This document shows positions 1 through 64,000 of a stretch of DNA of 64,000 bases, piece after piece. Numbering within the stretch: position 1 is the stretch's first letter; each line of letters opens with the position of its first letter. The notes beneath the pieces are model-generated. The model saw only the letters and a list, made by a program, of their open reading frames with translations. It made no database searches and had not been told where the DNA came from. Position numbers and translations under genes: made by a program. This stretch comes from a virus. Lineage: Duplodnaviria > Caudoviricetes. The stretch is taken from IMG/VR virus record IMGVR_UViG_3300034170_000057; one strand, written 5' to 3'.

Positions 1-2
1 TT

Positions 3-329
3 GATCAAAATCCAACGCTGCCACAACCCCCACTGGAAGCGACGTTCCACCTGAAATTCCACGATCACCCGGAACACGTGGAAATCGAAGTGTGCCAATT
101 TATTTTCACACGCTCGACCATACACGTTCCAAAGGCCAGCAACGATTTCGAAATCATCACGAGCGGACAACCGCCTGTGACCGGTGAAGACTCTGTAGAG
201 GCCCTACAGCACGCGCTGCAAAAGATAGGCTACATACGCACGCCAGAACAGGCATTGACCCGTATGTTCACCATGGCGAAGACCACAAAGACCAAATACC
301 CGCGCAAGGGCAAAGTTCGCCGCAAATAA
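3..329 (+). CDS. hypothetical protein, 5'-partial, basic C-terminus
   Basis: Frame is open from position 3 through the track ORF 78..329; ends KTKYPRKGKVRRK. Confidence 0.6.
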   Translation, partial: DQNPTLPQPPLEATFHLKFHDHPEHVEIEVCQFIFTRSTIHVPKASNDFEIITSGQPPVTGEDSVEALQHALQKIGYIRTPEQALTRMFTMAKTTKTKYPRKGKVRRK

Positions 330-342
330 AAGATACAACTTA

Positions 343-389
343 CCCCGCCCTGTGCGGGGTTTGTCGGTAGTGGCCTTTATCAAGGAATT
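343..389 (+). repeat. intergenic cassette copy 1: terminator-like hairpin plus cctttatcaaggaatt RBS
   Basis: cccgccctgtgcggg-gtttgtcggtagt...cctttatcaaggaatt; near-identical to 13375-13430. Confidence 0.75.
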
Positions 390-395
390 CAAAAC

Positions 396-890
396 ATGCT
401 TTATTTAACCGTGCTGTCTTCAGAAGTACCAACGCAGGCCGATATCTGGCCGCTCGTTGGGCAGTATCCAGACCTGTCCGAAAAGTTCCAAGCATTCATG
501 AATCCGGAAACTAGCCGGATTAAAGTGGACGTGCGTAGTTCTGCCGAGTTCGCAGATTTGAAACTGCGCCCGTATATGTTCGCGGTGCGGTTGACCGAGG
601 GCGGTGTTGAATTCGATTATGATCACCTGCCCATTATCGTGCTGTACAACAAGACTCCGGAACAGCACGATCTGGAACACACAAAGCAGCGCCTGCAATT
701 CCAACTGCCTGACATTTGGAAAGCGCTCGAATTTATTATGGATGCTGAATATTCCGATATGGAACAGCATGTCACTTCTACAGGTAACGGCCTGCTGATC
801 ATGCGCGACATTAACCGCGCAGAACTGCGTGACGCATTTGCACGCGGCAACCGTTCTAATTTCACCGTCGTCGAAGGATCTAAATCATGA
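396..890 (+). CDS. hypothetical protein
   Basis: AAGGA RBS, 164 aa, ATGA overlap with next gene. Confidence 0.8.
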   Translation: MLYLTVLSSEVPTQADIWPLVGQYPDLSEKFQAFMNPETSRIKVDVRSSAEFADLKLRPYMFAVRLTEGGVEFDYDHLPIIVLYNKTPEQHDLEHTKQRLQFQLPDIWKALEFIMDAEYSDMEQHVTSTGNGLLIMRDINRAELRDAFARGNRSNFTVVEGSKS

Positions 891-1444
891 GCATCGAAAA
901 CAAGAAGCTGATTAATTTGCTGGCACAGGCAATTCAGGATATCAACGCGCACGGTTCCGATGTGCTGGAAATTATCGACCGCCTGAATTGCGACATGCGC
1001 GACGTTGCGGATACCAGCGAGCCGATTCTTCCACGTCGCAAATACGACGAAGTGTGGAAAGCTCCCGAACTGGTGCCGATGGAATGTTTCTATGACCGGA
1101 ACGAATTCGAACGCGCAGTGCCAAGGGGCTACCGGCTGCGCGTGGCATTCCTCACAAATAAATCGTGGTGCGAAACCTACAGCATCGCAACGCAGGAACC
1201 GCACTACGTCGAAGCACCTGCGGGCAGCGGCGCAGAATACGTGGATGTGTTTTTTGAGCGCACCAATCGTAACTGCGACATTGCGAAGGCTTCCGCTTTC
1301 CACCGAGCGCTTAAAGATGCGTATATGCTGAAAACTATGAACAGCTTCGGTATCGGTTCTAGTGCGCCGTGCGAACACCTGCGCTTTACCGTTACGCACG
1401 ACAAATTCCGCGAAGATCAAATGATGGATCAGGATTCCGTATGA
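887..1444 (+). CDS. hypothetical protein
   Basis: 185 aa, coupled to neighbours by ATGA overlaps. Confidence 0.8.
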   Translation: MSIENKKLINLLAQAIQDINAHGSDVLEIIDRLNCDMRDVADTSEPILPRRKYDEVWKAPELVPMECFYDRNEFERAVPRGYRLRVAFLTNKSWCETYSIATQEPHYVEAPAGSGAEYVDVFFERTNRNCDIAKASAFHRALKDAYMLKTMNSFGIGSSAPCEHLRFTVTHDKFREDQMMDQDSV

Positions 1445-1665
1445 TGACCGACATTGAACCGATTTGGTGGCTGCGCATTTTCATGATTGCGCTTTTGTTA
1501 GGCATGGGGATTTTCGGCTGGTGCGAGATTTCCAAAGCGCGGACGATTAAGCGCTATTACGACAGCCGCCGTAAAGCATTCGACGCACAATTAGCAGCGG
1601 CCATTCTGACGGTCGCTGCGCACTCTAACGAAAAACCCAAGGAAGAGAAAAATTCTGATGAATGA
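1441..1665 (+). CDS. small membrane protein
   Basis: Start re-assigned to ATG 1441; hydrophobic WWLRIFMIALLLGMGIFGW. Confidence 0.7.
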   Translation: MMTDIEPIWWLRIFMIALLLGMGIFGWCEISKARTIKRYYDSRRKAFDAQLAAAILTVAAHSNEKPKEEKNSDE

Positions 1666-2044
1666 TGCACTGCCCTCAAAAATATTCGGCGCTCGCCTTT
1701 CGTGGACATTTGAAGGCGTGACCAAAACGCAAACCAATTGGTACTCCACCAATGAACAGGAGGCGCAAGCGTGCCTCTTAAAGGCGCAGGCAATTGCACC
1801 ACCGGCTAACTGCGCCATTGTGTGGGAAACGGTTTCTGACGACGTGCGTATTCTGTCACCGGGCATTTACATCACTGACAAAAAGCACCTAGTGGAAATC
1901 TACGAAGTGGGGCCTTTTGTTGTGCGTGGCTGTTTTCTGAAACCCAACCGCAAACACATGCAACACGAACAGTGCCAGTTCTACGCCAACGGCGCACCAA
2001 CAACCCACAAGAACTGGGGCAGTATCGCGGATCTTGTGGCGTAA
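1658..2044 (+). CDS. hypothetical protein
   Basis: 128 aa in the tandem + strand array. Confidence 0.75.
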   Translation: MNDALPSKIFGARLSWTFEGVTKTQTNWYSTNEQEAQACLLKAQAIAPPANCAIVWETVSDDVRILSPGIYITDKKHLVEIYEVGPFVVRGCFLKPNRKHMQHEQCQFYANGAPTTHKNWGSIADLVA

Positions 2045-2071
2045 CGAAATTTAAACCCCGAGGAATAAATA

Positions 2072-2503
2072 ATGACGCAGAAATTAACCCACTTCGTAAT
2101 TCCAGCAGGCCGCACGCTTCACGAGGTCGTTTGCAAAATCCCGCAACCGGATGGTGAAGAAACCGGCCACACATCGTGGGGCGACCGAGAATTCAACCAC
2201 CTATTTACAACTGTTGAGGGTGACGGTTCTGTAATCGTGGAATTGCTAGATCGGTTTTACATCGTTTCGCCTTCTACAGGTCGCCGTGGTTTCGGTGACA
2301 AGATTATGGACGCGAACGATGATCTGTTTACCGGGCTGCTGGAAACTGATCCGCTGTTCGATCAGGTCTGCAAAGCTGACAAATGGCTTTACACCGTTTC
2401 GGCAGACTTCACACCGGAACCAAAACCGGGCGGCGACTTGCACATTCGCCAGCTTTGCAAAATCAGCGTGCGTCGATATACGCCGTTGGTGGAAATGGAA
2501 TAA
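2072..2503 (+). CDS. hypothetical protein
   Basis: GAGGA RBS, 143 aa. Confidence 0.8.
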   Translation: MTQKLTHFVIPAGRTLHEVVCKIPQPDGEETGHTSWGDREFNHLFTTVEGDGSVIVELLDRFYIVSPSTGRRGFGDKIMDANDDLFTGLLETDPLFDQVCKADKWLYTVSADFTPEPKPGGDLHIRQLCKISVRRYTPLVEME

Positions 2504-2513
2504 GCGAAACCAG

Positions 2514-2545
2514 AAGCCGAGGCCAGTCCTCGGCTTTTCACTTTC
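2514..2545 (+). terminator. intrinsic terminator-like hairpin
   Basis: aagccgagg-ccagt-cctcggctt (9-bp stem) followed by ttcacttt. Confidence 0.65.
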
Positions 2546-2561
2546 TATAGGAGGTAAAACC

Positions 2562-2741
2562 ATGAGCCTGAACATTCTAGAGGTCGTGCAGTACACGTGT
2601 ATCGCGATTCTGGCTGTGGGCGTTCCTGTGGAGCTTTGGCGCCGCTACAAAGGCCCGAGCCCATATGAACAGGCGGTGCAGGAACTGGAACAGAAGCTGA
2701 AAGCAAAACCGGAACCGGAAGGCGAAAGCAAAAGTAGTTGA
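2562..2741 (+). CDS. small membrane protein with coiled tail
   Basis: AGGAGG RBS, ATG 2562, TM segment YTCIAILAVGVPVELW. Confidence 0.75.
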   Translation: MSLNILEVVQYTCIAILAVGVPVELWRRYKGPSPYEQAVQELEQKLKAKPEPEGESKSS

Positions 2742-2824
2742 CACCGGAACACGGTTTTGCGATTCTTTGGTGGCGGGCAAACTGTGCCTGCTATTTAGAC
2801 ACTCACGCAATTAGGGAAGTTAAG
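2738..2824 (+). promoter_or_regulatory. sigma70-like promoter plus conserved leader (copy 1)
   Basis: TTGACA(2738)-N17-GATTCT with TG extension; hairpin 2773-2791; CACTCAC 2800; GGAAGTT 2815. Confidence 0.7.
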
Positions 2825-3172
2825 ATGAGCCGGATGCAATTCACACCTATCGAAAGCTGGGCCGTTCCAAAGTTCGCTGGCACGCTTTCGTTCTTCGAAA
2901 CCATCGCCGTGTCGGAATTGGAAAACAAGGAAATCCGTCTCGACGCAGAAACACAACGCGCCCTTATCGGTTTCCCGGTTTTCGGCAAGCAAGCGTTTCG
3001 TGTGAATAGCGACGGCGGGATCACCGTTCGCAAATCGGTTGCGTTCGGGCAGGATTCAGAAGAATGCACGTACACGCCCCGCGAATTGGATTATGCGCGC
3101 CTGAATAATCTTAAACTGGTTCCACTTACAACTGGCCCCGGTATTTTTGCCGGTCTGCCAAAGGAGGACTAA
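2825..3172 (+). CDS. hypothetical protein
   Basis: Start moved to ATG 2825, after the leader RBS. Confidence 0.8.
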   Translation: MSRMQFTPIESWAVPKFAGTLSFFETIAVSELENKEIRLDAETQRALIGFPVFGKQAFRVNSDGGITVRKSVAFGQDSEECTYTPRELDYARLNNLKLVPLTTGPGIFAGLPKED

Positions 3173-3453
3173 TGTACGATCTAGCGGTGTTGGCTGCCTA
3201 TAGCGTTTTGGTCGTGGTAGCTTTCTACGTCGTGCTGGGAATTATCTTCGCGGCGTTTATGACCTACTACGTCACACAAACGCATGTGGTGGATGCTAAA
3301 AGCGCCATCATCTATACGCGCATTAAGGAAATGCCGTGGCGCTGGAAAATCATCGTCAGCGTGGGCGTGTGGCTTTATCTGATATTCCTGTGGCTGCCTT
3401 TAATCCTCGATTGGAAAGTGCCGCCGATTCCACCACTTGATGGGAGCAAATGA
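3172..3453 (+). CDS. membrane protein (2 TM)
   Basis: GGAGGA RBS; two long hydrophobic segments. Confidence 0.75.
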   Translation: MYDLAVLAAYSVLVVVAFYVVLGIIFAAFMTYYVTQTHVVDAKSAIIYTRIKEMPWRWKIIVSVGVWLYLIFLWLPLILDWKVPPIPPLDGSK

Positions 3454-3454
3454 C

Positions 3455-3856
3455 ATGCCTGCATTCCCGCAAAAATTGATCCTGTCGAGTTACCAACGCG
3501 ACGTGATTATGCACCGCCTAGAGCATTTGTCGGGCCTGCATACTTTCGACGTGGCGGAACTGTTTGAAGACCTCGACCGAAAACAGCAGCTGGATTCTGT
3601 GCGCGTGGTTGACGCCATCGAACATCTGCACACGTTTTTCAATTCGCATAAAGGCCCGTTGGTTTCTGTGCAACTTGAAAACGAGGAACAGGCCGAAGTT
3701 CTGGCCGAGTGCTTTGAAGGCTCGACTTACTTCGCCACGCATATAAAGGGAGACGGTGTTTATCGCCATGCCGCAAAATCGGCTGCTGAACTTCTGGCAA
3801 CGGTTTTAGATCGTGACGTGATGGCCCACATTGATCCTATCCCGCTGCACGGATAA
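3455..3856 (+). CDS. hypothetical protein
   Basis: GGGAG RBS before ATG 3455; track ORF 3437..3856. Confidence 0.75.
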   Translation: MPAFPQKLILSSYQRDVIMHRLEHLSGLHTFDVAELFEDLDRKQQLDSVRVVDAIEHLHTFFNSHKGPLVSVQLENEEQAEVLAECFEGSTYFATHIKGDGVYRHAAKSAAELLATVLDRDVMAHIDPIPLHG

Positions 3857-3932
3857 ACCCTTATGCGCATCTAGAATGGTGCGCATGCAGGTTGTACCGA
3901 AACCCCGAAACCTCACGTAAGGAGATTTACCG

Positions 3933-4205
3933 ATGGCACGCAAAACAGAAGCGGCCAATCTTGAAATCGCATCCCCCGAAAATCTGAACCCTGCACTTTC
4001 CCATTTCATCGTCGTGGATTACGGGGATTGGGGTTTCGGTTCCACGGTTCGGGAAGCGCTGGAAAAGATTCCGGGCGGAAACCGTTCCCGGCTGCAAAAG
4101 CATATGCAGGTATGGCACGTAACCCCGGAAACACGGCTCGGCGCGGATGGTCGGTTTTTTGGTCACGGGCAAAACTACCCGGTCCTAAACGAAAGCCACC
4201 GCTGA
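3933..4205 (+). CDS. hypothetical protein
   Basis: AAGGAG RBS preceded by cctcac; 90 aa. Confidence 0.75.
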   Translation: MARKTEAANLEIASPENLNPALSHFIVVDYGDWGFGSTVREALEKIPGGNRSRLQKHMQVWHVTPETRLGADGRFFGHGQNYPVLNESHR

Positions 4206-4211
4206 AACATG

Positions 4212-4303
4212 TTGACACCCCAGCGCCTGTAATGGCATTCTGAAATCCAATCGGCAACAACGCCGACGCAGTATCACACTCACACTTTATAGGAAGTTAA
4301 AAC
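4212..4303 (+). promoter_or_regulatory. sigma70-like promoter plus conserved leader (copy 2)
   Basis: TTGACA(4212)-N18-CATTCT with TG extension; hairpin tcggc/gccga 4251-4266; CACTCAC 4277; GGAAGTT 4292. Confidence 0.7.
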
Positions 4304-5836
4304 ATGACCACTACTACCCACACTCAAGCTGCTCTGTTGGTTGCTGCCGTTACCGCCCTGAACAAACAAATTTCCGTTTCCAAAAAAGGCGGCGTGGAAG
4401 TTCCAAGTATCGGCGCCGAAGTTGTACCGGGTATCAAACTGCGCGACCTGAAAAACTGGCTGAAGGACTTCACCGCCAAACAAGCCGACGCTTCGAAACC
4501 TGCCCCTGTTGCAAAAGCGGCCCCTGCTGTAAAAACCCCGGCTGCTGCAAAAACTGCCCCGGTCGCTGTAGAACTGAAATCGAGCGAAATTCGTGAAGCG
4601 GGCGTGGTTCTGCTGGGCCGTGCAAAAGAAACCGTGAAGCGCATCACCAAAGTGGGCGAAGAGCGTTTCGTGATTACCGAAAACGGTCTGCGTATCTCGG
4701 TTGCGCATCTGGAACGCAACAACCGTGGCAATATCCGCGTGATCGAATCCGAGGTCGCCGCGTATCTGGCCGAAAAAGCACCTGCTGCAAAAACACCTGC
4801 TGCTGCTGCTGCAAAACCTGCTGCAAAAACTGCCGAGCAAATCGCCAAGGCAGGCACCCGTAAGGCTTCCACTGTTGAACAGGAAGAGTTGCCAGAAGAA
4901 GCACCAGCCGCTACCGGTGGCCGCGTGTACCCGATTCGCGCTCTGACCCTCAAACCGGGCGCCCTGCTGGTAAGCGCTGAATACGACCGCAACACAAGCA
5001 CCCTGTATGCCACTCTCAAAGACGGCGCAGTATGGGCATATGAAGGCGTGAAACTGAGTGAAGTTCGTGCGCTCGAAAACGCCTCGATCCCGAGCAAACA
5101 TTTCTCGGCTCACGTTGCGAACAGCAAGAAAGGCCACATGGTCAAAAACCACAAGCCTGTGCCTGCCGCTGCTGAAAAAGCCCCGGTGAAAACCGCCGCT
5201 GCAAAACCTGCTGCAAAAACTACTGCCGCTAAACCAGCGTCGGCACCTGCTCCACAAGTGGCTGAAATCAGCACCACTGCACTGCGCGCAAATGGCTTCT
5301 TGGATGGTCGCAAGCACGAAACCGTTGCCAGCATTAACCGCGTCAAAGAAACCGGCCAGCGTATCGTGGTGACTGCAAGCGGTAAGCGTATTCCGCTGGA
5401 TTCGATCATTCTGGTAAAAGGCAAGTTCCGCGTTTCCGACCTTGCTTTGATCAGCGGCGCAGTTAATCCGGCCAAAGGCAAAACCGCTGCATCTGCCCCG
5501 GCACCGGCTCCAAAGGGTACTGAAAACACCCGCAAAGAGTTGAACGGCAAGGCTGCAAAACTGAACTTTGCTGCTGCCGAAAAAGCCCCGGTGAAAACCC
5601 CGGCCAAAGTGGTTTCGGAAAAGCCAAGCCGCACACAAGTTAAAGAGGCGTGCGTGCGTGTGATCAAGGGCAACAAGGAAAAACTGGTTAGCGTGATTCG
5701 TATCGTTAACCGTGACGATGTACTGGTGGCCGTGACTGAAAACAAAGGCGTGCTGCCGTATAACCTGATTATGTCGTTTGACGGTCAACCGACCTACACC
5801 GGCAAAATCACCGCCGAAGAATTCCGCGCTCTGTAA
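4304..5836 (+). CDS. KTSC-domain protein with K/A/P-rich histone-H1/AlgP-like linkers and three internal repeats
   Basis: LVSAEYDRNTSTLYATLKDGAVWAYEGV...LENASIPSKHF matches the KTSC pattern (~4960-5125); AAKPAAK linkers; strongly biased codons. Confidence 0.75.
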   Translation: MTTTTHTQAALLVAAVTALNKQISVSKKGGVEVPSIGAEVVPGIKLRDLKNWLKDFTAKQADASKPAPVAKAAPAVKTPAAAKTAPVAVELKSSEIREAGVVLLGRAKETVKRITKVGEERFVITENGLRISVAHLERNNRGNIRVIESEVAAYLAEKAPAAKTPAAAAAKPAAKTAEQIAKAGTRKASTVEQEELPEEAPAATGGRVYPIRALTLKPGALLVSAEYDRNTSTLYATLKDGAVWAYEGVKLSEVRALENASIPSKHFSAHVANSKKGHMVKNHKPVPAAAEKAPVKTAAAKPAAKTTAAKPASAPAPQVAEISTTALRANGFLDGRKHETVASINRVKETGQRIVVTASGKRIPLDSIILVKGKFRVSDLALISGAVNPAKGKTAASAPAPAPKGTENTRKELNGKAAKLNFAAAEKAPVKTPAKVVSEKPSRTQVKEACVRVIKGNKEKLVSVIRIVNRDDVLVAVTENKGVLPYNLIMSFDGQPTYTGKITAEEFRAL

Positions 5837-5857
5837 CTAGGGCGCTTCCTAGAAACA

Positions 5858-5891
5858 CCCCCGGCGCGTAAATGCAAAGGGGGTTATTTTT
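5858..5891 (+). terminator. terminator-like hairpin
   Basis: ccccc...ggggg followed by ttattttt, just after the KTSC gene. Confidence 0.5.
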
Positions 5892-5933
5892 CGCCTTCGT
5901 TTTTCCATCACAAATGCTAAGGAGGGTATTAGC

Positions 5934-6563
5934 ATGGAATATCTACTGTTCACGGTTGGATTGCTTGGTATCGCGCTATGCCTTGCGGCGCTGTGCCGGT
6001 TAACATTTGGCACGCGGGATGCGGGTAAGCTGGAAATCACCACCACCGAAATTAAACCAGACCAGATTAACGCCTCGGACTATAAAGAGCCGGGTAGTTT
6101 CTGGAGTGGTGCAAAACCTGTTGCTCCAATGCGCGATATTCCGTTCACACGTGAAGAGCGCGAACAGGCACGGGCCAAGGCCAACGCCGAGGCCAACGAA
6201 TCGCAAAACGTGCCCAATCCGGAAACTGTAAATTTGGAGAAGCCTAAACCGAAATTCGATTACCCGAACTTCGAAGGCTTTCCTTTTGACGGGGATACAT
6301 ACGACGAATTCAATTTGTCTATGATGACGCACGGCTTTGTCATTCGCTTTATTATGGCTAGCCACGAAGTGCAGGTAATCTATACGCCGCCTAAATCGCG
6401 GAACCCTATGGAGGCCCTGCGTCGTTTTTATTCTCCACCGAAAGCTATTTTCCCGCTGAACCTGCTACACGATGAAGGCCGTATGCGCACCGCGTTGTGG
6501 GCCATGCGTAAATTGAAATCCGATGAACGCCCACCAGAACTGGATGCGTTCGCGTACTTGTGA
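5934..6563 (+). CDS. N-terminally anchored membrane protein
   Basis: AAGGAGGG RBS; TM segment YLLFTVGLLGIALCLAAL. Confidence 0.8.
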   Translation: MEYLLFTVGLLGIALCLAALCRLTFGTRDAGKLEITTTEIKPDQINASDYKEPGSFWSGAKPVAPMRDIPFTREEREQARAKANAEANESQNVPNPETVNLEKPKPKFDYPNFEGFPFDGDTYDEFNLSMMTHGFVIRFIMASHEVQVIYTPPKSRNPMEALRRFYSPPKAIFPLNLLHDEGRMRTALWAMRKLKSDERPPELDAFAYL

Positions 6564-6571
6564 GGCCCCGC

Positions 6572-7069
6572 ATGATTTCCGAAAACGCAAAAGGCATTTG
6601 GCTGACAACCCAACCGGGCAAGCCTTACCCTGTGCGCGTGAATATCAGTCGTCGCGAAGTTGAATATGACCAGCGACGTACTGATCACGACTGCAATGAA
6701 GAGTTCGACCTTCACATAACTTTGAAGGACGATAAAAATAATCGGTCGTTTGCCACCGTGGTTATTTCCGGTGGTGGCCTTATGGCCGCGTTGGGGAATC
6801 GCGCAGAAATCCGGGCCAGTCTAATTTTCGAAGACAGCGCCGAATTACTCGGCCTGTTGAAAGAAACCAAAGAGGTCTGGATTAAGGCGCAACCCAAACT
6901 CAATTACAACGACGAACCCAAACTGAAAAAGGCGTGGACGCACGAAGGCTGGATGTACTCCGGTGGCTATAATGATCACCGTCGCAGTGAGAAACGCGCA
7001 GATGGCGAATACTACCGGTGCGAACTTGTGCGCTACGTCAAAGCCGAATCCGAGGATGAACAGGAATGA
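6572..7069 (+). CDS. hypothetical protein
   Basis: GAGG RBS before ATG 6572 (track start 6560). Confidence 0.75.
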   Translation: MISENAKGIWLTTQPGKPYPVRVNISRREVEYDQRRTDHDCNEEFDLHITLKDDKNNRSFATVVISGGGLMAALGNRAEIRASLIFEDSAELLGLLKETKEVWIKAQPKLNYNDEPKLKKAWTHEGWMYSGGYNDHRRSEKRADGEYYRCELVRYVKAESEDEQE

Positions 7070-7587
7070 AAACCACTGCATGGAACGAAGCGCACGAATT
7101 AAATTTCCAGTCGCTGCAAGACCTGTTCAAGACTACCCGCGAGACGCTTGAATTTATGAAAGCGGCCAAAGAGCGTGAAATCTCGCCGGAAGAATTGTCG
7201 CGCCGTATCGGCGTTGAGAAAATCCGCCAAGACAAAATCATGGCGCGGCTGTGTGACTACGTTAAACGCAACGGCGGGCGCTACACGGTCGGCAAGTTGG
7301 AAAACGGTTCCATGGGCCACACCACTTATAATTGGACGCTGATTTTGCATCTGGTCGGCGGGCACAAATTGGAATTCCAGTTTGCGCGCTGTTATGAGCC
7401 GGAAGTTTTCGACGTGCCACTTTCGCACCAGTGGTATTTCCGCCCAAAAGGCCGTCGCGCATATTTCATTATGCAAGACCAAGGCTATAACGATTGTGAA
7501 TCGGTTCCTGAATTGACCCGCTACGTTAAGCAGGCCCTGAAATGGGCGTCTGACGAAATGGGCACCAAAATCGAAATTAAGAAATAA
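7066..7587 (+). CDS. hypothetical protein
   Basis: 173 aa, ATGA overlap. Confidence 0.8.
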   Translation: MKTTAWNEAHELNFQSLQDLFKTTRETLEFMKAAKEREISPEELSRRIGVEKIRQDKIMARLCDYVKRNGGRYTVGKLENGSMGHTTYNWTLILHLVGGHKLEFQFARCYEPEVFDVPLSHQWYFRPKGRRAYFIMQDQGYNDCESVPELTRYVKQALKWASDEMGTKIEIKK

Positions 7588-7596
7588 GGACATACC

Positions 7597-7977
7597 ATGC
7601 TTACGCTGATGTTAAAATTGTGTTTGGCAGGGCAGCCGTGCAAAGAAGTCCGGATCGCGGATTTCTACTCGGCGCAGGCTTCTTACATGTGCAGCCTCAA
7701 CCGTGGCGGAATGGCCGAGCAATCCAAAAAGGAAGGGCGCACCGGCACATTCGAATGCAAACCGGGTTTAGGGCCTAGCACGCTCAAATCCTCGGCTGTG
7801 TTGAATTTCAAAGTCTGCACCGCCGACAAGACATGCGAGACTTTCCCCCTTGCGGATTTCTACGGCAAGGAAATGGCGGTCCCGATGTGTACCAAGAACG
7901 TGGAATATATGCAGCCCGGTTTTATACAGGCTGCAAAAGAAACAGGGGCCACTGTAGAACTCAACTGCCAATCGTAA
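7597..7977 (+). CDS. Cys-rich protein with internal duplication (ADFY motif twice)
   Basis: LCLAGQPCKEVRIADFY...MC versus VCTADKTCETFPLADFY...MC. Confidence 0.8.
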   Translation: MLTLMLKLCLAGQPCKEVRIADFYSAQASYMCSLNRGGMAEQSKKEGRTGTFECKPGLGPSTLKSSAVLNFKVCTADKTCETFPLADFYGKEMAVPMCTKNVEYMQPGFIQAAKETGATVELNCQS

Positions 7978-7987
7978 GGGGGCGCAG

Positions 7988-8293
7988 ATGAATCCCGAGT
8001 TATGCGTGATGCTTGCGGTTGCCGTTGGCGCCGCTGTGATGCTGATTTCGATTCTGTGTCTTGTGTGCCTACTTACATCGGTGCGTAGAAAGTTATGGCA
8101 CACCGAGCTAAACAATCGTGCGTGGCAAAATGAAAACCAGATACTGCGCCGCCAGATAGAAGAGGATCGGAACGCGGATCGCGCCCGCCGTGGTGATCAC
8201 GGGAAGGTTTACGAGGGCAGCTATAGAGAGTTGCGCAAGTGCAGGAAGACCGGGCGCTGGTCCACCGTCCGGGAAGTGGAAGTGAATCCGTAA
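7988..8293 (+). CDS. membrane-anchored coiled-coil protein
   Basis: Long N-terminal TM, then charged helix. Confidence 0.75.
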   Translation: MNPELCVMLAVAVGAAVMLISILCLVCLLTSVRRKLWHTELNNRAWQNENQILRRQIEEDRNADRARRGDHGKVYEGSYRELRKCRKTGRWSTVREVEVNP

Positions 8294-8300
8294 CCAACAC

Positions 8301-8340
8301 CAAAGGCTCCCCAGTTCACGCTGGCGGGGCCTTTGTCGTT
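8301..8340 (+). terminator. terminator-like hairpin
   Basis: caaaggc...gcctttg arms followed by tcgtttct. Confidence 0.45.
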
Positions 8341-8414
8341 TCTGGCGTGCGTTGGCCGCTCTCTATACGCGGGCGCGGGCCTGTACGCTTTCTAGGGCCT
8401 GCAATAGAAAGCGC

Positions 8415-8507
8415 TTGACGGATAGAGGGGGCTTTGATACCTTTGGCCTCAATCGGGCTTCTGCTGCCCGCAGAAAAGCCCCTCACGGAATAAAGGAAGT
8501 TTGAATC
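8415..8507 (+). promoter_or_regulatory. sigma70-like promoter plus conserved leader (copy 3)
   Basis: TTGACG(8415)-N17-TACCTT with TG extension; hairpin cgggc/gcccg 8454-8470; CCCTCAC 8480; GGAAGTT 8495. Confidence 0.7.
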
Positions 8508-8648
8508 ATGGCCTACGCAACGACCGCCAAACGCAAAACGGAAACCAAGACCGCCACGTGGAAATGGGATTCGCAGATTCGCATGGAACAGGAAGCCCGT
8601 GAAAAGCAAGTTAGTGACGCCGCTCGCCGCTTTCGCAAATCCATCTAA
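8508..8648 (+). CDS. 46-aa basic peptide (not in ORF track)
   Basis: Read by hand: MAYATTAKRKTETKTATWKWDSQIRMEQEAREKQVSDAARRFRKSI, directly after the conserved leader. Confidence 0.7.
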   Translation: MAYATTAKRKTETKTATWKWDSQIRMEQEAREKQVSDAARRFRKSI

Positions 8649-8673
8649 CCCCAACCCATTAAGGAACACCAAA

Positions 8674-8904
8674 ATGAAACGCGTCTACGAAATCCGCCTC
8701 ACCGCAACATTCACCAACACCGAAACCGGCACTACCATGAGCAAGGGCATTAACTACCCGCTGGTAGAAGAAACCGCCGACGCTGCAATTGCCAAGGCAC
8801 AAACGGCGGAACGTATCGGCATGATTGTCGCCACGTACATTCCCCAGCAGCACCAGCGCAAAGTCACCTGCACCGTCTCCAACATCACCGCCAACGCTAA
8901 ATAA
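8674..8904 (+). CDS. hypothetical protein
   Basis: AAGGA RBS, ATG 8674, highly biased codons. Confidence 0.8.
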   Translation: MKRVYEIRLTATFTNTETGTTMSKGINYPLVEETADAAIAKAQTAERIGMIVATYIPQQHQRKVTCTVSNITANAK

Positions 8905-8916
8905 GGAGTATCGAAA

Positions 8917-9060
8917 ATGGAATACGCAACCACCGCAATGGGCCACGTAAAAGAAATCGCCGTCCTGATCGCGTTCGGCTCCGCACTCGGCGCATTCGCC
9001 TACTTCGAACTACGCAAGAAACGCAACGCGCCTAAACCGCGTGGCGCTACCAAAATCTAA
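8917..9060 (+). CDS. 47-aa single-TM peptide (not in ORF track)
   Basis: AAGGAG RBS; MEYATTAMGHVKEIAVLIAFGSALGAFAYFELRKKRNAPKPRGATKI. Confidence 0.75.
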   Translation: MEYATTAMGHVKEIAVLIAFGSALGAFAYFELRKKRNAPKPRGATKI

Positions 9061-9111
9061 AACGCTGTACCCGCCACACAAACCACTCTCCTGACTGTAA
9101 AGGATTCTAAA

Positions 9112-9522
9112 ATGAAAACCGTAGCTGCTTTCCCTGCTTTCGACGTTATCGACCTTGAACAAGATGTAATCTGCATCGCCCGCGAACAGATGGACAATTT
9201 TACCGGCCTGAAATTCTGCGTTGCGAAAGAAACTCTGCGTCATGGCACCCTGTACCCGGAAGTTCGCCCGTACTGTGCTGCGTACTACGCGCAGGACTAC
9301 AACGAATGCCCGGTAGCTGCCGAAACGCGTTGCGACGACCTGAAGCATGAAAAATACTGGGTCGGCAATTGCGGCGCCATGATCACCAGCGAAAAGCGTA
9401 ACAAGGGCGTCCGGATCTTTTTGAAACCGGGCCAGAAAATCGAAATGAACGGCGTGCTTCTTGAGTTCTACCAGAAAGCGCCGCGTTCGGAACACTACGG
9501 CTTGAAACCCGTAGTCGCGTAA
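9112..9522 (+). CDS. hypothetical protein
   Basis: AAGGA RBS, 136 aa. Confidence 0.8.
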   Translation: MKTVAAFPAFDVIDLEQDVICIAREQMDNFTGLKFCVAKETLRHGTLYPEVRPYCAAYYAQDYNECPVAAETRCDDLKHEKYWVGNCGAMITSEKRNKGVRIFLKPGQKIEMNGVLLEFYQKAPRSEHYGLKPVVA

Positions 9523-9603
9523 ACAGTTAGTTGATTCTGCGCATCCGTGTGGTGCGCAGGCGTGACGAAACTGAAACAGCACTAATTAGCTACGAGGTAG
9601 ATC

Positions 9604-9843
9604 ATGTTCGACAATTTGAGATTTTCAATCGGCACGGTCGGTGACACAACTTACACCGGTATCGTGATCGAAGACGACGGCTTCATTGTGGAATACGATT
9701 TTGTGTTTCAGGATGAACCTGAAGCCCGTGATTTTTTCGGGGAAGTTTACTGGGCGCGTGTTACCGCCTACGCAAAACCAACGTTTGCAGTTCCGAACCC
9801 GGAATATGCAGAGGTCACACACTCCATAGGGGCGCGGTCATGA
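9604..9843 (+). CDS. acidic hypothetical protein
   Basis: GAGGT RBS, 79 aa. Confidence 0.75.
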   Translation: MFDNLRFSIGTVGDTTYTGIVIEDDGFIVEYDFVFQDEPEARDFFGEVYWARVTAYAKPTFAVPNPEYAEVTHSIGARS

Positions 9844-10343
9844 CAGCTAATCGTAAGAAAACCGAAACCCTGCATATGCGCCTGAATTTCCGCCATAAGC
9901 TGTATCTGGTCGCACTCGCAAACGTGCAAGAAACCACGGCGTCTAGTTACGTGGAAACGCTGCTGGATAATTTGGCAGCTAAGCAGACCGTGGACGGTTG
10001 CCTCGGCACGCTGACGATTAAAGACGCCGTGGATATTGCGATAATCAAAGGCTCGCCAGCCATGACCGCACTGCGCACGTTTTATATCGCGCCTCAAATT
10101 CTAAGCCCGTCTGATATGGCAATGCAGCGTGCCCTAGAATGCAACATGGATTATTTCGGCGGCACTGACGAAATTCTAACAGCGGATGAAATTGGAACGG
10201 GCCAGCGCCCACCGTCTGTAAACGCCGCGTTGCTTGCGGACCATCTTGAGGTTTTGCAGGAATACGCAAACTTCGCAAAATCGAACCCGCATATGGTTAT
10301 GTCCTACGTCGATTATCGCCGTTGCACTGGCCGCTCTGAATAA
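9840..10343 (+). CDS. putative ribbon-helix-helix domain protein
   Basis: N-terminal TETLHMRLNFRHKLYLVALANVQETTASSYVETLL fits the RHH/CopG strand-helix-helix pattern. Confidence 0.55.
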   Translation: MTANRKKTETLHMRLNFRHKLYLVALANVQETTASSYVETLLDNLAAKQTVDGCLGTLTIKDAVDIAIIKGSPAMTALRTFYIAPQILSPSDMAMQRALECNMDYFGGTDEILTADEIGTGQRPPSVNAALLADHLEVLQEYANFAKSNPHMVMSYVDYRRCTGRSE

Positions 10344-10353
10344 GGATCACGTG

Positions 10354-10740
10354 ATGCAAACTTTTATGAGTTGGTTTCCGCACTGGTATATCGGCGCCTG
10401 CTTTATGTTGGGTTTCGTGATTCTGCCGATCATGGTTTTTCTGGCGTCTCGCCCGTTGCTCATTGGTTTGAGTTACGGCCTTTGGGAAACCGTGTGCTGG
10501 TACAAGTGCGGCCTGCCGATGTGGAAAGTTTTCCGGCGCCTTTTTATTGCGGTGCTGTGGGATACTTTCACATGGCGCCTTATCAACAGCTACACGGAAA
10601 ACGTGAGCCACAACGAAGGGAGCTGGAGCGGCATTTTCCGCTGGAGTTTCCGAAAAACATTTACCCGCGCTGCTGGCAAGAAATTTATTGCACAGCAAGC
10701 GGCGGCAAAACGTAAAGCAGCTATGGACGCAGACGTATGA
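10354..10740 (+). CDS. membrane protein
   Basis: AAGGA RBS; TM segment WYIGACFMLGFVILPIMVFLA. Confidence 0.75.
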   Translation: MQTFMSWFPHWYIGACFMLGFVILPIMVFLASRPLLIGLSYGLWETVCWYKCGLPMWKVFRRLFIAVLWDTFTWRLINSYTENVSHNEGSWSGIFRWSFRKTFTRAAGKKFIAQQAAAKRKAAMDADV

Positions 10741-10976
10741 AACCTCGTGAACCTTTGTGGTCCCTGAAAGATTTGGCAGGCCACGCAAAAGTTACGGAAA
10801 GCGCACTAACACAGCGCTCTAAGAAACATCCCATTCCGCCCGCGTTTAATCAGGAAGACGGGCGTATTGATTCACGGTTCGGCTCTGTGGCAATCGCAGG
10901 CCGTTATCGCCGGTCGGCAATTCTGGAGTGGTTCAACACGCAGGATGCGGCAACCCCGTTTAAACGGAAGGCATAA
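10737..10976 (+). CDS. AlpA/excisionase-like HTH protein
   Basis: LWSLKDLAGHAKVTESALTQR...IPP...RYRRSAILEWF. Confidence 0.6.
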   Translation: MKPREPLWSLKDLAGHAKVTESALTQRSKKHPIPPAFNQEDGRIDSRFGSVAIAGRYRRSAILEWFNTQDAATPFKRKA

Positions 10977-10979
10977 GCC

Positions 10980-11174
10980 ATGTACAAGACTGATTACAAA
11001 ACCGATCCTGATTTTGTTGCGGATCAGGATATTCACGGTGCTATTCAGTGGGCGAGATATTCGCAGCGGCATTTTATACAGGCCATGCGTCATGGTTTTC
11101 TCATGGCGGCGTATGAATACAAAGTAGATCGCGACACGTTTATGCAGCGTGCGCGAAACTGTAAATCTAAATAA
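10980..11174 (+). CDS. hypothetical protein
   Basis: GGAAGG RBS, 64 aa. Confidence 0.65.
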   Translation: MYKTDYKTDPDFVADQDIHGAIQWARYSQRHFIQAMRHGFLMAAYEYKVDRDTFMQRARNCKSK

Positions 11175-11186
11175 GGGAATTAAATC

Positions 11187-11663
11187 ATGACCACTCTCAA
11201 CACGATCAAGAAAGGCCCGTTCAAAGGCATGGTGCTGATTGTAAACGACCACATTAAATCGAAGGCTGTCCTGTGGCCGCACGAAGCCGCCATGGAAATT
11301 GAAAAGGGCGCCCGCGTAGTCGAGGAAAAAGAATGGGATGCTTTCAAAACGCAATCCATGATCGACCGGGATACAAAGGCCGTCGCGCCTATTGAAGCGG
11401 AGCCCGTCGCGCCTATTGTTGAGGGGCCAGATTTTTCGATTCTGGATTTGCCCGGTACGCGCCGCGTTGTGAAAGTGCAAGTCTCTGAAAAATTCTACGC
11501 GGAGACACGGGAATTCGAAAGCGGCTGGGGTAACAAGCGCGATGACCTGCTGGAATTCGACACGGCGGAAGAACGGGATGCGTGGTGCAAAGCCTACAAC
11601 CTGAAACACAACAGTGAAGCCGCCACGCCAGCGTGGTACATAAAAGCCTTCGTGTTGAATTAA
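11187..11663 (+). CDS. hypothetical protein with short VAPI repeat
   Basis: AAGGGA RBS; ccgtcgcgcctattg at 11380 and 11404. Confidence 0.8.
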   Translation: MTTLNTIKKGPFKGMVLIVNDHIKSKAVLWPHEAAMEIEKGARVVEEKEWDAFKTQSMIDRDTKAVAPIEAEPVAPIVEGPDFSILDLPGTRRVVKVQVSEKFYAETREFESGWGNKRDDLLEFDTAEERDAWCKAYNLKHNSEAATPAWYIKAFVLN

Positions 11664-11734
11664 TCACTGCTGCACATTCTGAGGTCTAGAGTGTGCAACG
11701 GGATAAACTCCAATCACAAACGAGGAAGTGAAAG

Positions 11735-12418
11735 ATGACCGAGATTATTTATCTGATTTTAGAAGTGCTGGGGGTTGCATCCCTGCTTTATGTTTTCGTC
11801 AGATATGTGGTGCCATCGCTGCTGTGGTTATCGGCTGCCGTTTTCGGTTTCCGATGCCACCTGACGATTGCGAAACTGCACGGAATTGATACGGCGCCTA
11901 TTTGGGCAAGCGCGCCCCGGCATATTTTTCGTGCGTGGATGGAACATATGGATTACCACGTAACGCTGCGTGATCCTGATTTGTCGTATCACTACCGCAC
12001 CGGCACCCACAACAGCGTCACGAAGAATGAACCGTGGCTAGATCAATTGGCAACCGCACTTCGCCTCGGTCGCACGCTTATGCGCCTCGACGTTTTCAAG
12101 GATGGCGCGGACCTGCAAGTAAACGAAACGCTGAATTGTTCGATTGCGACGTTGCCTCCCGGCCTTTTGGGTAGGGATGGTTTTTACCGCGTGCTGTTTC
12201 TGTATCCGGAATCGCCGGTTATGGAATCGGTGATCGGCCTCGACCTCGTGCGTATGTTCAAAACAATTAAATACTACATGCCCGGACTGGACTATGTGGT
12301 GGTGGTAAACCCACGCCAGTTGATCGACGGTAAACACAACCTGATCGAATATCTGTCTGCCACTAACGGCATATGGATCGGCTGTGACCATCTGGCTTTT
12401 GAAATACCCAAGGACTGA
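11735..12418 (+). CDS. membrane-anchored hypothetical protein
   Basis: GAGGAAG RBS; N-terminal TM segments. Confidence 0.75.
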   Translation: MTEIIYLILEVLGVASLLYVFVRYVVPSLLWLSAAVFGFRCHLTIAKLHGIDTAPIWASAPRHIFRAWMEHMDYHVTLRDPDLSYHYRTGTHNSVTKNEPWLDQLATALRLGRTLMRLDVFKDGADLQVNETLNCSIATLPPGLLGRDGFYRVLFLYPESPVMESVIGLDLVRMFKTIKYYMPGLDYVVVVNPRQLIDGKHNLIEYLSATNGIWIGCDHLAFEIPKD

Positions 12419-12435
12419 CTGCCGTTGAGGCGAAG

Positions 12436-12567
12436 GCGCTCGCTGTTGCTGGTGCGTCCCACGACATAGGCAACGTTCTAACGGGCCTCGGTGAACGTGA
12501 GGGGCTGTTTCTGCAATGGGCACAGGGTCGCAGAGGCTTGAAGTTGAAACGTTGCTGTAGCGAGTGC
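12436..12567 (+). ncRNA. candidate branched structured RNA (unassigned)
   Basis: Nested helices 12436-12446/12557-12567, 12470-12477/12548-12555, 12507-12514/12530-12537 and 12486-12489/12499-12502 in a gene-free gap that ends in a terminator. Confidence 0.45.
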
Positions 12568-12570
12568 AAG

Positions 12571-12598
12571 CGGCCCCTGTAGGGGCTGTTTTCGTTTG
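12571..12598 (+). terminator. intrinsic terminator
   Basis: cggcccc-tgta-ggggctg followed by ttttcgttt. Confidence 0.7.
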
Positions 12599-12688
12599 TT
12601 GACCGTTCGTCAGTCGATAGGTACAATGAAAACCAGTCGGGCAAGTTGCGCCCACGATTCACCCACTCACGCAATAAGGGAAGTTAGA
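12599..12688 (+). promoter_or_regulatory. sigma70-like promoter plus conserved leader (copy 4)
   Basis: TTGACC(12599)-N17-TACAAT(12622); hairpin gggc/gccc 12639-12653; CACTCAC 12664; GGAAGTT 12679. Confidence 0.8.
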
Positions 12689-13153
12689 ATGAACAGCCTA
12701 AATGCTTTGCCATCCCTGCAATTCAATATCGCCACCTGCGCAGAATCCACCGAACTGCGCGTGCAGTTGCAGGACGGTTTAGTTACCGAAACCGAATTCC
12801 TCAAAAAGCTGATCGACCTTGCAACGCGTCACCGCGTGTTGCCGGTTGCAGTGCTGGCACAATTTGCAGACGGTGCTTTTCCTTACGGCGTTGCTGTAGG
12901 GAGTTACGAAAGTGACGGCAGTGAAAATTGCAAATACTGCGACGACTTCGCCAGCCTACGGGATGCGATTGTGGCGTGGGGGCATTATTCGCCGGGTGCG
13001 GCATGGGCGCGGTTAGAACATCGCGTAGACAATTTTGTGTACGGCCTTGACCCTTACAAAATTCGTAAGGCCAAAAAGGTTGTAGACGACAACGGCGAAG
13101 CGCGCACGCTGTACATGATGTGCGATGCCAACGGCAACTTTCTGGAGAATTGA
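12689..13153 (+). CDS. hypothetical protein
   Basis: Start moved to ATG 12689, after the leader. Confidence 0.8.
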   Translation: MNSLNALPSLQFNIATCAESTELRVQLQDGLVTETEFLKKLIDLATRHRVLPVAVLAQFADGAFPYGVAVGSYESDGSENCKYCDDFASLRDAIVAWGHYSPGAAWARLEHRVDNFVYGLDPYKIRKAKKVVDDNGEARTLYMMCDANGNFLEN

Positions 13154-13155
13154 GA

Positions 13156-13353
13156 ATGTCCGACAAGGCAATGGAAGACGCAATCGCGGAAGCAGAGCGC
13201 AACGGTAGCAGCCGCGTGAAAATTCCCCAAGACGGGAAACCGCGCTGCCGGAACTGCGGATACGTTACCAGCGAGCGGGGGCCATTCAATGAGCCTCTGC
13301 ACTCTGCCTGCTGGGCGGAAGAGGACGAAGCCATAGACGCCCTTTCAACGTAA
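13156..13353 (+). CDS. small putative Zn-finger protein
   Basis: GGAGA RBS; CRNC...HSAC. Confidence 0.65.
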   Translation: MSDKAMEDAIAEAERNGSSRVKIPQDGKPRCRNCGYVTSERGPFNEPLHSACWAEEDEAIDALST

Positions 13354-13374
13354 CCGGCACCACGCCAAGACAAG

Positions 13375-13430
13375 CCCGCCCTGTGCGGGTTTTGTCCGTA
13401 GTAAAACAAATCGACCTTTATCAAGGAATT
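13375..13430 (+). repeat. intergenic cassette copy 2 (hairpin plus RBS)
   Basis: cccgccctgtgcggg-ttttgtccgtagt...cctttatcaaggaatt; matches 343-389. Confidence 0.75.
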
Positions 13431-13435
13431 GCATC

Positions 13436-14674
13436 ATGTCCAAGAACAAAGAAGTTACCGCCGCACAACAGAACGCTATCCGTCTGATCATCACAGAGCA
13501 AATGGGACTGAAACGCGGGCACCCGATTTGTTCCACCGCTTCGATTGAACACTCCCTGAAAATCGACGATTTGGATCTGGACGAAATCGTCATGAACATG
13601 GAAGAGGAATTCGAAATCGCAATTCCAAACCATGTAGTTAAAAAATGGAACATCGTCTCGGATATGGAACAGTTCATCGCGAACAAAGCGCCGAAGGATT
13701 ACGGGAGTTCGTTCCGGGTTGCACAGCCGAAGAAAATGGCTGTGAAGAAATCCACGGCTGTTGCGCAGCCTGCGAAGTTCCTGAATGGCCGTTCGCACAA
13801 CCTCATGCAGGTTATGGACGAACTTGAGAAAAAGTTGAAGCCTACGAAAGCCACGCAGGGTTTCACAATGCGCAGCGAAGGCACCAGCACCATCGCCTGT
13901 TACGCGGCTGACCCTTCGGTGCCGTTTGCGCGTGCTGTGGTATCGGTAAGCGAAGGCTTTAACGGGTTCCGTTTGTACGTCGGCAAAATGCTGGTGATCG
14001 AACACAACATCGGTTCCGAATCGCACATTCTGGAATTGTGTGAGTTGGCGCGCCATGCGGGCGCATCCATGCCGGTAAGTCTCGACGACTGGATGATTAA
14101 CGTAATCGTGCGTTACGTATCGTGTGTGAAGAAAACGCTGCGATATATGCAGCACCTGAGCAATCACAAAGACGCCATGCAGCAGTTGTATAATTTGCAA
14201 AACACGTTCGAATTAAAAATCTCGACACGGGTTTTCGATTTCTACGCTGGCGACCACCTTCTGGAAAATTGTTCGGCGGATGTGCTGCGCGTGTTTACCG
14301 AAATGCTGGAATCGGTTCACACCAAAGACGGCGTTGGCTACACATACGGTTCTTCGTTCCGTGAGGGTGACGACGAAGACGACGATGGCGAAGACGAATT
14401 CCCATCCGAAACTATTATCGTCGAGGACGAAGACGAAATCGTGGATTTGCTGGCTGCCGTTTCTACGCCCGGTCTGGTCGCCATTTTCAACCACATCGCG
14501 AATCTAGGCATGGGCGATTTTGACAATTCCGAAGTTTACGAATTGTCGGGTATTAAACGCCGGATCGAAATCATCCACGAACTCTGCGACAACCTGCACA
14601 TGGCGGCGCTGGTGGAATGCGCACAGGCCGTCGATTTGAAACCGGGTGACGCGGCAATTTTTGCCGGGAGATAA
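13436..14674 (+). CDS. multidomain protein with N-terminal ACP-like domain (Ser to Asp) and acidic tract
   Basis: IITEQMGLK...ASIEHSLKIDDLDLDEIVMNMEEEFEIAIP aligns with ACP IIGEQLGVK...[30 protein letters not shown]. Confidence 0.8.
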   Translation: MSKNKEVTAAQQNAIRLIITEQMGLKRGHPICSTASIEHSLKIDDLDLDEIVMNMEEEFEIAIPNHVVKKWNIVSDMEQFIANKAPKDYGSSFRVAQPKKMAVKKSTAVAQPAKFLNGRSHNLMQVMDELEKKLKPTKATQGFTMRSEGTSTIACYAADPSVPFARAVVSVSEGFNGFRLYVGKMLVIEHNIGSESHILELCELARHAGASMPVSLDDWMINVIVRYVSCVKKTLRYMQHLSNHKDAMQQLYNLQNTFELKISTRVFDFYAGDHLLENCSADVLRVFTEMLESVHTKDGVGYTYGSSFREGDDEDDDGEDEFPSETIIVEDEDEIVDLLAAVSTPGLVAIFNHIANLGMGDFDNSEVYELSGIKRRIEIIHELCDNLHMAALVECAQAVDLKPGDAAIFAGR

Positions 14675-14677
14675 AAA

Positions 14678-14875
14678 ATGGTTAAGGTAGTTTCTGCACC
14701 GCCCCTGCTTTTTCGTTGCACCAGTTGCGGTGCGACGTGTGAGGGTGAAGAAAAAGATTTCAAAGAGCAGCACACAATGCCGCCGACGTGGAAAGTCAAA
14801 TGCGGTTATTGCAACCTGACAAATACCGTCAGCCCTTCGGCGCTGATTTCAAGACTGGTCGGCACACGCTTTTAA
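14678..14875 (+). CDS. Zn-ribbon protein
   Basis: CTSC and CGYC pairs in 65 aa. Confidence 0.75.
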   Translation: MVKVVSAPPLLFRCTSCGATCEGEEKDFKEQHTMPPTWKVKCGYCNLTNTVSPSALISRLVGTRF

Positions 14876-14890
14876 TCGAGGAAGTAAAAG

Positions 14891-15466
14891 ATGGATAAGT
14901 TGAAACTTGCAAAATGGATTCGTGACGCAATGGCCGCCCGCGAAAATTCATTCGATACGGTGGCGTCTGCACAGGCGCAGGAAAACGCCTACCGTGAACG
15001 GGAATTGATGGTCGCGGCTGGCGATAAACATGCCTACATGTACGGCATTGTCGATCACGCCAAGTTCTACCGCATGACCCAACGTGAAGCGGTCGAAAGC
15101 GTGGTTCCTGCGGAGTTCGTGGAACCTGTTTATCTGCTGCTGGTGACAGCGTGGAACGATATCCAAGGCTGGTGTGACGATGTGGAAGGGATCGTGCGCC
15201 CTGCGCGTTCCTACGCGGTCACAGGCACAGAAGCCGATAGTGACTCTCACGTAATGGGCGGCGACTACAACTTCGAAACCACGTTCGATCCGGGTACGCC
15301 TGACGAAAAGAAATGTCAGACGCAGGTATGGGCACCGAACATGCTCCACGCCGCTTTCCAAGTCGGCCAACTGTTCGCGGAAAAGTTCGCGACTGATTTC
15401 ACCGTGGTTCCTATCCAGCCAGTGATTCTGAAACTGGAAAAGGTGGGCGAAGCTGAAGCCACGTAA
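14891..15466 (+). CDS. hypothetical protein
   Basis: GAGGAAG RBS, 191 aa. Confidence 0.8.
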   Translation: MDKLKLAKWIRDAMAARENSFDTVASAQAQENAYRERELMVAAGDKHAYMYGIVDHAKFYRMTQREAVESVVPAEFVEPVYLLLVTAWNDIQGWCDDVEGIVRPARSYAVTGTEADSDSHVMGGDYNFETTFDPGTPDEKKCQTQVWAPNMLHAAFQVGQLFAEKFATDFTVVPIQPVILKLEKVGEAEAT

Positions 15467-15550
15467 TTAACCTGACCCACTTTAATGCACATTCGTTGAG
15501 TGTGCATTGCAGATAAATCAGCATTCTCCTAACCGTAAAGGATACCCGAA

Positions 15551-16378
15551 ATGAGACAGACCGAAGTCCGTGCTAAATTCCCCGACCACAAATTGGTTTT
15601 CTCCGTCGCCAAAGCCCGTGCGTTTGAAAATCGAACGCTGTCGATTTACGTGAAGGGCACCAACGAATTCGTGGCGACCATCGAACAGCGGTCTGAAAAA
15701 GCTGTGGCGATGATCGTGCGACCGGGCCGGGGTAAAACTGCTTTGGCGAAATTCGTAGCGTTCGCGGAAGTGGGCAGCTACAAAAACGTGCATGAAGTTG
15801 AAAAGGCGATGAACGCCGAGCGTAAATTCGACGGCCTCGGAAATGTCGAGTGGGAAGACGCCCGCAAACAGTTCGTCAAAATGCAGGATCAGGATTTCGA
15901 CACGCTTATCAAAATGCTGGCTGTTTATTTCGGCGTGCTGGAAAATCGCAACAACGGCTATTCTAGTGAGCATTTCCAGTACCTGACTGCACAAGGTAAG
16001 ACGCTGTACCGTAATGCCGTGCAGATTGCTTCTGGCGCTACCTACGACACCGGCACAAAGGTTCCTGCGTTCCCCGGTAACGGCGGGCCGTTGCGTGAAC
16101 TGGCAATGTCTCCCGATGATCTGGCTAAGGCTTCCAAGCTGCTGCAAACGTCGCCAGTGGCACAGGTTGCACAAACCATTGCCGAGGGTAAGCAGAAACG
16201 TGAAGACCTCGACAAACGCACCGTGTGGGGCGCTGAAGACGACGCGATTTTCGAAATGGTCCAAGCCGATCACAAAATCCTATCTGATCGTCTGGCTGTT
16301 CTGTATTCCGCACGCGGCAGTAAAATCTCGATTCCGGAATTTGATCGTATCCGGAAAGCAAAAAAGGAAGCGCAATAA
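15551..16378 (+). CDS. hypothetical protein
   Basis: AAGGA RBS, 275 aa, biased codons. Confidence 0.85.
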   Translation: MRQTEVRAKFPDHKLVFSVAKARAFENRTLSIYVKGTNEFVATIEQRSEKAVAMIVRPGRGKTALAKFVAFAEVGSYKNVHEVEKAMNAERKFDGLGNVEWEDARKQFVKMQDQDFDTLIKMLAVYFGVLENRNNGYSSEHFQYLTAQGKTLYRNAVQIASGATYDTGTKVPAFPGNGGPLRELAMSPDDLAKASKLLQTSPVAQVAQTIAEGKQKREDLDKRTVWGAEDDAIFEMVQADHKILSDRLAVLYSARGSKISIPEFDRIRKAKKEAQ

Positions 16379-16875
16379 TGCCTAAATCATCATCGTTCAT
16401 TATCAAGACGCGGCAGACCAACGGAATTACGGAACAGTTCGCCCGGTTAGTCGGGTATGAGCCGTACCCGGATGGCCGGTTTCTACAGGTTGGCGACAAC
16501 GGCGTTAAATGCCTGTACCGGCCCCTGATTGACGAAAACGGTTACGAAGGTGTGTGCCCCGTCGAATTCAATCCGTATGAAAACGGCAGCGATGCAATGC
16601 AGGTCGCCGCGTATTTGCGTGCATTTATTTGCGTGAGTGCTGACGGAAAACAAGTCAGCGTGGCAACCAACGATTTCGAAGCGGTTGCAGATTTGCCACA
16701 AAACAAGTCGTACATGCAACAGCATGCGAAAATCATGCGCGATACGATCATGGCCGTGGCTGCAATGTACGTGAAGAAACATTTCGACATTGACCCGCCA
16801 GTAAATACAACGACGCGTTCGGAAACCCACGAACCCACCGCCGCCCCTCACGTAAAGACCTACATCAAGGAATAA
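16378..16875 (+). CDS. phage protein with FNP-x-E-x-x-S-D-A motif (NinX/DUF2591-like, tentative)
   Basis: EFNPYENGSDAMQVAAYL resembles the WNPLxDDGDALRLA phage motif. Confidence 0.55.
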   Translation: MPKSSSFIIKTRQTNGITEQFARLVGYEPYPDGRFLQVGDNGVKCLYRPLIDENGYEGVCPVEFNPYENGSDAMQVAAYLRAFICVSADGKQVSVATNDFEAVADLPQNKSYMQQHAKIMRDTIMAVAAMYVKKHFDIDPPVNTTTRSETHEPTAAPHVKTYIKE

Positions 16876-16880
16876 TCAAA

Positions 16881-17207
16881 ATGATGTTGTCGTGCAATAA
16901 AGTCAGCCGCGATCTTTCTGCGTGGACCCCTGAACAATTTTCGTTGGTGCAGAAATTCGCCCCGGCCAATCACCCGCTGATGTTTCCTGTGGACGAAAAG
17001 CCGATTTATTTGACGCTGGATAAATGCGTCGATCAGTTGAGCGATATTCACATCCGCATTATTCGTGATTTCGATTTTCGCGATCAGCTATCGGAACGTG
17101 TGCAACTGCACCAAGCTGGTTTGCTTGTAATGATCCTAATGGACCTGCTGATGCGTAGTGGCATTGCAGGAACCGAAACCCTGACATGGGACTACGGCGA
17201 TGAGTAA
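16881..17207 (+). CDS. hypothetical protein
   Basis: AAGGA RBS, 108 aa. Confidence 0.7.
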   Translation: MMLSCNKVSRDLSAWTPEQFSLVQKFAPANHPLMFPVDEKPIYLTLDKCVDQLSDIHIRIIRDFDFRDQLSERVQLHQAGLLVMILMDLLMRSGIAGTETLTWDYGDE

Positions 17208-18231
17208 AATTTACGTGGATCTTTCCATAGGCCAGACCACGCCAATCGGTAAGGCACTGGGGCACATCTGGTACAGCAACCGGGCTCTGCGTGATCTAGG
17301 GCCGGGTATCAGTGGCTATCCGCACAACGGCGGCGAGCATTCCATGAGCATTACAGGCACGCCTGACGACTGCTTAGCGTTCATGGATTTGATCGGGGAG
17401 AAATATCCGATTGCACGCGACGACATGAATTTGTTTTCGTCGCACGTGAAAGCAAATCCTGAAAAGAAAAGTTTCGAAGCGCGGCAATTCTTCAACGATT
17501 TGCTGCGTCTGGAAATGGCGATCAGTTGCCACACGATTGATCTTTCGTCGGGTGAACGGAATATGTTCGGGGCCAACGTCCTGCACATGTACGAAATCCG
17601 TAAAGACCTTATGGCGAAGGCGCCGAACCTGTGTGGTTATCCGCACCCTGAATACGGCTCGATGTTTATCCAAGGTACGGGCCTTGAACTGGATAAATTC
17701 CTCAACGAATTTTCCACCGTGTACGACGACGCACAAACCTGCGAAGCCTGTGATGATATGCAGCGTGCATTGCGTGAAGGCCAGCCGGTGATTCGCGCCT
17801 ACCGTTACCTGCACCCGGAGAAATATCAGCCGGTATTTCCAGACTCCTATATGTTCGGGAAATTCACGCAGGTTTATATGGTCGAGGAACAATTCTCTTT
17901 CGGCCACATGATTTCGGCGCGTGATTCGTTTATCGGTAAGGCCCTGTGGGAAGTGGTGGACGTTACCTACACGCCTAAAAACTTCACGGTGTATTTCGTG
18001 AATGATTTCGCCATGGCGTTTACCTACAAAGAAATCGGTTTCGAATACGGCGAAGAAACAGACTTCGCATCTGATTACTCGCCAGCGTCCCGGACAGCAC
18101 CGGAAGGCGAAGCGATGGTTAGATTGCAGCAGTGCATTCGTTCCTACGCCGACCGCTACGACGAAAAGTTGGCGTGGTTTGCCGAGCAGATTGCAAACGA
18201 TCCACGCTACGGAAAACAGGGGCAGAGCTAA
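17200..18231 (+). CDS. hypothetical protein with internal GYPH repeat
   Basis: GISGYPHNGGEHSMSITGT versus NLCGYPHPEYGSMFIQGT. Confidence 0.8.
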   Translation: MSKIYVDLSIGQTTPIGKALGHIWYSNRALRDLGPGISGYPHNGGEHSMSITGTPDDCLAFMDLIGEKYPIARDDMNLFSSHVKANPEKKSFEARQFFNDLLRLEMAISCHTIDLSSGERNMFGANVLHMYEIRKDLMAKAPNLCGYPHPEYGSMFIQGTGLELDKFLNEFSTVYDDAQTCEACDDMQRALREGQPVIRAYRYLHPEKYQPVFPDSYMFGKFTQVYMVEEQFSFGHMISARDSFIGKALWEVVDVTYTPKNFTVYFVNDFAMAFTYKEIGFEYGEETDFASDYSPASRTAPEGEAMVRLQQCIRSYADRYDEKLAWFAEQIANDPRYGKQGQS

Positions 18232-18677
18232 TGGGTATCGTCGTCGGTTTTCACAAGCGCCCGGAAAGTGTAAATGGAATGAGCGAGCGCATTTTGCCCT
18301 CGATGGTAATTCCCGGCTTTCGCCTGTTCGTTGCCTACGGGCTGGCACCCTACAACGAACGCAGCTACGTGGCTGAAATCCTGATCCGTAGTTCGCCACG
18401 GGTGCAGTGTACGTCCGTAGGGCCTGTGGAAATGATCACCTATCGTTCTGTGCGTGATGGAAAGGTCAGTGGTTTTGAAGGTGAAATGTCATTGCGTGAT
18501 TGCGGCATTATCCAGAATACCTACAACATGCACTGCGCGTTTCTCACACGCGAAGCTGCCGACGCCTATCTACGGCGGATCGAAGCAGAACAGTTCACGC
18601 ACTTCGAAAAGCGTAAGTGGGACAAACTCAACGAGCGCCGCTCGATCACAATCAAGGGAACAAAGGGGAAGAAATAA
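18231..18677 (+). CDS. phage protein, NxYNxH motif family (paralog A)
   Basis: SLRDCGIIQNTYNMHCAFLTREAADAYLRR. Confidence 0.8.
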   Translation: MGIVVGFHKRPESVNGMSERILPSMVIPGFRLFVAYGLAPYNERSYVAEILIRSSPRVQCTSVGPVEMITYRSVRDGKVSGFEGEMSLRDCGIIQNTYNMHCAFLTREAADAYLRRIEAEQFTHFEKRKWDKLNERRSITIKGTKGKK

Positions 18678-19360
18678 TGCGCCATCAAATCGGTGAAAAG
18701 GTTTGGGTATTTTGGGCCGACATTGAAGACGGTTTCATGTATCCGTTTTATTCTCTCTTCAACAAGTTTGCCGAAGTGGCACCGGCTGATTTCCCGGCTG
18801 TGCAATTTCGTGAACTGACCGTTACCGAACACCATCGGGTAAAAGGCGAATACGACTGTAAAGACGCGGAGCCGACCCACGACGGTTATGTCCTGTCGGA
18901 TGCGAAAGGCGGTGTGTGGCACAACCAATACCCGTATGCAGAATTAGGCGGGCAAATGTCTGACGGTGCCCACCACGTTTTCAGTATCAGCAACGAAGGC
19001 GAGGAAGGGCGCGTGTTACTGGAATGGATGCGCGTCAACGCAGGCAGTTTGCGAGGCACTGCACCGTCACCGGCTTCTATGGCACTACTGACCCACGAAC
19101 TGCGGGACATTCGCCGCGCCCTGCACACACTGGAAACTGGCAAAGGCTATTTCGGTCAAACGTCCGAACCCGATTTGCCGCGTGCTGAAAAACTGCGGGC
19201 GTGGTTCGAATATATCCTCGGTGAATTCGGCAAACAAACCGGCCTGTCGATTAACGAAGAGCCGTGCATGGTCGCGGACAAAGACAACGACGACCAGAAA
19301 AAACATCTGGCGGGCTGGTACGATTTCACGATTGTCGAGGCACCCAAAAATGAAGCGTGA
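18677..19360 (+). CDS. hypothetical protein
   Basis: TAATG overlap, ATG 18677. Confidence 0.8.
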   Translation: MRHQIGEKVWVFWADIEDGFMYPFYSLFNKFAEVAPADFPAVQFRELTVTEHHRVKGEYDCKDAEPTHDGYVLSDAKGGVWHNQYPYAELGGQMSDGAHHVFSISNEGEEGRVLLEWMRVNAGSLRGTAPSPASMALLTHELRDIRRALHTLETGKGYFGQTSEPDLPRAEKLRAWFEYILGEFGKQTGLSINEEPCMVADKDNDDQKKHLAGWYDFTIVEAPKNEA

Positions 19361-19550
19361 AATGCAAATCGCAGCAGACACGTGTTACGAGGTCTGCAAT
19401 TACAACCAAGCTCGCTTTCTGGAGCTGATGTTAGCGCAGGGCTACGCAGCGGATCACCCGGATCTGGAATGGCTGTTAAAAAACTGGGAATTCGACGACG
19501 CTGGCCCCATGAAAAAGGATGCTGCAAATGGCAAAGAACAGGCGAGTTAA
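19350..19550 (+). CDS. hypothetical protein
   Basis: GAGG RBS, ATG 19350. Confidence 0.6.
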   Translation: MKREMQIAADTCYEVCNYNQARFLELMLAQGYAADHPDLEWLLKNWEFDDAGPMKKDAANGKEQAS

Positions 19551-19941
19551 ATACGCGGAACTGAAAGCCGGTATGACGGTGTACAAGGTGTATGCCTTTC
19601 CACACCGTGGGGAATCATCGTGGATCGTCACCTATCACGTGCTGGGCCGTCCGAAGGCTGGCCTTTCAGGTAAGGCCAAGAAACACCACTTCGTGCCGTA
19701 CACTGAATTCAATTTCTTTGACGGAAAACGCCTTGAATACAAATTCAGTATTGGCGATGCAAACGTGATTCCGAACCACTACAATTTCCACCGGCTATTC
19801 CATACCAAGAAAGCAGCCGAGGCCTACGCGAAACGCGTGCGCGCCGGGTGCCTCACAGCAGCAGAACGTAAAAGTATAGGCCGCCATGATCGCCTGTGGG
19901 CCTCTACGAAATCGGCGGTGTATCTCAAAAAAGCAGCGTAA
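19528..19941 (+). CDS. phage protein, NxYNxH motif family (paralog B)
   Basis: SIGDANVIPNHYNFHRLFHTKKAAEAYAKR. Confidence 0.8.
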   Translation: MAKNRRVKYAELKAGMTVYKVYAFPHRGESSWIVTYHVLGRPKAGLSGKAKKHHFVPYTEFNFFDGKRLEYKFSIGDANVIPNHYNFHRLFHTKKAAEAYAKRVRAGCLTAAERKSIGRHDRLWASTKSAVYLKKAA

Positions 19942-20168
19942 GTAAACTGACGGCAGTCGAGGAAGTGAAAGTGGATATTATCCAATGCAATATTTCGAGT
20001 TTCAAAGGGGAAGCGGTTCAAGGGGAACGCGACGTGATTAGCAGCAGTCGGGCGCTGGCGCGGAACGATCAGGTTTACACTGATTTCGAACTCATGGTTC
20101 GGCAGGTACAGAAACGCTTCAAAAAGCACGCGAAGAAATTTCGCAAACAACGGGCAACAATCGCATGA
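19896..20168 (+). CDS. hypothetical protein, start uncertain
   Basis: Fills the gap before 20165; basic C-terminus; true start probably later. Confidence 0.5.
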   Translation: MGLYEIGGVSQKSSVSKLTAVEEVKVDIIQCNISSFKGEAVQGERDVISSSRALARNDQVYTDFELMVRQVQKRFKKHAKKFRKQRATIA

Positions 20169-20428
20169 TCTATGTGACGGCATTTTGCGTGACGTTCATC
20201 GCAATTTTCCTGAAGGGTTTCCAGTTCAAAAATATCCAGCACAATAAGTGGTGGGGCATGTTCACCACCTCCTATGTGCAGGGCACGTTTGAATTCGTTG
20301 CAGCAGGCACCTACGCCACGATCTTTCTGCAAGGTACGTGGTGGTACTGCTTTATCAATGGATCGGCGGCTGCGATTTCAATCGTTTGCTCGACGTGGTT
20401 ACACAACAGATGGTTCGCATCCACCTGA
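20165..20428 (+). CDS. small multi-TM protein (LxGxQ...LH family, paralog A)
   Basis: FIAIFLKGFQFKN...STWLHNRWF; three hydrophobic segments. Confidence 0.75.
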   Translation: MIYVTAFCVTFIAIFLKGFQFKNIQHNKWWGMFTTSYVQGTFEFVAAGTYATIFLQGTWWYCFINGSAAAISIVCSTWLHNRWFAST

Positions 20429-20504
20429 CGAACTAGTGAAGGGCATCTAGACTGGTGCCCTTTGCAGTGCAATCAGATACTGTAAATAATACGAGGGGCT
20501 AATT

Positions 20505-20930
20505 ATGCCAGCCGTCATTGATTCGTTTAGCATCACCTACGACTATCACCGTCTGCTGATCCGCAAGGGTTTCGAAAACGGCGGGGAAACGTTGGAAAAC
20601 TTCCTGCATTATTTTCGGCAGGACTACAACGCGCAAGATGTGGTGTTCGCTGATCCGGGTTTGGGTTGGCAGTCGAACCAGTATGACGGCAAAGTGTGTG
20701 TCGGCATTTTCTGGATTTACACGCTGACCGCTGGCGGGCACAAACCGTTGCGTGTTGGAATTATCAGCACCAACGTTCACCACATGGAACACGCGGCGCT
20801 GAAATGGTTGAATGCACACCGCCAGCGCAACCCGGACAACTCCGGTCGGTGGCCTACGGTTAAATTGTCCGAGTCACGTACCGACGCAGAAGTTTGCCCG
20901 GTGCAAATTCCTGAAGAGGGAATGTTTTAA
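20505..20930 (+). CDS. hypothetical protein
   Basis: GAGGGG RBS, 141 aa. Confidence 0.75.
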   Translation: MPAVIDSFSITYDYHRLLIRKGFENGGETLENFLHYFRQDYNAQDVVFADPGLGWQSNQYDGKVCVGIFWIYTLTAGGHKPLRVGIISTNVHHMEHAALKWLNAHRQRNPDNSGRWPTVKLSESRTDAEVCPVQIPEEGMF

Positions 20931-20979
20931 GCTGTAAAAGTTTGCAACACGGAAATCTAAAAATGAGGAAGGCGAGATA

Positions 20980-21330
20980 ATGTACTACGGCGGAAGTAAA
21001 CCACGGAAAGAATATCCACGTTTGAGCGAAGCAGAATTCTTGCTGCACGCCAAATGGATGCGTACCAGTCTGGAAGTGAAAGCGACGAAGGGCGCTTATC
21101 TGGTGATGGTCGAAGGCTTGACCCAAAAGGAAGCCGCTGCCATTTCGGGTTCCAGTCAATCGAACGTGAACGAAGCCGTACAGCGCACGTCGCGCCGCCA
21201 TTACGAATTGATGGAAGTTTACGGCGCACGTTTGGGGAGTACAGCGCACGAACTTCTGGAAAACGTACTAGGTACTGTCGCGAACGGGGAATGGCAAAAT
21301 GGCAAAGAGCAAATCACAAAAGCAGGCTGA
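20980..21330 (+). CDS. TrfB/KorA-like HTH protein
   Basis: GAYLVMVEGLTQKEAAAISGSSQSNVNEAVQR. Confidence 0.7.
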   Translation: MYYGGSKPRKEYPRLSEAEFLLHAKWMRTSLEVKATKGAYLVMVEGLTQKEAAAISGSSQSNVNEAVQRTSRRHYELMEVYGARLGSTAHELLENVLGTVANGEWQNGKEQITKAG

Positions 21331-21538
21331 AGCAATTGAACGCAAGTTATCGTTTTGGGATTTGAATTTTGCGCGGTACTCTGACCGGCAGTTTCCAAAC
21401 CGTATATACAACGATCACCAGAAGCGTTTCGGGAAAGAATATGCCGACCGCGAAGCCACACACGCCCACCGTCTGTTTGCCACTTACTGCAATGAAGTAG
21501 GTCGGGATTTCCATGGCAACCCCGTTCAAGGAAAGTAA
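21299..21538 (+). CDS. hypothetical protein
   Basis: 79 aa, GGGGA RBS. Confidence 0.65.
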   Translation: MAKSKSQKQAEAIERKLSFWDLNFARYSDRQFPNRIYNDHQKRFGKEYADREATHAHRLFATYCNEVGRDFHGNPVQGK

Positions 21539-21539
21539 A

Positions 21540-22448
21540 ATGCAGCGTCCTAAACCACGCGTAGAGTACAGCGAAAAATTCCAAATGTTCGCTGATAACT
21601 TGATTACCCGTTGCGCGGAAACGAGCAGCGAGAAAGTGCGTATGACCCGCCGCCATGTAAATGCGCTGGCGGCCTACTATGGATTCGCCCCGCTGACTAA
21701 TCCGAACCAACGTGCGTTGCGTGAACTCATGGGCGAGCGTGGGTATAAAATTCAAATCGGTGCAGCCGCTGTTTTTCTGTCCCGGTTGCCGGTCACGAAT
21801 GTGGAACCCGCAATGTGGCCCGCACTGATCGACAACATTTGTCAAAAGCTGGGTGCGCTCTATCACACGTCGGACGAAAACACGTCGGGTAAAAAGCTAC
21901 TGCGTATGACCCCTGCGAAATTCCGGAACATTGCGACTATCTGGCCCGCTGATAATCTGGCTTTCAATCAGGCGTGTATCGAGGAAATGTTTGAACTCGG
22001 CTACACGATGATTTTCCGCGTGAACTACATCGACGTTTGTGCAATCGGTGACGAATCCAAACCGGGTAAGCGGAAAGCCAACGTAAAGCAGGCGCAACCG
22101 CTGATTGCCTTGATGAATGGGCGCGCTCTGTTGGAGGCTGCATTGCACCCGCGCCGTCTGGCTTGGCGTGCGGGGTTTTCTCATGCACTGATGATCAATG
22201 CCAAAGGCAAAGGCAGTTGGGCCTCTACAGCGCTCTCAAGGGCCTTGCTGAACCTGCGGGAGCCCGTACACGATAGCAACGGCGCCGCAATGACAACTCT
22301 CGCTTTGAACCACGGCGACGTTTTGCTGGTGAACGAAGCTGCCTATCCACTGATCAAATCTTGCACCGTCCGTTGCCTCGATTCTGGCTCCGTTTATGAG
22401 CCGGATATTTTGGCGAGGGCATTGAACGGGGATTCTGTAAATGACTGA
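21540..22448 (+). CDS. hypothetical protein with tandem RM/LT...ELG repeat
   Basis: KVRMTRRHVNALA...ELMGERGY and LLRMTPAKFRNIA...EMFELGY. Confidence 0.8.
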   Translation: MQRPKPRVEYSEKFQMFADNLITRCAETSSEKVRMTRRHVNALAAYYGFAPLTNPNQRALRELMGERGYKIQIGAAAVFLSRLPVTNVEPAMWPALIDNICQKLGALYHTSDENTSGKKLLRMTPAKFRNIATIWPADNLAFNQACIEEMFELGYTMIFRVNYIDVCAIGDESKPGKRKANVKQAQPLIALMNGRALLEAALHPRRLAWRAGFSHALMINAKGKGSWASTALSRALLNLREPVHDSNGAAMTTLALNHGDVLLVNEAAYPLIKSCTVRCLDSGSVYEPDILARALNGDSVND

Positions 22449-23001
22449 AGAGGTAGAACGTTCGAACAGCGCTTTCGTGACAAGGTTGTGTGCGATGAAA
22501 TTGCACAACCTGCGTCAGGTTTACGGCAACATGACATTTCGTGAAGTGGTCGAACTGGCAGAACAGTCAGACGATTATTTGTCGGCCATGAACGTATTTG
22601 ATCCTGCGTGGAAAAAGTTCACGCATGACCGCCGCGTGTTTTGGGAATATGCGTGGCTGCTTACCAGCGAAAGCGGTGGCACTTTTAGCCCGTCTGATTC
22701 ACACGTGAAATATCACAATTTCATCGTGGCGCATCCGTGGCAGCAACCGAACCTCGATTGGTGCGGTTACAAGGAATGGCTGCATAACCGGAAAGAAGAC
22801 GTGTGCGAAGAGTGGGGCCACTGGTTGCCCGTGTATTTGCGACCGGACGAAGTGGCGAGCTATGCACTGAAAATTTACCACCACCATAAAGGCCTGAATG
22901 GGCACGGTTGGCTGGCGGGAATTGAAATCGAAGAACTGGCTGTGGAGGACGATCCGCAGGTTCTATCAACGCTCCGTAATATTCAAGGGGAACGGAAATA
23001 A
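22441..23001 (+). CDS. Trp-rich hypothetical protein
   Basis: 186 aa, overlapping coupling. Confidence 0.75.
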   Translation: MTEEVERSNSAFVTRLCAMKLHNLRQVYGNMTFREVVELAEQSDDYLSAMNVFDPAWKKFTHDRRVFWEYAWLLTSESGGTFSPSDSHVKYHNFIVAHPWQQPNLDWCGYKEWLHNRKEDVCEEWGHWLPVYLRPDEVASYALKIYHHHKGLNGHGWLAGIEIEELAVEDDPQVLSTLRNIQGERK

Positions 23002-23672
23002 TGACGGCTTGTATCAGAAAGCGGGAAGGTGGGGTTTATTGGTTCGAAGGTTGTGCTGGCGACACGATTTCCAAGAATATCGACGAAGTGATCGAAAAGC
23101 TGAAAGAGCTGGAGGCCGAGGGCCAGCAGGTTAAGGGCATTCTGACTTTCAACGGTCTGGAACTGAATCTGCTGCACAACACTGACCCTGCGCTGGCGCT
23201 CGTTGTGTGGAATTCTGCGTGCGATAAACGTCACGAGGAATACATCGCTTCGGACAGTTACAAAGTGCAGCAGGAAGCGGCTGCAAAACGCCTGATCGTT
23301 TCACAGAAAAATATGGATGAATTGGTTGCACAAATTCGCCCGTTGCTTTCTGATTGGGCTGCTGTGAATGGTGGTTCTGGTATCCAGCCAAATGGAGATA
23401 CCGCGCTTCGGTTGATGGCGCTACTCAAAGAGTACATCGAAGAAGCCGACAACATTCATATCAATCACTACGGCCCGGAAATTGTCGTGCTGTTGGAAGC
23501 TGCCGGGTACAAGGAAAACGAATACACGGGCGGCAATAAACCCGTGAAGCAATACGAAACCCGTGCGTGGTTTTGTGGGCAAATGCTCAACATGATGAAA
23601 AGCCCTATGGGTTGTGCCCATCCGGGGCTAGCCTCGATGGTCGATAAATATAAACTGCATCTGAATCCGTGA
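23001..23672 (+). CDS. hypothetical protein
   Basis: 223 aa; N-terminal GDTI...LTFNG module. Confidence 0.8.
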   Translation: MTACIRKREGGVYWFEGCAGDTISKNIDEVIEKLKELEAEGQQVKGILTFNGLELNLLHNTDPALALVVWNSACDKRHEEYIASDSYKVQQEAAAKRLIVSQKNMDELVAQIRPLLSDWAAVNGGSGIQPNGDTALRLMALLKEYIEEADNIHINHYGPEIVVLLEAAGYKENEYTGGNKPVKQYETRAWFCGQMLNMMKSPMGCAHPGLASMVDKYKLHLNP

Positions 23673-23707
23673 GCTGACGGCTACACTGAGGAAGGCGAGG
23701 AAGACAA

Positions 23708-23920
23708 ATGGAAAATCGTTCTTACGAAATCGTCGATGATCGGTACGAACCGAAAAAAGGCGTGAACATTGCTGAAGCCATCCAACACGCGGTCGAGGAT
23801 GTGCAGGCAAACGCCACGGCGAAATTTGGGCTCGACGCCGAGCGCTGTGTACCCTTTACCCATAATGATCGCCCACGCGACGTGTGGGATGCGTTAATGG
23901 AAAAGATGAGGAACAATTGA
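23708..23920 (+). CDS. hypothetical protein
   Basis: GAGGAAG RBS, 70 aa. Confidence 0.7.
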   Translation: MENRSYEIVDDRYEPKKGVNIAEAIQHAVEDVQANATAKFGLDAERCVPFTHNDRPRDVWDALMEKMRNN

Positions 23921-24291
23921 TGGCCCTGAAGTTTGAGAATTGCAAACGCCGTTTTGACGTGACGGTAAAAATCCAGACGTATGACAAACACGATTGGCAG
24001 ACCGAGTACGAAGGCTCGATGTGCGTGTGGTCATATAGCCCATCCCTGCGTCAACTGACCGATCCGATTTTGGATGAAACCAAGCTGAACAAATCGGGCG
24101 CCCGCATTTCGATCCTGTACATTCGCGAACACGAATTCAGCGAATACACCCCGGCGCAAATGGGCAAGATGATGGCGCAGGAAGGCTACACGTTTTCGGA
24201 TAATCCGTATGTCGATACTGACCATTCGCAAGCGGATACTTGGATCGAATCCTTTACCAAGGAAATTGCGTTCCTCAAAAAGCGCGGCTAA
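23920..24291 (+). CDS. hypothetical protein
   Basis: TGATG overlap, GAGGA RBS. Confidence 0.75.
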   Translation: MALKFENCKRRFDVTVKIQTYDKHDWQTEYEGSMCVWSYSPSLRQLTDPILDETKLNKSGARISILYIREHEFSEYTPAQMGKMMAQEGYTFSDNPYVDTDHSQADTWIESFTKEIAFLKKRG

Positions 24292-24367
24292 ATAAGGCCC
24301 GCTGTAAAAGTAGTAATCGGGAAGTCTAACGGTAGAACAACCCTTAACGTGGAAAGTGAGAAAACAA

Positions 24368-26371
24368 ATGAGTGATTTTACCCAGTTCGGTAAAGCCGTA
24401 CACAACGCGTTCAACACCATGCTCGCCAAAGATAACGGCAAGAAAAACAACGTGTTTGTCGTGGCTGCAACCGGTGATGAATTGTGGGCGCATTACCTTG
24501 CGTCATTCCCTGAAGGCACCAACCCGATTTTCCGCACGCGCACTGAATACGATTGTTCGTGCTGCAAAAACTTTATCCGGAATATCGGCGGTGTAGTTTT
24601 CATGCAGGGCGGCGTTCGCCAGTCTGTGTGGGATATCGTTATCGAAGACGAACTGTTCCAGACCATCGCGGATTCCATGGCGAAGTTCGTAAAGAAATTG
24701 CCAATCGCACACCATTTCATCGTCAGCGAACCAGCCTACGGCGCTGAGACAACCAACACCAACGGCGAGAAGTGGCACCACTTCCACGCCAAGGTGCCTG
24801 CAATTTTCCTGTGGAAGCACAACGAAAGTAACTACGTCGGCGTGCGCCAAAACAACGTCGATGGTCTGAAGCGTTCCATCAAAGAAATTTCCGATGAATC
24901 CATCGAACAAGTTAGCGACTTGATTGATCAGGATTCGCTGTACAAGGGAGCGGAGTTCAAGTGGGCTATTGACCTGCTGCGCAAACTGAAACGTCAGTAC
25001 GCCGCACTGAAAACCAAAGCGAAGCGTGAATCGTTTTTGTGGGAAAACGCAACGGACCACACAAACATTCGTGGCAACGTGCTGGGTACGCTGCTGATTG
25101 ACCTGACAAAGGGCAAAGACCTCGAAGAAGCCGTGAAGGCATTCGAATTTAAAACCGCTGGCCCGAACTACAAGCGTTCGAAAGCACTGGTCAGCCAACG
25201 CATGATCGACGAAGCACAAAAGACAGTTGAAAAACTGGGCCTCGACGATTCGCTGTCACGTCGTTACGCAGTGCGTGAAGACATTTCGGTAAACGATGTT
25301 TTGTTTGTCGATGGTTCCGTGAAAAAGCAACTGCTGGGCGGCGCGTTCGACAGCATCAAGCCGACCAAGAAAGCGGCGGTGCCAGAACTGAAAGAAGTCG
25401 AAGAAATCAATTACAAAGATTTCCTCAAAAAGGTTCTGCCAAAAGCCGATACGCTCGAAGTGTTCTTGACCAATGAACACATGTCGAATTTCGTCAGCCT
25501 GATTGCGCCGGTACACGCCGATGCAAAACCGCTGCTGAAATGGGACAACGCATTTTCGTGGTCATACGACGGTGAAGTTACCGATTCGATCCGTGAGCGC
25601 GTGAAGAAAGCCGGTGGTAAAGTTGACGGTGATATTCGCGTGTCGCTTTCGTGGCACAACGCGGACGACCTCGACCTGCACATGACCAATGGCCGGGAAG
25701 AGATTTACTATCACAGCCGTAGCCACTTCGGCGCCACGCTCGACGTGGACATGAACGGCATGGACAAACGCGACGATGTGGCCCCGGTGGAAAACATCGT
25801 GTGGTCCAACAAAGCCAATGCGAAACCGGGCCGTTACGAAATTGTTGTGCATAATTACAGCAAGCGTTCCACGGCAAACGTCGGCTTCGAAGTTGAAGTC
25901 GAAGTGCTGGGCAAAATGTACAGCTACGCACACCCTACCGACCTTCGCGGTCAAGGTCGTATCACGGTTGGTTTTATCGTCGTTGCAAAAGACGGTGCAA
26001 TTACCGTGGAAGGCCTGAAGTTCGGCGGTTCGTCGAGTGAGAAATGGGGCGTGAAATCCGAAGAGTGGATTCCGGTCGATCTGATCACGAAGTCTCCGAA
26101 CTTCTGGAATGATCAAACCGTAGGCCATGAGCATATTTTCCTGATGCTCAAAGGCTGCGCAAACGAAGAGGGCACACGCGGTTTCTACAACGAATACCTG
26201 CGTGACGAACTGCACCCGCACCGTAAAGTTTTCGAAGTCGTTTCTTCGCAAATGAAAGTGCCGTACAGCGCTGATCAATTGAGCGGCCTTGGCTTCTCGA
26301 CTTCCAAGCGTGCCGAAATTCTGGTGCGTGTGAAAGGTGCAATCAATCGCGTTCTGAACGTTAAGTTCTAA
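24368..26371 (+). CDS. large protein with C-terminal YfaP/DUF2135-like beta-sandwich domain
   Basis: GDIRVSLSWHNADDLDLHM...LDVDMNG...PVENIVW...GRYEIVVHNY is the YfaP/DUF2135 signature. Confidence 0.7.
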   Translation: MSDFTQFGKAVHNAFNTMLAKDNGKKNNVFVVAATGDELWAHYLASFPEGTNPIFRTRTEYDCSCCKNFIRNIGGVVFMQGGVRQSVWDIVIEDELFQTIADSMAKFVKKLPIAHHFIVSEPAYGAETTNTNGEKWHHFHAKVPAIFLWKHNESNYVGVRQNNVDGLKRSIKEISDESIEQVSDLIDQDSLYKGAEFKWAIDLLRKLKRQYAALKTKAKRESFLWENATDHTNIRGNVLGTLLIDLTKGKDLEEAVKAFEFKTAGPNYKRSKALVSQRMIDEAQKTVEKLGLDDSLSRRYAVREDISVNDVLFVDGSVKKQLLGGAFDSIKPTKKAAVPELKEVEEINYKDFLKKVLPKADTLEVFLTNEHMSNFVSLIAPVHADAKPLLKWDNAFSWSYDGEVTDSIRERVKKAGGKVDGDIRVSLSWHNADDLDLHMTNGREEIYYHSRSHFGATLDVDMNGMDKRDDVAPVENIVWSNKANAKPGRYEIVVHNYSKRSTANVGFEVEVEVLGKMYSYAHPTDLRGQGRITVGFIVVAKDGAITVEGLKFGGSSSEKWGVKSEEWIPVDLITKSPNFWNDQTVGHEHIFLMLKGCANEEGTRGFYNEYLRDELHPHRKVFEVVSSQMKVPYSADQLSGLGFSTSKRAEILVRVKGAINRVLNVKF

Positions 26372-26413
26372 TCGCAATCCAAACGCAAATTCCTGCAAAA
26401 AAGAGAGAAAGTT

Positions 26414-26839
26414 ATGACTGAAGTTACTGCAAACATTTTCGAACAAGCCGCTCGCTACAAACTGCGTTTCCCTACTGATATCGGTAGCCTGACGGTTGAA
26501 CAGGTATGGGAACTGCCGCTGGAAGCCAAGGCCGGTAAACTGAGCCTCGACTTGATCGCCATCGACCTGCACGAGCAGCTGGAAAAGGTCAAAACCAAGA
26601 GCTTCGTTTCGGGCTCGAAAAAAGATCCGATCACTCAACTGCAATTCGATATCGTGAAGCACATCATCGACACCCGTATCGCTGAAAACAAAGCGAAAAC
26701 CGAATCGAAAAAACGCGAAAGCGAAATCGCGAAAATCACCGACACTCTCGCCAAGAAGAAAGACGAAGCGCTGGATGGTCTGTCGGTTGAAGCGCTGGAA
26801 GCACGCCTGCTGGAACTGAAAGGCGGCGCTGCGCAGTAA
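26414..26839 (+). CDS. phage coiled-coil protein
   Basis: IFEQAARYKLRFPTDIGSLTVEQVWELPL, then a long K/E helix. Confidence 0.8.
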   Translation: MTEVTANIFEQAARYKLRFPTDIGSLTVEQVWELPLEAKAGKLSLDLIAIDLHEQLEKVKTKSFVSGSKKDPITQLQFDIVKHIIDTRIAENKAKTESKKRESEIAKITDTLAKKKDEALDGLSVEALEARLLELKGGAAQ

Positions 26840-26901
26840 GCCCCAAACAGTTTGCACGTTCTGTTCAAAAACGTGCCACCTAATTCTGTAAGGATTCCGA
26901 C

Positions 26902-27204
26902 ATGGCACGCATAGCAAATCACGTTATGGCTGCGTCGAAAGAAATCGAAAAACTTTCTTTCGAATTGAAGAAAGGTAATCGGCTTTTAACCACCAGTGAA
27001 ATTAAAGCGCTGGACGTGCTGACTCACGAAGTTTACGCGTTGCGTGACAACCTCATAAAGGCGCTGCGTGGGCAAGGTATGCCTGTAAAAGATATCGCTG
27101 CAATTTTCGATGTATCTCCGGCCCGTATAAGCCAGCTGACTTCAGTCAAGCGAACCAAACCACGGGTGCCGGATATTATTCCAAGAGGTGACAATGAAAC
27201 TTGA
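26902..27204 (+). CDS. HTH protein
   Basis: LRGQGMPVKDIAAIFDVSPARISQL. Confidence 0.75.
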   Translation: MARIANHVMAASKEIEKLSFELKKGNRLLTTSEIKALDVLTHEVYALRDNLIKALRGQGMPVKDIAAIFDVSPARISQLTSVKRTKPRVPDIIPRGDNET

Positions 27205-27664
27205 TTGGGATGCGATCATGAAACGTATGCCGATTTACGCATACGAATATGAGGCGGTCGGCCTCAACGTGATGACGCCTAGCATTGATTACTGGCGCCC
27301 ACACGAACACCCGCCGCACCACATGCCACCGCGTGGCTGGACGGGTATCGACTACGACCTGAGCTACGATAACCTGTGCAAGGCACTCGACGGCTGGTTG
27401 AAAGAGGATTTCAATCCAAACGAAAAAGTGGTGTTGCTGGATATCGACACCGGCCATTTTTCTAACACGTTTCTTTACCGCGACAATTTGGATTCTACGC
27501 TGAAAGAAATCGCGGCGTTGAAGGCAGGCAACATCGAGGAAGTTGGGCAGCTAACGAAGAACTGGAAGTTTATCGTCTACCGGTGTGAATCTGATCCAGA
27601 TTTCGAGTTTACGCACATGATGAAAATCGTGACGAAAACCAAAGCAGAGCGAAAAGGCAAATGA
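27194..27664 (+). CDS. hypothetical protein
   Basis: GAGGTG RBS, ATG 27194. Confidence 0.75.
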   Translation: MKLDWDAIMKRMPIYAYEYEAVGLNVMTPSIDYWRPHEHPPHHMPPRGWTGIDYDLSYDNLCKALDGWLKEDFNPNEKVVLLDIDTGHFSNTFLYRDNLDSTLKEIAALKAGNIEEVGQLTKNWKFIVYRCESDPDFEFTHMMKIVTKTKAERKGK

Positions 27665-28152
27665 CCGAACGCGGTGACACTATCAAATTGAGCCGGGCCA
27701 AAAAGATACTGGCTCCATACAAAAACGTGCCGGAAATCTGCAAGGTTTTCGAAGCGACTTTCAAAGACAATTTCATCATCGTGTTTTTCATTGAAGGTTT
27801 GACCCTCACGTTGACCGATTCAAAGGGCCTGCGCCTTAGTTACTCGCTCGCAGACGCCTACGACGTGCTATGTGATATAGGCATTCGTTCGTTCGTCGTT
27901 GTGCGGCAACCTGAGCCGCTGGAACCACGACCGGGCGCACGTCAGGAAGACGAACCGATTGATCCACCGCATCCGCCCGACCGCCCGACGTTTGAAGACC
28001 TAGATAAACTGGAAGCGTCCGTGATTCGTTTGGCTGCTACAGCGGGCCTAACCATTATGGAAATGGCGCAGGCGATGCGCAGCACCACTAGCCACGTTGG
28101 CAACATGCTGGAATTGAAATACCCACCACGCAATCCACCGAAGGGCCGGTAA
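27661..28152 (+). CDS. protein with C-terminal HTH-like motif
   Basis: AGLTIMEMAQAMRSTTSHVGNML after a Pro-rich linker. Confidence 0.65.
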   Translation: MTERGDTIKLSRAKKILAPYKNVPEICKVFEATFKDNFIIVFFIEGLTLTLTDSKGLRLSYSLADAYDVLCDIGIRSFVVVRQPEPLEPRPGARQEDEPIDPPHPPDRPTFEDLDKLEASVIRLAATAGLTIMEMAQAMRSTTSHVGNMLELKYPPRNPPKGR

Positions 28153-28538
28153 TGGCAATCAAAAATAAAGTGACGGTCATACAGCGGCTGAAGTGGCGAC
28201 CAATCGGATACCCTATGCATTTTTGCAGCCGCCACAAATGTTCGTTTCGGTTGGGTACTCTGATGGAACGCAAAATCATTGTGTCTACCCTCGGCCATTA
28301 CCTGCCAGAAGACGGCAAGCCTATGCAGCCTTTGGGCGGCCACGGCCCGGACGAAGTTCCGGATAGCTTTTTCGAAACGTTCGTTTTTACCGTGTCCCAT
28401 TTTCTGGATGATGGAACGCCGATCATTGGTGAACAGCTGGACGCAAGTCGTTGCAGCACAGCAAAAGTCGCGTACAAACTTCACGACGAAATGTGCGTGA
28501 AATTCCAACTCGAATTGAACATGGGAATGCACCGATGA
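28152..28538 (+). CDS. hypothetical protein
   Basis: TAATG overlap, 128 aa. Confidence 0.7.
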   Translation: MAIKNKVTVIQRLKWRPIGYPMHFCSRHKCSFRLGTLMERKIIVSTLGHYLPEDGKPMQPLGGHGPDEVPDSFFETFVFTVSHFLDDGTPIIGEQLDASRCSTAKVAYKLHDEMCVKFQLELNMGMHR

Positions 28539-28804
28539 TTCATCCATCGAAAGGCGACCACGCAAATCATCCGGGCCACGGCAACGGTAATTGCCCACTG
28601 CGCACGCAAGTGAACGCACACATTTACGGCACCAGCAGCAACGGTTACGGGTGTTCGTGGACTGGCGGGCACTGCGTCAAATCGGATGCATGCGAAACCC
28701 GTGTGCAGCAGCACGAAGCCGAGGCACCTGACCGCGAACGCCAGCGCGTGTTGGATAACCTGTATTCCAAAAAAGCATTCCGTCGTAAGGGGAAGGTACA
28801 GTGA
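28535..28804 (+). CDS. small Cys/His-containing protein
   Basis: ATGA overlap; CPL...GCSWTGGHC...C. Confidence 0.65.
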   Translation: MIHPSKGDHANHPGHGNGNCPLRTQVNAHIYGTSSNGYGCSWTGGHCVKSDACETRVQQHEAEAPDRERQRVLDNLYSKKAFRRKGKVQ

Positions 28805-28911
28805 ACTCTACAGTCGTCGCCGTAATCACCACGTGGCCCGGTGCATTCACAGTTGTGGGTGTGTCATTCGCCATCGCATTTGCAATTGTTTTCGCCATGA
28901 GGGAAATGTAA
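28801..28911 (+). CDS. 36-aa hydrophobic peptide (not in ORF track)
   Basis: GTG start, GGAAGG RBS; NSTVVAVITTWPGAFTVVGVSFAIAFAIVFAMREM; overlaps both neighbours. Confidence 0.6.
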   Translation: MNSTVVAVITTWPGAFTVVGVSFAIAFAIVFAMREM

Positions 28912-29108
28912 TGCTTACTCAAGTTTTCCTGAAATACCGTGACAGTAAAAACCACGATGTTCGCACCACTGTGATTGCGGAATCGTTGCCACTGGTCCCC
29001 GTCGATGTTTCTGCAATGCTGATTTTGGCGGCGAACCGGATTGAAGAACGTATCGCGGAAGGTACGCTTTCCAACGATGACATTTTCGAAGTAATTGTGC
29101 GTACCTGA
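28911..29108 (+). CDS. hypothetical protein
   Basis: TAATG overlap, GAGGGA RBS. Confidence 0.7.
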   Translation: MLTQVFLKYRDSKNHDVRTTVIAESLPLVPVDVSAMLILAANRIEERIAEGTLSNDDIFEVIVRT

Positions 29109-29126
29109 GAACAAGTGAGGTAGTCG

Positions 29127-29327
29127 ATGGAAGTGGAGGATGATATTCCATTTGCACCAGCCGAGCCGTTGACAGCGGAACAGCTAGAAATAATTGCTGC
29201 GATTAAATGCCAGACCTGTAGCGACCACGGATTCATCGGCGGTTTAGTTCCGTGGGGCGATGGTCAGGTAGATAGCGTTTGTGAACCGTGCCCTGACTGC
29301 AATATGGAAGACTTGAAAAATGCGTGA
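29127..29327 (+). CDS. small Zn-finger protein
   Basis: CQTC...CEPCPDC. Confidence 0.7.
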   Translation: MEVEDDIPFAPAEPLTAEQLEIIAAIKCQTCSDHGFIGGLVPWGDGQVDSVCEPCPDCNMEDLKNA

Positions 29328-29589
29328 ATATTCTAACATACGTCGTGAAGACGAAGGCCATCGTTTCTTCCCTGAAGTGGGTTGCAACCTTAACGATTTT
29401 ATCCGCGAAGTTCTGCACTTGATGCAGCACCGAAACTTCCCGATCCAGCCGTTTAAAGCGGTGTGCGTTTTCTGTGAAACTTCGACGTTCGAAATTGAAC
29501 TTGATCACCACGACGATGACGAATCCGCCATCCGAAAATACCGTGCGGAATTCGATGAAATTTGCCGCGCCTATGGAGACGACGTATGA
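29320..29589 (+). CDS. hypothetical protein
   Basis: 89 aa, GGAAG RBS. Confidence 0.7.
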   Translation: MREYSNIRREDEGHRFFPEVGCNLNDFIREVLHLMQHRNFPIQPFKAVCVFCETSTFEIELDHHDDDESAIRKYRAEFDEICRAYGDDV

Positions 29590-30170
29590 GCCTGTCCAAA
29601 AAGCAACAGCAACTCGCATTCGAACTGGTGTGCGCCCATGACCACAAGCTGGCTACGGCGCTGCGCGAGGCCTTCACGGATTCCGACCGGTTGACCTATC
29701 TGGAAAAGCGCACGGCCCTTTCGTCTAGCGGCCTGTCGATCAATCCAAACATGTACCAGAAACCCCCGGCAAAAACATTCAGTTTTATGTGGCGCTTTGA
29801 ATGCACTGATCCGAAGCCGTCACTGCGTGCAGCAATCGACGACGCAGCGAAAAATTACCCGCTGCCAGATGTGGACGCGTGGGACGAAGACCACACAGAA
29901 GGCGAATCTGTATGCGGACGTTTGAACGATGCTGCATACGAAAAAATGGTACGTGAAATTCACGACATGGTTTCTTGCACCATCGGTAGCAAACAGTTCC
30001 AATCGACATTCGCAGACATGGGTGCCGACAATCTGGATATGGTCGATCTGACCCTGAGTATCGAACAGCATTTCGAACTCGAAATTCCTGATGCAGATGT
30101 GGACCTGTGGAAAACTACGCAGGACGTTATCAACTACGTGCAACGCCGTATATCCGAGGTGAAGAAATGA
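29586..30170 (+). CDS. protein with C-terminal ACP-like domain (Ser to Asn)
   Basis: STFADMGADNLDMVDLTLSIEQHFELEIPDADVDLWKTTQDVINYV aligns with ACP helices II-IV. Confidence 0.8.
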   Translation: MSLSKKQQQLAFELVCAHDHKLATALREAFTDSDRLTYLEKRTALSSSGLSINPNMYQKPPAKTFSFMWRFECTDPKPSLRAAIDDAAKNYPLPDVDAWDEDHTEGESVCGRLNDAAYEKMVREIHDMVSCTIGSKQFQSTFADMGADNLDMVDLTLSIEQHFELEIPDADVDLWKTTQDVINYVQRRISEVKK

Positions 30171-30448
30171 CCGACACTACAACGCCAGAAGAAAAAACAA
30201 TTCAGTCTTTGTTCACAGCGGATGGACAACTGCGTCATAACACGGTGAAGGTTAACGGCTCGCCAATGCAGACGCCGCCCCTGCCCCTGTTCGACGCAGA
30301 CGGATTTGCATCTACTGCCATGCGTTCCGCAATTCGTAGCCGCATGATGTACAAGACGCCGCTGGCCCACACCGATTTGGCCCGGCTGTTTTATTCAATT
30401 GTGGCGCAGGAAACTTACGACGTTCCGGCAGGGAAAATGTACGGATGA
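30167..30448 (+). CDS. hypothetical protein
   Basis: GAGGTG RBS, ATG 30167. Confidence 0.7.
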   Translation: MTDTTTPEEKTIQSLFTADGQLRHNTVKVNGSPMQTPPLPLFDADGFASTAMRSAIRSRMMYKTPLAHTDLARLFYSIVAQETYDVPAGKMYG

Positions 30449-30669
30449 ATTATTTCCGTTCGCTGTGGGCACGGCAAGGTGACTCACTGACATTGAGTTT
30501 TGTGATGTGCATCATGCCCCTTGTCGATTGGTTTCGTGGTCAGTGGAAGCTAGTATTTTTCGATAGCCCCGTGCTGTCGCTTGTTGGCTTCCTGATCGTT
30601 ACAACCCTTATCAGCTTTGCGACCTGCGCCAGTGTGCGTTGGTCCAACAGAAGGCGAAACAGAACATGA
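30445..30669 (+). CDS. small membrane protein (2 TM)
   Basis: Two hydrophobic segments, basic tail. Confidence 0.7.
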   Translation: MNYFRSLWARQGDSLTLSFVMCIMPLVDWFRGQWKLVFFDSPVLSLVGFLIVTTLISFATCASVRWSNRRRNRT

Positions 30670-31205
30670 GCAAGAAAACTACCCTCGAAGACATTCTCGG
30701 CACGCCGGAAGATTACCAAGCAGCACAGGCCGCCAAGAAGAAAGAATTCGACGACTTGTGTGCAAGGTATCGTGGGAAACTTCTGCAAGAATCCCGTGCA
30801 AAATTCGAAAGCCAGCTTCTGGATAAAACCAAGCTGAACCCAAAAGGCTCTGACGATCCTGCGGTCGCCATGCAGTGGAACGGCTGGCAAGCGTGCATGG
30901 ATTTCAGTCCGCGCCTGAAATTCTTCAAGATGGAAATCGTGCTGCCTGCGGACGAAACCAGTCGCATGTGGGCACTGGATGAATTCAACTCGATGTTGCG
31001 CGCTTACATCGGCGCAATGTGCCGCACGTGGGCCGCTGGCTCTTCGCCCTATGACAGCCTGTTGAATGACGTGGAAAAATACATGGCACAGGCCCGCGTG
31101 ATTTTGCCTGAAAGTGAGTACAACAGTTTCCGCGTCGGTATCGTGAATCACGGTGGCCGGTCGGAACATTTGATGCAGCATTTGACGCGTAAGGAAACCG
31201 ACTGA
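30666..31205 (+). CDS. hypothetical protein
   Basis: ATG 30666, ATGA overlap. Confidence 0.75.
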   Translation: MSKKTTLEDILGTPEDYQAAQAAKKKEFDDLCARYRGKLLQESRAKFESQLLDKTKLNPKGSDDPAVAMQWNGWQACMDFSPRLKFFKMEIVLPADETSRMWALDEFNSMLRAYIGAMCRTWAAGSSPYDSLLNDVEKYMAQARVILPESEYNSFRVGIVNHGGRSEHLMQHLTRKETD

Positions 31206-31969
31206 TGGCCGATAAAAAACTTTCCCCGATGGACGAACAGCTAGCAAAAGGCGCGTTCGAAATTGTGGATTTCATCAAAGGCGAACACGGTAAAAGCTGC
31301 TGGCTTAACCACACGCTGCTGGAAGGCACGCCCCGCGATGTTCTGGCCCGTGTGGTCGATGATCCGCTGTGGGATTCGACGCGTATGAAAATTACGCTGT
31401 TCCTGAATAGCGAACGCATTATTCACGAAGACTTCGAAAAGCTCATTTCGTACTTCGCGGATCGCATGTGCAAACAGAAACTACGGGCGGCCAACTTCGA
31501 AGACTTCGAAAAGGCTGTGCAGATTGCGGCCAAAGGTCTGCTATCGCGTAGTGCTGATTCGGTGCAGGAAAAGTTTTACGAACTCCAAACACAACTGCAA
31601 AATCTCACTGATCAAGCTAGTGCAATTGTGGAACGTGAGTGGGAGCGGCCTTTCCAGTATCAAATCACGGAAAAGATGGAACACGCGGCGCGCAATGCGA
31701 TGAATCGCTATTTCCCAACCGAACCTGAATTCGATTTCAAAGGCGACGAAGTGGAAGGCACCGCACCCGATTTTTACGGTGAAGCTGTCAAGGCCATTTT
31801 CCACGCCATGATTGCGGCCCGTGGTGAACCTGAATACAAAGTGAAATTGCCACTTACACATAGTGAGGGCACGGAATATACCTGCTTCGAAATTGCGACC
31901 CGGCGTAAAATGATGGACGAAGTTCGGGAAAGCCTGAGTGCGCAAGGTATCGCATTCGAACTTGCTTAA
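31205..31969 (+). CDS. hypothetical protein
   Basis: AAGGA RBS, 254 aa. Confidence 0.8.
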   Translation: MADKKLSPMDEQLAKGAFEIVDFIKGEHGKSCWLNHTLLEGTPRDVLARVVDDPLWDSTRMKITLFLNSERIIHEDFEKLISYFADRMCKQKLRAANFEDFEKAVQIAAKGLLSRSADSVQEKFYELQTQLQNLTDQASAIVEREWERPFQYQITEKMEHAARNAMNRYFPTEPEFDFKGDEVEGTAPDFYGEAVKAIFHAMIAARGEPEYKVKLPLTHSEGTEYTCFEIATRRKMMDEVRESLSAQGIAFELA

Positions 31970-31985
31970 TAGCCATGGGTGAAGT

Positions 31986-32228
31986 ATGAACCTGCAAGAA
32001 TTGAAAGATAAAATCCGTGAGGATATGCCGGAGTACGTCGCGGCTATCGAAAAGATCACGAAGGCTGCGGTAGAAGACAAAGAATCCTACGTGGATTTCA
32101 TGGATCACGAATTGCCAGATGCAGTACGCGAACGGCTGTCCGAAGACGGCTACAACTGGTACTACAATAAATTTCTCGACTACTGCTTCCGCGTGTACGG
32201 CTGGGCCGGTGATGTGGAGCATCCGTAA
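31986..32228 (+). CDS. acidic hypothetical protein
   Basis: 80 aa. Confidence 0.7.
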   Translation: MNLQELKDKIREDMPEYVAAIEKITKAAVEDKESYVDFMDHELPDAVRERLSEDGYNWYYNKFLDYCFRVYGWAGDVEHP

Positions 32229-32425
32229 TGGCGACCGCAATATGGCGAACGCCTGAGAGTCCACCGGAAGTCGGCGGCGATTATCTGGTTACTCTCATGA
32301 CAGGTAAAGTCGAAATGGCCCGTTACGATAAAGGCTGCAATCGCTGGGCACAGGATTGGATGGGCCATTGGGAAACGGTTGGTATTTTGGCTTGGGATTA
32401 TATGCCGGAAGGATACAAAAAATGA
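32228..32425 (+). CDS. DUF551-like phage protein
   Basis: WRTPESPPEVGGDYLV...RW...ILAWDYMPE. Confidence 0.7.
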   Translation: MATAIWRTPESPPEVGGDYLVTLMTGKVEMARYDKGCNRWAQDWMGHWETVGILAWDYMPEGYKK

Positions 32426-32970
32426 CATTTGATGCAAGCGAGTTTATCAAAGGTGATTCGTTGCGCGAACGCTGCGTTTCCCTGCTGCGTGGCCTGAACT
32501 TCAATGAAGAGTTTTGCGACGGGTTATCGTTCCAAGACAACGGCGATATTTTCGACCACGCTTTGGATCGCGTAACCGGCAGCTACAAGCTGGTTGACGA
32601 TGGTTTGCCTGTGATCGGCTTCCATTCCAATATGCGCACCGGCTACGTCATGGGCCAGCGCGTGGTGGATGGCGTACCTCGTTTCTTCCCGACCCTGTGT
32701 CAGCGTGACGAAATCGGAATCGACATTCGAGAACATCATGCTACGCCAGAACTGCATGCTTTTCTGATGGGGGAATTGCTCACGCAGTACGACGGCAAAC
32801 CCGGTTATAAAATTCGTGAGAATTCAAAACCGTTCTTTCAGGGCGGTGCCCACGATCCGCACGGCAAATGGTTCTATATCGAGTTCTTGGGGCGCAAAGA
32901 CATTTACAAAACCGTGCGCTGGATTAACGAAAACTTCCGGCAACCGGAGGCACCAAATGCAAATGGATAA
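32422..32970 (+). CDS. hypothetical protein
   Basis: GAAGGA RBS, ATG 32422. Confidence 0.75.
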   Translation: MTFDASEFIKGDSLRERCVSLLRGLNFNEEFCDGLSFQDNGDIFDHALDRVTGSYKLVDDGLPVIGFHSNMRTGYVMGQRVVDGVPRFFPTLCQRDEIGIDIREHHATPELHAFLMGELLTQYDGKPGYKIRENSKPFFQGGAHDPHGKWFYIEFLGRKDIYKTVRWINENFRQPEAPNANG

Positions 32971-33235
32971 ATACGTGCCATTCAATCCGAACATCATGCC
33001 GAACGGTGATAAGCGTCTGATCACTTTCGAGGATGAAATCTGCATCGCATACGCGCTCTTTGATGCAGGCTTCGAACCTTGCTGGTCGCACGACTACTCC
33101 GACAACCTAATCTGCGGCTACGGTGATTCTCCGCACGGCTTCAAATACGAATTGGTTGTCACCGATTGTGAGGATATTTCCAAGGGCATTTTGCCTTGGA
33201 GTGAAGTCAAAGGGAAGTTGGAGATTTACCGATGA
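32957..33235 (+). CDS. hypothetical protein
   Basis: GGAGG RBS, ATG 32957. Confidence 0.7.
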   Translation: MQMDKYVPFNPNIMPNGDKRLITFEDEICIAYALFDAGFEPCWSHDYSDNLICGYGDSPHGFKYELVVTDCEDISKGILPWSEVKGKLEIYR

Positions 33236-34317
33236 TTTTCTTTTATGTGTTTGTCGCTATCATGGTCGCGCTTTACTGGTGGCGCAGGGTGCATGATTTA
33301 TCGGCAGTCGCTATGGGATTGATAGTCAGCCTGATCGTGGCCTGTGCATCATTCTACGGGCCTATGTATTGGCAGGCGTCCGACCTCGAATTACTGAGCG
33401 GTTCCGTAGCTGAGAAAAAGCGTGTGTATGATCCGGAAACGGAAACGTACAACTGCGGTACGGATTCGAAAGGTAATGCGCAGACCTGCACCCGGCAAAT
33501 TCCACGCTGGCGCTGGGATGTGGTTTCGGATATCGACGGCGATAAATTCAGTGAATACACGCACCAGTCGATTCGCAGTCCTGAGATTTATTCCCGTGCG
33601 CAAGTCGGTGATCCTTATACGGCTTCACACCGCTTTCTGAATTTCCAGAACGTGAGTGAACAGTCGGTGCTGCTAGACCGGGAATCTGCCGGGGAATACG
33701 TTGGATGGTTGCCGGATTATCCGCAAGTTTATTCCGGCTACAAAGTGCAGCGTGGTTTCTCCACAAGTCCGCTGGTTGACCAACGCGATTTGTCACGCAT
33801 GCTCAACGAGGCACAAAAGCGCTGGGGGCCAATGCACGGCGTAAACGTGATGGTCATTGTGATCGGCCCACAAGCAGACGCCAACAAGTTTTTCTATGCA
33901 CTGAAAAGTAAGTGGAAAGGCGGTAAGAAAAACGATGCGGTATTGATCGTGCGTGTGGACGAAGCGGGCACGATGACAAACACCAATTCGTTTAGCCGGT
34001 CGGCGGATGATCTGACCAACGAAGAAGGTTTGGCGTTCACCACAATGCTGCATGTAAACGCGATGAAAACTTTCACGCCAGCGGAAAAGAAATTCAATCC
34101 TGAATTAATCATTGCTTCCATCGACAAGTCGCTAGCGTATTTCAAACGCGAAGACCTTGGGCGCTATGACTTCCTGAAGGATGAATACATGCCGCCATAT
34201 TGGATGGTTGCACTGTCGTTAATCGCTGTAGTGCTGTCCGGTTCGTTAACTGTAAATCAAATAGTAGGCCGTCGTAGCGCCTATGGTCGCCGCCACCGTA
34301 AGTTCGGCTTTATCTAA
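33232..34317 (+). CDS. membrane protein with periplasmic TPM-like domain
   Basis: Two N-terminal TMs and one C-terminal TM; GVNVMVIVI...WKGGKKNDAVLIV resembles the TPM fold core. Confidence 0.6.
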   Translation: MIFFYVFVAIMVALYWWRRVHDLSAVAMGLIVSLIVACASFYGPMYWQASDLELLSGSVAEKKRVYDPETETYNCGTDSKGNAQTCTRQIPRWRWDVVSDIDGDKFSEYTHQSIRSPEIYSRAQVGDPYTASHRFLNFQNVSEQSVLLDRESAGEYVGWLPDYPQVYSGYKVQRGFSTSPLVDQRDLSRMLNEAQKRWGPMHGVNVMVIVIGPQADANKFFYALKSKWKGGKKNDAVLIVRVDEAGTMTNTNSFSRSADDLTNEEGLAFTTMLHVNAMKTFTPAEKKFNPELIIASIDKSLAYFKREDLGRYDFLKDEYMPPYWMVALSLIAVVLSGSLTVNQIVGRRSAYGRRHRKFGFI

Positions 34318-34336
34318 CTCAAGGAAACTGGAAATA

Positions 34337-34942
34337 ATGAAATCGAAACAACGTGGTGCTATCTCGATTACCGGGATTGTTGTACTGGTTGTAATCGTGC
34401 TGCTGGGCCTGTGGGCTGTCGGTATCAATAACACGGTCGTGCGTCAGGAAGCCGGGATCGTCGGCGCCAACAAATCGCGTCAAGCGGTGCTGTCGAACCT
34501 TAGTCAGAAGGTGCAAGAAGCTATCGGCGTGCAGGACATGAACGTCGAGAACATTCGCAAAACCGTGAACGAACAAATCAAGTTGCGTTCCGGTGCGGAA
34601 GGCATGAAAGCAACTGTGCTTTTCTTGCGTGAAAACAATATCCCGGCTTCGCAGGAACTGGCGATGAAAATCGTGAACCTGATCGACCAAGGCCGTGACA
34701 AATTCACACACGAAGAAAAGATGATGACGGATCGTAAAGTCGGTGCGTGTATGTATCGCGGTCAGTTCCCGAATAACGTCGTGATCGGAATCACTGGCGC
34801 TGCCAAACTGGAAATCGGCTGTAACGATGGCCCGGACAAATACGCACCGCTGATGAACGAACGCACGTCCACCTCATTCGAAACCGGCAAAGACCAAGGC
34901 CTGTACGACATGAAGAAACCTGCTGCACCTGCTGCGCAGTAA
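34337..34942 (+). CDS. LemA-like membrane-anchored coiled-coil protein
   Basis: TM then NNTVVRQEAGI...QAVLSNLSQKVQE, matching the LemA N-terminal pattern. Confidence 0.6.
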   Translation: MKSKQRGAISITGIVVLVVIVLLGLWAVGINNTVVRQEAGIVGANKSRQAVLSNLSQKVQEAIGVQDMNVENIRKTVNEQIKLRSGAEGMKATVLFLRENNIPASQELAMKIVNLIDQGRDKFTHEEKMMTDRKVGACMYRGQFPNNVVIGITGAAKLEIGCNDGPDKYAPLMNERTSTSFETGKDQGLYDMKKPAAPAAQ

Positions 34943-34950
34943 GTGCAACC

Positions 34951-34976
34951 GGGGAATCCTACGGGGTTCCCCTTCT
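34951..34976 (+). terminator. stable cUACGg hairpin, terminator-like
   Basis: ggggaatcc-tacg-gggttcccc followed by ttct. Confidence 0.6.
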
Positions 34977-34989
34977 GAGGAAGTGAAAG

Positions 34990-35232
34990 ATGAAAAAGAA
35001 GAAAGCAGAGCCCGTAAATGATTTCGACGATTTCGATATCGTTCGCGGTATCGTAAACCAGACTCGCCAGTTCCCTAAATCGTCTGCGAAATTCATTAAA
35101 GCGCAGATGAAAGAAATTTATCCCGGCGTCACCGATGAACAGTTGGGCCGCTGCTGCAAAATGATCACGGATTCGTGGGCCATTCCAAGCAAGGTACGCC
35201 AATCCAGCAAGGTACAAGGAAAAAACAAATGA
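34990..35232 (+). CDS. hypothetical protein
   Basis: GAGGAAG RBS, 80 aa. Confidence 0.7.
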   Translation: MKKKKAEPVNDFDDFDIVRGIVNQTRQFPKSSAKFIKAQMKEIYPGVTDEQLGRCCKMITDSWAIPSKVRQSSKVQGKNK

Positions 35233-35579
35233 CCGATTTCATGATTGGCGTCAAACGCCTTGCGGATGTTCCAGCCTGCCCTCTGTGCGGTTGCAGCACC
35301 GTTAAAGAAACCCGCAAGTGGGCGCAGCATTGCAACGGCCACTGGAACGAATCGTTGGAATTCAATTGCGGGCAAAAATACGAATTCTCCCCGAACTTTA
35401 TGTGTGTTGGCCTTATGTCTGATTGCAAGGAAAACCCTGAATTCAAAGCCCGTGTGAAACTGGTGCAAGCCGTGAAAGCGGAGTTAATCGCCCACGGAAA
35501 AAAGCGCGGACTGTCTGAAGCTGATCAAAAACAGCTGGAAGACAAACTCCAATACTTCAGCGTTTCCACTTGGCACTAA
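35229..35579 (+). CDS. Cys-containing hypothetical protein
   Basis: CPLCGC...C...C; ATG 35229. Confidence 0.7.
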   Translation: MTDFMIGVKRLADVPACPLCGCSTVKETRKWAQHCNGHWNESLEFNCGQKYEFSPNFMCVGLMSDCKENPEFKARVKLVQAVKAELIAHGKKRGLSEADQKQLEDKLQYFSVSTWH

Positions 35580-35588
35580 GGAATTACC

Positions 35589-36320
35589 ATGGCGCAAGTT
35601 CATTTGTATTACGACCGCAAGCTGGATGAAATCGTCGAAGCGTGGGCAGACTCTCTGACGCCGAACAATGAAGATTTTGTTTTCGTTGATGGCGAGGAAG
35701 GTGACTTCGGCGTGATCCGCTTTTTCGGCAAGGATTTGGACGGTAACGAAAACGTCCACATGATTACGCAGTACATTCGCGGCGGCGATGTAGAGCAGAG
35801 CTATTACACGCTGGCGGGTGCTGACATTGTTCAGAAAATCATGCGTGAGAATTTCGAAACTGTTCTGCGTCGTGAGCTGGAAGAAAATCTCGATCCGGGC
35901 CAAGACGGCGGCATGTCTGTAGGCTTCGTTAAGGCATACGAAGAGGCCGAACAACAGCGCCTATTATCAGGCAAAGAAATCGAAGCTACCCTGCACCAAC
36001 GTTGCGACCAGCTGTTCCCGGATTACTTCGAAGACGGCCAGATTTTCAAATACGGATTTAAGCTGTTTGTGGCACACGTGCTTACACCACCGACTGCACC
36101 CGCACAAATCGCGTTCCGTAATCTGATCAACGAGAAAGAAATGCTCGCCATTAAATTGCATGGCAAAAAAGAAGGTCAGGTTTGCATGCTGATCGGGCAT
36201 ATCGGCTGGCGGCACGGTTTCAATGAGTCGCGCATTTGCGTGATTCAACATGACGAAAAACTGGAAAGCATGTACGTTCCGGTTACACTGCCAATCTCGG
36301 AAGTGAAGGTGGTCGGATGA
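35589..36320 (+). CDS. hypothetical protein
   Basis: AAGGA RBS, 243 aa. Confidence 0.8.
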   Translation: MAQVHLYYDRKLDEIVEAWADSLTPNNEDFVFVDGEEGDFGVIRFFGKDLDGNENVHMITQYIRGGDVEQSYYTLAGADIVQKIMRENFETVLRRELEENLDPGQDGGMSVGFVKAYEEAEQQRLLSGKEIEATLHQRCDQLFPDYFEDGQIFKYGFKLFVAHVLTPPTAPAQIAFRNLINEKEMLAIKLHGKKEGQVCMLIGHIGWRHGFNESRICVIQHDEKLESMYVPVTLPISEVKVVG

Positions 36321-36511
36321 TTTGGCTTCTTACCAATCTTTGGATTCTGTTTCCGCTGGCTGTAATCTACATGACCATTTGGTTTTTTATGGGGCATGCG
36401 CGTAAATACCTACAAGGTCGCATTTTCCTAATGTCATTTTTTGTCTACGGCTGGTGCCTGCTTTATGCGTCGGTAGGTGAAGACGTTTTCAACTGGATTC
36501 AGAGACTGTAA
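36317..36511 (+). CDS. small membrane protein (2 TM)
   Basis: Aromatic, hydrophobic 64 aa. Confidence 0.7.
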   Translation: MIWLLTNLWILFPLAVIYMTIWFFMGHARKYLQGRIFLMSFFVYGWCLLYASVGEDVFNWIQRL

Positions 36512-36513
36512 AT

Positions 36514-36762
36514 ATGCGATACCTACAGACAATTCTTTGTGGCGGTCTGCTGTTTGCTTTGATGGGTTTCAGTGACCGTACACAGCCACCGCTTGAAACG
36601 GAAGAGTGGGGAATAACGTTTACGGATTTACAATATATGAAAGCGTTTTCCCGTGCAACAATGGGACTAAGATCCCAGCAGCTACACAGGGACCGGGGCT
36701 GGGGCAGGGACCGGGGAAACCTTGGATACCGACGCGCTACTGGCATGGGTGGACGGCATTGA
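36514..36762 (+). CDS. possibly secreted peptide with RG-rich tail
   Basis: Signal-like N-terminus; RDRGWGRDRG. Confidence 0.5.
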   Translation: MRYLQTILCGGLLFALMGFSDRTQPPLETEEWGITFTDLQYMKAFSRATMGLRSQQLHRDRGWGRDRGNLGYRRATGMGGRH

Positions 36763-36998
36763 AAGATTATCTCAAAAGCATTACGCGCAAAGCATGGTGG
36801 TTGATTGTCTTTTCAACGATCTACCTGTTGGCTGCCCTGTACTGGTTTGTGTGCGACATTCAGTCCGGCAAGTTTGGTAAAGGCGGGATGATAGATACCC
36901 ACCTCATGCAGTGGCAAATTGTGTGGCTTGTGGTCAGTGCATTGCCGCTAGTTATCCGTCCGCTGGGCGACTGGGTTTTTCAGAGGAACAGAAAATGA
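36759..36998 (+). CDS. small membrane protein (2 TM)
   Basis: TTG start overlapping the upstream TGA; WWLIVFSTIYLLAALYWF. Confidence 0.65.
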   Translation: MKDYLKSITRKAWWLIVFSTIYLLAALYWFVCDIQSGKFGKGGMIDTHLMQWQIVWLVVSALPLVIRPLGDWVFQRNRK

Positions 36999-37813
36999 AA
37001 TACGAAATTTTCGAAGTAACCAAAGAAGATTTGAAATTCGAAATCGGCCTTATGCACAGCGACCAGCTGACCCACGCCGACGTTGCCGAAACCATGCACA
37101 TCTGTTTGTCCACCACGTTCAATACCACGTTCGACGGCGTGAAAGTTGTGGCTGCGGGTTTCTGTAGTGCTGGCCTGCCTGTGAAATGCTGGGGCCACTC
37201 TGAATCCATAAACATGCACAGCCGTGGCGATATCGACGAACTGGTTTTGATGCAGTCCAATTTGAATTTCGAAAACGTTTACGATTCGGACTTCGACTCG
37301 ATCAACAACGTGCTGCGCAATTTCTCGCAAAGCTGTGGCGCAGCTGTTGGCAATCAGTGGAACAACCAATTCGTGGTCGGCCATGAAATCACCGCCTACA
37401 ATTTGCTGGATGGTGATTTTGTCGAATTCGAAGAGGGTATGCTGCTGCGCTACAAAGGCCCGACCCTGAATGCAAACGGCCAAGCGGCGCATCTGTTTTC
37501 TGTGTCTACTACCTCGAAGTATTCGGCTGATTTCGACGGAATCTATTCTGTTGATTTCCGCATGCTGCGCGGTGTGTTCAAAGACTCGCCACTCATGCGC
37601 CTGCTGGCGAAAATGCAAAGCGGTGTGGTGTTGGTGGACAACGTTCCACAAGTGGTGAACATCACGTCGATTCATGATCCTTTCCCGCTGACGATTGATC
37701 ACGATCAGGTAATTGCGTCCTACATTCCGCTGGGCGGAGGCACGCTTGAACAACAGTTGTTCACCGGCACCATTCAACAAATCGCGAAACACTTCAATCT
37801 GTTGCACGACTGA
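36995..37813 (+). CDS. phage protein with N-terminal H...AAGF...CWGHSES motif
   Basis: THADVAE...VVAAGFC...CWGHSESINMHSR; GAGGA RBS. Confidence 0.75.
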   Translation: MKYEIFEVTKEDLKFEIGLMHSDQLTHADVAETMHICLSTTFNTTFDGVKVVAAGFCSAGLPVKCWGHSESINMHSRGDIDELVLMQSNLNFENVYDSDFDSINNVLRNFSQSCGAAVGNQWNNQFVVGHEITAYNLLDGDFVEFEEGMLLRYKGPTLNANGQAAHLFSVSTTSKYSADFDGIYSVDFRMLRGVFKDSPLMRLLAKMQSGVVLVDNVPQVVNITSIHDPFPLTIDHDQVIASYIPLGGGTLEQQLFTGTIQQIAKHFNLLHD

Positions 37814-38307
37814 TGTTTTTCTCGTATGAAAGCGCATGGCGAGAAATGAAACGCGCCAACGATTGCGGTGGTAGAGCATCCATGTCAAAGCGCTGGTATG
37901 GGTGGGTAGTTGTTGACGATCCTGTTTATGAAATCGAGAAACCGCAAATGAAAATGTACGTCCTGCTTTACCCAAAACCTGCGTGCCTGCGTATCGTTGC
38001 AGAACAGGCCGCACGATACGCACCGAACGCAATTATCACCAAGGCGCAAATCGACCAGTACATCAAATTTCTGGCGGGTAGCGCGTTTAAACTCGAAGGC
38101 TACATCTGCCTGAAAGTTGTGTGCGATGTTTTGCCGAAAGCCTACATGGAACCGGCAGAGGAAATCTTTGTTGCTGACGATCAGAATAATCTGACCAGCT
38201 TCAAATCTCGCCATGCCAAAAAAGATGCGCATCACACGGCCTACGTTGCGCTGCATGAGGTCTACCCGAAACTCACGCTGACCACCGCCGCGAAGAAAGA
38301 GGGCTAA
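37813..38307 (+). CDS. hypothetical protein
   Basis: TGATG overlap, 164 aa. Confidence 0.7.
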   Translation: MFFSYESAWREMKRANDCGGRASMSKRWYGWVVVDDPVYEIEKPQMKMYVLLYPKPACLRIVAEQAARYAPNAIITKAQIDQYIKFLAGSAFKLEGYICLKVVCDVLPKAYMEPAEEIFVADDQNNLTSFKSRHAKKDAHHTAYVALHEVYPKLTLTTAAKKEG

Positions 38308-38308
38308 A

Positions 38309-39088
38309 ATGAAAGTGTTGAAAACGTTGTTGAAAGGCGAAGAACGCTTCGAACTTCTGGAGGCGTTGCGTGCCCTCGGTTTGCGTCTGGTTTTTGTTGC
38401 TGAAACTGGCAGCAAAGCGTGGGGCACGGATACCGAAAATTCCGATCACGATTTCACCGTAGTGGCGCACGATGTTGACTTTGATATCTATCGTTACCCG
38501 CGTGATTCCTTCTCACAGAAAATCACATTCAAAGGTCAGGAATGTGACGTGCGTGTTTTCAGCGTAGCGAAGTTTTTGCGTAAGCTGCAAAAGTCTGTGC
38601 TGGTTGGGTACGAAGCAATCAACTCGCCGTATGTTTATTTCGGCACCGACCGTACCCGCGACACTTTCAAACGTGTCAGTGAGGCGTGCTTTGATCCGCG
38701 TGAAATGTTCCGGTCTATTCTCGGTAGCATGAGCAGCGTCAAACATGAAGACGATGCAAAACGTCGTCGCCAGCTTTTCCGGTACATGTTTATCGCTTTG
38801 CAGTTGAACGATTACCGTAATGGTCGCGGGCAAATGTTCCCGGTTGTTAATATCGAGCAATACCACGGGCTATGTAAATCGCCTGTGTCTGCACAGCAGG
38901 CTATCGGGCGCTTGAATCAGTGGGCCACAGCTGAACTGCCCACCGAGCAGGGAAACGAAAATGCGGATTCCATCGTGAGCATGCTGTTTGGTACGGATTA
39001 TCCGAAGTTGGTCACGCACAAACAAGATGAACACCGCGAATTTCTCAACGCAGCTTTCTACGACCTCATGAGCAGCACTAAACCATGA
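38309..39088 (+). CDS. DNA polymerase beta-superfamily nucleotidyltransferase (RlaP/YcgL-like)
   Basis: VFVAETGSKAWGTDTENSDHDFTVV = hGS-x9-DxD; third Asp in ECDVRVF. Confidence 0.85.
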   Translation: MKVLKTLLKGEERFELLEALRALGLRLVFVAETGSKAWGTDTENSDHDFTVVAHDVDFDIYRYPRDSFSQKITFKGQECDVRVFSVAKFLRKLQKSVLVGYEAINSPYVYFGTDRTRDTFKRVSEACFDPREMFRSILGSMSSVKHEDDAKRRRQLFRYMFIALQLNDYRNGRGQMFPVVNIEQYHGLCKSPVSAQQAIGRLNQWATAELPTEQGNENADSIVSMLFGTDYPKLVTHKQDEHREFLNAAFYDLMSSTKP

Positions 39089-39420
39089 CTGACCAAACTC
39101 AAGAATTCCCGGTAGTGACCGGCGACCGTATGGCATTCAGTGCCCGTCGCAATTCCATCAAAGCGCTGGTGAAACGCGCCAACCGTATCGGCACGCCCAT
39201 TCCGGAATTTGTGTGGGACGCGCTGAATAATCGCTACCTGCGCAAAATGCTTAATTGGAAAGCGCGCTACAACCGCCAGCGCCAGCATGCCCTGCAATTG
39301 CAAAACAAGCTGACTGAAAAGAACGCCTACATTCTGGAACTGCACGCCGAAATCAAATTACTCGACGAAGGCATTCAGCATATGCAGAAAACCGGCAGTT
39401 CGGATTTCTTCGCCAAGTAA
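39085..39420 (+). CDS. coiled-coil hypothetical protein
   Basis: 111 aa, ATGA overlap. Confidence 0.7.
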   Translation: MTDQTQEFPVVTGDRMAFSARRNSIKALVKRANRIGTPIPEFVWDALNNRYLRKMLNWKARYNRQRQHALQLQNKLTEKNAYILELHAEIKLLDEGIQHMQKTGSSDFFAK

Positions 39421-39434
39421 TTGGGGATCGCAAA

Positions 39435-39731
39435 ATGGCAAAGCCTAGCCTGCTGGCAAAATCACGCCAGACGAAACAAGACGTGGACCTCATTTTCAAC
39501 CAGATTCGTAATGCGCAGACTTTGGCTAAGCAACGGGGATTCATTTCGCCCGTTGTGGAAATAGAAGGTGGGTGGGCGCTAAGCATTTGGGCAAACGGCA
39601 TTCGCCTTGCGCTCATTGAACACGCGAAGGCAGGTAACAGCGTTACCCGTTTCTACGACAAGAAGGGCGCAACCATACGCGTGACCACGGATGGCCCAGT
39701 GCCCGCCGTGCGCCAGTGCTACGCGCTGTAA
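39435..39731 (+). CDS. hypothetical protein
   Basis: GGGGA RBS, 98 aa. Confidence 0.7.
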   Translation: MAKPSLLAKSRQTKQDVDLIFNQIRNAQTLAKQRGFISPVVEIEGGWALSIWANGIRLALIEHAKAGNSVTRFYDKKGATIRVTTDGPVPAVRQCYAL

Positions 39732-39740
39732 GGCCGTTAC

Positions 39741-39828
39741 TTGACCAGTAGGCCGACGAATGGTAGTGTGGCGGTTGGCCGAGTTGTGGCCGCCACATAA
39801 GCACTCACGCATTAGAGGAAGTTTAGGT
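39741..39828 (+). promoter_or_regulatory. sigma70-like promoter plus conserved leader (copy 5)
   Basis: TTGACC(39741)-N17-TAGTGT with TG extension; hairpin gtggcgg/ccgccac 39768-39796; CACTCAC 39802; GGAAGTT 39817. Confidence 0.7.
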
Positions 39829-40773
39829 ATGGGACGCAAGGTAATGGATCTGTCGGAAGCTGTAGCCGGTTCGCTGTTGGAACAGGTCGGCCCTCGGAAA
39901 TTCGCAATCGCCGTTATGAATGCAACTGCGCACGGCGGCGTATTGCACGATTGCCACACCGTCGATTTGGATTTCGACCAAGACGACGTAAAGCTGAATG
40001 CGTGGCATGAACAGCTGGAACGTTTGCTGGAAGTCGGCAAGTGGTTGGAACACGTGGACGGTAAAACGCCTGAATTCCTGCGCCACAAAGTCCGACCTGA
40101 TGATGAGTTTAGCGATAGCGATCAGCGCGACGTGGCAGATTTGAGCGTTGACGATCAAACCGTGCAGCAAATCGTGACCCTCGAAAACATCGTGTTCGAA
40201 TTGAGCGGCCACAAAATCCGCATCCTACGCAAAAACAGCGCAAAGACTTCTGTCATTCTGCGCGGTGGGCTGGTGTGGTTTGTTGACGCCGTGCGTGATC
40301 AACTGTCTTCGGACAGCGAGCTTTACGACGTATTCAAATTCGTCGCCCGCTGCATTGCGGAAGACCGTGTGAAAGTGACCCACGAAAACTGGGAATTCAC
40401 CTGCACCGCAGATGGCCGGTTAAACAAGCAGCGCAAACATAAAGGCGACGATGGAAGCGACGGTTTTGAAATCAGTATCGACGATTTGGGCGAACTGATC
40501 GAAGACCGGCTGGGTGTGCATTTCGATATCGTCGTAGGGGAAGCTAACGAAGACTTAATCGTAGAAATGGTTTGCCCGCGTTCGAAATTTATCGAAACCC
40601 TCGACAATTACGTTGAGCGCGTGCGTAGCGTTGGGTATGTGGCCGACTCACTGTTCGACCTGTACGGCCTGATCGTTAAACTGCCGTGTGTGCGCAATCG
40701 TCACGTCGGCGGCCCCGGTTCGGCTCCGATTTCGTCGCGTGTGGCGCGTCGTCGTTTGGAAGCGCTGAGCTAA
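39829..40773 (+). CDS. acidic hypothetical protein (putative early gene)
   Basis: Start moved to ATG 39829, after the leader. Confidence 0.8.
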   Translation: MGRKVMDLSEAVAGSLLEQVGPRKFAIAVMNATAHGGVLHDCHTVDLDFDQDDVKLNAWHEQLERLLEVGKWLEHVDGKTPEFLRHKVRPDDEFSDSDQRDVADLSVDDQTVQQIVTLENIVFELSGHKIRILRKNSAKTSVILRGGLVWFVDAVRDQLSSDSELYDVFKFVARCIAEDRVKVTHENWEFTCTADGRLNKQRKHKGDDGSDGFEISIDDLGELIEDRLGVHFDIVVGEANEDLIVEMVCPRSKFIETLDNYVERVRSVGYVADSLFDLYGLIVKLPCVRNRHVGGPGSAPISSRVARRRLEALS

Positions 40774-40783
40774 TCATTCCGTA

Positions 40784-40808
40784 GGGCCATTCGTTTTCTG
40801 AGTGGCCC
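40784..40808 (+). other. intergenic hairpin with CATTC/GAGTG core
   Basis: gggccattc-gttttct-gagtggccc. Confidence 0.6.
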
Positions 40809-40831
40809 ACTTACTTTAGGGACAATGAAAG

Positions 40832-41197
40832 ATGGAAACAGTAACTTTGAACTGGGAAGCACTAAGTGCGCTGCTGCCTGCGTTGGTGGTGTTCTTTGTT
40901 TTGGGCTGCGTGATTTACAAGATCGAGAAAGACCAAAAGCTGGAAAACAAATTGCGGAAACGCACCATCGACGAAATCTACCGCGCAGTTAATCAGGTCA
41001 GCTACCACGGTTCGATTCCCCCGGTCGCGGTAGAGCGCTTTATGTCGTACCTGCAATATCCTGATCCGACATTTGACGCAGCGTCGATCATTCGTCAGGA
41101 ACTGGATAATCAGCTCGGCGGCCCTATGGGCGGTGCAACCATAATCGTCAGCGAATCCCTCAAATACAAAGCGAGGCACGACCAAAATGTTGAATGA
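40832..41197 (+). CDS. membrane-anchored protein
   Basis: TM segment LSALLPALVVFFVLGCVIY. Confidence 0.75.
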   Translation: METVTLNWEALSALLPALVVFFVLGCVIYKIEKDQKLENKLRKRTIDEIYRAVNQVSYHGSIPPVAVERFMSYLQYPDPTFDAASIIRQELDNQLGGPMGGATIIVSESLKYKARHDQNVE

Positions 41198-41558
41198 CTA
41201 TCTGGCAAATCACGTTGTGCTGCATTGGTGGCTGTTGGTTTGTGGTGCCCTCGTGTCTTTGGCGATACTGTGGTTTTTCGCCATGTGCTGGCTGGAAATC
41301 GTCAAAGGTTTCGGTCGCGCTGTTGATTTCATGTCGTTTAAAAAGAAAGTCTGCCGTGCGGATGGCACCGAGTATAAATTCCGCATCGGCTTTTTCTTTG
41401 CCTCGTGGTTCAACCTGACCGGCTTCAGCGAAGGCACCACAATCACCGTTCCGACCGGGCACCGTTACCAAGGTTTCCGCAAGCATGTAATTCTCGGCAA
41501 ATTCACCGGGACACAAAACCCAATTCCAGACTTCGACGACGAATCCGACGAAGTTTAA
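41187..41558 (+). CDS. membrane-anchored protein
   Basis: N-terminal TM. Confidence 0.7.
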   Translation: MLNDYLANHVVLHWWLLVCGALVSLAILWFFAMCWLEIVKGFGRAVDFMSFKKKVCRADGTEYKFRIGFFFASWFNLTGFSEGTTITVPTGHRYQGFRKHVILGKFTGTQNPIPDFDDESDEV

Positions 41559-41594
41559 TTCCGCACTATCCGCCCTTGAACAAGGATCATCAAA

Positions 41595-42332
41595 ATGTAC
41601 AAACCCAAATTGCTGCATCGCGCAAGTTTCCGCTATTCCGAACTCCATCGCGGTCAAAGCGTCGAGGAAATTGTCAGCTACGAGAATATGGAAGCATCCG
41701 AGTTTTTAGGTGCTTACCCTCAAAGCGAATACCGCGTGCGCCGTGAACTGCTAGAGGGGGTTCCTTACTCGCTCGTTATTCTTTCCTGCCGTCCTGATAC
41801 GCGTGTGTCGCAGGAAGGCGAACAACCCGAATATCAGACACTGTTTGTGCAGGGAAAACGCCTCTACGCGCTTCTGGCAACCGAACGATTGCAACGTTTG
41901 GGAGGCCCGGAGGGAATCAGCGCGGGATTGCAGGATGTGTTCGACCGTAAAACACGCCTGACCCGCCCTATGGAAGAACACCGCTCTTTATGCATGTGGC
42001 ACGACGTACAGCACGATATCTATTTCAGTCCGAACGCCACGTTCCTGAAATTGGTTTATTCGATCCTGAGTCGGCCCGTGCATTACTCCAGCCATATCGA
42101 CAATGAATTGCATATCGGTGATCCTGTAGAACTGGCAATCATCCTTAATGGGCGCAGCAGCAAAAGCGTTTTCGGTATGAATGCGCGACAAGGGTTTGTT
42201 AGTAGCCTGTTACCAAATCAAGTCACGTTGAAAAAGCATGAAAAGAAATATCGCATGCCTTACGTGTACATGCTGACCCATCCAATTATCGTTTCCAACG
42301 AATCACCATATAGGGCGCCTAAAAATGTTTAA
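41595..42332 (+). CDS. hypothetical protein
   Basis: AAGGA RBS, 245 aa. Confidence 0.75.
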   Translation: MYKPKLLHRASFRYSELHRGQSVEEIVSYENMEASEFLGAYPQSEYRVRRELLEGVPYSLVILSCRPDTRVSQEGEQPEYQTLFVQGKRLYALLATERLQRLGGPEGISAGLQDVFDRKTRLTRPMEEHRSLCMWHDVQHDIYFSPNATFLKLVYSILSRPVHYSSHIDNELHIGDPVELAIILNGRSSKSVFGMNARQGFVSSLLPNQVTLKKHEKKYRMPYVYMLTHPIIVSNESPYRAPKNV

Positions 42333-42564
42333 TGGATTGCGACACGCGCTCATGAGCGACCGTAACGAAAACCCGACCGTGTTCGACCGGCTGACTGGCA
42401 ACACCGGCCAATTGTTCCTCACACCCGGCCAGCCGCATTCTGGTTATTTGAGCCGCGCACCGGAACCTCTCTGGCCGCACGAAATTGCAGCCGCGAAGAA
42501 AAAGAAAGCTAAGCGCAAACTCGAAAAGAAAATGCGTAAACAAGCGCGGGCCAAAAAGAAATGA
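42325..42564 (+). CDS. small protein with Lys/Arg-rich tail
   Basis: AAAKKKKAKRKLEKKMRKQARAKKK. Confidence 0.7.
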   Translation: MFNGLRHALMSDRNENPTVFDRLTGNTGQLFLTPGQPHSGYLSRAPEPLWPHEIAAAKKKKAKRKLEKKMRKQARAKKK

Positions 42565-42743
42565 TGCTCGATAAATATGTGATCGAGATTATGGACCGCA
42601 CTGCCCGGTTGGGTACGCAGATAATGCCGGTGCTGCAAAGTTGTTTCAGGGACCGACCGGAAGACGTGCGCAAAAAGTGCGTGCCTTCTAAAACCAAACG
42701 GGCGCACCTGCGCGCTGCACGAAAAGCTAAGGCCAAAAAATGA
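42561..42743 (+). CDS. small basic protein
   Basis: KTKRAHLRAARKAKAKK; ATGA overlaps. Confidence 0.65.
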   Translation: MMLDKYVIEIMDRTARLGTQIMPVLQSCFRDRPEDVRKKCVPSKTKRAHLRAARKAKAKK

Positions 42744-43303
42744 ATGTAGTCTGCCATTCGTACACCAGTAGTCACGCCCTAAAATATTGTGCTGCAATGC
42801 TGCTTGCGGAACGTATGTTCGAAGAGAGCGGCCAGATGCAGGATTCGTGGGAACGTATCGCAAAGACCGGCAAAGACGCACGCCGCGCCGTGGTGATCCT
42901 CGTTGCATGGGCTGGGGTGAATCTGGATAAGGTTGTGGGCTGTTTGCTGTATGACCCGGTACGAAGCCGCGCCCAGTTCTACGTCAAGCCTGCACAGCGC
43001 CGCAAGGGCATTGCAGGTCAATTGCTCAAACGTCTGCGGGGCATGGAAAACTTCGGCAACCGGGTTATCGAAGCGGTACAGGGTTATCCGGGTTCTATGG
43101 AATTCTTTGGCAAGCATTTCGTTTATGTGGCGGATGATGCTTTTTCGGAAGCCGAAATAAATGAGGTAGCAATCGAAATTCGTATGGACGCCAACGATAC
43201 CCGGAAGCTGACAAGGTGGAGCGCAATCCACGAAATCCAAATACGGCGCAAACGTGCGTTCCGTCTGAACTACATGAAAGTAAAAAAGGCAGGTCTGATA
43301 TGA
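42740..43303 (+). CDS. GNAT-family acetyltransferase
   Basis: VVGCLLY...QFYVKPAQRRKGIAGQLL = motif A (R/Q-x-x-G-x-A). Confidence 0.8.
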   Translation: MNVVCHSYTSSHALKYCAAMLLAERMFEESGQMQDSWERIAKTGKDARRAVVILVAWAGVNLDKVVGCLLYDPVRSRAQFYVKPAQRRKGIAGQLLKRLRGMENFGNRVIEAVQGYPGSMEFFGKHFVYVADDAFSEAEINEVAIEIRMDANDTRKLTRWSAIHEIQIRRKRAFRLNYMKVKKAGLI

Positions 43304-43935
43304 GCTTCGGTAAATCGTTCAAAGCCGTGGTCGAAACGTGGATACGGCAACAACACGGTGCAGTCATTGCCCGCTCCAAAGAATTCAACGACAGCGGCCT
43401 CACTTTTTATATTCGCGCTGGGCGTCGTTGGGATCACGTGGCGCAGGATATAGAACAGGCTATCACCATCGTGCGTGTGGATTTGGCAACGGCCAATCGT
43501 GGTAAAGGCGTGTTTCGTGAATTCCGTTTGTGGATGGAAGACGTAGCCAGTCGTATGGCTTTCACTGCGGTTTATGTCGATCAGGTCCATTCGGAAATCC
43601 TGCAAGAATCGTTGCCACGAAATGGTTACGAGCGCGATCACACCACCGACCCGTGCGAACACATTTACCGCAAAGCCATTTTGTCGCCTGCTGCCGTGGC
43701 CTGTGCAGATGTGGAAGTTGAAGACCTAAACGTTTTCGCAATTTCCGACACAAGCACTAACCGTTATATTTCGGCGCTGGTAGGGCCAGAAATTCGCACA
43801 GCTTACAAAATCCAAAAAGCGATGCTGATCACGGGCCGGGAACTGGCCGAGGCTGTGCGCGATTCTTTGCGGGGTCCACAATCGACACGTTATTTTGTGG
43901 TGGCCGTTGCACTGTTTGAGGGGAACCGGAAATGA
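43300..43935 (+). CDS. GNAT-fold protein
   Basis: ITIVRVDLATANRGKGVFREF...VYVDQVHSEILQESLPRNGY. Confidence 0.6.
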   Translation: MSFGKSFKAVVETWIRQQHGAVIARSKEFNDSGLTFYIRAGRRWDHVAQDIEQAITIVRVDLATANRGKGVFREFRLWMEDVASRMAFTAVYVDQVHSEILQESLPRNGYERDHTTDPCEHIYRKAILSPAAVACADVEVEDLNVFAISDTSTNRYISALVGPEIRTAYKIQKAMLITGRELAEAVRDSLRGPQSTRYFVVAVALFEGNRK

Positions 43936-44189
43936 GTCAGCCTGTAGAAAAACCTGATGTAGAAAAAGCGGATAACGAAGACTACCTCTACATGATCCGC
44001 GAAAACCATTCGATGGAATATGTGGCGGTGATCACGCCGGAGTCGATTGGCACTAGCAAGCTGGGCAAACGTGCTGCGCACTGGCGCGACGAAGCGGTGG
44101 CTAAAGAACAATGCCGCATGTTGAACGAAGAACCTCACGGGCGTCATTACGTCGTGATTATTTCTCAAACTTCGGTAGGTATTCGCTAA
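43932..44189 (+). CDS. hypothetical protein
   Basis: GAGGGGA RBS, 85 aa. Confidence 0.7.
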   Translation: MSQPVEKPDVEKADNEDYLYMIRENHSMEYVAVITPESIGTSKLGKRAAHWRDEAVAKEQCRMLNEEPHGRHYVVIISQTSVGIR

Positions 44190-44480
44190 ATGGAAAGTAT
44201 TGATAGAGGCCCGCAAATTATCAGCACCACAACCAGCGGTGGGCGTAGCCAGCATATGCGTATGCTAGCCATGGCATTGGCTACGGCGTCTCCGATGCAC
44301 TCCGTGCGTGACCAAGATGAGGATAACCGCAAGCATCTGCCGTTCGGTGGTTTGAGCTACCAAAGCAGCGGGCGCAGCGGTGAAATTCGCACCAGCGGAA
44401 AAGGTGAACCGCGTGCGGCAATCAAACGTGCGAAGCGCAAGACCAAAAAGAAAATGCGTCAGCAGTCGAGGAAGAAATAA
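44190..44480 (+). CDS. small protein with Lys/Arg-rich tail
   Basis: AIKRAKRKTKKKMRQQSRKK. Confidence 0.7.
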   Translation: MESIDRGPQIISTTTSGGRSQHMRMLAMALATASPMHSVRDQDEDNRKHLPFGGLSYQSSGRSGEIRTSGKGEPRAAIKRAKRKTKKKMRQQSRKK

Positions 44481-45271
44481 TGCTTCAATCGGTTATGCAG
44501 AAAGTTGGCCCTGTAGATTTTCCGGCATTCACAGCCGAGCGGATTTACATGCGTGAATTCCGTTTGGAAACTGGCCTGCCTGAAGACCTGAAACGCTGGC
44601 AACAAACCGTCGATCAAATGCTGGTTGGCGTTGATACTGACGGCCCGATTTATTTGATGGTTGATCAGAAGTTTGTCACGGCTGCCGAAACGCACCGTCG
44701 CCCCGGCCTGCACGTCGATGGTTATTGGAACGCTGCCAAAGACATGTGGGAAAAACCGTGGAACGCGGTTTCTGCACATGGTGGAAGCACCAACGGCGGC
44801 ACGCATGGTTCACGGGGTAGCCATTCCGGCGTTGGCCGTCGTCGCGATGGTCACGGATATATTTCCGAGGAAGAATATCAGCGCCGTTTGATCGAGGAAC
44901 GCAATCGCCAGAAAGAACGCGGCGACCTCGGAAAACCACACAAGACTCCGCGCAAAAGCTACGACACTCGCAACCCGACGAAAAAAGCGGAATCGGAAAA
45001 CTGGGTGTTCGATATCAACGACCGCCCGGAAGCAATTATTCTGGCGTCGGATGTTTCTGCTAGTCGTGGGTTGCTAGGTGAATGGGATGGCCTCATTAAG
45101 CCCGGTGGCGACGTTTCCCACCTTGACCTGTCGCATATGCAGCCGGTCATTCTGGAAGCCCACACGGCCTACGCGGGCAACGTTACGTTCGTGCATGAGT
45201 CGTTGCCCTTGCTTCATGATTGCAGCCGCACGCTGGTGCGTCTGAACGTTCCTTATCACATGGTGCATTAA
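44480..45271 (+). CDS. 2OG-Fe(II) oxygenase-like protein with Gly/Arg-rich insertion
   Basis: THRRPGLHVDG (HxD), distal FVHES and RTLVRL (2OG-binding Arg). Confidence 0.7.
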   Translation: MLQSVMQKVGPVDFPAFTAERIYMREFRLETGLPEDLKRWQQTVDQMLVGVDTDGPIYLMVDQKFVTAAETHRRPGLHVDGYWNAAKDMWEKPWNAVSAHGGSTNGGTHGSRGSHSGVGRRRDGHGYISEEEYQRRLIEERNRQKERGDLGKPHKTPRKSYDTRNPTKKAESENWVFDINDRPEAIILASDVSASRGLLGEWDGLIKPGGDVSHLDLSHMQPVILEAHTAYAGNVTFVHESLPLLHDCSRTLVRLNVPYHMVH

Positions 45272-45613
45272 ATGAGACGGCGTACACCCGAACAAATCGC
45301 GATACTGATTGCAGCCCTACTAAAGCGCAGCAAAGGCAACCGCATGCGCCTGAACCGGAAAAGTATCCGGACTATCGCAAACTCCGTAGTCGGTCGGTCT
45401 ACTGCGTGGTATGCACAGATTGGCGAAGAGCTTGCGGAATTCGGTATCAGCATGTTTGAAATCTCCGATACGCATTTCGGATTTATTCACACTGCTAAAT
45501 CGGAATCTTGGACGCAGATGGGTGTTGTCCTAATCAGTGCCGATTTGGAAAATCCCGACTTCGAAAAACTGCGTGACGAAGTGTGTATTGACCCTGACCC
45601 GGAAGACGAATAA
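45272..45613 (+). CDS. single-domain relative of the 21540 repeat
   Basis: RMRLNRKSIRTIA...EELAEFGI. Confidence 0.7.
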   Translation: MRRRTPEQIAILIAALLKRSKGNRMRLNRKSIRTIANSVVGRSTAWYAQIGEELAEFGISMFEISDTHFGFIHTAKSESWTQMGVVLISADLENPDFEKLRDEVCIDPDPEDE

Positions 45614-45615
45614 TC

Positions 45616-45888
45616 ATGACTACTAAAAAGATCCGTTACTACGAAGACCAGTATGTGGCCGAAGTAAACATTAACGATGCGCCAGCTGGCGGCATGAAAA
45701 GTCAGGATATCGAACTCGCACACACTTGCGAACTCTTTGACGCAGCGGGTGTTTACCGTCCTGATCCGCTGCCTGACGTGATTCGTCGTGGCGCTGCTTT
45801 TCTGGAAGACAAAATCGCGAACGGCGAAATCAGCGCGCTCGATGTTTTCTCTTTCACCGTCCGCAAAACTGCCTTGCGCAGTATCTAA
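45616..45888 (+). CDS. hypothetical protein
   Basis: 90 aa. Confidence 0.7.
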   Translation: MTTKKIRYYEDQYVAEVNINDAPAGGMKSQDIELAHTCELFDAAGVYRPDPLPDVIRRGAAFLEDKIANGEISALDVFSFTVRKTALRSI

Positions 45889-45914
45889 CTCAAACCCGGA
45901 AAAGGATTTCTAAA

Positions 45915-46289
45915 ATGTTGTGGTCAAAAATCATAAGAGATTTGCGCGATGCACTTCCCCAGTACAAGGTGGTGCGGTCGCGTGGCGAGGGAACGCTAGA
46001 ATTTTCATTCAAAGCCCGTGGCGACGACCAGCGTCCGATTTACTACGTGCTGATTGAATATCGCAAAAGCTACGTTTTGCGTAATTTGAATACAGGACTT
46101 GCAAAAAGCTACAGCGAGTCCAAGAGGGAGGAATTGCTGTGCATGATACGCACCATCCAGATGCGACAGAGAAAAACAAAATGCGCGGAATCTGGCCGTG
46201 GTTACGAAAATCGTCTTTTCTCCAAGTGGCGCGAATTGTTCTGCATGACGACCGCCCGCGTGAAGCGACTTACGCTACTTATCGCGTAG
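45915..46289 (+). CDS. hypothetical protein
   Basis: AAGGA RBS; 3' end overlaps the next ORF by about 110 nt. Confidence 0.6.
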   Translation: MLWSKIIRDLRDALPQYKVVRSRGEGTLEFSFKARGDDQRPIYYVLIEYRKSYVLRNLNTGLAKSYSESKREELLCMIRTIQMRQRKTKCAESGRGYENRLFSKWRELFCMTTARVKRLTLLIA

Positions 46290-46600
46290 GCCGTGGCGAG
46301 ATACTGCACGAAATTTTCGTCAGTGATTCCAGACAAAACATCCGAGTCTCCGAACACGTTAAAGGCAAACGCCGACTGTACACGGTAGACTTTTATCAGC
46401 ATGGCATGGTGTGCGTTCGCCAAACTTTTCGCGACGTACATGATGCGGAACATTATTTGAATGTGGAGCTACTGCGCCATGATCACGATTCACCTACACC
46501 TACCCGGTTGCCCCGACGAACAGGAATACGCAGTGTACGCACTTTCGGATGGCGAGGCCGTTTCTCTGCCGTTGCGCTACTGCGAACCCGACGCGCATGA
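46181..46600 (+). CDS. hypothetical protein
   Basis: ATG 46181; overlaps both neighbours. Confidence 0.55.
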   Translation: MRGIWPWLRKSSFLQVARIVLHDDRPREATYATYRVGRGEILHEIFVSDSRQNIRVSEHVKGKRRLYTVDFYQHGMVCVRQTFRDVHDAEHYLNVELLRHDHDSPTPTRLPRRTGIRSVRTFGWRGRFSAVALLRTRRA

Positions 46601-46946
46601 CTCGATTCACTTCTCGAATGAAATCGCTTTTCAGGCTTTTCGTTTGGCTGTGGCGCAAGACAAAATCCTTCCTGCAAATATTCGGTGGCGTACCCACTCG
46701 GCGCAGGGAATTCAGAAAGGCCGGTTCAACGAATTCGGCGTGCCTGTGGATTACGAAGGCAAGGTAACTTATTTCTTTTCGCCCGGTGACAAGCTGTGCG
46801 AAGAATTGTTGATCACTGCCTGTCAAAAATCTAAGCGGCGCAAAATGGAAAAACTCCGCGTACTCGAAGAGCAACGCGATGCCATTGCCGATAACTGTAA
46901 AGGTAAAGAGCATGAAGAACAAAGCTCCCCTCCATCCGTTGGTTGA
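46479..46946 (+). CDS. hypothetical protein
   Basis: GGAG RBS, ATG 46479. Confidence 0.6.
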   Translation: MITIHLHLPGCPDEQEYAVYALSDGEAVSLPLRYCEPDAHDSIHFSNEIAFQAFRLAVAQDKILPANIRWRTHSAQGIQKGRFNEFGVPVDYEGKVTYFFSPGDKLCEELLITACQKSKRRKMEKLRVLEEQRDAIADNCKGKEHEEQSSPPSVG

Positions 46947-47232
46947 ACAGCTGGTTAAACTCGGCGTAGATATCACCATCGGATACGATAAAGAAAAATC
47001 CCGTTTTACGTATCATCTGAATACCGGCGCAAAGTCCGACATGAACGCCTACACCACTAAAGGTGGAACCCTGTTCATCGAAACCCGCTACGGCCCGCAC
47101 GAAGTCGAAACCTTCGAGGAACTGTGCAAGGTTTTCGACGGGTGTGTTACTAGTTTCTGCCATTATCAGTGGTCAGAGGCGATGGCGGAATGCGGACATT
47201 GGCCGGATAAAAATTACCGACCATTTCCATAA
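46912..47232 (+). CDS. hypothetical protein
   Basis: ATG 46912 with AAGGT/AAGAG upstream. Confidence 0.7.
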   Translation: MKNKAPLHPLVEQLVKLGVDITIGYDKEKSRFTYHLNTGAKSDMNAYTTKGGTLFIETRYGPHEVETFEELCKVFDGCVTSFCHYQWSEAMAECGHWPDKNYRPFP

Positions 47233-47241
47233 AGGTTTTCC

Positions 47242-48441
47242 ATGCATGTAAATCTCGATCACCCGGCGGGTACTTACACCACTCGCCAAACAGTTGACTG
47301 GCAAGCGAGTCAAAGCGTCGATTTCGTAATGTTCACCGTTAACGGATTGATGCCTACGCTTTCCGAGTACGTGGCCTACGATACGCTCAACCCACCAAAC
47401 CCTTTTATCGCTGTGACGCAGGACGGGCGCGGTAACGTTGTGTATGACGGTGGCTTTCCGAAGTTCTACAACATGTCGGCGCCAGCAGCGGGCACAGCAT
47501 TTGCCAGCTTATCCGGTGCCCACAAATACCTGTACAACGCGCTGAATTTCGTGAGCAATAAAGCGAAGGTCAACGCAGGCAATCGCAAAGTGCTTATTTT
47601 GGGCGATGCAATTGCAGCAGAAAACTACCCGGTCAAAAGTGCTACGCCAACCGGTTTTTATACGACGTTCGTAAACGTGTTTGCGATTGCTGGATACACA
47701 CCAGTTTTCAAAGACCGCGCAGACTACAGCGGCACGCTGAATCCTACGCTTGAGGAACTCGACGGCTATTGCGCGGTGTTGTTGCTATCGTCGGATTACT
47801 CCACGCCAACCGGACGTTTCACAGCGGCGGGCGTCACGGCAATGGTGGCGTACCGGGAAGCCGGAAACGGTGTGATCCTGATCACTGACCACGGCCCGGA
47901 TATTCCGGACGTTACAACCGCAGCTAACGGCGCATACGGCGCGTTCTTCCGCACGGCAAACCAACTAGTGGCTGAATATGGCGCGTTCTTCAGCGGCCTC
48001 TATGATCGCACGCCGGTTAACGTGGGTTTCCTGCGCAGCACGTATGGGGATCACCTGCTGTATAACGGCATGGCGAACACTGACAACATTGCAGCCGGAC
48101 CTTCTGAGTCGCGAGTATTCATCGCGAACTATCCGCGCTACAAACCAAACGAATTGCCGAAACTCGAATTAGAAACTGGCTGCTACAACATCCAGATTCT
48201 GACGCGCCTGAAAGACGGCACGGTCGAGATTCAACGGCAGACAATTTGTATCGACAAAACCGGCGCAGGTCGGACGTTTGTCCGTAAGCTGTACGTTCGT
48301 GAAACCAGCACTAGCCCTTGGGTTGTGAATTTCGCCAAAGGTGGCTGGGGCGTTTACAAACAAATGCAGCTGATCCGCATGACCCCCGCGAATACCGTGA
48401 TGTGGGATGCAAAACTGAAAGATTGGGTGGGAGTTAAATAG
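47242..48441 (+). CDS. 399-aa alpha/beta protein, class-I GATase/flavodoxin-like fold tentative; possibly virion-associated
   Basis: RKVLILGD...LDGYCAVLLLSS...YREAGNGVILITDH pattern. Confidence 0.55.
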   Translation: MHVNLDHPAGTYTTRQTVDWQASQSVDFVMFTVNGLMPTLSEYVAYDTLNPPNPFIAVTQDGRGNVVYDGGFPKFYNMSAPAAGTAFASLSGAHKYLYNALNFVSNKAKVNAGNRKVLILGDAIAAENYPVKSATPTGFYTTFVNVFAIAGYTPVFKDRADYSGTLNPTLEELDGYCAVLLLSSDYSTPTGRFTAAGVTAMVAYREAGNGVILITDHGPDIPDVTTAANGAYGAFFRTANQLVAEYGAFFSGLYDRTPVNVGFLRSTYGDHLLYNGMANTDNIAAGPSESRVFIANYPRYKPNELPKLELETGCYNIQILTRLKDGTVEIQRQTICIDKTGAGRTFVRKLYVRETSTSPWVVNFAKGGWGVYKQMQLIRMTPANTVMWDAKLKDWVGVK

Positions 48442-48693
48442 TTGTCGAACGTGATTAATATGGCGGGCACAAGCACCGCACACACCGACAAAATGCTGCA
48501 AGATAATATCGGACTCAACACGACAGAAGTTGTGTTGGGCCTTATGGTTATTTTCATCGTTGCTTCGCTTGTCCTTTCGTGGGCCGATAAGCAACGACAG
48601 TCCCGCATTCTTCGCGCAGTGGTACGGACGATTGTTATCGCCGTATCTCTGTGCTGTACCACACTACTCGTTGTTCAATACACTGGAGCGTAA
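48442..48693 (+). CDS. small membrane protein (2 TM)
   Basis: Two hydrophobic segments; TTG start, or ATG 48460. Confidence 0.65.
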   Translation: MSNVINMAGTSTAHTDKMLQDNIGLNTTEVVLGLMVIFIVASLVLSWADKQRQSRILRAVVRTIVIAVSLCCTTLLVVQYTGA

Positions 48694-48697
48694 AACG

Positions 48698-49435
48698 ATG
48701 GCTACTAAAAAGAAAGTTGAAGAAAAGAAAATCAAAGGCGCAGGCAAAGCAAAACCTGTAGCGAAGCCACGTAAACCGAAGCTGCAAGAAATGCACATCG
48801 AAACGCGTACCGTAACCAGCCACGATATTTTCAGCGGCATGGAATTCAAGATCCCGGTTTCGCTGATCGGGCTGACTGGCGATTCTCTGGTGGGGCAGAT
48901 TCTGGAAAAACTCGATCCGGTCAGTAGTTTCCGTGACGCGGTGAGCGGTCAGGTTGCGCTGCTATTGAACAGGCTCAACGAAAAGCGCACGCAGGAATGC
49001 ATTACCAGCCTGCAACTGGATGTTGAATATCAGGCCGACCGCGACGGTGATTATCTGGAATTTCATTTGAATTCCATGGTCGATCCGAAAGGCAAACCAG
49101 ACCTGCCGTACATGACTGGCAAGATGGCGAAGCAACTTCTGGAAACTGCTTTCGAACGTTTCGAAATCGAAGTAGATTTGAACGGTGCGCCAGCGTACCG
49201 CCAGAAAACGGAATTCTTCTACGAAGTGCTGGATGGCACGAACGTTAGAATGCCTGCCGTGTTGGATTACAGCGACGTGCGCGAGCTTTACGTGGCGGTT
49301 GTTCACCAGTTATACATGCAAATGATGGAAGGCAACGTGATCGAGTTTTTCACCAATCACGATGTACACGTGACGCCGGAAGTATTGAAAATGATGGCGA
49401 CCAAAATCGGCAAAGAACATCACGTGGAGATTTAA
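48698..49435 (+). CDS. hypothetical protein with Lys-rich N-terminus
   Basis: GGAG RBS, ATG 48698; MATKKKVEEKKIKGAGKAKP. Confidence 0.8.
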   Translation: MATKKKVEEKKIKGAGKAKPVAKPRKPKLQEMHIETRTVTSHDIFSGMEFKIPVSLIGLTGDSLVGQILEKLDPVSSFRDAVSGQVALLLNRLNEKRTQECITSLQLDVEYQADRDGDYLEFHLNSMVDPKGKPDLPYMTGKMAKQLLETAFERFEIEVDLNGAPAYRQKTEFFYEVLDGTNVRMPAVLDYSDVRELYVAVVHQLYMQMMEGNVIEFFTNHDVHVTPEVLKMMATKIGKEHHVEI

Positions 49436-49804
49436 ATGGAATTCACAGGCATTTCTTATGGTAGTCACATCACAGTTGAGCAGATGCAAAAGGGCAAAAG
49501 TGCGATTGATGATTACCGTAGCCTGTTGCAGATTCCGGGCAACATGCGCAGCACCGCACTTGATCGTAAAACGAAAGACGCCGAAGCAGAAGTTTCGGCA
49601 TTTCGGGCGCATGTTGGCGACCTGTGTTTTTCGCACTGGGCTGTGATTCACACGTGGGCACCGAACGGAAGTAAACCGGCGTACATTCAGCCGATGTGCT
49701 GCCCTCCGATTTTCAAGAAACCCGAAATGCTGCCTGCGCTTTATCAGATTATAAAACAGCATATGGCAGGCGACGAATTCATTTACGATATTGAGCAGCT
49801 ATGA
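49436..49804 (+). CDS. hypothetical protein
   Basis: GGAGA RBS, 122 aa. Confidence 0.75.
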   Translation: MEFTGISYGSHITVEQMQKGKSAIDDYRSLLQIPGNMRSTALDRKTKDAEAEVSAFRAHVGDLCFSHWAVIHTWAPNGSKPAYIQPMCCPPIFKKPEMLPALYQIIKQHMAGDEFIYDIEQL

Positions 49805-50382
49805 GCCAAGTTAAACCGAAAAGTCCGTTCGCACATTTGACGACCGAACATCGTACCCGCATTGGGTACGTGCTGTATCTCGATAGCTACGAAAAGAAAT
49901 TCCAGTATGCTCGCCAGTTGCTTACGGGCGTTGCTGACATGGAAATTCGCATGGCGATCTTTTGGGCGATCAAAGAGCGTCACGTGAACATGAACGATCT
50001 GGAAGACGCTGGTTTTATTTTCAGCGATACCACCACGTCACTTCTGGCTGAAGCCAAAGAATGGGCGATGGAACACCAGATGAAATTGGCGCAGTCAATC
50101 ATGCCGTTTATGGACGAAGAGGCCATCCGTGCAATGGCGGCCCTGATAAGCCAGCCGGAACAGCCTATCTCGATGCAGTGGCGTGATGCGCGGGCGGATC
50201 AGCGCCGTGGTGAGGCCCAGTCGAAACGTCGGTCTGAAGAGCAACGCACGACGTTCAACAGCCAACACAAACCCGCACCAGAAGGTACAGTGAAAGAACT
50301 GGCCGCACGGTACGGAAAATCCATTGGCGAAATTCGCAAATTGAAAGCAGCGGATTTGTTGCACACTTTGGAAGGGGCGTAG
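49801..50382 (+). CDS. protein with C-terminal HTH-like motif
   Basis: TVKELAARYGKSIGEIRKLK. Confidence 0.65.
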   Translation: MSQVKPKSPFAHLTTEHRTRIGYVLYLDSYEKKFQYARQLLTGVADMEIRMAIFWAIKERHVNMNDLEDAGFIFSDTTTSLLAEAKEWAMEHQMKLAQSIMPFMDEEAIRAMAALISQPEQPISMQWRDARADQRRGEAQSKRRSEEQRTTFNSQHKPAPEGTVKELAARYGKSIGEIRKLKAADLLHTLEGA

Positions 50383-50385
50383 CCT

Positions 50386-51072
50386 ATGCTACCTGCGATT
50401 TTGGTTTGGCGAGATATCAATAAGTTTCAAAAGGCTGCTGTTCACTACGGGCTTTCGCTAGATCATTTTGAAGACTATTTCACAGGCTTCAAAGTAGGGC
50501 GCAGCGGTTACTGGGCATTGCGGTTCGACCGCCATCCTTCGATGGATTTGGAATCTCTGAATAGCCCGTATATTGCGCCGTCGATTTGGGTAGATAGTTG
50601 CTCGTTTATTTTTCTGGAAACTCCAAACGGGCGACCGAGTACACACCGTGAACCTACGGCAATGAAACCAGACGAAGACCTAGCGATTTCCGAAGCCTTG
50701 TATAAATTGATTCAGGTCGGCATGCCTTTGTACACGGGGCCAATGATGAGCCTTTCGCTTCTTGGGCGTGCGCCTGCCGTTAAAAAGCCACGCAGCAACG
50801 GTTCGCGTGCTGGCGCCACGGGTGCCAACCACTACGCGGCGAAGCACGACGATACTGTAAAAACTATGAACGCTGCTTTTAGCAAGAAGGCCAACGGTTT
50901 GCACCGGCTGGAAGTGGCGCTGATCAAATACTTGGATGGTGTGGATTACGATGTGATTCGTGACGCACTGAATCAAACACGGGCCGCGCAAGAAGACACG
51001 GATTTTCATGCGCTGTGGAAATTGCTAGACGACAAGGCGAGTGCAACAAATGCGGGAAGTGATAAAGTTTAA
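50386..51072 (+). CDS. hypothetical protein
   Basis: GGAAGGGG RBS, 228 aa. Confidence 0.75.
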   Translation: MLPAILVWRDINKFQKAAVHYGLSLDHFEDYFTGFKVGRSGYWALRFDRHPSMDLESLNSPYIAPSIWVDSCSFIFLETPNGRPSTHREPTAMKPDEDLAISEALYKLIQVGMPLYTGPMMSLSLLGRAPAVKKPRSNGSRAGATGANHYAAKHDDTVKTMNAAFSKKANGLHRLEVALIKYLDGVDYDVIRDALNQTRAAQEDTDFHALWKLLDDKASATNAGSDKV

Positions 51073-51487
51073 AGCGCCGTTTGCACGAACGTCGATTGCA
51101 TACCATGTTCACTTCGTTATTTTTCCAAAGAAACCCGATCCACCGAAAGTGATTCACGACTACCGTCACGCACTATTAGTTGTGGCGCTGGCTGCGCAGA
51201 TTCATGGCACGGCACTTGCTATTCGCCAAGCCGCTTGGGAAATGTTCCAGAAAGTTGACCTTGTGAATAATACGCAAGGGGAGGACGGCGTGGTGCAGAA
51301 AGTATTCACGTCAAACGCGGATCTAATGATGACGATCATGTGGCACCCTGCACCCGTCAAATTAGTCGAAATGATTCTTGCCGAAACGGAAACCAAAAAA
51401 GATGAACCAACCGAATCAGAATTTGAGCCCGAACGTATATCGCGGCGTGCCCGATCCAACAGCAAAAGGCGCAAGCAATCTGCCTAA
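51041..51487 (+). CDS. hypothetical protein
   Basis: 148 aa; start may be GTG 51059. Confidence 0.6.
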   Translation: MQQMREVIKFKAPFARTSIAYHVHFVIFPKKPDPPKVIHDYRHALLVVALAAQIHGTALAIRQAAWEMFQKVDLVNNTQGEDGVVQKVFTSNADLMMTIMWHPAPVKLVEMILAETETKKDEPTESEFEPERISRRARSNSKRRKQSA

Positions 51488-51866
51488 CGGGCTGGTGAAC
51501 GATCCGCTGTTTCTGGCATTCAGTGACGCTGGTTATACGTGGCGGGATCAACGTCCGTTCGAATCGTCCGGGCTGACCTACGACCACGCGCTGCACAAAC
51601 ATTTTTACACCGAAGAATTCCCCGGTGAAAAAGTGCGCGCTTATTACATCACGGTCGAAGTGGCGAACATGTTCCGCATTCCCAATTATCCACGGGATGG
51701 TTCCATGCCGCGTTTTATGTTTCAGGCTAAACTCTGCCTGCACAACGCTGAAGTGGAAATCGAGCTGGGCCGTATCGACATGGACTGGCGTGTAATGTCC
51801 GTAGCCGAAGCAGAAAAACCTGCATATTATTTGTGGAATGTTTTGGGGCGACCAACCAATGTCTAA
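51402..51866 (+). CDS. hypothetical protein, start uncertain
   Basis: ATG 51402 overlaps the previous gene by 86 nt. Confidence 0.6.
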   Translation: MNQPNQNLSPNVYRGVPDPTAKGASNLPNGLVNDPLFLAFSDAGYTWRDQRPFESSGLTYDHALHKHFYTEEFPGEKVRAYYITVEVANMFRIPNYPRDGSMPRFMFQAKLCLHNAEVEIELGRIDMDWRVMSVAEAEKPAYYLWNVLGRPTNV

Positions 51867-52236
51867 TCCAGATAAAAAGACGCTGATCGCGCAGCAGAAA
51901 CGCGTTGCCGACCTGCTGGTAAAAGCCGAAGGGTACGAACTTTTCCTGAATAGCGACCGCGCACACGTGGTGGTTACTTACCCGCCACCGGAACCTATGA
52001 TGGGTGATTGCCAGACGATGTACCAGAAACCGCGCCGGGATATTCACGTCGGTGGTCGGCCAATCGAACACCACCATTTTGAATTGCGCGATTTGATTAA
52101 AGAGTTGCGCTTGGAACTGGAAACTGTAAATAAAATGAGTAACATTACGGTGGAGGAAGCACGCCGCCGACTACTCATAGACTTACAGGAAATGACATGT
52201 CTAAAATCAACCTCGACCGGGGCCAAATCGCTGTAG
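51859..52236 (+). CDS. hypothetical protein
   Basis: ATG 51859. Confidence 0.7.
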   Translation: MSNPDKKTLIAQQKRVADLLVKAEGYELFLNSDRAHVVVTYPPPEPMMGDCQTMYQKPRRDIHVGGRPIEHHHFELRDLIKELRLELETVNKMSNITVEEARRRLLIDLQEMTCLKSTSTGAKSL

Positions 52237-52442
52237 ACGATATCCGCGACCAAGCGGTTGCAGCTATCCAAGCGAAACTTGCGAATCTCGGTTTGAAAGC
52301 ACCCGAACTTTGCAAGCGTTACAAGATTTCCGAAATTGATTTGCGGGGAATTATCACGGGGCAGGGCCAAGTGCCGCTTGCACGTATCCTGATGTTTGCC
52401 GCGAATCTTGGCTATGACCTTCAGCTGGTGGTAAGCGAATAG
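52197..52442 (+). CDS. XRE/HigA-like HTH protein
   Basis: LGLKAPELCKRYKISEIDLRGIITG...LARILMFAANLG. Confidence 0.7.
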   Translation: MSKINLDRGQIAVDDIRDQAVAAIQAKLANLGLKAPELCKRYKISEIDLRGIITGQGQVPLARILMFAANLGYDLQLVVSE

Positions 52443-52512
52443 TGAAAACGTTGTTCATTCTTTTCATGGTATTCATGAACTGCCTACCGCTGGCCGTTAC
52501 GGTGTACGCGAT

Positions 52513-52764
52513 ATGCAAAAAGAATTACCGGACGTACCGACCGAAAAAGATCCACCGAAAATAGACTGCCTTGAAACTAAGTGCAGGGAACTTGCGGCCA
52601 CTGGTCACAGCAGAACGCACGCCGCCGAAATCCTCGGAATCGCACGGCGTACATTCTACGAAGTTTGCAAAGACCTCGATGTGCAGTGGCCGCGCCCTAA
52701 TCAATCCCGACGTGACCGGGCTGGACAATCCCAGCGCGCCGCACGCATGCAGCAAGGATCGTAA
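52513..52764 (+). CDS. Fis-type HTH protein
   Basis: TGHSRTHAAEILGIARRTFYEVCKDL. Confidence 0.7.
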   Translation: MQKELPDVPTEKDPPKIDCLETKCRELAATGHSRTHAAEILGIARRTFYEVCKDLDVQWPRPNQSRRDRAGQSQRAARMQQGS

Positions 52765-52765
52765 A

Positions 52766-53128
52766 ATGGCATTGGATAATCAAGAAAAAATCAAAGTGTT
52801 GGAAAACCTCTACGTGCAGCTTACGAAGCGCTATGAACAGCGCCTGCGGATACTGGATACGTTGAATTCCAATACGCCCGGATGCGGCGAAGTCGGGCAA
52901 CGTGGCTTTATGGGTTTTGATGGGTTTCCGAATGTGCTGCATGGCGTAAGCTGTGTACAGCAGATGAAAGATCAAATCGACAACGTGGAAAAGCGGATCA
53001 ACCTGATTCAGAATCCGCCAGAACCCCTGCGTGAACCAACTGATCAGGAATTGTTTGACATTGCGATTTCTGATTTGCAGGATTACAAAGTGAATATCGT
53101 TGAACTGGTACAGGGGCTTCGCAAATGA
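52766..53128 (+). CDS. coiled-coil hypothetical protein
   Basis: AAGGA RBS, ATG 52766. Confidence 0.75.
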   Translation: MALDNQEKIKVLENLYVQLTKRYEQRLRILDTLNSNTPGCGEVGQRGFMGFDGFPNVLHGVSCVQQMKDQIDNVEKRINLIQNPPEPLREPTDQELFDIAISDLQDYKVNIVELVQGLRK

Positions 53129-53586
53129 AAGCAATTGATAGCCTTCGCGTCTGCACCGACCGGGCCGGTGGCTTGACCATGGAAGAACTGCGCACGTTCG
53201 TCGATAAGCACGACGGGTCAGATTGTGCGCTGCGTTTTAATTATGAACGTTCCGATCACGAAGTTGCGGTCTATGACGTGTTCCTGCATGACGATATGCA
53301 CGACGCACCAGAACTGAAAATTGATCCTGATTTTCGCTGGGAAATTGCAGAGCGCATGCCGTACCTGAAGCGGGTCAAAACTGAAACGCTGAAAGACTGG
53401 CACCAACGGGTAGACGAAGCAATCCATGACTTCGGGTACATCGTGGATAACGCGGGTATTGGGCAGCATGCAATCGGCCTGCATCACAAGGGCGTCAAGT
53501 ACCAGACGGACACAAACATGCGCCGCACGTTCTACCTCGGCCCGAACAATCAGTGGTTTAAAATTCACCAGTTCCCAAAACTGTAA
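53125..53586 (+). CDS. hypothetical protein
   Basis: 153 aa, ATGA overlap. Confidence 0.75.
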   Translation: MKAIDSLRVCTDRAGGLTMEELRTFVDKHDGSDCALRFNYERSDHEVAVYDVFLHDDMHDAPELKIDPDFRWEIAERMPYLKRVKTETLKDWHQRVDEAIHDFGYIVDNAGIGQHAIGLHHKGVKYQTDTNMRRTFYLGPNNQWFKIHQFPKL

Positions 53587-53602
53587 ATTAAAGGTAGGTA
53601 CA

Positions 53603-53953
53603 ATGATTTACAACGCTACCAGCCTAGAAGCAGCACGTGCGCTGGTTCGCCAAGCAGCCCTAACGGAACACCGCCTGTACGTCGATGTTTGCAATATGCT
53701 GGGCACGCCTGCGAACGGCATGCGGGGTTTTACGGAACTGCACTCCTACGCGCAGTGTCTGCAAGCGCTGCAAAAGCACAACGAGAAAATCAAACAGCAC
53801 CAATCGGTGTTGGTGAACTCGGAACAGCATCTGAAAGATTTCAATAAACTGGCTCAAGAAATGGGCATACATCCAACACATGAATCTTTCCAGCCCGAAC
53901 GCAAACACGGTTGGTTGTTTCGTCTGTGGTGCTGGTGGAATTTCCGCCGATGA
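53603..53953 (+). CDS. coiled-coil hypothetical protein
   Basis: AGGTAGG RBS, ATG 53603. Confidence 0.7.
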   Translation: MIYNATSLEAARALVRQAALTEHRLYVDVCNMLGTPANGMRGFTELHSYAQCLQALQKHNEKIKQHQSVLVNSEQHLKDFNKLAQEMGIHPTHESFQPERKHGWLFRLWCWWNFRR

Positions 53954-54213
53954 ACACAGTAGAAGACAACGCGCTGGAATTGTTCAAAGCGTCGGCGCGT
54001 AAAGTTCGGCGTATTACCGGTGTGCAATTGAGTGCGGTACAGGAAAACCTGTCACGTGCCATGCGCTACCAAAACTTTCATGAGTGTCGCCAGCGCATGC
54101 TGATACAGCGCGACAATCAAGTTCGTTCGGATTTGGAAATTGCTGAAAAGTTTCTGATCCAACAATTCCAAATTGATGGCGCGTTAGATGGTTCCAAGTG
54201 CCGCATGAACTAA
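53950..54213 (+). CDS. hypothetical protein
   Basis: ATGA overlap; KASARKVRR...QENLSRAMRYQNFHE. Confidence 0.65.
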   Translation: MNTVEDNALELFKASARKVRRITGVQLSAVQENLSRAMRYQNFHECRQRMLIQRDNQVRSDLEIAEKFLIQQFQIDGALDGSKCRMN

Positions 54214-54482
54214 GCTGTCATAAGTGTTCAAGAGGTTTGTTCGTATCGCCAGAAATGAAGGCGTTATACCTGACCTCGGAAATTAAACTGCGCTGCGCAT
54301 ATTGTAGCGCGCTTACCAAAGTGGAAGCGAAACCGTATGTCGCCAGAAAATCTACAGTGCCCGTACTGCAACAAGCCGTTGCTGAATTATACAACCCCGG
54401 TTTTTACGAGCGCGTGTTGCGGGAAGCTGGTTGGTGTAAAAGTGAAAATGACGCAGGACGTAAACGTTTTTATTCCTGTTGA
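54198..54482 (+). CDS. Zn-ribbon protein
   Basis: CHKC and CAYC pairs. Confidence 0.65.
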   Translation: MPHELSCHKCSRGLFVSPEMKALYLTSEIKLRCAYCSALTKVEAKPYVARKSTVPVLQQAVAELYNPGFYERVLREAGWCKSENDAGRKRFYSC

Positions 54483-54804
54483 TGGGTGGCTCAAACTTCA
54501 TAATCTTGCGAATAAAGACGGGCTCAAACTCAACTGTCTTACGGGCGATAACAAACCGATCCCCGGCGTGACTATGCGCAGTGATAGCGAGCGTGATAGT
54601 AAGTGGACAAAAGTTTATTGGGATGGTGACTGGTACGTGCGTTTGGTCGGTGGTTTCAATCTGGAAAAAGCCGGTCTATCTCATGGTCTGTCACTAGGCA
54701 CAAAATTCTCCACGATCAAAGAGGCGTGCGACCATGCAGATATGGTTGATCGTGTTCTCGATTTAATCAAAGAACGAATCATTGAAAAAGGTGCGCAAAA
54801 ATGA
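54448..54804 (+). CDS. hypothetical protein
   Basis: ATG 54448 preferred over GTG/ATG further upstream. Confidence 0.65.
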   Translation: MTQDVNVFIPVDGWLKLHNLANKDGLKLNCLTGDNKPIPGVTMRSDSERDSKWTKVYWDGDWYVRLVGGFNLEKAGLSHGLSLGTKFSTIKEACDHADMVDRVLDLIKERIIEKGAQK

Positions 54805-55130
54805 AATACGAATATCGTAACCTCACTCTGATTTCTGCACTGGCCGTTGTAGGCCTAACTCTGAACATGACGCAGAGCGCCACGGCTGGCACCGTAAGCG
54901 TGCGCAGTGCCCCGGAAGCCACCACCGACGAAGGCCAGCCGCGTGGCGACATAGTGTTCGGCCCCTACCTGTACGAATCGCACATCGTGAACGGTAAAGA
55001 AGTGCAGCGTTTTTACGATTCCGAAACCGGCGTCGTTTGTTTCCTGCTGGATGGTAAACCGTGGGGCTGTTCGCCCGCGCCGCTCCGCAGTGTCCTTGAC
55101 GAACGCTACGAAGGGAAAGACGCGAAATGA
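54801..55130 (+). CDS. secreted or periplasmic small protein
   Basis: Signal-like LISALAVVGLTL...ATA; FYDSETGVVCF...GCSP. Confidence 0.7.
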   Translation: MKYEYRNLTLISALAVVGLTLNMTQSATAGTVSVRSAPEATTDEGQPRGDIVFGPYLYESHIVNGKEVQRFYDSETGVVCFLLDGKPWGCSPAPLRSVLDERYEGKDAK

Positions 55131-55702
55131 GTACGGATTTAAGCTCGCTTCTCAAACGCATGAGCAATCACGATCACGTCGTGAATTTCCGCTTCCCTTC
55201 GCATTTCATTCATACGCGGTTTAATAAGATCCGTGCGAAAGATCAGCGCCGTACAGACCTGATCGAATTTTTCCGCGCCGAAGTTCTGCTGCCTGCTGCG
55301 CGTTTCGCTTATCGCGCTATGCAACCGGAATATGCGGGCGAGGATAATATGCCGTCCCACGTCTGGAAGCGTGCGCGAGGCATGTGCCTGAATGCGTGTA
55401 GCAAACTCGATGTGCTGCTGGACGATGGTTTTGTTACGCTGACATTTACCGTCGTAACTCACACGATGGTGGAAGAACGCGACCTGCGCAAAATGCTGGA
55501 TGCCATCGACAACCATATCGGAATGGAGCAGGTAATTCACAGCGAGAATAAAAAACTTCGCAAGGAATCCAGCGCAGCGTTCGACAAATACGAGGACTGG
55601 CGCAACGGTGCCTACTCCGATATTCAGAAGGCAATTCTGAACGCAACTTTCTTCGGGACTCCCGGCGAAGGTATCTACACAATCCAATCGACATACATCT
55701 AA
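55127..55702 (+). CDS. hypothetical protein
   Basis: 191 aa. Confidence 0.75.
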   Translation: MSTDLSSLLKRMSNHDHVVNFRFPSHFIHTRFNKIRAKDQRRTDLIEFFRAEVLLPAARFAYRAMQPEYAGEDNMPSHVWKRARGMCLNACSKLDVLLDDGFVTLTFTVVTHTMVEERDLRKMLDAIDNHIGMEQVIHSENKKLRKESSAAFDKYEDWRNGAYSDIQKAILNATFFGTPGEGIYTIQSTYI

Positions 55703-55710
55703 GGATTAAT

Positions 55711-56274
55711 ATGAGCAACGAAGCCAACAAGCGTAATATATTTCCGGTTCGCAACCGTTCCGATATTCCGCGTCTTGTTCGTGCGTACAGCGATATGGGT
55801 CAAGATTGCCCATTCGAGTTTGAAGGCGAGTATCCGAAAGATTCCATCGACGGAACACAGTGGTGGATGAAAATCGAACCGTCTCCAAAAGGTAAGCACA
55901 TTTTCGACCTGCTGTTTTACACCGATCAGCAATTGGTTGAGGCTGTGAATAACCTGACGCCAGACCTTGCACGAATCTCGCTTGTCTTTGATTCGCCAGC
56001 CCACGGGGATTATGAACACCTACATAAAAACCTGTGGCTGGTACGCACCATGGAAGGCCTGTATGCAGCGGCGCGTAAGGCTGGCCGGGTTCACGGCAAT
56101 TGCCGGATCAAACTCGACACGAAAATGCACGTAACGGTGGATGCTTCTAAATTCCCGGCGATTGTTGCGTTGGAGAAAAGTAAATTTGCCGATACGGTGG
56201 AAGTAGTCAGCATCATGACTGACACGACCATGCGTTTCGCACTGGAAAAAATGGCAGGAATACAAACACCATGA
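55711..56274 (+). CDS. hypothetical protein
   Basis: AAGGA RBS, 187 aa. Confidence 0.75.
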   Translation: MSNEANKRNIFPVRNRSDIPRLVRAYSDMGQDCPFEFEGEYPKDSIDGTQWWMKIEPSPKGKHIFDLLFYTDQQLVEAVNNLTPDLARISLVFDSPAHGDYEHLHKNLWLVRTMEGLYAAARKAGRVHGNCRIKLDTKMHVTVDASKFPAIVALEKSKFADTVEVVSIMTDTTMRFALEKMAGIQTP

Positions 56275-56657
56275 CATGGCACACCGTAGTAACCATTTTA
56301 TCTATGAGCGGCGTTTTGTTTATTACCGCTCTTTTACGCGGCGCACAAAGTAAAGCGGCTTCCGGTGGTCATAAACGTATGGCGTTCTGTGGCGGTTCTG
56401 CAATGAGTGCCTGTGAACTAATCGTGATGATTACCATGGCAGGCGTTGCCATGACTTTGCCGAATCCGTACTACGCGCTTTTCAGTAGTTTCGGCGCAGG
56501 TTGCGGTTGGGTTGCGGGCATGGTGTTGCATGATCGCGTGATGCGTAAACGTCGTGAGAAACTAAAGCTCGCCAAGAAAGGCCGACGTGTAAAACAAATC
56601 GACCGTGTTGCCCGTGAGGCAATGGAAGAATTCCTGATCGAAAAGGGGTTGCTGTGA
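56271..56657 (+). CDS. small multi-TM protein (LxGxQ...LH family, paralog B)
   Basis: LFITALLRGAQSK...GAGCGWVAGMVLHDRVM. Confidence 0.75.
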   Translation: MTWHTVVTILSMSGVLFITALLRGAQSKAASGGHKRMAFCGGSAMSACELIVMITMAGVAMTLPNPYYALFSSFGAGCGWVAGMVLHDRVMRKRREKLKLAKKGRRVKQIDRVAREAMEEFLIEKGLL

Positions 56658-57391
56658 TTTTATTTCAACGCGCTATTCCGAAAATCAGTTTGACGTTTGA
56701 TATAGGCGCATGCATTACGCCGGACGCGCCAATTAATCACTGCATGATTTACTGCGCAACCAAGCCATACCAATACTCACATATTATTGTGAAAACGTTG
56801 GTCGAAGACTGGCTGCGTACTGCACGGCAACCCTATCCGCCCGACCGCCCGATCATAAATCTGAAATTTGAGTATGTAAGTACCATCCACCGCGACCGGC
56901 TTTTCCAGAACGGTTATTCCGTGCTGTGCCTTATTCCGGGCTTGCCTCCGATACTGCATTGGGGTTGTCCGGGTAACGTGAGCATGCACGACCTCATGGG
57001 TATGGCGACCGTTATCAAAACGTTTTTGTATTACTATGAAACCGATTTGAAACCCACCATCGCGAGGCGCCTACAGTGTACGTACCCTGTCGATTACCCG
57101 CAGGAAACCCGGTGCTGCCGCGCTATGGTTCATGAGTTGTTCCGGCAGGTTTCCAACGCAGCACGCGAACAGCGTATTGCGTATGGCCGTAGTGAATTAT
57201 ACGTGGCGCCAGAAAATACCTGCGAGGACGAATATTTCTACATGCTGTGGCACACTAGTAAGGCCTACCGCATCCGCGTCGATTTCGATAACTTCGACCT
57301 GAAGTTTTTGGTGCCGCAGAAATTGTTCGACCTGTTCGATTCGTGTTTCGGCGCCGAACTCACTTACCATATGGTTCCAGAAGGAGAATAA
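56654..57391 (+). CDS. hypothetical protein
   Basis: GTG start, 245 aa. Confidence 0.7.
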   Translation: MILFQRAIPKISLTFDIGACITPDAPINHCMIYCATKPYQYSHIIVKTLVEDWLRTARQPYPPDRPIINLKFEYVSTIHRDRLFQNGYSVLCLIPGLPPILHWGCPGNVSMHDLMGMATVIKTFLYYYETDLKPTIARRLQCTYPVDYPQETRCCRAMVHELFRQVSNAAREQRIAYGRSELYVAPENTCEDEYFYMLWHTSKAYRIRVDFDNFDLKFLVPQKLFDLFDSCFGAELTYHMVPEGE

Positions 57392-57395
57392 AAAG

Positions 57396-57638
57396 ATGCG
57401 CACTAAATTCCGTAACATGGATCAACTGAAAGGCGCTGCGAATCTGTACGGCTTTCGTGAACCCCACGCGGGCGAGTCCGAGGAATCGTACCGCTCTGAC
57501 CTTTCCGATCACGTCTGCAAAACCGACGTAGTGGCCGGGATGGAAATTCACAACGGCAAAGGCTGGCAAGGTTTCGACGAACTGGAAAACCTTGTGATGC
57601 TTGCAGCAGCGGCCCGCCAGAATTCCGCACGTTATTAA
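57396..57638 (+). CDS. hypothetical protein
   Basis: AAGGAG RBS, 80 aa. Confidence 0.75.
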   Translation: MRTKFRNMDQLKGAANLYGFREPHAGESEESYRSDLSDHVCKTDVVAGMEIHNGKGWQGFDELENLVMLAAAARQNSARY

Positions 57639-57663
57639 TTCACTGCCATTAAGGGAGCAACAC

Positions 57664-58134
57664 ATGATCGTAAACAAATCCGAAAACCTGAATTTCAGCC
57701 GTACCGCTACCGGCGTCGTACTGATCGACCACAAAAACGAAAAGGTGCTGCTGGTCACGTCTCTGAAATTCCCCGGCTTGTGGGTTTTGCCGAAAGGTGG
57801 TTTGGAAGACGGTTTGACCGCCGAGGAAAACGCGCAGAAAGAAACCCGCGAGGAAGCCGGGATCGCCGTTCAACTGCACGGGAAGATTTACGACGAAGTT
57901 TTGCACTACCCGGCAACCGGCGACCGCGAGGAAAAGATTCAGCGCGAGATTTATTTCCGTGGCTCGTTTCTGTCTTACGTCGATTGGGAAGAGTACCAGT
58001 TGCGCAAACGTGAGTGGTTCACCATTGACGCTGGTCTGTCCTCCCTGATGAACTCCGAACAGTATGAAGTGGTGAAGCTGGCGAAGGTCGCGGCATTGCT
58101 GGAACACGCGCAGTCGCAAGGCTATAGCGCTTAA
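57664..58134 (+). CDS. Nudix hydrolase
   Basis: WVLPKGGLEDGLTAEENAQKETREEAGI = Nudix box (variant with K15); AAGGGAG RBS. Confidence 0.9.
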   Translation: MIVNKSENLNFSRTATGVVLIDHKNEKVLLVTSLKFPGLWVLPKGGLEDGLTAEENAQKETREEAGIAVQLHGKIYDEVLHYPATGDREEKIQREIYFRGSFLSYVDWEEYQLRKREWFTIDAGLSSLMNSEQYEVVKLAKVAALLEHAQSQGYSA

Positions 58135-58182
58135 CGTCGTGTAGCAGCTATAGGGGCTAAACCCTTGATCCATGGGGAGAAC

Positions 58183-58269
58183 TTGACACCGGGTGCTTAG
58201 CGATGCCAGTATGGCGGCTGGGCATTCGCTGCCCGCTCATTCAACCCTCACGGATTAAGGGAAGTTTAG
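58183..58269 (+). promoter_or_regulatory. sigma70-like promoter plus conserved leader (copy 6)
   Basis: TTGACA(58183)-N18-CAGTAT with TG extension; hairpin gggc/gccc 58220-58234; CCCTCAC 58245; GGAAGTT 58259. Confidence 0.65.
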
Positions 58270-58521
58270 ATGGGTACAATGAAAGCTAGGCCCACTGTTT
58301 GGGCACGGCCACACTATGGCTTTGTGGCGGTGCTGCTGGTGTTGTTCGCTGTTGCGCTGTGCTACCAATCGACACACGTTGTAATAGGTGCCGTTGGGAT
58401 TCTGGTTTGTGTGGTGGGCCTGTTCTATGTAGGACGCGGCACCGATTCACGCACAATCAAGATCGAGCGCCTTAACATGGCAATGTTTGCCGTGCTGTTC
58501 ACTTTGACGATGTTCAATTAG
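58270..58521 (+). CDS. small membrane protein (3 TM)
   Basis: Three hydrophobic segments. Confidence 0.75.
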   Translation: MGTMKARPTVWARPHYGFVAVLLVLFAVALCYQSTHVVIGAVGILVCVVGLFYVGRGTDSRTIKIERLNMAMFAVLFTLTMFN

Positions 58522-58540
58522 CCCCTACGAGGTTTTATTC

Positions 58541-59350
58541 ATGGCCGCACATTCCCACACCACGTATTCCCTAAAACACTTCCACTACATTTTCACCGTG
58601 CTGGATGTGACGGTTAAGAAAATGGAAGCGCACGTAATTGCGTTGTCCCGTGAAGAGTCAGACATGCTTTTCAAGCGTGCATGCCCGAACGTGTGGACAA
58701 TGTTGGATACGCGGGAACTCGGTACAGCTAAGCAGTGGATCATTCGCGGCAAGAAAACCCGCGTTGAACGTCCGCACGTTTATCAGGTTGGCGAATACTT
58801 CGACGATACCGATACAGCTACACCGTTCACCGACTTTGTGAACCTGTACGTGGACACGTTTAAATCGTTTCCCCTGCCGAATCTGCGTCACCAGTTGTTC
58901 AAGCATAACGGCACGCACGTTCCTACCGCAGAACAGTTGGCAATCATCGCGGATGAAACCGGCGAACGTGCCGAATATATTCAGGCATTGATCGACCAAG
59001 AGTTTCGCGCCCGGTGGTTTGAAAACACCGTTACTCGTTTCGGCGCTGTTCACGTTCTTACGGTCGTGAGCAAAAACGAATATGAGGCGCTGATGATTGG
59101 ACGCGGTACAGAAGCCGCGTGGGCACGCCTGCAAAACAGCATGCCTAACTTCGGCCTGACCAGATACTATCCAATGACTGCCGGGGAACTGCTTTTCTTC
59201 CACGATATGAATGGTGGCCTTTCCTCTTCGCTGGAAATTTACAGCGGTAAGGTTTCGATTCTGGACTTCCCGAAACGCACCTTGAAATACCTGTGTACGA
59301 TTGACTCTCGCTTTGCCGATTTGGCAGCGAAAGAAAAACAATCCATCTAA
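58541..59350 (+). CDS. hypothetical protein
   Basis: GAGG RBS, 269 aa. Confidence 0.8.
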   Translation: MAAHSHTTYSLKHFHYIFTVLDVTVKKMEAHVIALSREESDMLFKRACPNVWTMLDTRELGTAKQWIIRGKKTRVERPHVYQVGEYFDDTDTATPFTDFVNLYVDTFKSFPLPNLRHQLFKHNGTHVPTAEQLAIIADETGERAEYIQALIDQEFRARWFENTVTRFGAVHVLTVVSKNEYEALMIGRGTEAAWARLQNSMPNFGLTRYYPMTAGELLFFHDMNGGLSSSLEIYSGKVSILDFPKRTLKYLCTIDSRFADLAAKEKQSI

Positions 59351-59358
59351 ATACCGAA

Positions 59359-59381
59359 GGGGGCTTGCCAAAGCGGCCCCC
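59359..59381 (+). other. intergenic hairpin
   Basis: gggggc...gccccc just upstream of an AGGAGA RBS. Confidence 0.5.
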
Positions 59382-59400
59382 GATTCTAGGAGAAATACCC

Positions 59401-60915
59401 ATGGCTGCAAAAATCACCCGTAAAGCCGCTGTTGCAGAGCTGGCTGATAAAAAACCGGCTGTAAAGGCTCTCGACAAAATCACTGCTACAAAACCAGCGC
59501 GCAAACCACGGGAAGCAAAACCCGAAGCGAAACGTCGTTTGTCCAAAGGCAGGCCAGTCGCTGAAACCCCAAAAGCCAAGCCGGTGAAGCCTCTGCAATT
59601 CCGGGATCTGTGGAGTGAAAACGTTCTGACGATCAAGGAATACGTTAATCGTTTCGGGGGACATGACGCCGCACGCGTATACATCGACTACGCCGAAGAC
59701 GAATTACCGAGCAATATCCTACGAATTAACAAAGGCATGCTTTGCAGCATGATCGCCGGTTCTGATCAAGACGTTGAGCGCGCCTATCGTCGTGCGTTGA
59801 TCAGCTACAACCTCGGCCAACTGGCGCCGCACCAAGTTGCGAACGTACAGCGCCTATACAGTTCACAGACGATTGCGAAATGGCGCAAAGAAATTTCGCA
59901 CCCTAGCTATGAAACGCTAACGGAACTGGAAAGCTACGGTATTTATTTGGTAGCAGGTTCTATTCTGGAAGAGGACGCGCCACAACAGCCACCACAAAAA
60001 CAACCGGGCGCGCCGTTGTATCCAGCGGGCGACGAAATCTACGAAATCTTTAAATTGCGTGATTTGGAGCGCTGCGCTTATGCAGCGGTTGACTACGAGC
60101 GCAACGTAAACACGAATATGGCTTTCGACGATTACGAACGCTTGAGCAAAATTGCAGCGTTCCGGGCCATGATGGAATTGTGGCCCTTGTCATTCCGCCA
60201 TTACGCGAATGTGGGGGCTGATATTCGTGATGTAACGTGGACCCTGATCACCGACGAATTCAAGGCTGTGGTGAGCCATGAGCGCGTCGAAGTCATTATC
60301 GGCACCGATGTTGCGGGGTACACGCTGTACGCCAGCGTAGATAGCTTGGAGGAAGCATTGGAGGGTGTGTTCCACCACTTCGACACCCTGAGTACCGATC
60401 AACTGCAAGGCATGCTGAGAACCGTGGGGTTCGACCAGATGTACGTGGCCGGGATGAAATTCGATTTATTGGCGAATCGCTCTTTTAATCCGGGGGCGTT
60501 TGTAAAGCCGACGTATGAACACGCCGTCGAGATTTACCATAACAGCGCACGTATGTCCGCTGCCGATTTCCTGCTGCTGGCGGCGCAAACCACACGGGGC
60601 GTTTTTATCGAGCGCGCAGAAACGCACGGCACGTTCGACGAATACAATTTGATCGTGGATGACATGTTGTTTCGCGTCATGTATTTGGACAAGACAGATG
60701 CGTCGAGCAACGTCCACCATTGTGTGGCTTCCCTGAGCCTGCACCAAAACATTTTGATGACAGGTCGTCTGTCGCTGGAAGCACACGGCGTGTACATCGC
60801 TGAAAATTCAGTGATGCAATTGCCCGTCAGCGAAGCAGCGCAGGAAAGGTTCTTCCCGGACGTTGAAAACACCGAAGACGAAATCCTGTTTATCAACAGC
60901 GTGACATTCGTCTGA
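59401..60915 (+). CDS. large protein with K/P/A-rich N-terminal tail
   Basis: AGGAG RBS, ATG 59401; KPARKPREAKPEAK. Confidence 0.8.
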   Translation: MAAKITRKAAVAELADKKPAVKALDKITATKPARKPREAKPEAKRRLSKGRPVAETPKAKPVKPLQFRDLWSENVLTIKEYVNRFGGHDAARVYIDYAEDELPSNILRINKGMLCSMIAGSDQDVERAYRRALISYNLGQLAPHQVANVQRLYSSQTIAKWRKEISHPSYETLTELESYGIYLVAGSILEEDAPQQPPQKQPGAPLYPAGDEIYEIFKLRDLERCAYAAVDYERNVNTNMAFDDYERLSKIAAFRAMMELWPLSFRHYANVGADIRDVTWTLITDEFKAVVSHERVEVIIGTDVAGYTLYASVDSLEEALEGVFHHFDTLSTDQLQGMLRTVGFDQMYVAGMKFDLLANRSFNPGAFVKPTYEHAVEIYHNSARMSAADFLLLAAQTTRGVFIERAETHGTFDEYNLIVDDMLFRVMYLDKTDASSNVHHCVASLSLHQNILMTGRLSLEAHGVYIAENSVMQLPVSEAAQERFFPDVENTEDEILFINSVTFV

Positions 60916-60921
60916 TGCACC

Positions 60922-60955
60922 GGGCCATGCTTTGATAGGTGGCCCTTTTATTATT
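60922..60955 (+). terminator. intrinsic terminator
   Basis: gggcca...tggccc followed by ttttattattt. Confidence 0.65.
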
Positions 60956-61006
60956 TACACGGCTATAAATTTTTTAAGAAACCAAACCGGGATCAGAGGG
61001 TTTTCC

Positions 61007-61639
61007 ATGATGTTTTACATATCGGTTGGTGCCATGGCGTCGAACCGTTCCATTGTCGATTCTTACGCGGCGCAAATGGGATGGAGTGTGGAGCGGGCGA
61101 CCGCTACTTTAAACGCATACGGAACGGGCCTTTATTTGCCCCCGTTGGAAGAGGTGAAAGCACTTAGCACCCTCGACGATTTTGAAACCGAATGGCGCAT
61201 TGCCCTGTACGCCTATCACATTCTGGAAATGCAGCGGCTGGGTGCAGACCTCAACGCCGTCTGTAAGCCTGAGACGCGGGCCAAGTGGATACGCGGGGCG
61301 TCTGTGGTATCCGACAAGCTCAAGCGCAAGTTTCTGGATGTACTGGGCGTGGATATCGACCACGTGCCAGAAGGGCGCCGCTACACACATGCTGGCGACG
61401 GTGTGGGGAAGAAAATTGTAATCGACACGCGGCGCAATCATCTGCGCACGGATCGTTTCTGCTGGACGCTTTGCCCTGTGCATGAAAATGCCTACGTGGT
61501 GAAGTTGGAAAGCCGAAAAGAAATCGAAGACCTCGAAGAGGAATTGCGGCGTCTCGATATTTTCACAATGCCTACGGGCGATTTTATGAGCGCCGTTATT
61601 CCGGCACACGAAGCGAAGGTGTATTATGCCAAACCATGA
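61007..61639 (+). CDS. hypothetical protein
   Basis: GAGGG RBS; start moved to ATG 61007. Confidence 0.7.
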   Translation: MMFYISVGAMASNRSIVDSYAAQMGWSVERATATLNAYGTGLYLPPLEEVKALSTLDDFETEWRIALYAYHILEMQRLGADLNAVCKPETRAKWIRGASVVSDKLKRKFLDVLGVDIDHVPEGRRYTHAGDGVGKKIVIDTRRNHLRTDRFCWTLCPVHENAYVVKLESRKEIEDLEEELRRLDIFTMPTGDFMSAVIPAHEAKVYYAKP

Positions 61640-62040
61640 AAAAGATTTATCGTAGCGCCAACCAAAAAGGTTGGTACATTCCTGAGCGCTTTGAAACCCA
61701 GCGCCAAAAGTTTCTGGATGTGGATTTTGGTAGTCCCGAGCAATCGTATGCAGCAGCTATGCGTGAGCTAGAGCCTGAAGACGCAACACTCCGGAAACTA
61801 GAAACGAAATCTCGTTCGAATAAAACGAGTGAATTGCCGGTGGGCATTACGCACTATACTGTGCGCGACGGCAATCAAGTTAAACACCGGTTTGCAGTTT
61901 GTAATCCGGTGACAGGCAGACCGCAAATGGTACACATCGGAAACGATAATACCTACCTGCGGAACTGGGAACCCAAAATGGCAGTTGCCGAAGCACTTCG
62001 CGAATCATTCGTTGACGAACACAGGGAAATGCAGGCATGA
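61636..62040 (+). CDS. AP2-like DNA-binding protein (tentative)
   Basis: KGWYI...QKFLDVDFGSPEQSYAAA and SNKTSELPVGIT linker, as in AP2/HNH-associated domains. Confidence 0.5.
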   Translation: MKKIYRSANQKGWYIPERFETQRQKFLDVDFGSPEQSYAAAMRELEPEDATLRKLETKSRSNKTSELPVGITHYTVRDGNQVKHRFAVCNPVTGRPQMVHIGNDNTYLRNWEPKMAVAEALRESFVDEHREMQA

Positions 62041-63137
62041 CCATATCGCAGCAACAGATTACAGACATGACGGAAGACCGTCGCAGTTTTCAAGAATTTT
62101 ACGACGTGCTGTTCGTAACCAACATTTACGAGTCCGCGAATTTCTTCGTCGAGGTATTCGATAAGTTCGGTCGGCATACCAAAACCCTTTACGGCAACGT
62201 GTTTCCGAAAGTTGGCGAACCGTTTGGCGACTACGAGGTTTCTATCGTCGCACAAGGCCTCACGCAGTTTCTGTATGACATGAGCTGTATTCATCGCTCT
62301 GCCTCAACGAAGACTGTTGTCTATCCATGGGCGGGTCTGCACGTTCAAGATATCCTCCGTTACGTTCGTGGTGAATTGAGTTTTATCAGCGTGGCGAACG
62401 GTGTGGTAATCACTGACGAAAAAACAACGCCTATTCGTCTCCCGGTGGCGGCCAAGCCTCTTTTGATGGGACGCGAATTGCTGGAACTGCGCGCCCTATT
62501 TAAAGAGGTGTACCGGCCTCACATGTTGTCGCAGTTTCTGGAACGCTGGAAAGACAACATTGTGGATTGCTGCAATGTGCCAAAAACCCAAGAGGATTTA
62601 CTGGGCGCGTTGGAACATTTGGCGGCGCTGCATAATCGCTCTTTTGAGTACGGCCCGGAAGGCGTCGGCATTTCCTACGTGATTGGCGGAAACGTCAAAG
62701 TGAAATACCACAAGCCGAAGAAAGCGGTTTTGATCGAAGACGCATACGGGGGAGTAGTCGAACTCGACTTAGGCTCTGACGTGGTTGGCGTTGTTCTGGA
62801 GGCGATCACAGGCGCCCCGGACACCGGCCTAATGGGTATTCACGAAAGCAAGGGTTATGCAGCCCTAGAAGACCTCAAAGAGCGCCTAGCGTACTGCCCG
62901 GATGACCGCATGCAATCCTACGTGCGCCACGGGAGTGAATTCGTTGTGAACCGTCGCGACCGGACGAATCACACGGGTAAGCTGGTTACGGCAAAGGATC
63001 AATACGATCAGACCTATCTGATTTTCGTGATGGAAAAAGACAAGGCAGTTGTACGCTGTGAATTGCACACCGCTGACCTATCGGAAGTCGGCAAGTTCTA
63101 CGACGTAATCACCGGCTATATGGACGTGAACAAATGA
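62037..63137 (+). CDS. hypothetical protein
   Basis: 366 aa, ATGA overlap. Confidence 0.8.
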   Translation: MTISQQQITDMTEDRRSFQEFYDVLFVTNIYESANFFVEVFDKFGRHTKTLYGNVFPKVGEPFGDYEVSIVAQGLTQFLYDMSCIHRSASTKTVVYPWAGLHVQDILRYVRGELSFISVANGVVITDEKTTPIRLPVAAKPLLMGRELLELRALFKEVYRPHMLSQFLERWKDNIVDCCNVPKTQEDLLGALEHLAALHNRSFEYGPEGVGISYVIGGNVKVKYHKPKKAVLIEDAYGGVVELDLGSDVVGVVLEAITGAPDTGLMGIHESKGYAALEDLKERLAYCPDDRMQSYVRHGSEFVVNRRDRTNHTGKLVTAKDQYDQTYLIFVMEKDKAVVRCELHTADLSEVGKFYDVITGYMDVNK

Positions 63138-63877
63138 ATAAATTCCGTGAGGAACTGGAAGAGCTTCTGGCCTTCCGCAAGGTGCCTTACATCGCAATCG
63201 AAAACACGGTTGCAGTGGACGGGATAGAAATTGAATTCCGTGCAAAGGAATATGCGATCAAGGCGTACCAGCGTGCGGACTATCTGACTACCCTGAAACC
63301 GATCACCATCGGGCGTTTCCACTACAGCGATCTTGCGTTGGAAGCGTTGACCGGCGTTGCGGATATGGCGAAGGAATTGATGCGCTGGCGGAAAATGCCG
63401 GGTTTCAATGTTCCGGAAATTGTGTTTGCTTTTGGCGAGCGTACTTTTCTGGCCGGTCGTAAATACTGGGCAGACGCCGGGCACATGTTCATTTACGCCA
63501 TGTACCGAATCCGTGGCGTGAACAGCAATCACGAAACGTTTGTGGAACTGATTTCGGATCACGGCACCCGTGAGAAATTCGTCGGCAAGAATCAACCGTT
63601 CGTGCTGAAGGAAAAAGCCTTCCTGAAAGTATCAGCTGATCCGTTTGTGGTGCGGTCGGAAAGTTATTATTCGACCATGACCAGTCTGCCCATAGATCCG
63701 AACATGGTTCTGGCGTGGTACGAACGTCGGCAGAAAACAATCACTACCAATCAGGCGGAATGTGAGGCACACGGAATTACAATTGCGCAGGAACGTGTGC
63801 AGTTGGCGAACTTCCTTGTGCTGGTCCCGCGTGAAGAATTTGCAATCCCATTACTGTTCCCGCATGAGTGGAACTGA
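63134..63877 (+). CDS. hypothetical protein
   Basis: 247 aa, ATGA overlap. Confidence 0.8.
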   Translation: MNKFREELEELLAFRKVPYIAIENTVAVDGIEIEFRAKEYAIKAYQRADYLTTLKPITIGRFHYSDLALEALTGVADMAKELMRWRKMPGFNVPEIVFAFGERTFLAGRKYWADAGHMFIYAMYRIRGVNSNHETFVELISDHGTREKFVGKNQPFVLKEKAFLKVSADPFVVRSESYYSTMTSLPIDPNMVLAWYERRQKTITTNQAECEAHGITIAQERVQLANFLVLVPREEFAIPLLFPHEWN

Positions 63878-63887
63878 GGAAATCAAA

Positions 63888-64000
63888 ATGGCCGCATTCC
63901 ACACTTTTCAAAAGCAGATTAATTATGTGCAGGAATTCCTGACCGCCCGTGCAATTCCATTTGATGTGGATAGTTCGCGCTGGGGGCCGATCATCCTGAC
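63888..64000 (+). CDS. hypothetical protein, 3'-partial
   Basis: GAGGA RBS; MAAFHTFQKQINYVQEFLTARAIPFDV... Confidence 0.65.
   Translation, partial: MAAFHTFQKQINYVQEFLTARAIPFDVDSSRWGPIIL

Follow-up and report, generated by a model that had tools for sequence, protein, structure and literature searches.

A repeated promoter, hairpin and leader-box cassette heads six gene blocks of a Lu11/HRDY3-type giant Pseudomonas phage

The stretch of DNA analysed here (the window, 64,000 nt) comes from a Lu11/HRDY3-type giant Pseudomonas phage and carries a cassette of ~100 bases at the head of six gene blocks. Exactly six copies are present, all on the + strand, at 2738, 4212, 8415, 12599, 39741, and 58183, the positions at which a first-pass annotation had placed a six-copy module. 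All share one order: TTGAC, a 17/18-nt spacer, a weak -10 element (TG-extended in five copies), a GC hairpin, CTCAC-N8-GGAAGTT, and an ATG, with the leader box spanning 20 bases, ribosome site included. The promoter elements and GC hairpin of that annotation were all recovered, including TTGAC(A/C/G) in 6/6 copies and a TG ahead of the -10 hexamer in five of the six; the exception, at 12599, has GG in this position and the best -10 hexamer of the six, TACAAT. The box and the ribosome binding site (RBS) had been described as ~15 nt apart. Both are present, but their spacing is tighter, with exactly 8 A/T-rich nucleotides between CTCAC and GGAAGTT in 6/6 copies, and the ATG follows GGAAGTT after 3-6 nt in every one.

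Module A (2738..2827) is composed of a -35 TTGACA at 2738-2743, TG at 2758-2759, a -10 GATTCT at 2761-2766, the hairpin GCGGGCA/TGCCTGC at 2773-2791, CTCAC at 2802-2806, the 8-nt spacer at 2807-2814, and GGAAGTT at 2815-2821, leading to the ATG (2825) of an acidic 115-aa protein that is conserved in Lu11. In Module B (4212..4306), the -35 TTGACA (4212-4217) is followed by a spacer of 18, TG-G-CATTCT at 4233-4241, the hairpin TCGGC/GCCGA at 4251-4266, CTCAC at 4279-4283, and GGAAGTT at 4292-4298; its first gene, starting at 4304, encodes a basic KTSC-domain protein of 510 aa. Module C (8415..8510) has the -35 TTGACG at 8415-8420, TG-A-TACCTT at 8435-8443, the hairpin CGGGC/GCCCG at 8454-8470, CTCAC at 8482-8486, and GGAAGTT at 8495-8501, and it precedes a highly basic 46-aa peptide (ATG 8508) that is kept in relatives.

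Module D (12599..12691) adjoins a strong intrinsic terminator on its upstream side (12568-12591). It comprises the -35 TTGACC at 12599-12604, the -10 TACAAT at 12622-12627, a hairpin at about 12638-12654 (GGGC/GCCC), CTCAC at 12666-12670, and GGAAGTT at 12679-12685, with a 154-aa gene starting at 12689. Module E (39741..39831) shows the most elaborate hairpin, at 39768-39796 (outer GTGGCGG/CCGCCAC, inner GGCC/GGCC), between TTGACC (39741-39746) with TG-G-TAGTGT (39761-39769) and CTCAC (39804-39808) with GGAAGTT (39817-39823); downstream of its 314-aa first gene (ATG 39829), a strong hairpin is found at 40784-40808. Module F (58183..58272) again has TTGACA (58183-58188) and a spacer of 18, then TG-C-CAGTAT at 58204-58212, the hairpin GGGCA/TGCCC at 58220-58234, CTCAC at 58247-58251, GGAAGTT at 58260-58266, and the ATG (58270) of an 83-aa membrane protein. 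Separate terminators are present upstream of two modules.

Exact box cores occur six times in the window, where ~0.01 would be expected by composition, and with up to 2 mismatches allowed, no shuffle reached the observed core count. A covariance model built from 34 cassette copies recovered these six from the window and nothing more at E <= 1, and an Rfam search of the whole window gave no family match at the gathering threshold. A partial copy had also been proposed at 3911. Here, CCTCAC abuts an AAGGAG Shine-Dalgarno (SD) sequence, and the 8-nt spacer, GGAAGTT, and TTGAC are all missing. Among ~130 genes, chance alone should place CTCAC no more than 20 nt from a start codon two to three times, and we therefore do not count this site as a copy.

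The cassette is real and is kept across the Lu11/HRDY3 lineage. Two complete ~310-kb metagenomic relatives (G001 and G002) and the cultured Pseudomonas phages Lu11 and HRDY3 carry 8-11 copies per genome, ahead of orthologous genes. Exact cores number 10 in G001, 8 in G002, and 4 in Lu11, where about 7 more have one mismatch, and HRDY3 has about 10 copies; a reversed-pattern control gave 0 matches in G001 and 0 in G002. The modules of the window and of Lu11 are followed by orthologous first genes, and the earlier view of the six sites as one element family is supported. In the alignment, TTGAC, CTCAC, and GGAAGTT form invariant columns, gaps fall only between the -10 element and the hairpin, and the distance from the -35 element to the box is nearly constant at 62-68 nt. 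CTCAC and GGAAGTT are unchanged over about 60 copies and over the Lu11-to-HRDY3 distance, while linker, loop, and flanks diverge. Against the divergent relatives G001 and G002, only ~12 of the 64 kb of the window align by blastn, and the alignment begins exactly at 2738, the start of Module A. PaBG, Dickeya phage AD1, NCTB, and pf16 lack the cassette, as do the 596 Gb of bacterial genomes searched. The box consensus has a single match in this prokaryote sequence and is therefore not a host element. The cassette has apparently gone undescribed so far.

Among 37 non-redundant copies, the promoter spacer is 17 nt long in 29 and 18 nt long in 8, and the TG element is present in 31. The -10 element is weak, with only -11A and -7T of the hexamer conserved, and the discriminator is G-rich. 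The features of sigma70 extended -10 promoters (-35 TTGACA, 17 +/- 1 nt, TG at -15/-14, -11A, and -7T) are all found, and the promoter part is, judged by its sequence, a good one of the host sigma70 extended -10 type. Independently, the depositors of the Lu11 record annotated sigma70-like early promoters just upstream of two boxes. T7-like RNA polymerase (PF00940) has no match in G001, G002, or Lu11 (T7 positive control, 1e-109), and the multisubunit polymerase beta subunit (PF00562) was likewise not found, with the control positive in 14/14 genomes; a phage polymerase of either kind as the reader of the box is thereby refuted. Each genome holds one sigma70-family open reading frame (ORF), and phage sigma factor genes have been described in this phage group (PMC7412058). 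With one sigma factor but no RNA polymerase encoded by these phages, the promoter is likely read by the host sigma70 holoenzyme. The window also holds 7 occurrences of a second promoter class, ACTGTAAAT, for which 0.35 would be expected, and the one such site inspected (20479) directly adjoins its RBS, with neither hairpin nor box.

The hairpin always lies downstream of the -10 element, 0-5 nt past the predicted start, and lacks a T-run. In the 37 non-redundant copies, the unpaired 5' stretch that precedes it has a predicted median of 3 nt, counted from a start site that is itself predicted. Leaders fold at <= -10 kcal/mol in 65% of cases versus 11% of background windows. The hairpins had been said to keep their structure while changing their sequence. 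This holds in part: several paralogue groups carry unrelated stems, and covariation is detectable, if modest, but most stems represent one conserved sequence, with GGGCA-N5/6-TGCC(C/T) versions making up 4/6 hairpins in the window and most copies in relatives. Pairing in one register accounts for 65% of cells versus 32-49% in slid controls, double changes number 22 versus 15 +/- 4 in shuffles (24/500 shuffles reached the observed value), and G.U outnumbers A.C by 41 to 24. Sense and antisense strands fold equally well. From its position, the hairpin likely acts at the RNA level; sequence alone is no proof of such a role, because covariation is modest and the two strands fold alike.

Downstream of the hairpin, mostly at a gap of 9-13 nt in the same 37 copies, the box reads ACACTCAC, and together with its spacer it is predicted to be mostly unpaired (P 0.6-0.76). 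GGAA(G) is the ordinary SD flavour of this phage, and part of the conservation of the box may therefore reflect plain RBS selection. A strong promoter combined with a strong RBS would indeed suffice for most copies. The first-pass annotation had tied a ribosome recognition box to the RBS, and this is challenged by some relatives. At 141844 in G001 and in L054, the orthologous gene has an SD of its own and begins about 37 nt further on, yet the box is intact, and a conserved complementary arm sequesters its GGGAAG, the loops between them differing. In G001, a hairpin and then TTTTCT directly follow this box; the T-run is not kept in L054. In a further set of orthologues (group G), the start codon lies 156-214 nt from the box, and the promoter-proximal box is complete (12/12) in seven genomes, while a second unit in this group sits about 170 nt from any promoter. 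Since in these relatives the true start codon lies 37-214 nt downstream of an intact box, the box is, on this comparison, not simply the RBS. The argument for a partner that reads it draws on these two atypical groups of orthologues and on the fact that CTCAC is invariant.

The conservation could alternatively stem from a purely cis-acting leader for high expression that has no specific partner, in which the hairpin would stabilise the RNA, the A/U-rich spacer and SD would recruit 30S/S1, and CTCAC would be unstructured, C/A-rich filler kept by descent. The 3-6 nt between GGAAGTT and ATG in most copies, the use of the phage's common SD, and a spacer that is A/U-rich and predicted to be unpaired all fit such a leader, and AGGGAAGU, as read from sequence, is able to pair with the 16S 3' end at 7/8 positions. 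Against it, CTCAC and GGAAGTT stay invariant in about 60 copies while their surroundings diverge, and the box is maintained both where its GGGAAG is sequestered and in group G, 156-214 nt from the ATG. We consider this explanation unlikely.

On balance, we lean towards a promoter-proximal RNA leader of early transcripts that is read by a putative trans-acting partner. Each site would be a self-contained early expression cassette of Lu11/HRDY3-type Pseudomonas jumbo phages. A consensus -35 TTGAC(A), the 17/18-nt spacer, and a TG extension that compensates for the weak -10 element would form its promoter, which host sigma70 RNA polymerase would read, as the phage has no polymerase of its own. 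Within about 0-5 nt of its start, the transcript, which we infer to be an early one, would fold into a 5-7 bp GC hairpin that may shield the 5' end from 5'-end-dependent decay. The box would follow at a rigid 9-13 nt, as CUCAC, an 8-nt A/U-rich spacer, and GGAAGUU(U), invariant and mostly single-stranded, its 3' half being an ordinary phage SD core that would serve as the RBS when an ORF directly follows. Because hairpin and box persist as a unit even at a long distance from the start codon or the promoter, we interpret this unit as a candidate RNA recognition element, through which a trans-acting partner would mark early host-polymerase transcripts and jointly set their stability, translation, or read-through. 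No informative family was matched by the first-gene products, and no partner candidate was identified. A more specific version, in which hairpin and box act as a self-mark on early host-polymerase phage transcripts that is read by an injected or first-made phage factor, is doubtful; its possible effects include processive antitermination and selective translation or protection during host mRNA shutdown.

Antitermination could also be the function of the element. As a nut/put-like site, the hairpin and box in the nascent RNA would load a host or phage factor, or act directly on host RNA polymerase, and early transcription would then continue past terminators and Rho sites along extended arrays of co-directional genes. 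The unit heads every sigma70-type transcription unit of a phage in which distances between modules reach 27 kb and the intervening DNA holds no other strong host-type promoter, it is phage-lineage-specific and kept independently of the start codon, and its hairpin and single-stranded box at rigid spacing recall boxB/boxA in rrn order; the hairpin and TTTTCT placed right behind the G001 box would also suit this role. Against this, that T-run is lost in L054, terminator-like sites within the units are at chance level, distal genes can be served by the second promoter class, and the analysis identified no homologue of N, Q, or another antiterminator. Nor does antitermination need the constant 3-6 nt between box and ATG in most copies. 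With the departures from known sites given below (box sequence, free variation of the loops, one hairpin versus two in put), we assign this reading a low probability.

Less probable still is an element that acts as DNA, either an operator at about +27 to +47 whose phage or host DNA-binding protein would block or modulate early transcription, or a recombination cassette whose conservation would come partly from exchange between copies. The modules are islands of nucleotide identity, as seen in the window alignment that starts exactly at Module A, and the promoter-early stem-loop cassettes discussed below, of similar size and make-up, mediate shuffling in T4-type phages (PMC2839356, PMC4122927); an operator would also be consistent with the near-constant -35 to box distance and with equal folding of the two strands. 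The box is asymmetric, however, with neither dyad nor direct repeat, and it holds a rigid distance to the hairpin while the -10 element is at a distance that differs by as much as 5 nt, or roughly half a helical turn, between copies. Orthologues retain the -10 regions, loops, and spacers specific to their group, a pattern that favours descent with block selection over homogenisation, and the second unit of group G is remote from any promoter. The idea that the box is itself a promoter, used by a T7/T3-like single-subunit RNA polymerase of the phage, can be dismissed, as the likeness of CCCTCAC...GGGAAG to the T3 core (CTCAC, an A/T-rich stretch, GGGA) is superficial, CTCAC and GGG are 7-8 nt rather than 4 apart, the box always keeps a fixed distance from a sigma70 promoter and hairpin, and PF00940 has no match in G001, G002, or Lu11.

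Most jumbo phages lack their own RNA polymerase, and the organisation of their first minutes of infection has largely yet to be mapped. In the present lineage, every strong host-type promoter is followed by a 5' hairpin and an invariant 20-nt box, even where the box is not the ribosome site. This defines a compact regulon of about ten predicted early transcription units and a candidate new recognition pair between RNA and a protein, RNA polymerase, or the ribosome. Two carriers are in culture, Lu11 (on P. putida) and HRDY3, and the cassette may find use in Pseudomonas as a compact part for strong expression. If the box is only a strong RBS context, the finding shrinks to a tidy annotation of early promoters.

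Several known systems share parts of this architecture. Lambdoid nut sites and rrn antiterminators are likewise promoter-proximal elements of early operons that do not depend on the start codon, with a short hairpin and a conserved single-stranded box held at a fixed distance; the boxB loop of nut sites is conserved and bound by an arginine-rich peptide of the N type. The present box, however, has no likeness to boxA (CGCTCTTA type) and usually doubles as the RBS, its loops vary between and within groups while the stem is conserved, the reverse of boxB, and the first-gene products include no match to an N-like family. HK022 put RNA, located immediately behind the early promoters, consists of two adjacent stem-loops over about 70 nt, unlike the one hairpin and unpaired box seen here. 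Stem-loops at the 5' terminus, no more than about 4 nt from the true end, stabilise mRNAs of the E. coli ompA type and lengthen their half-life (Emory, Bouvet and Belasco 1992); the GC hairpin predicted within 0-5 nt of the 5' end of the transcript would resemble them, but they need no adjacent conserved box. In T4, many early mRNAs carry a short motif at their RBS, by which one phage factor, RegA or RegB, can silence them together (PMC3014915). RegA sites overlap the AUG and are loosely conserved, and RegB cuts GGAG (PMC3014915), whereas the present motif is 20 nt long, invariant, located upstream of the AUG, and reads GGAAG; a RegA homologue (PF01818) gave no match, a weak negative as the positive control was also silent.

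The closest known analogues are the promoter-early stem-loop (PeSL) cassettes of the T4-type phages RB49/phi1, PST/T4, and nt-1/KVP40 (Arbiol et al. 2010, PMC2839356; Comeau et al. 2014, PMC4122927). These, too, are repeated intergenic cassettes of ~100 bp in large myoviruses; their sigma70 early promoter is close to consensus, their stem-loop is GC-rich, they end at the 3' side with the SD and ATG of the next gene (mostly unknown), and they form families conserved within a phage lineage. Indels or shuffling of ORFans between close relatives, and mini-circles, are further marks of PeSLs. The PeSL stem-loop lies between, over, or beside the -35/-10 elements and terminates or attenuates upstream transcription, whereas the present hairpin is located downstream of the -10 element, lacks a T-run, and would be transcribed as the predicted 5' end of the RNA. 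PeSLs also have no invariant leader box, share no sequence homology with the present cassette, and belong to another phage lineage. By analogy, the cassette described here may represent a new variant of this arrangement.

All six cassettes picked out in the first-pass annotation (modules A to F) are real and lie where it placed them, at 2738, 4212, 8415, 12599, 39741, and 58183 of the window. Each has a -35 element, TTGAC(A/C/G), and a spacer of 17 or 18 nt; in five copies TG and one base precede a weak -10 hexamer (GATTCT, CATTCT, TACCTT, TAGTGT, or CAGTAT); the claim of a TG-extended -10 in five of six copies is thus confirmed, the exception carrying TACAAT. A G-rich discriminator follows, then a GC hairpin with a stem of 5 to 7 bp and a loop of 5 to 7 nt, and a linker of about 11 nt leads to (A/C)C(A/C)CTCAC. 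The CTCAC box reported ahead of a GGAAGTT ribosome-binding site (RBS) was also borne out, with a fixed spacing of exactly eight A/T-rich bases in 6/6 copies and an ATG 3 to 6 nt after GGAAGTT. This bipartite box, CTCAC-N8-GGAAGTT, which includes the Shine-Dalgarno (SD) sequence, has six exact matches in the window, all on the + strand and all with a start codon downstream, against about 0.01 expected from composition, and at two mismatches no shuffle equals the observed count. A covariance model trained on 34 cassette copies recovered the six modules and no further match in the window at E <= 1, and Rfam gave zero matches over its whole length. The partial copy proposed at 3911 did not hold up: its CCTCAC abuts an AAGGAG SD with no spacer, GGAAGTT, or TTGAC, and is at chance level. 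A second recurrent RBS context, GGAGATTTACCG-ATG, occurs at 3913-3935 and 33213-33234 (+), before the genes at 3933 and 33232, and related TTGGAGATT-N-ATG contexts are found at eight genes of G001, one of two complete metagenomic relatives (G001 and G002).

The window holds about 130 predicted genes, all on the + strand, and its 667-aa DUF8224 protein is 52 to 56% identical to proteins of the Pseudomonas phages pf16, Lu11, and HRDY3. Megablast of 5 kb of the window against a phage collection gave no match, and viral contigs searched with two first-gene proteins as seeds yielded no relatives; these surfaced only when the DNA box itself, as a 36-bit consensus, was the query against public contigs. 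Five jumbo-phage contigs of 307 to 314 kb contain several matches each, and the few matches in unrelated contigs, which lack the promoter, serve as an internal control. G001 (314,224 bp, complete, with terminal repeats) has 10 exact cores and G002 (307,943 bp, complete) has 8, with 0 matches to the reversed pattern in both. Cultured phage Lu11 carries four exact and about seven one-mismatch copies with the full architecture, and HRDY3 about ten copies. The box is at background level only in PaBG, Dickeya phage AD1, phage NCTB, and pf16, and 596 Gb of prokaryote genomes gave one match, which is unrelated. Judged by this distribution, the cassette is a property of the Lu11/HRDY3 clade and not a copy of host sequence. 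Orthology of the modules' first genes extends from the window to Lu11, and with Lu11 and HRDY3 both in culture, direct experimental testing is straightforward. In G002, a degenerate relative of the cassette at 115126-115205 (+) (stretch L094) has a promoter of the TTGACA...TG-T-TACCTT type and lacks the hairpin; it continues with CCACTCAC, 3 nt, GGAAC, and then ATG.

Because register shifts in a MAFFT alignment caused RNAalifold to miss the hairpin, we relied instead on individual folds and the covariance model. Leaders fold at -10 kcal/mol or below in 65% of modules, compared with 11% of 36-nt background windows, with a median of 3 nt predicted to be unpaired at the 5' end. Pairing in a single register is found in 65% of cells versus 32 to 49% when the register is slid, and double changes number 22 versus 15 +/- 4 after shuffling, a value reached by 24 of 500 shuffles. 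Unrelated stems occur in several paralogue groups (TCGGC/GCCGA, GGCC/GGCC, GGCAC/GTGCC, CGGAC/GTCCG, and GAGATT/AATCTC). The excess fold energy, the one-register pairing, and these unrelated stems support the earlier view that the structure is maintained, but its description of the hairpins as variable in sequence was overstated, most stems being one conserved sequence, GGGCA/TGCC(C/T). G.U exceeds A.C (41 versus 24), yet sense and antisense strands fold equally. We infer, mainly from its position, that the hairpin acts as RNA.

GGAA(G) is a common SD flavor across this phage, and in most copies an ATG lies at SD distance behind the box; two orthologue groups differ. The first is that of module D, in which GGGAAGTT serves the ATG at 12689 of the window. 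In G001 (141.8 kb; L080:1796-1930) and in another relative (L054:1033-1140, - strand), the start codon lies about 37 nt more 3', behind a GAGGA SD of its own, and the box is intact at its usual position behind the promoter and hairpin, with AGGGAAG pairing with a later CTTCCCT arm; the loops differ between the two, and only G001 has a T-run after this arm. An attenuator is one possible reading of the sequestered box, a masked pseudo-RBS another. In the second group, found in seven genomes (G001 at 7.2-7.5 kb, L073:7213-7480, - strand; G002 at 169.2-169.5 kb; contigs L003, L026, and L027; HRDY3, L162; and Lu11, L108), the promoter-proximal box is 12/12 in each, and the ATG lies 156 to 214 nt from it. 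Within the intervening leader, a long stem is conserved, and the hairpin plus box recurs without a promoter at -32/-33 from the ATG. This second unit retains CTCAC in 5/7 genomes and AAGTT in 6/7; in 7/7 its SD core no longer has GG, GGAAGTT having become GCAAGTT, GAAAGTT, or GTAAGTT; a separate GGAG serves as the SD. No conserved leader open reading frame (ORF) was found, and the sequence may act either as a small RNA or as a leader with a regulatory role.

The intact boxes that are not RBSs, the rigid hairpin-box and box-SD spacings, the mostly unpaired prediction for box and spacer, and a -10-to-hairpin distance that varies by up to 5 nt favor, at the level of sequence, an RNA unit that a partner recognizes over a plain RBS, a part of the promoter, or a duplex operator. 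The earlier proposal of a shared 5'-UTR element with a recognition box is partly supported; its option of a ribosome recognition box tied to the RBS is challenged by the boxes kept intact away from the start codon. On balance, and with confidence a little above even, we propose that host sigma70 polymerase would initiate early transcripts that begin with a protective hairpin; the bipartite box next to it, single-stranded, would be the recognition element, supplying the SD as well, and would allow about ten early units to be handled jointly. Here we infer the early timing, the start sites, the action at the RNA level, and the partner.

Among the alternatives, nut- or put-like antitermination is improbable; the cassette fails a defining feature of nut sites and likewise one of put RNA. 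To a strong leader acting purely in cis, which would accommodate the usual ATG at SD distance and sits poorly with boxes conserved away from the start codon, we give the same low weight. An operator or recombination cassette working at the DNA level is less likely still: the equal folding of both strands is compatible with it, and the variable -10-to-hairpin distance and the predicted mostly unpaired box speak against it. A promoter for a phage polymerase is refuted, since no T7-like RNA polymerase was found in G001, G002, or Lu11 in a search whose T7 control scored 1e-109, and the cassette also fails a defining feature of T7-type promoters.

An RNAP beta homologue was likewise absent from G001, G002, and Lu11 (control positive in 14/14 genomes), and each of the three encodes one sigma70-family ORF of about 340 aa, in agreement with the sigma factor genes described for this phage group (PMC7412058). 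In the Lu11 record, 9922-9948 and 11602-11632, directly 5' of two boxes, are annotated as sigma70-like early promoters, and a distinct motif, ACTGTAAAT, as "putative middle/late promoter". This motif occurs seven times in the window, always on the + strand (6225, 11158, 20479, 34249, 36505, 52123, and 53580), versus 0.35 expected; it is probably the signature of another class of promoter, which the phage sigma factor may help to read. At 20479, the one site read in context, it adjoins its RBS, and neither hairpin nor box follows. Generic sigma70-like matches fall below shuffles in three 20-kb scans of window positions 1-60000 (12 versus 15.3, 9 versus 16.9, and 7 versus 18.1), which suggests avoidance of spurious host promoters. 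The same scanner detects just one of the six modules, missing the others because of their weak -10 hexamers. As read from sequence, the modules are the only strong host-type promoters in the window, with hairpin and box confined to that class, given the bare site at 20479 and the six units of the covariance model.

Several further candidates were rejected by eye: sigma54 -24/-12 (GG-to-GC spacing one short), an ECF/AlgU -35 GGAACTT (no suitably spaced -10, and a start that would fall inside the gene), an IHF site, CsrA/RsmA sites (hairpin loops without GGA), Hfq/Crc A-rich motifs (two ARN triplets only, absent from some groups), a His-type hairpin pause (hairpin 17 nt from the candidate site, not 11), and loop-to-box kissing (possible in two groups only).

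Because the element has no host counterpart, a partner that is phage-encoded or injected, or universal machinery, is a likelier reader than a specific host regulator. The first-gene products include an acidic 115-aa protein, a basic KTSC protein, a basic peptide of 46 to 50 aa, and a membrane protein; no informative family besides KTSC emerged when ten first-gene or neighboring products were scanned against Pfam and PHROG. The KTSC-domain protein of module B (4304-5836, + strand; pI 10, 16% Lys plus Arg) is conserved to Lu11, its match being confined to residues 223-273. Module C opens with a 46-aa peptide (8508-8648, + strand; pI 10.4; MAYATTAKRK...DAARRFRKSI) that has no family match and whose conservation extends to G001, G002, and, for the N-terminus, Lu11; it is a candidate nucleic acid-binding peptide.

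The strongest intrinsic terminator-like hairpins on the coding strand (+) lie at 2512-2538 and 12568-12591, just 5' of modules A and D, and at 40784-40808, directly 3' of the first gene of module E, which for this reason may be transcribed largely alone. The only RNA-labeled run containing the stretch, an assembled peat metatranscriptome, covers window positions 1-20000 with contigs of 13 to 36 kb at flat depth across the modules and gives no start-site or expression signal; such long, evenly covered contigs most likely represent phage DNA. One of its contigs runs from 13427 of the window through 1467 other letters back to 1, a hint that the sample contains a variant arrangement.

A search of the accessible literature on Lu11, PaBG, and Pseudomonas phage transcriptomes turned up no account of this leader, and no paper on HRDY3 was found. 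A RegA homologue search gave no match, with its positive control silent as well, and the cassette fails a defining feature of RegA/RegB targets. Of the systems described so far, PeSL cassettes of T4-type phages (PMC2839356, PMC4122927) come closest, sharing with the Lu11/HRDY3 cassette its size, a sigma70 early promoter, a stem-loop, and a terminal SD and ATG. In PeSL cassettes, however, the stem-loop overlaps or adjoins the promoter, where it stops transcription arriving from upstream, and a leader box such as that of the Lu11/HRDY3 cassette is missing.

Follow-up and report, generated by a model that had tools for sequence, protein, structure and literature searches.

A presumably carrier-dead acyl carrier protein domain, apparently repurposed without its cofactor and fused to a previously undescribed module, in a jumbo phage related to Lu11 and HRDY3

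We found that a jumbo phage related to the Pseudomonas phages Lu11, pf16 and HRDY3, part of whose genome is the 64-kb stretch of DNA analysed here (hereafter the window), encodes a 412-aa protein (ORF 13436-14674 on the plus strand, stop codon included) in which a domain of the acyl carrier protein (ACP) superfamily appears to have been repurposed without its cofactor and fused to a previously undescribed module. The serine to which phosphopantetheine is attached is missing from this ACP-like head, whereas the acidic recognition helix and the core residues of the ACP fold are retained. On balance, and with modest confidence, we consider that a non-enzymatic adaptor of Lu11/HRDY3-like jumbo phages probably retains the carrier-dead head as a docking surface that needs no cofactor.

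The start of the ORF at 13436 is supported by the N-terminus MSKNK.VTAAQ, which is common to the homologs in our alignment, and a ribosome-binding site read from the sequence (AAGGA, 13423-13427, plus strand) lies 8 nt upstream of the ATG; no sigma-70-like promoter was found near the ORF. The full-length protein is acidic, with a net charge of -22 and a pI of 5.05. Nearly all long ORFs of the window lie on the plus strand, and one of the conserved proteins, of 671 aa (24356-26371), is 52-56% identical to proteins of Lu11, pf16 and HRDY3, the last of these phages being the sole nucleotide-level match to the window. The neighbours of the gene are small accessory genes without known function; flanking genes of the KTSC, DksA-type zinc-finger and DUF8224 types are common to the window locus and to a second, distantly related locus, L002.

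The head (residues 8-85; 13457-13690, plus strand) can be taken as a true homolog of type II ACPs. A phmmer search of residues 1-95 against PDB sequences matched E. coli ACP at E = 5e-7 over residues 13-76, and a profile built from 12 heads matched solved ACPs at E = 1.2e-10 over residues 8-84, that is, over the whole ACP length, with the ACP chain of the B. subtilis AcpS-ACP complex (PDB 1F80) as the best match. The PHROG family 5934, labelled 'acyl carrier protein', was matched at E = 6.5e-10. The profile and PHROG matches bear out the ACP-like domain that had been claimed in a sequence-only reading of this DNA. The same reading had described a residue-for-residue alignment with bacterial ACP, and in the phmmer alignment to the E. 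coli protein D45 indeed falls opposite Ser36, but a single-residue indel in loop I means that the alignment is not strictly gap-free. The Pfam PP-binding model (PF00550), which had been proposed as a check, likewise gave a divided answer: the window's own sequence scored 15.2 bits, below the cut-off of 20.8, whereas all 12 homologs matched (12/12, best E = 1.2e-6). Identity between the head and bacterial AcpP is about 33%, a low value if the head is to mimic a host protein, and the head alone as a word-index query retrieved no close free-standing relatives. A full-length AF2 model from 12 sequences was too poor to use (pLDDT 46.7, falling to 25-37 over the helix II region) and gave no confident four-helix bundle for the head.

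At the Ser36 position of the head the DNA reads GAT (13568-13570), encoding Asp45, within the stretch GAC GAT TTG (D44 D45 L46; 13565-13573), so that both the codons and the replacement of the phosphopantetheine serine by Asp were as originally described. For comparison we used 12 full-length homologs (50-77% identity, from contigs of up to 314 kb) and two further loci added by DNA scans, one of them from a metagenome scan. The equivalent column in 14 related jumbo-phage sequences contains Gly in eight, Asp in three, Thr in two and Ser in one. The codon is GAT in the window, L012 and L017, GGT in L011, L013, L014 and L015, GGA in L016 and L004, ACA in L025, and TCA, for Ser, in L006; these non-Ser codons were found in nine independent assemblies. 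With non-Ser residues in 13 of the 14 clade sequences, and these from independent assemblies, the loss of the serine can be regarded as neither a sequencing error nor recent drift. The serine-less state therefore outlived the comparison of homologs, which had been expected to undo it had most of them carried Ser. A further suggestion, that Asp could mimic the modified Ser, found no support because Gly is the usual state (8/14) and Asp is present in only 3/14, with Thr and Ser also occurring; since all four residues are found at the site, residue identity there is not constrained. The S36T variant of E. coli ACP is unmodifiable and non-functional (PMC3340395), so the Thr, Asp and Gly forms should all be carrier-dead, and by this analogy the earlier claim that the head cannot be loaded with an acyl chain should hold.

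The single Ser-bearing member, L006, is a 312-kb IMG/VR contig placed by the tree as sister to a Gly-bearing member within the Gly clade, and its Ser may represent retention, reversal or recombination. L016 and L006 are near-identical, and their site codons, GGA vs TCA, differ by two bases. Positive selection at the Ser codon was considered as a candidate and rejected, two-base changes being found in 10 of the 412 codons of this pair. Taken together with the DSL motif of a distant ortholog described below, the Ser of L006 suggests that a carrier role exists or existed in the family and that the site may toggle.

Selection on the head was assessed against the rest of the protein. By the Nei-Gojobori method on 10 coding sequences, dN/dS is lowest in the tail core (0.17), followed by the head (about 0.33), the C-terminal bundle (0.41) and the acidic tract (0.47), with 0.27 for the gene as a whole; to judge from these rates, the head is kept by purifying selection. 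Mean pairwise identity among the 12 homologs is 67% over head residues 8-85, rising to 76% over the helix II segment, and is 73% for the tail core, 59% for the C-terminal bundle and 48% for the acidic tract. Invariant residues occupy 25 of the 78 head positions and include surface glutamates. Within and just after the helix II equivalent (residues 45-60), E50, E56, E57, E58 and E60 are invariant and correspond to E41, E47-49 and D51 of E. coli ACP, while F59 is invariant and I63 nearly so, in register with F50 and I54, two residues that are absolutely conserved in ACP and required for its stability (PMC3340395). The head also contains an invariant tryptophan, Trp71, opposite Ile62 of E. coli ACP. 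Ile62 lines the acyl pocket of the E. coli protein, and it may be that Trp71 fills this pocket in the phage domain.

The remainder of about 327 aa to which the head is fused has no recognised family in Pfam or PHROG, residues 95-412 having given no match in either, and the fusion to an unknown protein noted from the DNA is thereby upheld. A basic Lys/Pro-rich linker comes first (residues 86-113; 13691-13774, plus strand), with a net charge of +5, an invariant QPKK..VK motif and a pLDDT below 50 in AF2 models; a similar linker is present in the distant ortholog P0024. The N-terminal part of the module (residues 114-300; 13775-14335, plus strand), marked by the motifs EGFNGFRLY and HN.GSESHI, is its most conserved part (73% identity, dN/dS 0.17) and is predicted by AF2 to form an alpha/beta sandwich of one helix, a five-stranded antiparallel sheet and a helical layer over about residues 119-293. 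It is followed by an acidic low-complexity tract (residues 301-333; 14336-14434, plus strand) of net charge -14, predicted to be disordered (pLDDT <50) and present in all family members, and by a C-terminal part (residues 334-412; 14435-14674, plus strand) with the motifs D.L..(S/T)T..L and R.R..I..L, modelled as a six-helix bundle over about residues 331-410. The AF2 model of the tail, based on 20 sequences, has a mean pLDDT of 80.4, and blocks of both folded parts are mostly at 82-95; N-terminal blocks reach mostly 82-95 over model residues 11-160 and about 57-75 towards the end of that part, and blocks of the C-terminal bundle 82-92.

The family of the tail module is small, numbering 11 proteins in an exhaustive profile search of 1.8 billion representatives, and a second word-index search for module members added nothing of note. 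Viral contigs contained no relatives of the members P0028, P0017 and P0021, and P0024 gave ACP-only matches there. A Foldseek search with the tail model against PDB, AFDB clusters, Swiss-Prot and BFVD returned nothing at E <= 0.001, its rows consisting only of weak UBC-like and uncharacterised phage proteins with the UBC entries at E 0.03-1, and the ESM Atlas yielded nothing usable either by features or by structure. With VIA-align, the C-terminal part resembled death folds (PYD/CARD/DD) at Z 6-7, with an rmsd of 2.5-3.1 over 70-85 residues, which is under the trust line for helical bundles. The N-terminal part resembled frataxin at Z 5-5.6 (rmsd ~4, ~90 of 120 residues) and Med17, Rv3902c, TriTu and PsiB at Z 6-7, all of which are below the trustworthy level. 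Both likenesses, to frataxin/CyaY and to the CARD/PYD/DD death fold, are of topology only and come with no sequence signal and no shared functional residues; for the death fold there was no Pfam match either. An E2/UBC fold, raised as a candidate by an HN.G....C motif, was rejected, as Cys202 lies in a predicted helix and is Ala, His or Tyr in distant members.

Across 20 members of the module family, invariance is limited to G, L, D, L, T, R and I, and no Cys, His, Ser, Lys or Glu is invariant among them. The absence of conserved catalytic residues in the tail speaks for a binding or scaffold protein rather than an enzyme. As modelled, the tail combines an acidic tract with two folded parts, a frataxin-like alpha/beta sandwich and a bundle of six helices, in a family-restricted module without conserved catalytic residues.

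The module is found in relatives both with and without an ACP head. In HRDY3 the tail ortholog is XDJ15348.1 (337 aa, annotated as a hypothetical protein; E = 5e-53), which is syntenic with the window gene and shares the alpha/beta core, the acidic tract and the C-terminal bundle, but differs by the absence of the ACP head: it begins exactly at the end of the linker, and the preceding HRDY3 gene is not ACP-like. Headless modules also occur in five more distant lineages. P0024, encoded at locus L002 on a 280-kb contig, is a distant positional ortholog with the same head-linker-tail architecture, the head of which is a canonical ACP (GGDSLD, 55.8 bits in Pfam). The heads of P0024 and of the window protein are 33% identical and their linkers are alike, so that one ancient fusion of head and tail would be the simpler reading of the two architectures; the tree that places P0024 with the head-bearing clade was built from full-length sequences and gives it a very long branch. 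Fused to ACP in some lineages and separate from it in others, the module is thereby linked to ACP.

A small GNAT acyltransferase gene recurs near the module. In L002 and L019 it lies directly 3' of the module gene with overlapping stop and start codons, in L018 about 1 kb downstream, and HRDY3 carries it as the N-terminal domain of XDJ15351, encoded 1.2 kb beyond the module gene; the GNAT gene of L002 is itself followed directly by a module paralog (hhalign probability 93.6%). The window ortholog of XDJ15351 (15551-16378, 275 aa) begins after an 85-nt spacer and matches only residues 189-372 of the HRDY3 protein, which indicates that the GNAT domain is absent. No GNAT was detected by Pfam in the window genes between 11187 and 18231, or by tblastn with four GNAT queries in the 64-kb window. 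A second ACP-like domain of the window, located C-terminally in ORF 29586-30170, reads GADNLD with an Asn codon (AAT, 30030-30032) in place of Ser; in HRDY3 the ortholog has DSL there, and a free-standing ACP, also with DSL, comes after it. We regard the joint absence of the GNAT domain at the locus and of the serines of both ACP-like domains as a lead, amounting to one evolutionary event in a single lineage (n=1) within 64 kb.

In the docking interpretation that we favour, the head cannot be a carrier because the phosphopantetheine serine has been lost, and what it appears to retain is the acidic recognition helix II together with the core residues that hold the ACP fold. The head would dock on a protein with an ACP-binding basic patch and so attach the fused tail there. 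This partner may be a host ACP client enzyme, for which the head would act as a decoy or a tether, or it may be a phage protein; a docking role toward host ACP clients is what we infer from the invariance of the acidic helix. Ancestrally, the system probably consisted of a true ACP working with a GNAT acyltransferase encoded nearby, and in the window lineage, where neither the GNAT domain nor the serine of either ACP-like domain is left, the binding role alone would remain. A bolder proposal, which we put forward tentatively and consider unlikely as it stands, is that serine-less ACP heads are a recurrent viral device, a cofactor-free hook by which jumbo phages hijack or block the host ACP interactome, with the present protein delivering a novel adaptor module to the target and the Gly/Asp/Thr/Ser toggling reflecting switches between modifiable and non-modifiable states. 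The interactome in question would comprise PPTase, lipid, LPS, quorum-signal or stringent-response enzymes.

Other explanations of a conserved, carrier-dead head have to be weighed against docking by an adaptor. The head could be a host-takeover decoy, an obligate 'apo-ACP' that competitively occupies a host ACP client and blocks the host's synthesis of lipids or signals, while the tail would add avidity or localisation; candidate clients are the single PPTase PcpS, PlsB-type acyltransferases and Fab, Lpx or AHL-synthase enzymes. The acidic positions of helix II on which ACP clients rely do not vary, the top profile match in the PDB is the ACP chain of the AcpS-ACP complex 1F80, and the surroundings of the gene, small accessory genes without known function, are of the kind that is typical for host-takeover regions. 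As HRDY3 lacks a PPTase gene, the phage ACPs must meet host enzymes, and apo-ACP is reportedly growth-inhibitory in E. coli (Keating, Carey and Cronan in 1995), which we count in favour of a decoy. Yet a head only ~33% identical to AcpP, with an invariant Trp71 for Ile62 and a loop one residue longer, is an imperfect mimic, and the relatives that manage without it, as the headless module of HRDY3 illustrates, indicate that the head is not essential to the job of the tail; we therefore hold pure decoy action to be possible but doubtful. Slightly less probable still, in our estimate, is a partner inside the phage: the head would bind the tail it is fused to, or some other phage protein, and so play a regulatory or assembly role in cis, as a remnant of an ancestral ACP-GNAT-module system and without any host target. 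This would suit the Rosetta-stone pattern of a module that two lineages fuse to ACP while HRDY3 and L019 encode it apart from their free-standing ACPs, the overlap of module and GNAT genes at stop and start in L002 and L019, and the basic linker (+5) between an acidic head and the tail. The GNAT domain is, however, absent at the matching position in the window lineage, where the head is nevertheless conserved. A complex prediction of the head with its own tail scored 0.00, a result that weighs neither way.

The head might also be a decaying relic that lost its function with the serine, an appendage for folding or solubility on its way to deletion, as in HRDY3. Such decay would fit a head that is absent from HRDY3 and five other lineages and a Ser site that is free to vary, but hardly a dN/dS of about 0.33 over 10 coding sequences, 25 invariant positions out of 78, and retention in 14 sequences that diverge to 50% identity; a mere appendage would also have no need of invariant surface glutamates. 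We accordingly judge a relic improbable. That the head is still a carrier, either modified at another residue or given its Asp by a sequencing or assembly error, seems to us very improbable indeed. In favour are the Ser (TCA) of one clade member and the DSL motif of the distant ortholog, but against these stand the non-Ser codons of nine independent assemblies, an alignment with no other Ser in register at the start of helix II, and the finding that S36T alone abolishes modification of E. coli ACP (PMC3340395). Docking by a cofactor-free head on an adaptor is thus the reading we retain.

Compared with bacterial AcpP (PF00550; PDB 1F80 chain D and 1L0H), the head is homologous over the whole ~77-residue domain, is likewise acidic overall, and keeps the equivalents of D38, E41 and E47-49 of helix II as well as F50 and I54-P55. 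Unlike AcpP, it has Asp (Gly or Thr elsewhere in the clade) for Ser36 and so is without the cofactor, and it differs further by Trp at the Ile62 position, one extra loop residue, a 327-aa tail and a Pfam score below the cut-off. The closest functional precedent for a retained ACP homolog without cofactor is the mitochondrial ACP of Plasmodium falciparum, which is essential without phosphopantetheine and acts by binding Isd11-Nfs1 (Falekun et al. 2021, PMC8547962). That protein differs in being free-standing, in residing in a eukaryotic organelle, in having a known partner and in not being viral, and the link between the two is the ACP superfamily only. Among phage proteins, the orphan ACPs of PHROG 5934 are the best PHROG match of the head, and in this phage group several ACP-like genes are found within the same arm of the genome; of these, XDJ15383 and XDJ15384 of HRDY3 keep DSL and are not fused to the tail module, unlike the window protein. 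Duplicated ACP genes have been mentioned in jumbo phages, without the serine being addressed (PMC13573597), and we found neither serine-less phage ACP domains nor the tail module described in the literature that we searched.

ACP is among the most connected of bacterial proteins, and its partners recognise the same acidic helix. A conserved viral ACP domain that is apparently unable to carry would therefore be a natural probe for cofactor-independent ACP interactions, and the database label 'acyl carrier protein' borne by some members is functionally misleading for the serine-less clade. Three states of the head are found in one gene lineage, namely a canonical carrier with DSL, a carrier-dead domain and complete loss, and together with the loss of the linked GNAT gene they make this family a useful case for the repurposing of carrier domains. 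If the target proves to be a host client, the protein would represent a new type of host-takeover protein in these jumbo phages.

The C-terminal part of a ~194-aa protein (29586-30170, plus strand) is the window's second ACP-like domain, which reads GADNLD, with the Ser of the DSL motif, the phosphopantetheine attachment residue, replaced by Asn (codon AAT at 30030-30032). Its ortholog in the related Pseudomonas phage HRDY3, XDJ15383, has kept DSL, whereas the window has DNL. In HRDY3 the XDJ15383 gene is followed by a free-standing ACP with an intact DSL, XDJ15384, and the window has no counterpart of this free-standing ACP gene. A further difference from HRDY3 concerns a 275-aa protein (15551-16378, plus strand), which is orthologous to residues 189-372 of XDJ15351 but is missing the N-terminal GNAT acetyltransferase domain present in the HRDY3 protein.

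The 412-aa gene, which joins the Ser-less ACP-like head to the ~300-aa module, is flanked on the same plus strand by two small Cys-pair, zinc-ribbon-like ORFs, of 77 aa (13120-13353) and 65 aa (14678-14875). At all related loci, its homologs have flanking genes of 65 aa, or of 53 and 64-66 aa. The gap that separates the ribosome-binding site from the gene upstream holds a possible intrinsic terminator, a GC-rich hairpin (CCCGC...GCGGG) with TTTTGT after it (13375-13397, plus strand; the hairpin scan gave the minus strand only).

Elsewhere in the window, a 671-aa protein (24356-26371, plus strand) matched PHROG 1735 (E 1.8e-257) and occurs in 557 phage records spanning Ackermannviridae-like Salmonella/Klebsiella, Bacillus, Caulobacter and Pseudomonas phages; its counterpart in L002, a 280-kb metagenomic jumbo-phage contig, bears Pfam DUF8224. 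For a 399-aa protein (47242-48441, plus strand), the match was to the 'virion structural protein' family PHROG 11065 (E 9.6e-120) and, more weakly, to a beta-propeller repeat family.

Among distant relatives, the DSL-bearing ACP-module gene of L002 opens a three-gene cluster (L002:11308-12598, after the fusion gene), continued by a 127-aa GNAT gene that overlaps it stop to start and by a 312-aa module paralog (hhalign probability 93.6%). In a second relative, L019, a 225-aa protein (L019:9998-10675) combines an N-terminal canonical ACP (GADSLDE) with an unrelated domain of ~140 aa; a module gene that lacks the head, together with its GNAT, lies 3 kb upstream of the gene for this protein. The 225-aa protein is a further ACP fusion within the same phage group.

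What the first reader, a model, noticed from the sequence alone, without database searches (positions are those of the whole stretch)
29937..30160. Second, independent Ser-less ACP domain (DNL), this time C-terminal
Seen: STFADMGA-DNL-DMVDLTLSIEQHFELEIPDADVDLWKTTQDVINYV (DNA gcc gac aat ctg) is a clear ACP helix II-IV match, fused behind an unrelated ~115-aa N-terminal region. The two ACP copies are divergent, sit at opposite ends of their proteins and lose the Ser through different substitutions (D and N). No PPTase, KS or acyltransferase lies next to either. Inference: repeated loss of the Ser suggests selection for an apo-locked ACP mimic family in this phage. This is the best candidate in the window for an undescribed host-takeover or counter-defence system.
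Basis: partly seen in the sequence, partly recalled or inferred. Interest (0 to 1): 0.85.

Follow-up and report, generated by a model that had tools for sequence, protein, structure and literature searches.

The report
Serine-less acyl-carrier domain, jumbo phage
A giant Pseudomonas phage gene ends in a well-folded copy of the bacterial acyl carrier protein that has asparagine where the cofactor-bearing serine should be, so it cannot carry fatty acids and most likely works by docking onto other proteins; close relatives of the same gene carry Ser, Glu or Asp at that spot.

Summary
Gene 29586-30170 (+) encodes 194 aa: a phage-specific N-domain, an acidic linker and a C-terminal acyl carrier protein (ACP) domain. 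The ACP call rests on Pfam PP-binding above its cut-off, PDB ACPs at E 3e-9, and an AlphaFold model that superposes on ACPs at 1.3-1.4 A. Asn149 (AAT, 30030-30032) starts helix II, where the phosphopantetheine Ser belongs.

The phage is Lu11-like. Orthologues carry Ser (most, including distant ones), Asn, Glu or Asp at this site. Both Ser-less alleles recur in several sequence variants, and the ACP domain is under purifying selection between them (pN/pS 0.24, CI 0.14-0.35). It is therefore neither a sequencing error nor decay.

A second family (13436-14674) has an N-terminal ACP-like domain that never has Ser (D/G/T/E). No phosphopantetheinyl transferase, ketosynthase or acyltransferase was found in the window. 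Lu11 and HRDY3 also have no transferase.

Best reading (about 0.5): a cofactor-independent docking module. A host-ACP mimic or counter-defence role is untested. "Repeated" loss within this family is not proven, because an AU test cannot reject a single loss.

This scan has noted Ser-less phage ACPs before on other DNA (Vi01-like, N4-like and another Lu11-like phage). I found no paper describing them.

The parts
29586..30170 (+). Whole gene (194 aa plus stop), protein P0001. Its ATG overlaps the stop of the upstream ORF (ATGA), and its stop overlaps the ATG of the downstream ORF (ATGA).
   Evidence: orthologues 53-74 % identical in 10 related phage contigs
29586..29870 (+). N-terminal phage-specific domain (aa 1-95; pI 8.6). 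It is the most conserved part of the protein. It is found only fused to this ACP domain in Lu11-/HRDY3-like phages.
   Evidence: pN/pS 0.07-0.31
29871..29936 (+). Acidic, length-variable linker (aa 96-117; net charge about -6). Modelled as disordered.
   Evidence: (alignment)
29937..30167 (+). ACP-fold domain (aa 118-194; pI 4.5). Helices at 110-133, 149-163, 169-172 and 178-193.
30030..30032 (+). AAT = Asn149, at the position of the phosphopantetheine-bearing Ser (first residue of helix II). It is one transition away from the AGT Ser codon of the closest Ser-bearing orthologues.
30108..30110 (+). TGG = Trp175, at the position of E. coli AcpP Ile62 (my own placement from the known AcpP sequence). 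Trp occurs here in 11/13 family members, against 2/53 other viral ACPs.
13436..14674 (+). The other Ser-less ACP fusion (P0007, 412 aa). Its ACP-like domain is N-terminal (about aa 8-85), with Asp45 (13568-13570) at the Ser position. Orthologues have D, G or T there and the Lu11 homologue has E; none has Ser.
30167..30448 (+). Downstream, translationally coupled 93-aa gene (P0006). It is conserved (59-87 % identity) in the close relatives, matches no known family and is not an ACP. It is a candidate partner only.

Best explanation
The gene encodes a conserved accessory protein of Lu11-like jumbo phages: a phage-specific N-domain joined by a floppy acidic linker to an ACP-fold domain. In this phage the ACP domain has Asn where the phosphopantetheine Ser should be. 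It therefore cannot be loaded with the cofactor and cannot carry acyl groups (shown from sequence, plus the established chemistry of ACP).

The domain keeps the acidic 'recognition' helix II and the E-I-P-D loop that ACPs use to dock on partner proteins, and it is under purifying selection. I therefore infer that it works as a cofactor-independent docking module. It would hold the N-domain on, or block, a protein that has an ACP-binding site. That protein could be a host ACP client or another phage protein. The partner is unknown.

The Ser/Asn/Glu/Asp polymorphism among orthologues means that, at least in several lineages, the selected function does not need the cofactor.
For: - ACP fold and position of Asn149.
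- Docking residues are kept: D148, D151, D154, E160, F163 and E166-I167-P168-D169 are invariant or nearly so in the family.
- Purifying selection acts on the ACP domain between two Ser-less alleles (window Asn vs L088 Glu): pN/pS 0.24, bootstrap 95 % CI 0.14-0.35, 0/1000 replicates >=1 (JC-corrected 0.14).
- The alleles are stable: the Asn allele occurs in 4 sequence variants on at least 6 contigs and the Glu allele in 7 variants, and all keep Asn or Glu.
- Ser loss is unusual among viral ACPs: 52 of 53 other viral ACP ORFs have Ser.
- No PPTase, KS or AT family hit in the window, and no PF01648 match in the whole Lu11 and HRDY3 genomes.
- A second family in the same phages (P0007) has never kept Ser, so Ser-less ACP folds are durable in this lineage.
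- Precedents: P. falciparum mitochondrial ACP (Ser to Phe) works purely by binding Isd11-Nfs1 (PMC8547962). ACP also appears as a bound subunit of MukBEF, NFS1-ISD11, MmpL5 and FtsHi motors among the fold matches.
Against: - No partner has been identified, and the neighbouring genes have no known function.
- The upstream neighbour is not conserved.
- Most orthologues, including the deepest lineages (HRDY3-like, L095), keep Ser. This argues that the ancestral and perhaps the main function does use the cofactor.
- The DSLD motif is degraded further in some Ser-less alleles (L003/L004: D151 to A/S, D148 to N).
- The ACP domain evolves about 2.5 times faster than the N-domain between Ser-less alleles, against about 0.9 times within the Ser clade. 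This fits partial relaxation as well as adaptation.
- The domain is no closer to Pseudomonas AcpP than to other ACPs, so it is not a close copy of the host protein.
Confidence: 0.5

Rival explanations
1. Disabled carrier. The family is a genuine carrier protein, loaded by the host AcpS. The window's allele has lost that job. The ACP domain persists only as a folded, soluble appendage of the functionally important N-domain, with no specific binding role.
For: - Ser is kept in most orthologues and in three deep lineages, with two different codon families (TCR and AGY).
- AAT is a single transition from AGT.
- The N-domain is the more conserved half.
- HRDY3 keeps a canonical DSL ACP right next to its Ser-bearing orthologue.
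- Further erosion of the DSLD motif is seen in L003/L004.
Against: - The ACP domain is under clear purifying selection between two Ser-less alleles.
- Helix II acidic residues and the EIPD loop, which are surface rather than core positions, stay conserved.
- Ser-less alleles persist across many variants and contigs.
- No truncated or frameshifted copy was seen among 14 orthologues.
Confidence: 0.2
2. Apo-locked mimic of host AcpP, a specific form of the docking idea and the first reader's reading. The unloadable domain competes with host ACP for clients such as PlsB, AcpS, Fab or Lpx enzymes, and so shuts down or redirects host lipid metabolism or a defence that depends on it.
For: - Apo-ACP is reported to inhibit glycerol-3-phosphate acyltransferase, and growth, more strongly than holo-ACP in E. 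coli (review PMC3896788; the primary source as I recall it is Keating, Carey and Cronan 1995).
- The recognition helix is kept.
- The ACP domain is a local divergence hot spot between otherwise near-identical phages (65 % vs 92 % nt identity), as expected of a part that faces a host target.
Against: - No experimental or contextual link to any host target or defence system was found.
- The domain has no special similarity to Pseudomonas AcpP.
- The same review says SpoT does not bind apo-ACP, so not all clients accept a cofactor-free ACP.
- Ser-bearing alleles are common.
Confidence: 0.2
3. Acidic nucleic-acid mimic or general polyanion. On this reading the ACP fold is only a scaffold for negative charge, for example in anti-restriction or DNA-binding-protein trapping.
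For: Net charge is about -7 on the domain and -6 on the linker. The phage group is reported to have restriction-resistant DNA (PMC5977210), so restriction is a live issue for it.
Against: The conserved positions are the canonical ACP docking and core residues, not charge in general. No similarity to known DNA mimics was seen in the fold searches.
Confidence: 0.05
4. Artefact: a sequencing error at one base (AGT read as AAT), or a decaying pseudogene.
For: Asn and Ser codons differ by one transition.
Against: The identical protein occurs on 2 contigs, and three further variants on 4 more contigs all have Asn. The reading frame is intact, with coupled start and stop. pN/pS is well below 1.
Confidence: 0.02

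Closest known systems
Bacterial type II acyl carrier protein AcpP (Pfam PF00550; e.g. PDB 2EHS Aquifex, 2X2B B. subtilis, 1L0H E. coli, 7PDI P. putida)
   Same: Same four-helix fold (target TM about 0.8, rmsd 1.3-1.4 A). 21/48 identities with Aquifex ACP over helices II-IV (counted from the alignment). The acidic helix II and the E-I-P-D loop are kept.
   Different: Asn replaces the phosphopantetheine Ser. Trp stands at the Ile62-equivalent pocket position. The domain is fused behind a 117-aa phage-specific region. No fatty-acid synthesis genes are nearby.
Plasmodium falciparum mitochondrial ACP (Ser to Phe; PMC8547962) and related apicomplexan Ser-less ACPs
   Same: An ACP fold that has lost the Ser, is kept by selection and works only by protein binding. 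The organism or compartment has no dedicated PPTase or FASII.
   Different: The residue there is hydrophobic Phe, which packs against the LYR protein Isd11. Here it is polar or acidic (N/E/D). No LYR-family protein was seen in the window. The Ser state here is polymorphic among close orthologues, not fixed.
Orthologues in named phages: HRDY3 XDJ15383 (236 aa, annotated 'acyl carrier protein', DSL) and Lu11 gp346 / AFH14884 (140 aa, 'hypothetical', DDL)
   Same: Same syntenic position downstream of the 671-aa DUF8224 gene, and a C-terminal ACP domain. HRDY3 shares the N-domain motif.
   Different: HRDY3 keeps Ser and has a free canonical ACP immediately downstream. Lu11 has Asp and a shorter, different N-terminal part.
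Apo-ACP as an inhibitor of E. coli PlsB and of growth (summarised in PMC3896788)
   Same: A cofactor-free ACP that acts by occupying ACP-binding sites. This is the mechanistic model for a 'mimic'.
   Different: That case is an overexpression artefact of the host's own protein. No such effect has been shown for any phage ACP-like protein.
Ser-less ACP look-alikes noted earlier by this scan in Vi01-like (Ackermannviridae), N4-like and another Lu11-like phage (AI notes)
   Same: Phage ACP folds with D/E/Q at the Ser position, read as binding modules.
   Different: Those are mostly free-standing small proteins in which the Ser is always absent. Here the domain is fused, and orthologues switch between Ser and non-Ser.

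Membership tests
PP-binding / ACP fold (Pfam PF00550, PHROG phrog_5934) | Sequence match above the curated threshold | tested here: met
   28.8 bits vs cut-off 20.8; phrog_5934 E 4.5e-13; all 12 family members match PF00550
PP-binding / ACP fold (Pfam PF00550, PHROG phrog_5934) | Four-helix bundle with a long helix I, recognition helix II, short helix III and helix IV | tested here: met
   AF2 helices 110-133, 149-163, 169-172, 178-193 with pLDDT 83-89; Foldseek top 50 all ACPs, rmsd 1.3-1.4 A
Functional (holo) acyl carrier protein | Conserved Ser in the D-S-L motif at the N-terminus of helix II, which accepts 4'-phosphopantetheine | tested here: not met
   Asn149, codon AAT at 30030-30032; 52/53 other viral ACPs have Ser at this column
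Functional (holo) acyl carrier protein | A phosphopantetheinyl transferase and acyl-handling enzymes (KS, AT, etc.) available in the same genome or locus | tested here: inconclusive
   None among 111 window ORFs and no PF01648 in the Lu11 and HRDY3 genomes. The window's own whole genome is not held, and the host AcpS could serve Ser-bearing alleles.
Functional (holo) acyl carrier protein | Actual modification and acylation in vivo | not testable with these tools
   Needs mass spectrometry or labelling
Cofactor-free ACP subunits that bind LYR proteins (P. falciparum mACP type) | Ser replaced while the domain is kept under selection | tested here: met
Cofactor-free ACP subunits that bind LYR proteins (P. 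falciparum mACP type) | An LYR-motif (Complex1_LYR) partner | tested here: inconclusive
   No such Pfam hit among 111 window ORFs at E<=1e-3; the rest of the genome and the host were not searched
Known anti-phage defence or counter-defence protein families (PADLOC-DB) | Match to a defence-system model | tested here: not met
   No hit for P0001 or P0006; only a sub-threshold pVip hit for P0007 (E 0.005, no passing stretch)

The most novel reading that the evidence does not exclude
Lu11-like jumbo phages carry a set of unloadable ACP mimics (this C-terminal fusion and the N-terminal fusion at 13436-14674) that dock onto host ACP-client enzymes to throttle or redirect host lipid or envelope metabolism, or an ACP-dependent defence. 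The Ser/Asn/Asp/Glu switching at the cofactor site, together with cassette-like exchange of the ACP domain between near-identical phages, would record an ongoing conflict with that target. This could include re-evolution of Ser (AGY) from an Asn intermediate.
Probability: 0.2. Interest if true: 0.8.

Novelty: new variant of a known kind. Interest (0 to 1): 0.55.

Why it matters
Databases call these phage genes 'acyl carrier protein', but this one cannot carry anything.

If the domain is a docking module or a mimic of the host carrier, it points to a way for phages to reach the many enzymes that recognise ACP (lipid, lipid A, biotin and lipoate synthesis, MukBEF, SpoT). That route has not been described in the literature I could search.

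The family also offers a natural experiment. Near-identical phages differ mainly in whether the cofactor site is Ser, Asn or Glu, so allele swaps could show directly what the cofactor is needed for.

The finding also corrects the idea that Ser-less ACPs are an apicomplexan oddity.

Tried and rejected
- Whole-genome search of the window's own genome for PP-binding and PPTase families: no genome is held.
- AlphaFold2 with only the 10 orthologues: unusable (mean pLDDT 48). The 66-row alignment fixed the ACP domain only; residues 44-75 and 102-111 of the N-terminal part stay below pLDDT 50.
- N-domain identity:
  - An exhaustive phmmer search found only the family itself (P0030, P0033) plus five long repetitive 'proteins' that look like translated repeats.
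  - The Atlas feature and structure searches gave nothing above chance level.
  - A weak TagF_N hit in P0030 (E 9e-4) was not seen in any of 12 other members, so I rejected it.
- Word-based search with the ACP domain alone: no candidates.
- P0006 (downstream) as a degenerate ACP, by analogy with the free ACP at that position in HRDY3: rejected. There is no BLASTP alignment and no Pfam hit.
- A universally conserved, translationally coupled upstream partner: rejected. Two unrelated gene families alternate there.
- PADLOC defence models: nothing.
- Literature searches for phage ACP mimics or Ser-less phage ACPs: nothing found.
- Complex prediction (P0001 family with P0006 family): the machine could not be reached in five attempts, so there is no result.
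- Sequencing error or pseudogene: rejected.
- 'Repeated independent loss within this family': neither shown nor refuted.

Full report
WHAT IS THERE

The finding lies in a 585-nt gene, window 29586-30170 on the + strand. Its ATG overlaps the stop codon of the upstream ORF, and its stop overlaps the ATG of the downstream ORF (ATGA in both cases). It therefore sits in a tightly packed run of small + strand genes. The 194-aa product (P0001) has three parts:
- a mildly basic N-terminal region (aa 1-95, pI 8.6);
- an acidic, length-variable linker (aa 96-117);
- an acidic C-terminal domain (aa 118-194, pI 4.5).

The Asn codon AAT is at 30030-30032.

IS IT AN ACP?

Yes, by every test available.
- Pfam PP-binding scores 28.8 bits against a curated cut-off of 20.8.
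- The phage family phrog_5934 'acyl carrier protein' matches residues 119-191 at E 4.5e-13.
- 115 distinct PDB sequences match and all 60 listed are ACPs. The best is at E 3.3e-9, and some alignments cover all four helices.
- A first AlphaFold2 run with only ten orthologues was useless. With 53 other viral ACP sequences added to the alignment, the C-terminal domain came out at pLDDT 83-89 with the canonical four helices, and helix II starts at Asn149.
- Foldseek against the PDB returned ACPs in all 50 top places, with target TM about 0.8 and rmsd 1.3-1.4 A over 70-75 residues.

Asn149 occupies the position of the Ser that carries 4'-phosphopantetheine. Asn cannot form that phosphodiester (established ACP chemistry), so this domain is not a carrier.

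WHOSE GENE IS IT?

The window is part of a jumbo phage related to Pseudomonas phages Lu11 (280 kb) and HRDY3 (314 kb). The gene is a syntenic core gene of that group. In twelve related contigs it lies a few small genes downstream of a 671-aa DUF8224 gene and upstream of the same 175-, 265-, 80- and 361-aa genes. The neighbours have no known function. A virion structural gene lies 4 kb downstream.

THE SER SITE IN ORTHOLOGUES

This is the most informative result. The residue and codon at the site are:
- Ser, AGC/AGT: six close orthologues (L087, L090-L094).
- Asn, AAT: the window.
- Glu, GAA: L088.
- Glu, GAA/GAG: L003 and L004. L004 has also lost the preceding Asp.
- Asp, GAT: Lu11 gp346.
- Ser, TCG/TCA: HRDY3, the HRDY3-like P0033 and the more distant P0030.

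Ser is therefore the likely ancestral state. The family is polymorphic, not apo-locked.

The Ser-less state is thus unusual. It is concentrated in this phage group.

NOT AN ERROR, NOT DECAY

- The exact P0001 sequence is on two contigs. Three further variants of the Asn allele, on four more contigs, all keep Asn.
- Seven variants of the Glu allele all keep Glu.
- Between the Asn and Glu alleles the ACP domain has pN/pS 0.24 (bootstrap 95 % CI 0.14-0.35, no replicate >=1). This is the same as for the N-domain (0.21). The Jukes-Cantor corrected value is 0.14.
- All 45 pairwise comparisons give dN/dS below 0.55 in the ACP domain wherever dS is not saturated.

There are nevertheless signs of altered constraint.
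- Between Ser-less alleles the ACP domain changes about 2.5 times faster than the N-domain at the protein level. Within the Ser clade it changes about 0.9 times as fast (ratios taken).
- The D-x-L-D motif erodes further in L003/L004.
- Even the Ser clade has D-S-V-D and an Asp at the Glu41-equivalent position, where 53/53 other viral ACPs have L and E.

HOW MANY LOSSES?

On the ML tree of the whole protein, with the Ser column masked, the Ser-TCR lineages branch first. The ten close sequences split into (L003, L004), (window, L088) and the Ser-AGY clade. That tree needs three Ser/non-Ser changes.

Nucleotide parsimony at codon position 2 on that tree favours a non-Ser ancestor of the ten and a regain of Ser through AAT to AGT (my reasoning). 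Internal support is weak, however. An AU test does not reject placing the four close Ser-less sequences in one clade (p 0.26), or all five Ser-less sequences on one side of a branch (p 0.105).

Repeated loss within this family is therefore possible but unproven. What is firm:
- The site has visited at least four residues.
- The two Ser codon families cannot interconvert without a non-Ser step or a double change.
- The window's AAT is one transition from AGT.

MOSAICISM

L088 is 91-95 % identical in DNA to L087/L093 across the N-domain, and again 87-98 % from the gene's last codons (from window position 30128) into the downstream genes. Across the linker and ACP domain it is only 64-65 % identical. 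There it is somewhat closer to the window over the core of the ACP domain (72 % at 29978-30127).

The ACP domain thus behaves as an exchangeable or locally fast-evolving cassette, in a genome region that is generally patchy.

THE SECOND COPY

A small HMM built from four family ACP domains finds one more hit in the window's six-frame ORFs, at E 2.3e-10: the N-terminus of the 412-aa product of 13436-14674 (P0007).
- It matches phrog_5934 at E 9.5e-9.
- It matches Pfam PP-binding only weakly (E 0.061).
- Its Ser position is Asp45. In eleven orthologues the position is D, G or T. In the Lu11 homologue (241 aa) it is Glu. It is never Ser.

Because the P0001 family still has Ser-bearing members, its loss or losses occurred after the two families separated. 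At least two losses therefore occurred in this phage lineage.

The two domains are only 27 % identical over 41 residues. P0001 is closer to the free ACP of HRDY3 (33 % over 84 residues). All three share a Trp at the position that I place at E. coli Ile62. Trp is found there in 11/13 family members, against 2/53 other viral ACPs. This hints at one phage ACP ancestor rather than independent captures. A bulky Trp at a pocket-lining position would also fit a domain that does not bury an acyl chain (inference).

ENZYMES

No PPTase, ketosynthase or acyltransferase family appears among 111 window ORFs. The only Pfam hits at E<=1e-3 are NUDIX, RlaP, KTSC, HTH_7, KORA and Phage_g100. The gene itself was left out of that set by my mistake and was scanned separately. 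PF01648 is absent from the complete Lu11 and HRDY3 genomes. The window's own genome is not held. Any loading of Ser-bearing alleles would have to be done by the host AcpS.

MECHANISM

Shown:
- an intact, selected ACP fold that cannot be phosphopantetheinylated;
- conserved docking features (D148, D151, D154, E160, F163, E-I-P-D 166-169);
- fusion to a conserved phage-only domain through a flexible acidic linker.

Inferred: the domain works as a cofactor-independent docking module that brings the N-domain to, or blocks, a protein with an ACP-binding site. I give this about 0.5.

Precedents:
- The P. falciparum mitochondrial ACP has Ser replaced by Phe and works only by binding Isd11-Nfs1 (PMC8547962).
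- ACP is a bound subunit of MukBEF, NFS1-ISD11, MmpL5 and FtsHi motors (titles).
- Apo-ACP inhibits PlsB more strongly than holo-ACP (PMC3896788).

The specific 'host AcpP mimic / host takeover' version (about 0.2) has no direct support. The domain is no closer to Pseudomonas AcpP than to other ACPs. The same review notes that SpoT does not bind apo-ACP.

The main rival (about 0.2) is a disabled carrier, kept only as a folded appendage. It is favoured by the prevalence of Ser in orthologues and by the faster evolution of Ser-less alleles. It is disfavoured by the conserved surface residues and by the pN/pS result.

I could not test a candidate phage partner. That candidate is the conserved, translationally coupled 93-aa P0006. 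The complex-prediction machine was unreachable in five attempts.

NOVELTY

Phage 'acyl carrier protein' genes are routinely annotated. One paper calls them rare in phages and reports one in virions (PMC7760394). I found no paper that notes Ser-less phage ACPs or proposes a function for them. The apicomplexan study found Ser-less ACPs outside Apicomplexa only in Vitrella.

This scan has, however, already noted Ser-less ACP look-alikes on other DNA: in Vi01-like phages, N4-like phages and another Lu11-like phage (AI notes). The general phenomenon is therefore not new to the scan.

What this locus adds:
- the fused architecture;
- the Ser/Asn/Glu/Asp polymorphism among close orthologues;
- the codon evidence for passage through non-Ser states;
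- the cassette-like divergence of the domain.

I rate it a new variant of a known kind, with interest 0.55.

Noticed in passing
L048:5959-6246 (+) (IMGVR_UViG_3300024975_000025, 53.8 kb, high G+C): An unrelated viral contig encodes a small, probably free-standing ACP-like protein with A-D-E-L-D (Glu at the Ser position), and also a Trp just before helix IV. It was the only Ser-less case among 53 other viral ACP ORFs.
   Followed up: partly
window 29840-30127 compared with L088, L087, L093: The linker plus ACP domain is a local divergence island. L088 is 64-65 % identical to L087/L093 there, against 91-98 % in the flanks. This suggests domain-level recombination or very fast local evolution.
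   Followed up: partly
window 30167-30448 (+): A 93-aa gene whose ATG overlaps the stop of the ACP-fusion gene. It is conserved at 59-87 % identity in all eight close relatives examined, which is more conserved than the ACP domain, and it matches no family. In HRDY3 the same position holds a canonical DSL ACP instead.
   Followed up: partly
L086:1003-1728 (-) = Lu11 JQ768459.1 around 275416-275514: Lu11 encodes a 241-aa protein with an N-terminal ACP-like domain that has Glu at the Ser position (A-D-E-T-D). It is apparently the counterpart of the window's 13436-14674 gene, so both Ser-less fusion families are old in this phage group.
   Followed up: partly
window 29320-29589 (+) and the equivalent position in L087-L096, L001: Two unrelated small gene families alternate immediately upstream of the ACP-fusion gene. 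One is a Cys-containing 'SNIRRE...CVFCET...YGDDV' type, as in the window. The other is a basic 'GRR.W...PGLHLM.GYWY' type. Some phages carry both in tandem.
   Followed up: no
window 26907-27215 compared with L087/L088: Another sharp divergence patch: 50-61 % identity to relatives that are 92-99 % identical to each other there, and about 90 % identical to the window on its upstream side (identity stays around 70 % for about 450 nt downstream). It looks like a swapped gene cassette at the 100-aa ORF 26902-27204.
   Followed up: no
P0031, P0032, P0034-P0036 (hits of the N-domain search): Long (707-3040 aa) repetitive database 'proteins' match residues about 40-100 of the N-domain in 5-8 stretches each. 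P0035, the only one I read, looks like translated repeat DNA, and Pfam hits on P0031, P0034 and P0035 are scattered and inconsistent. I treated all five as artefacts.
   Followed up: partly
BFVD matches: ACP-fold domains fused to larger phage proteins seem widespread. Examples are Pseudomonas phage pf16 (163 aa), Burkholderia phage BcepSaruman (617 aa) and an Aeromonas phage 65.2 'lysis inhibitor' (411 aa). Their Ser state was not checked.
   Followed up: no
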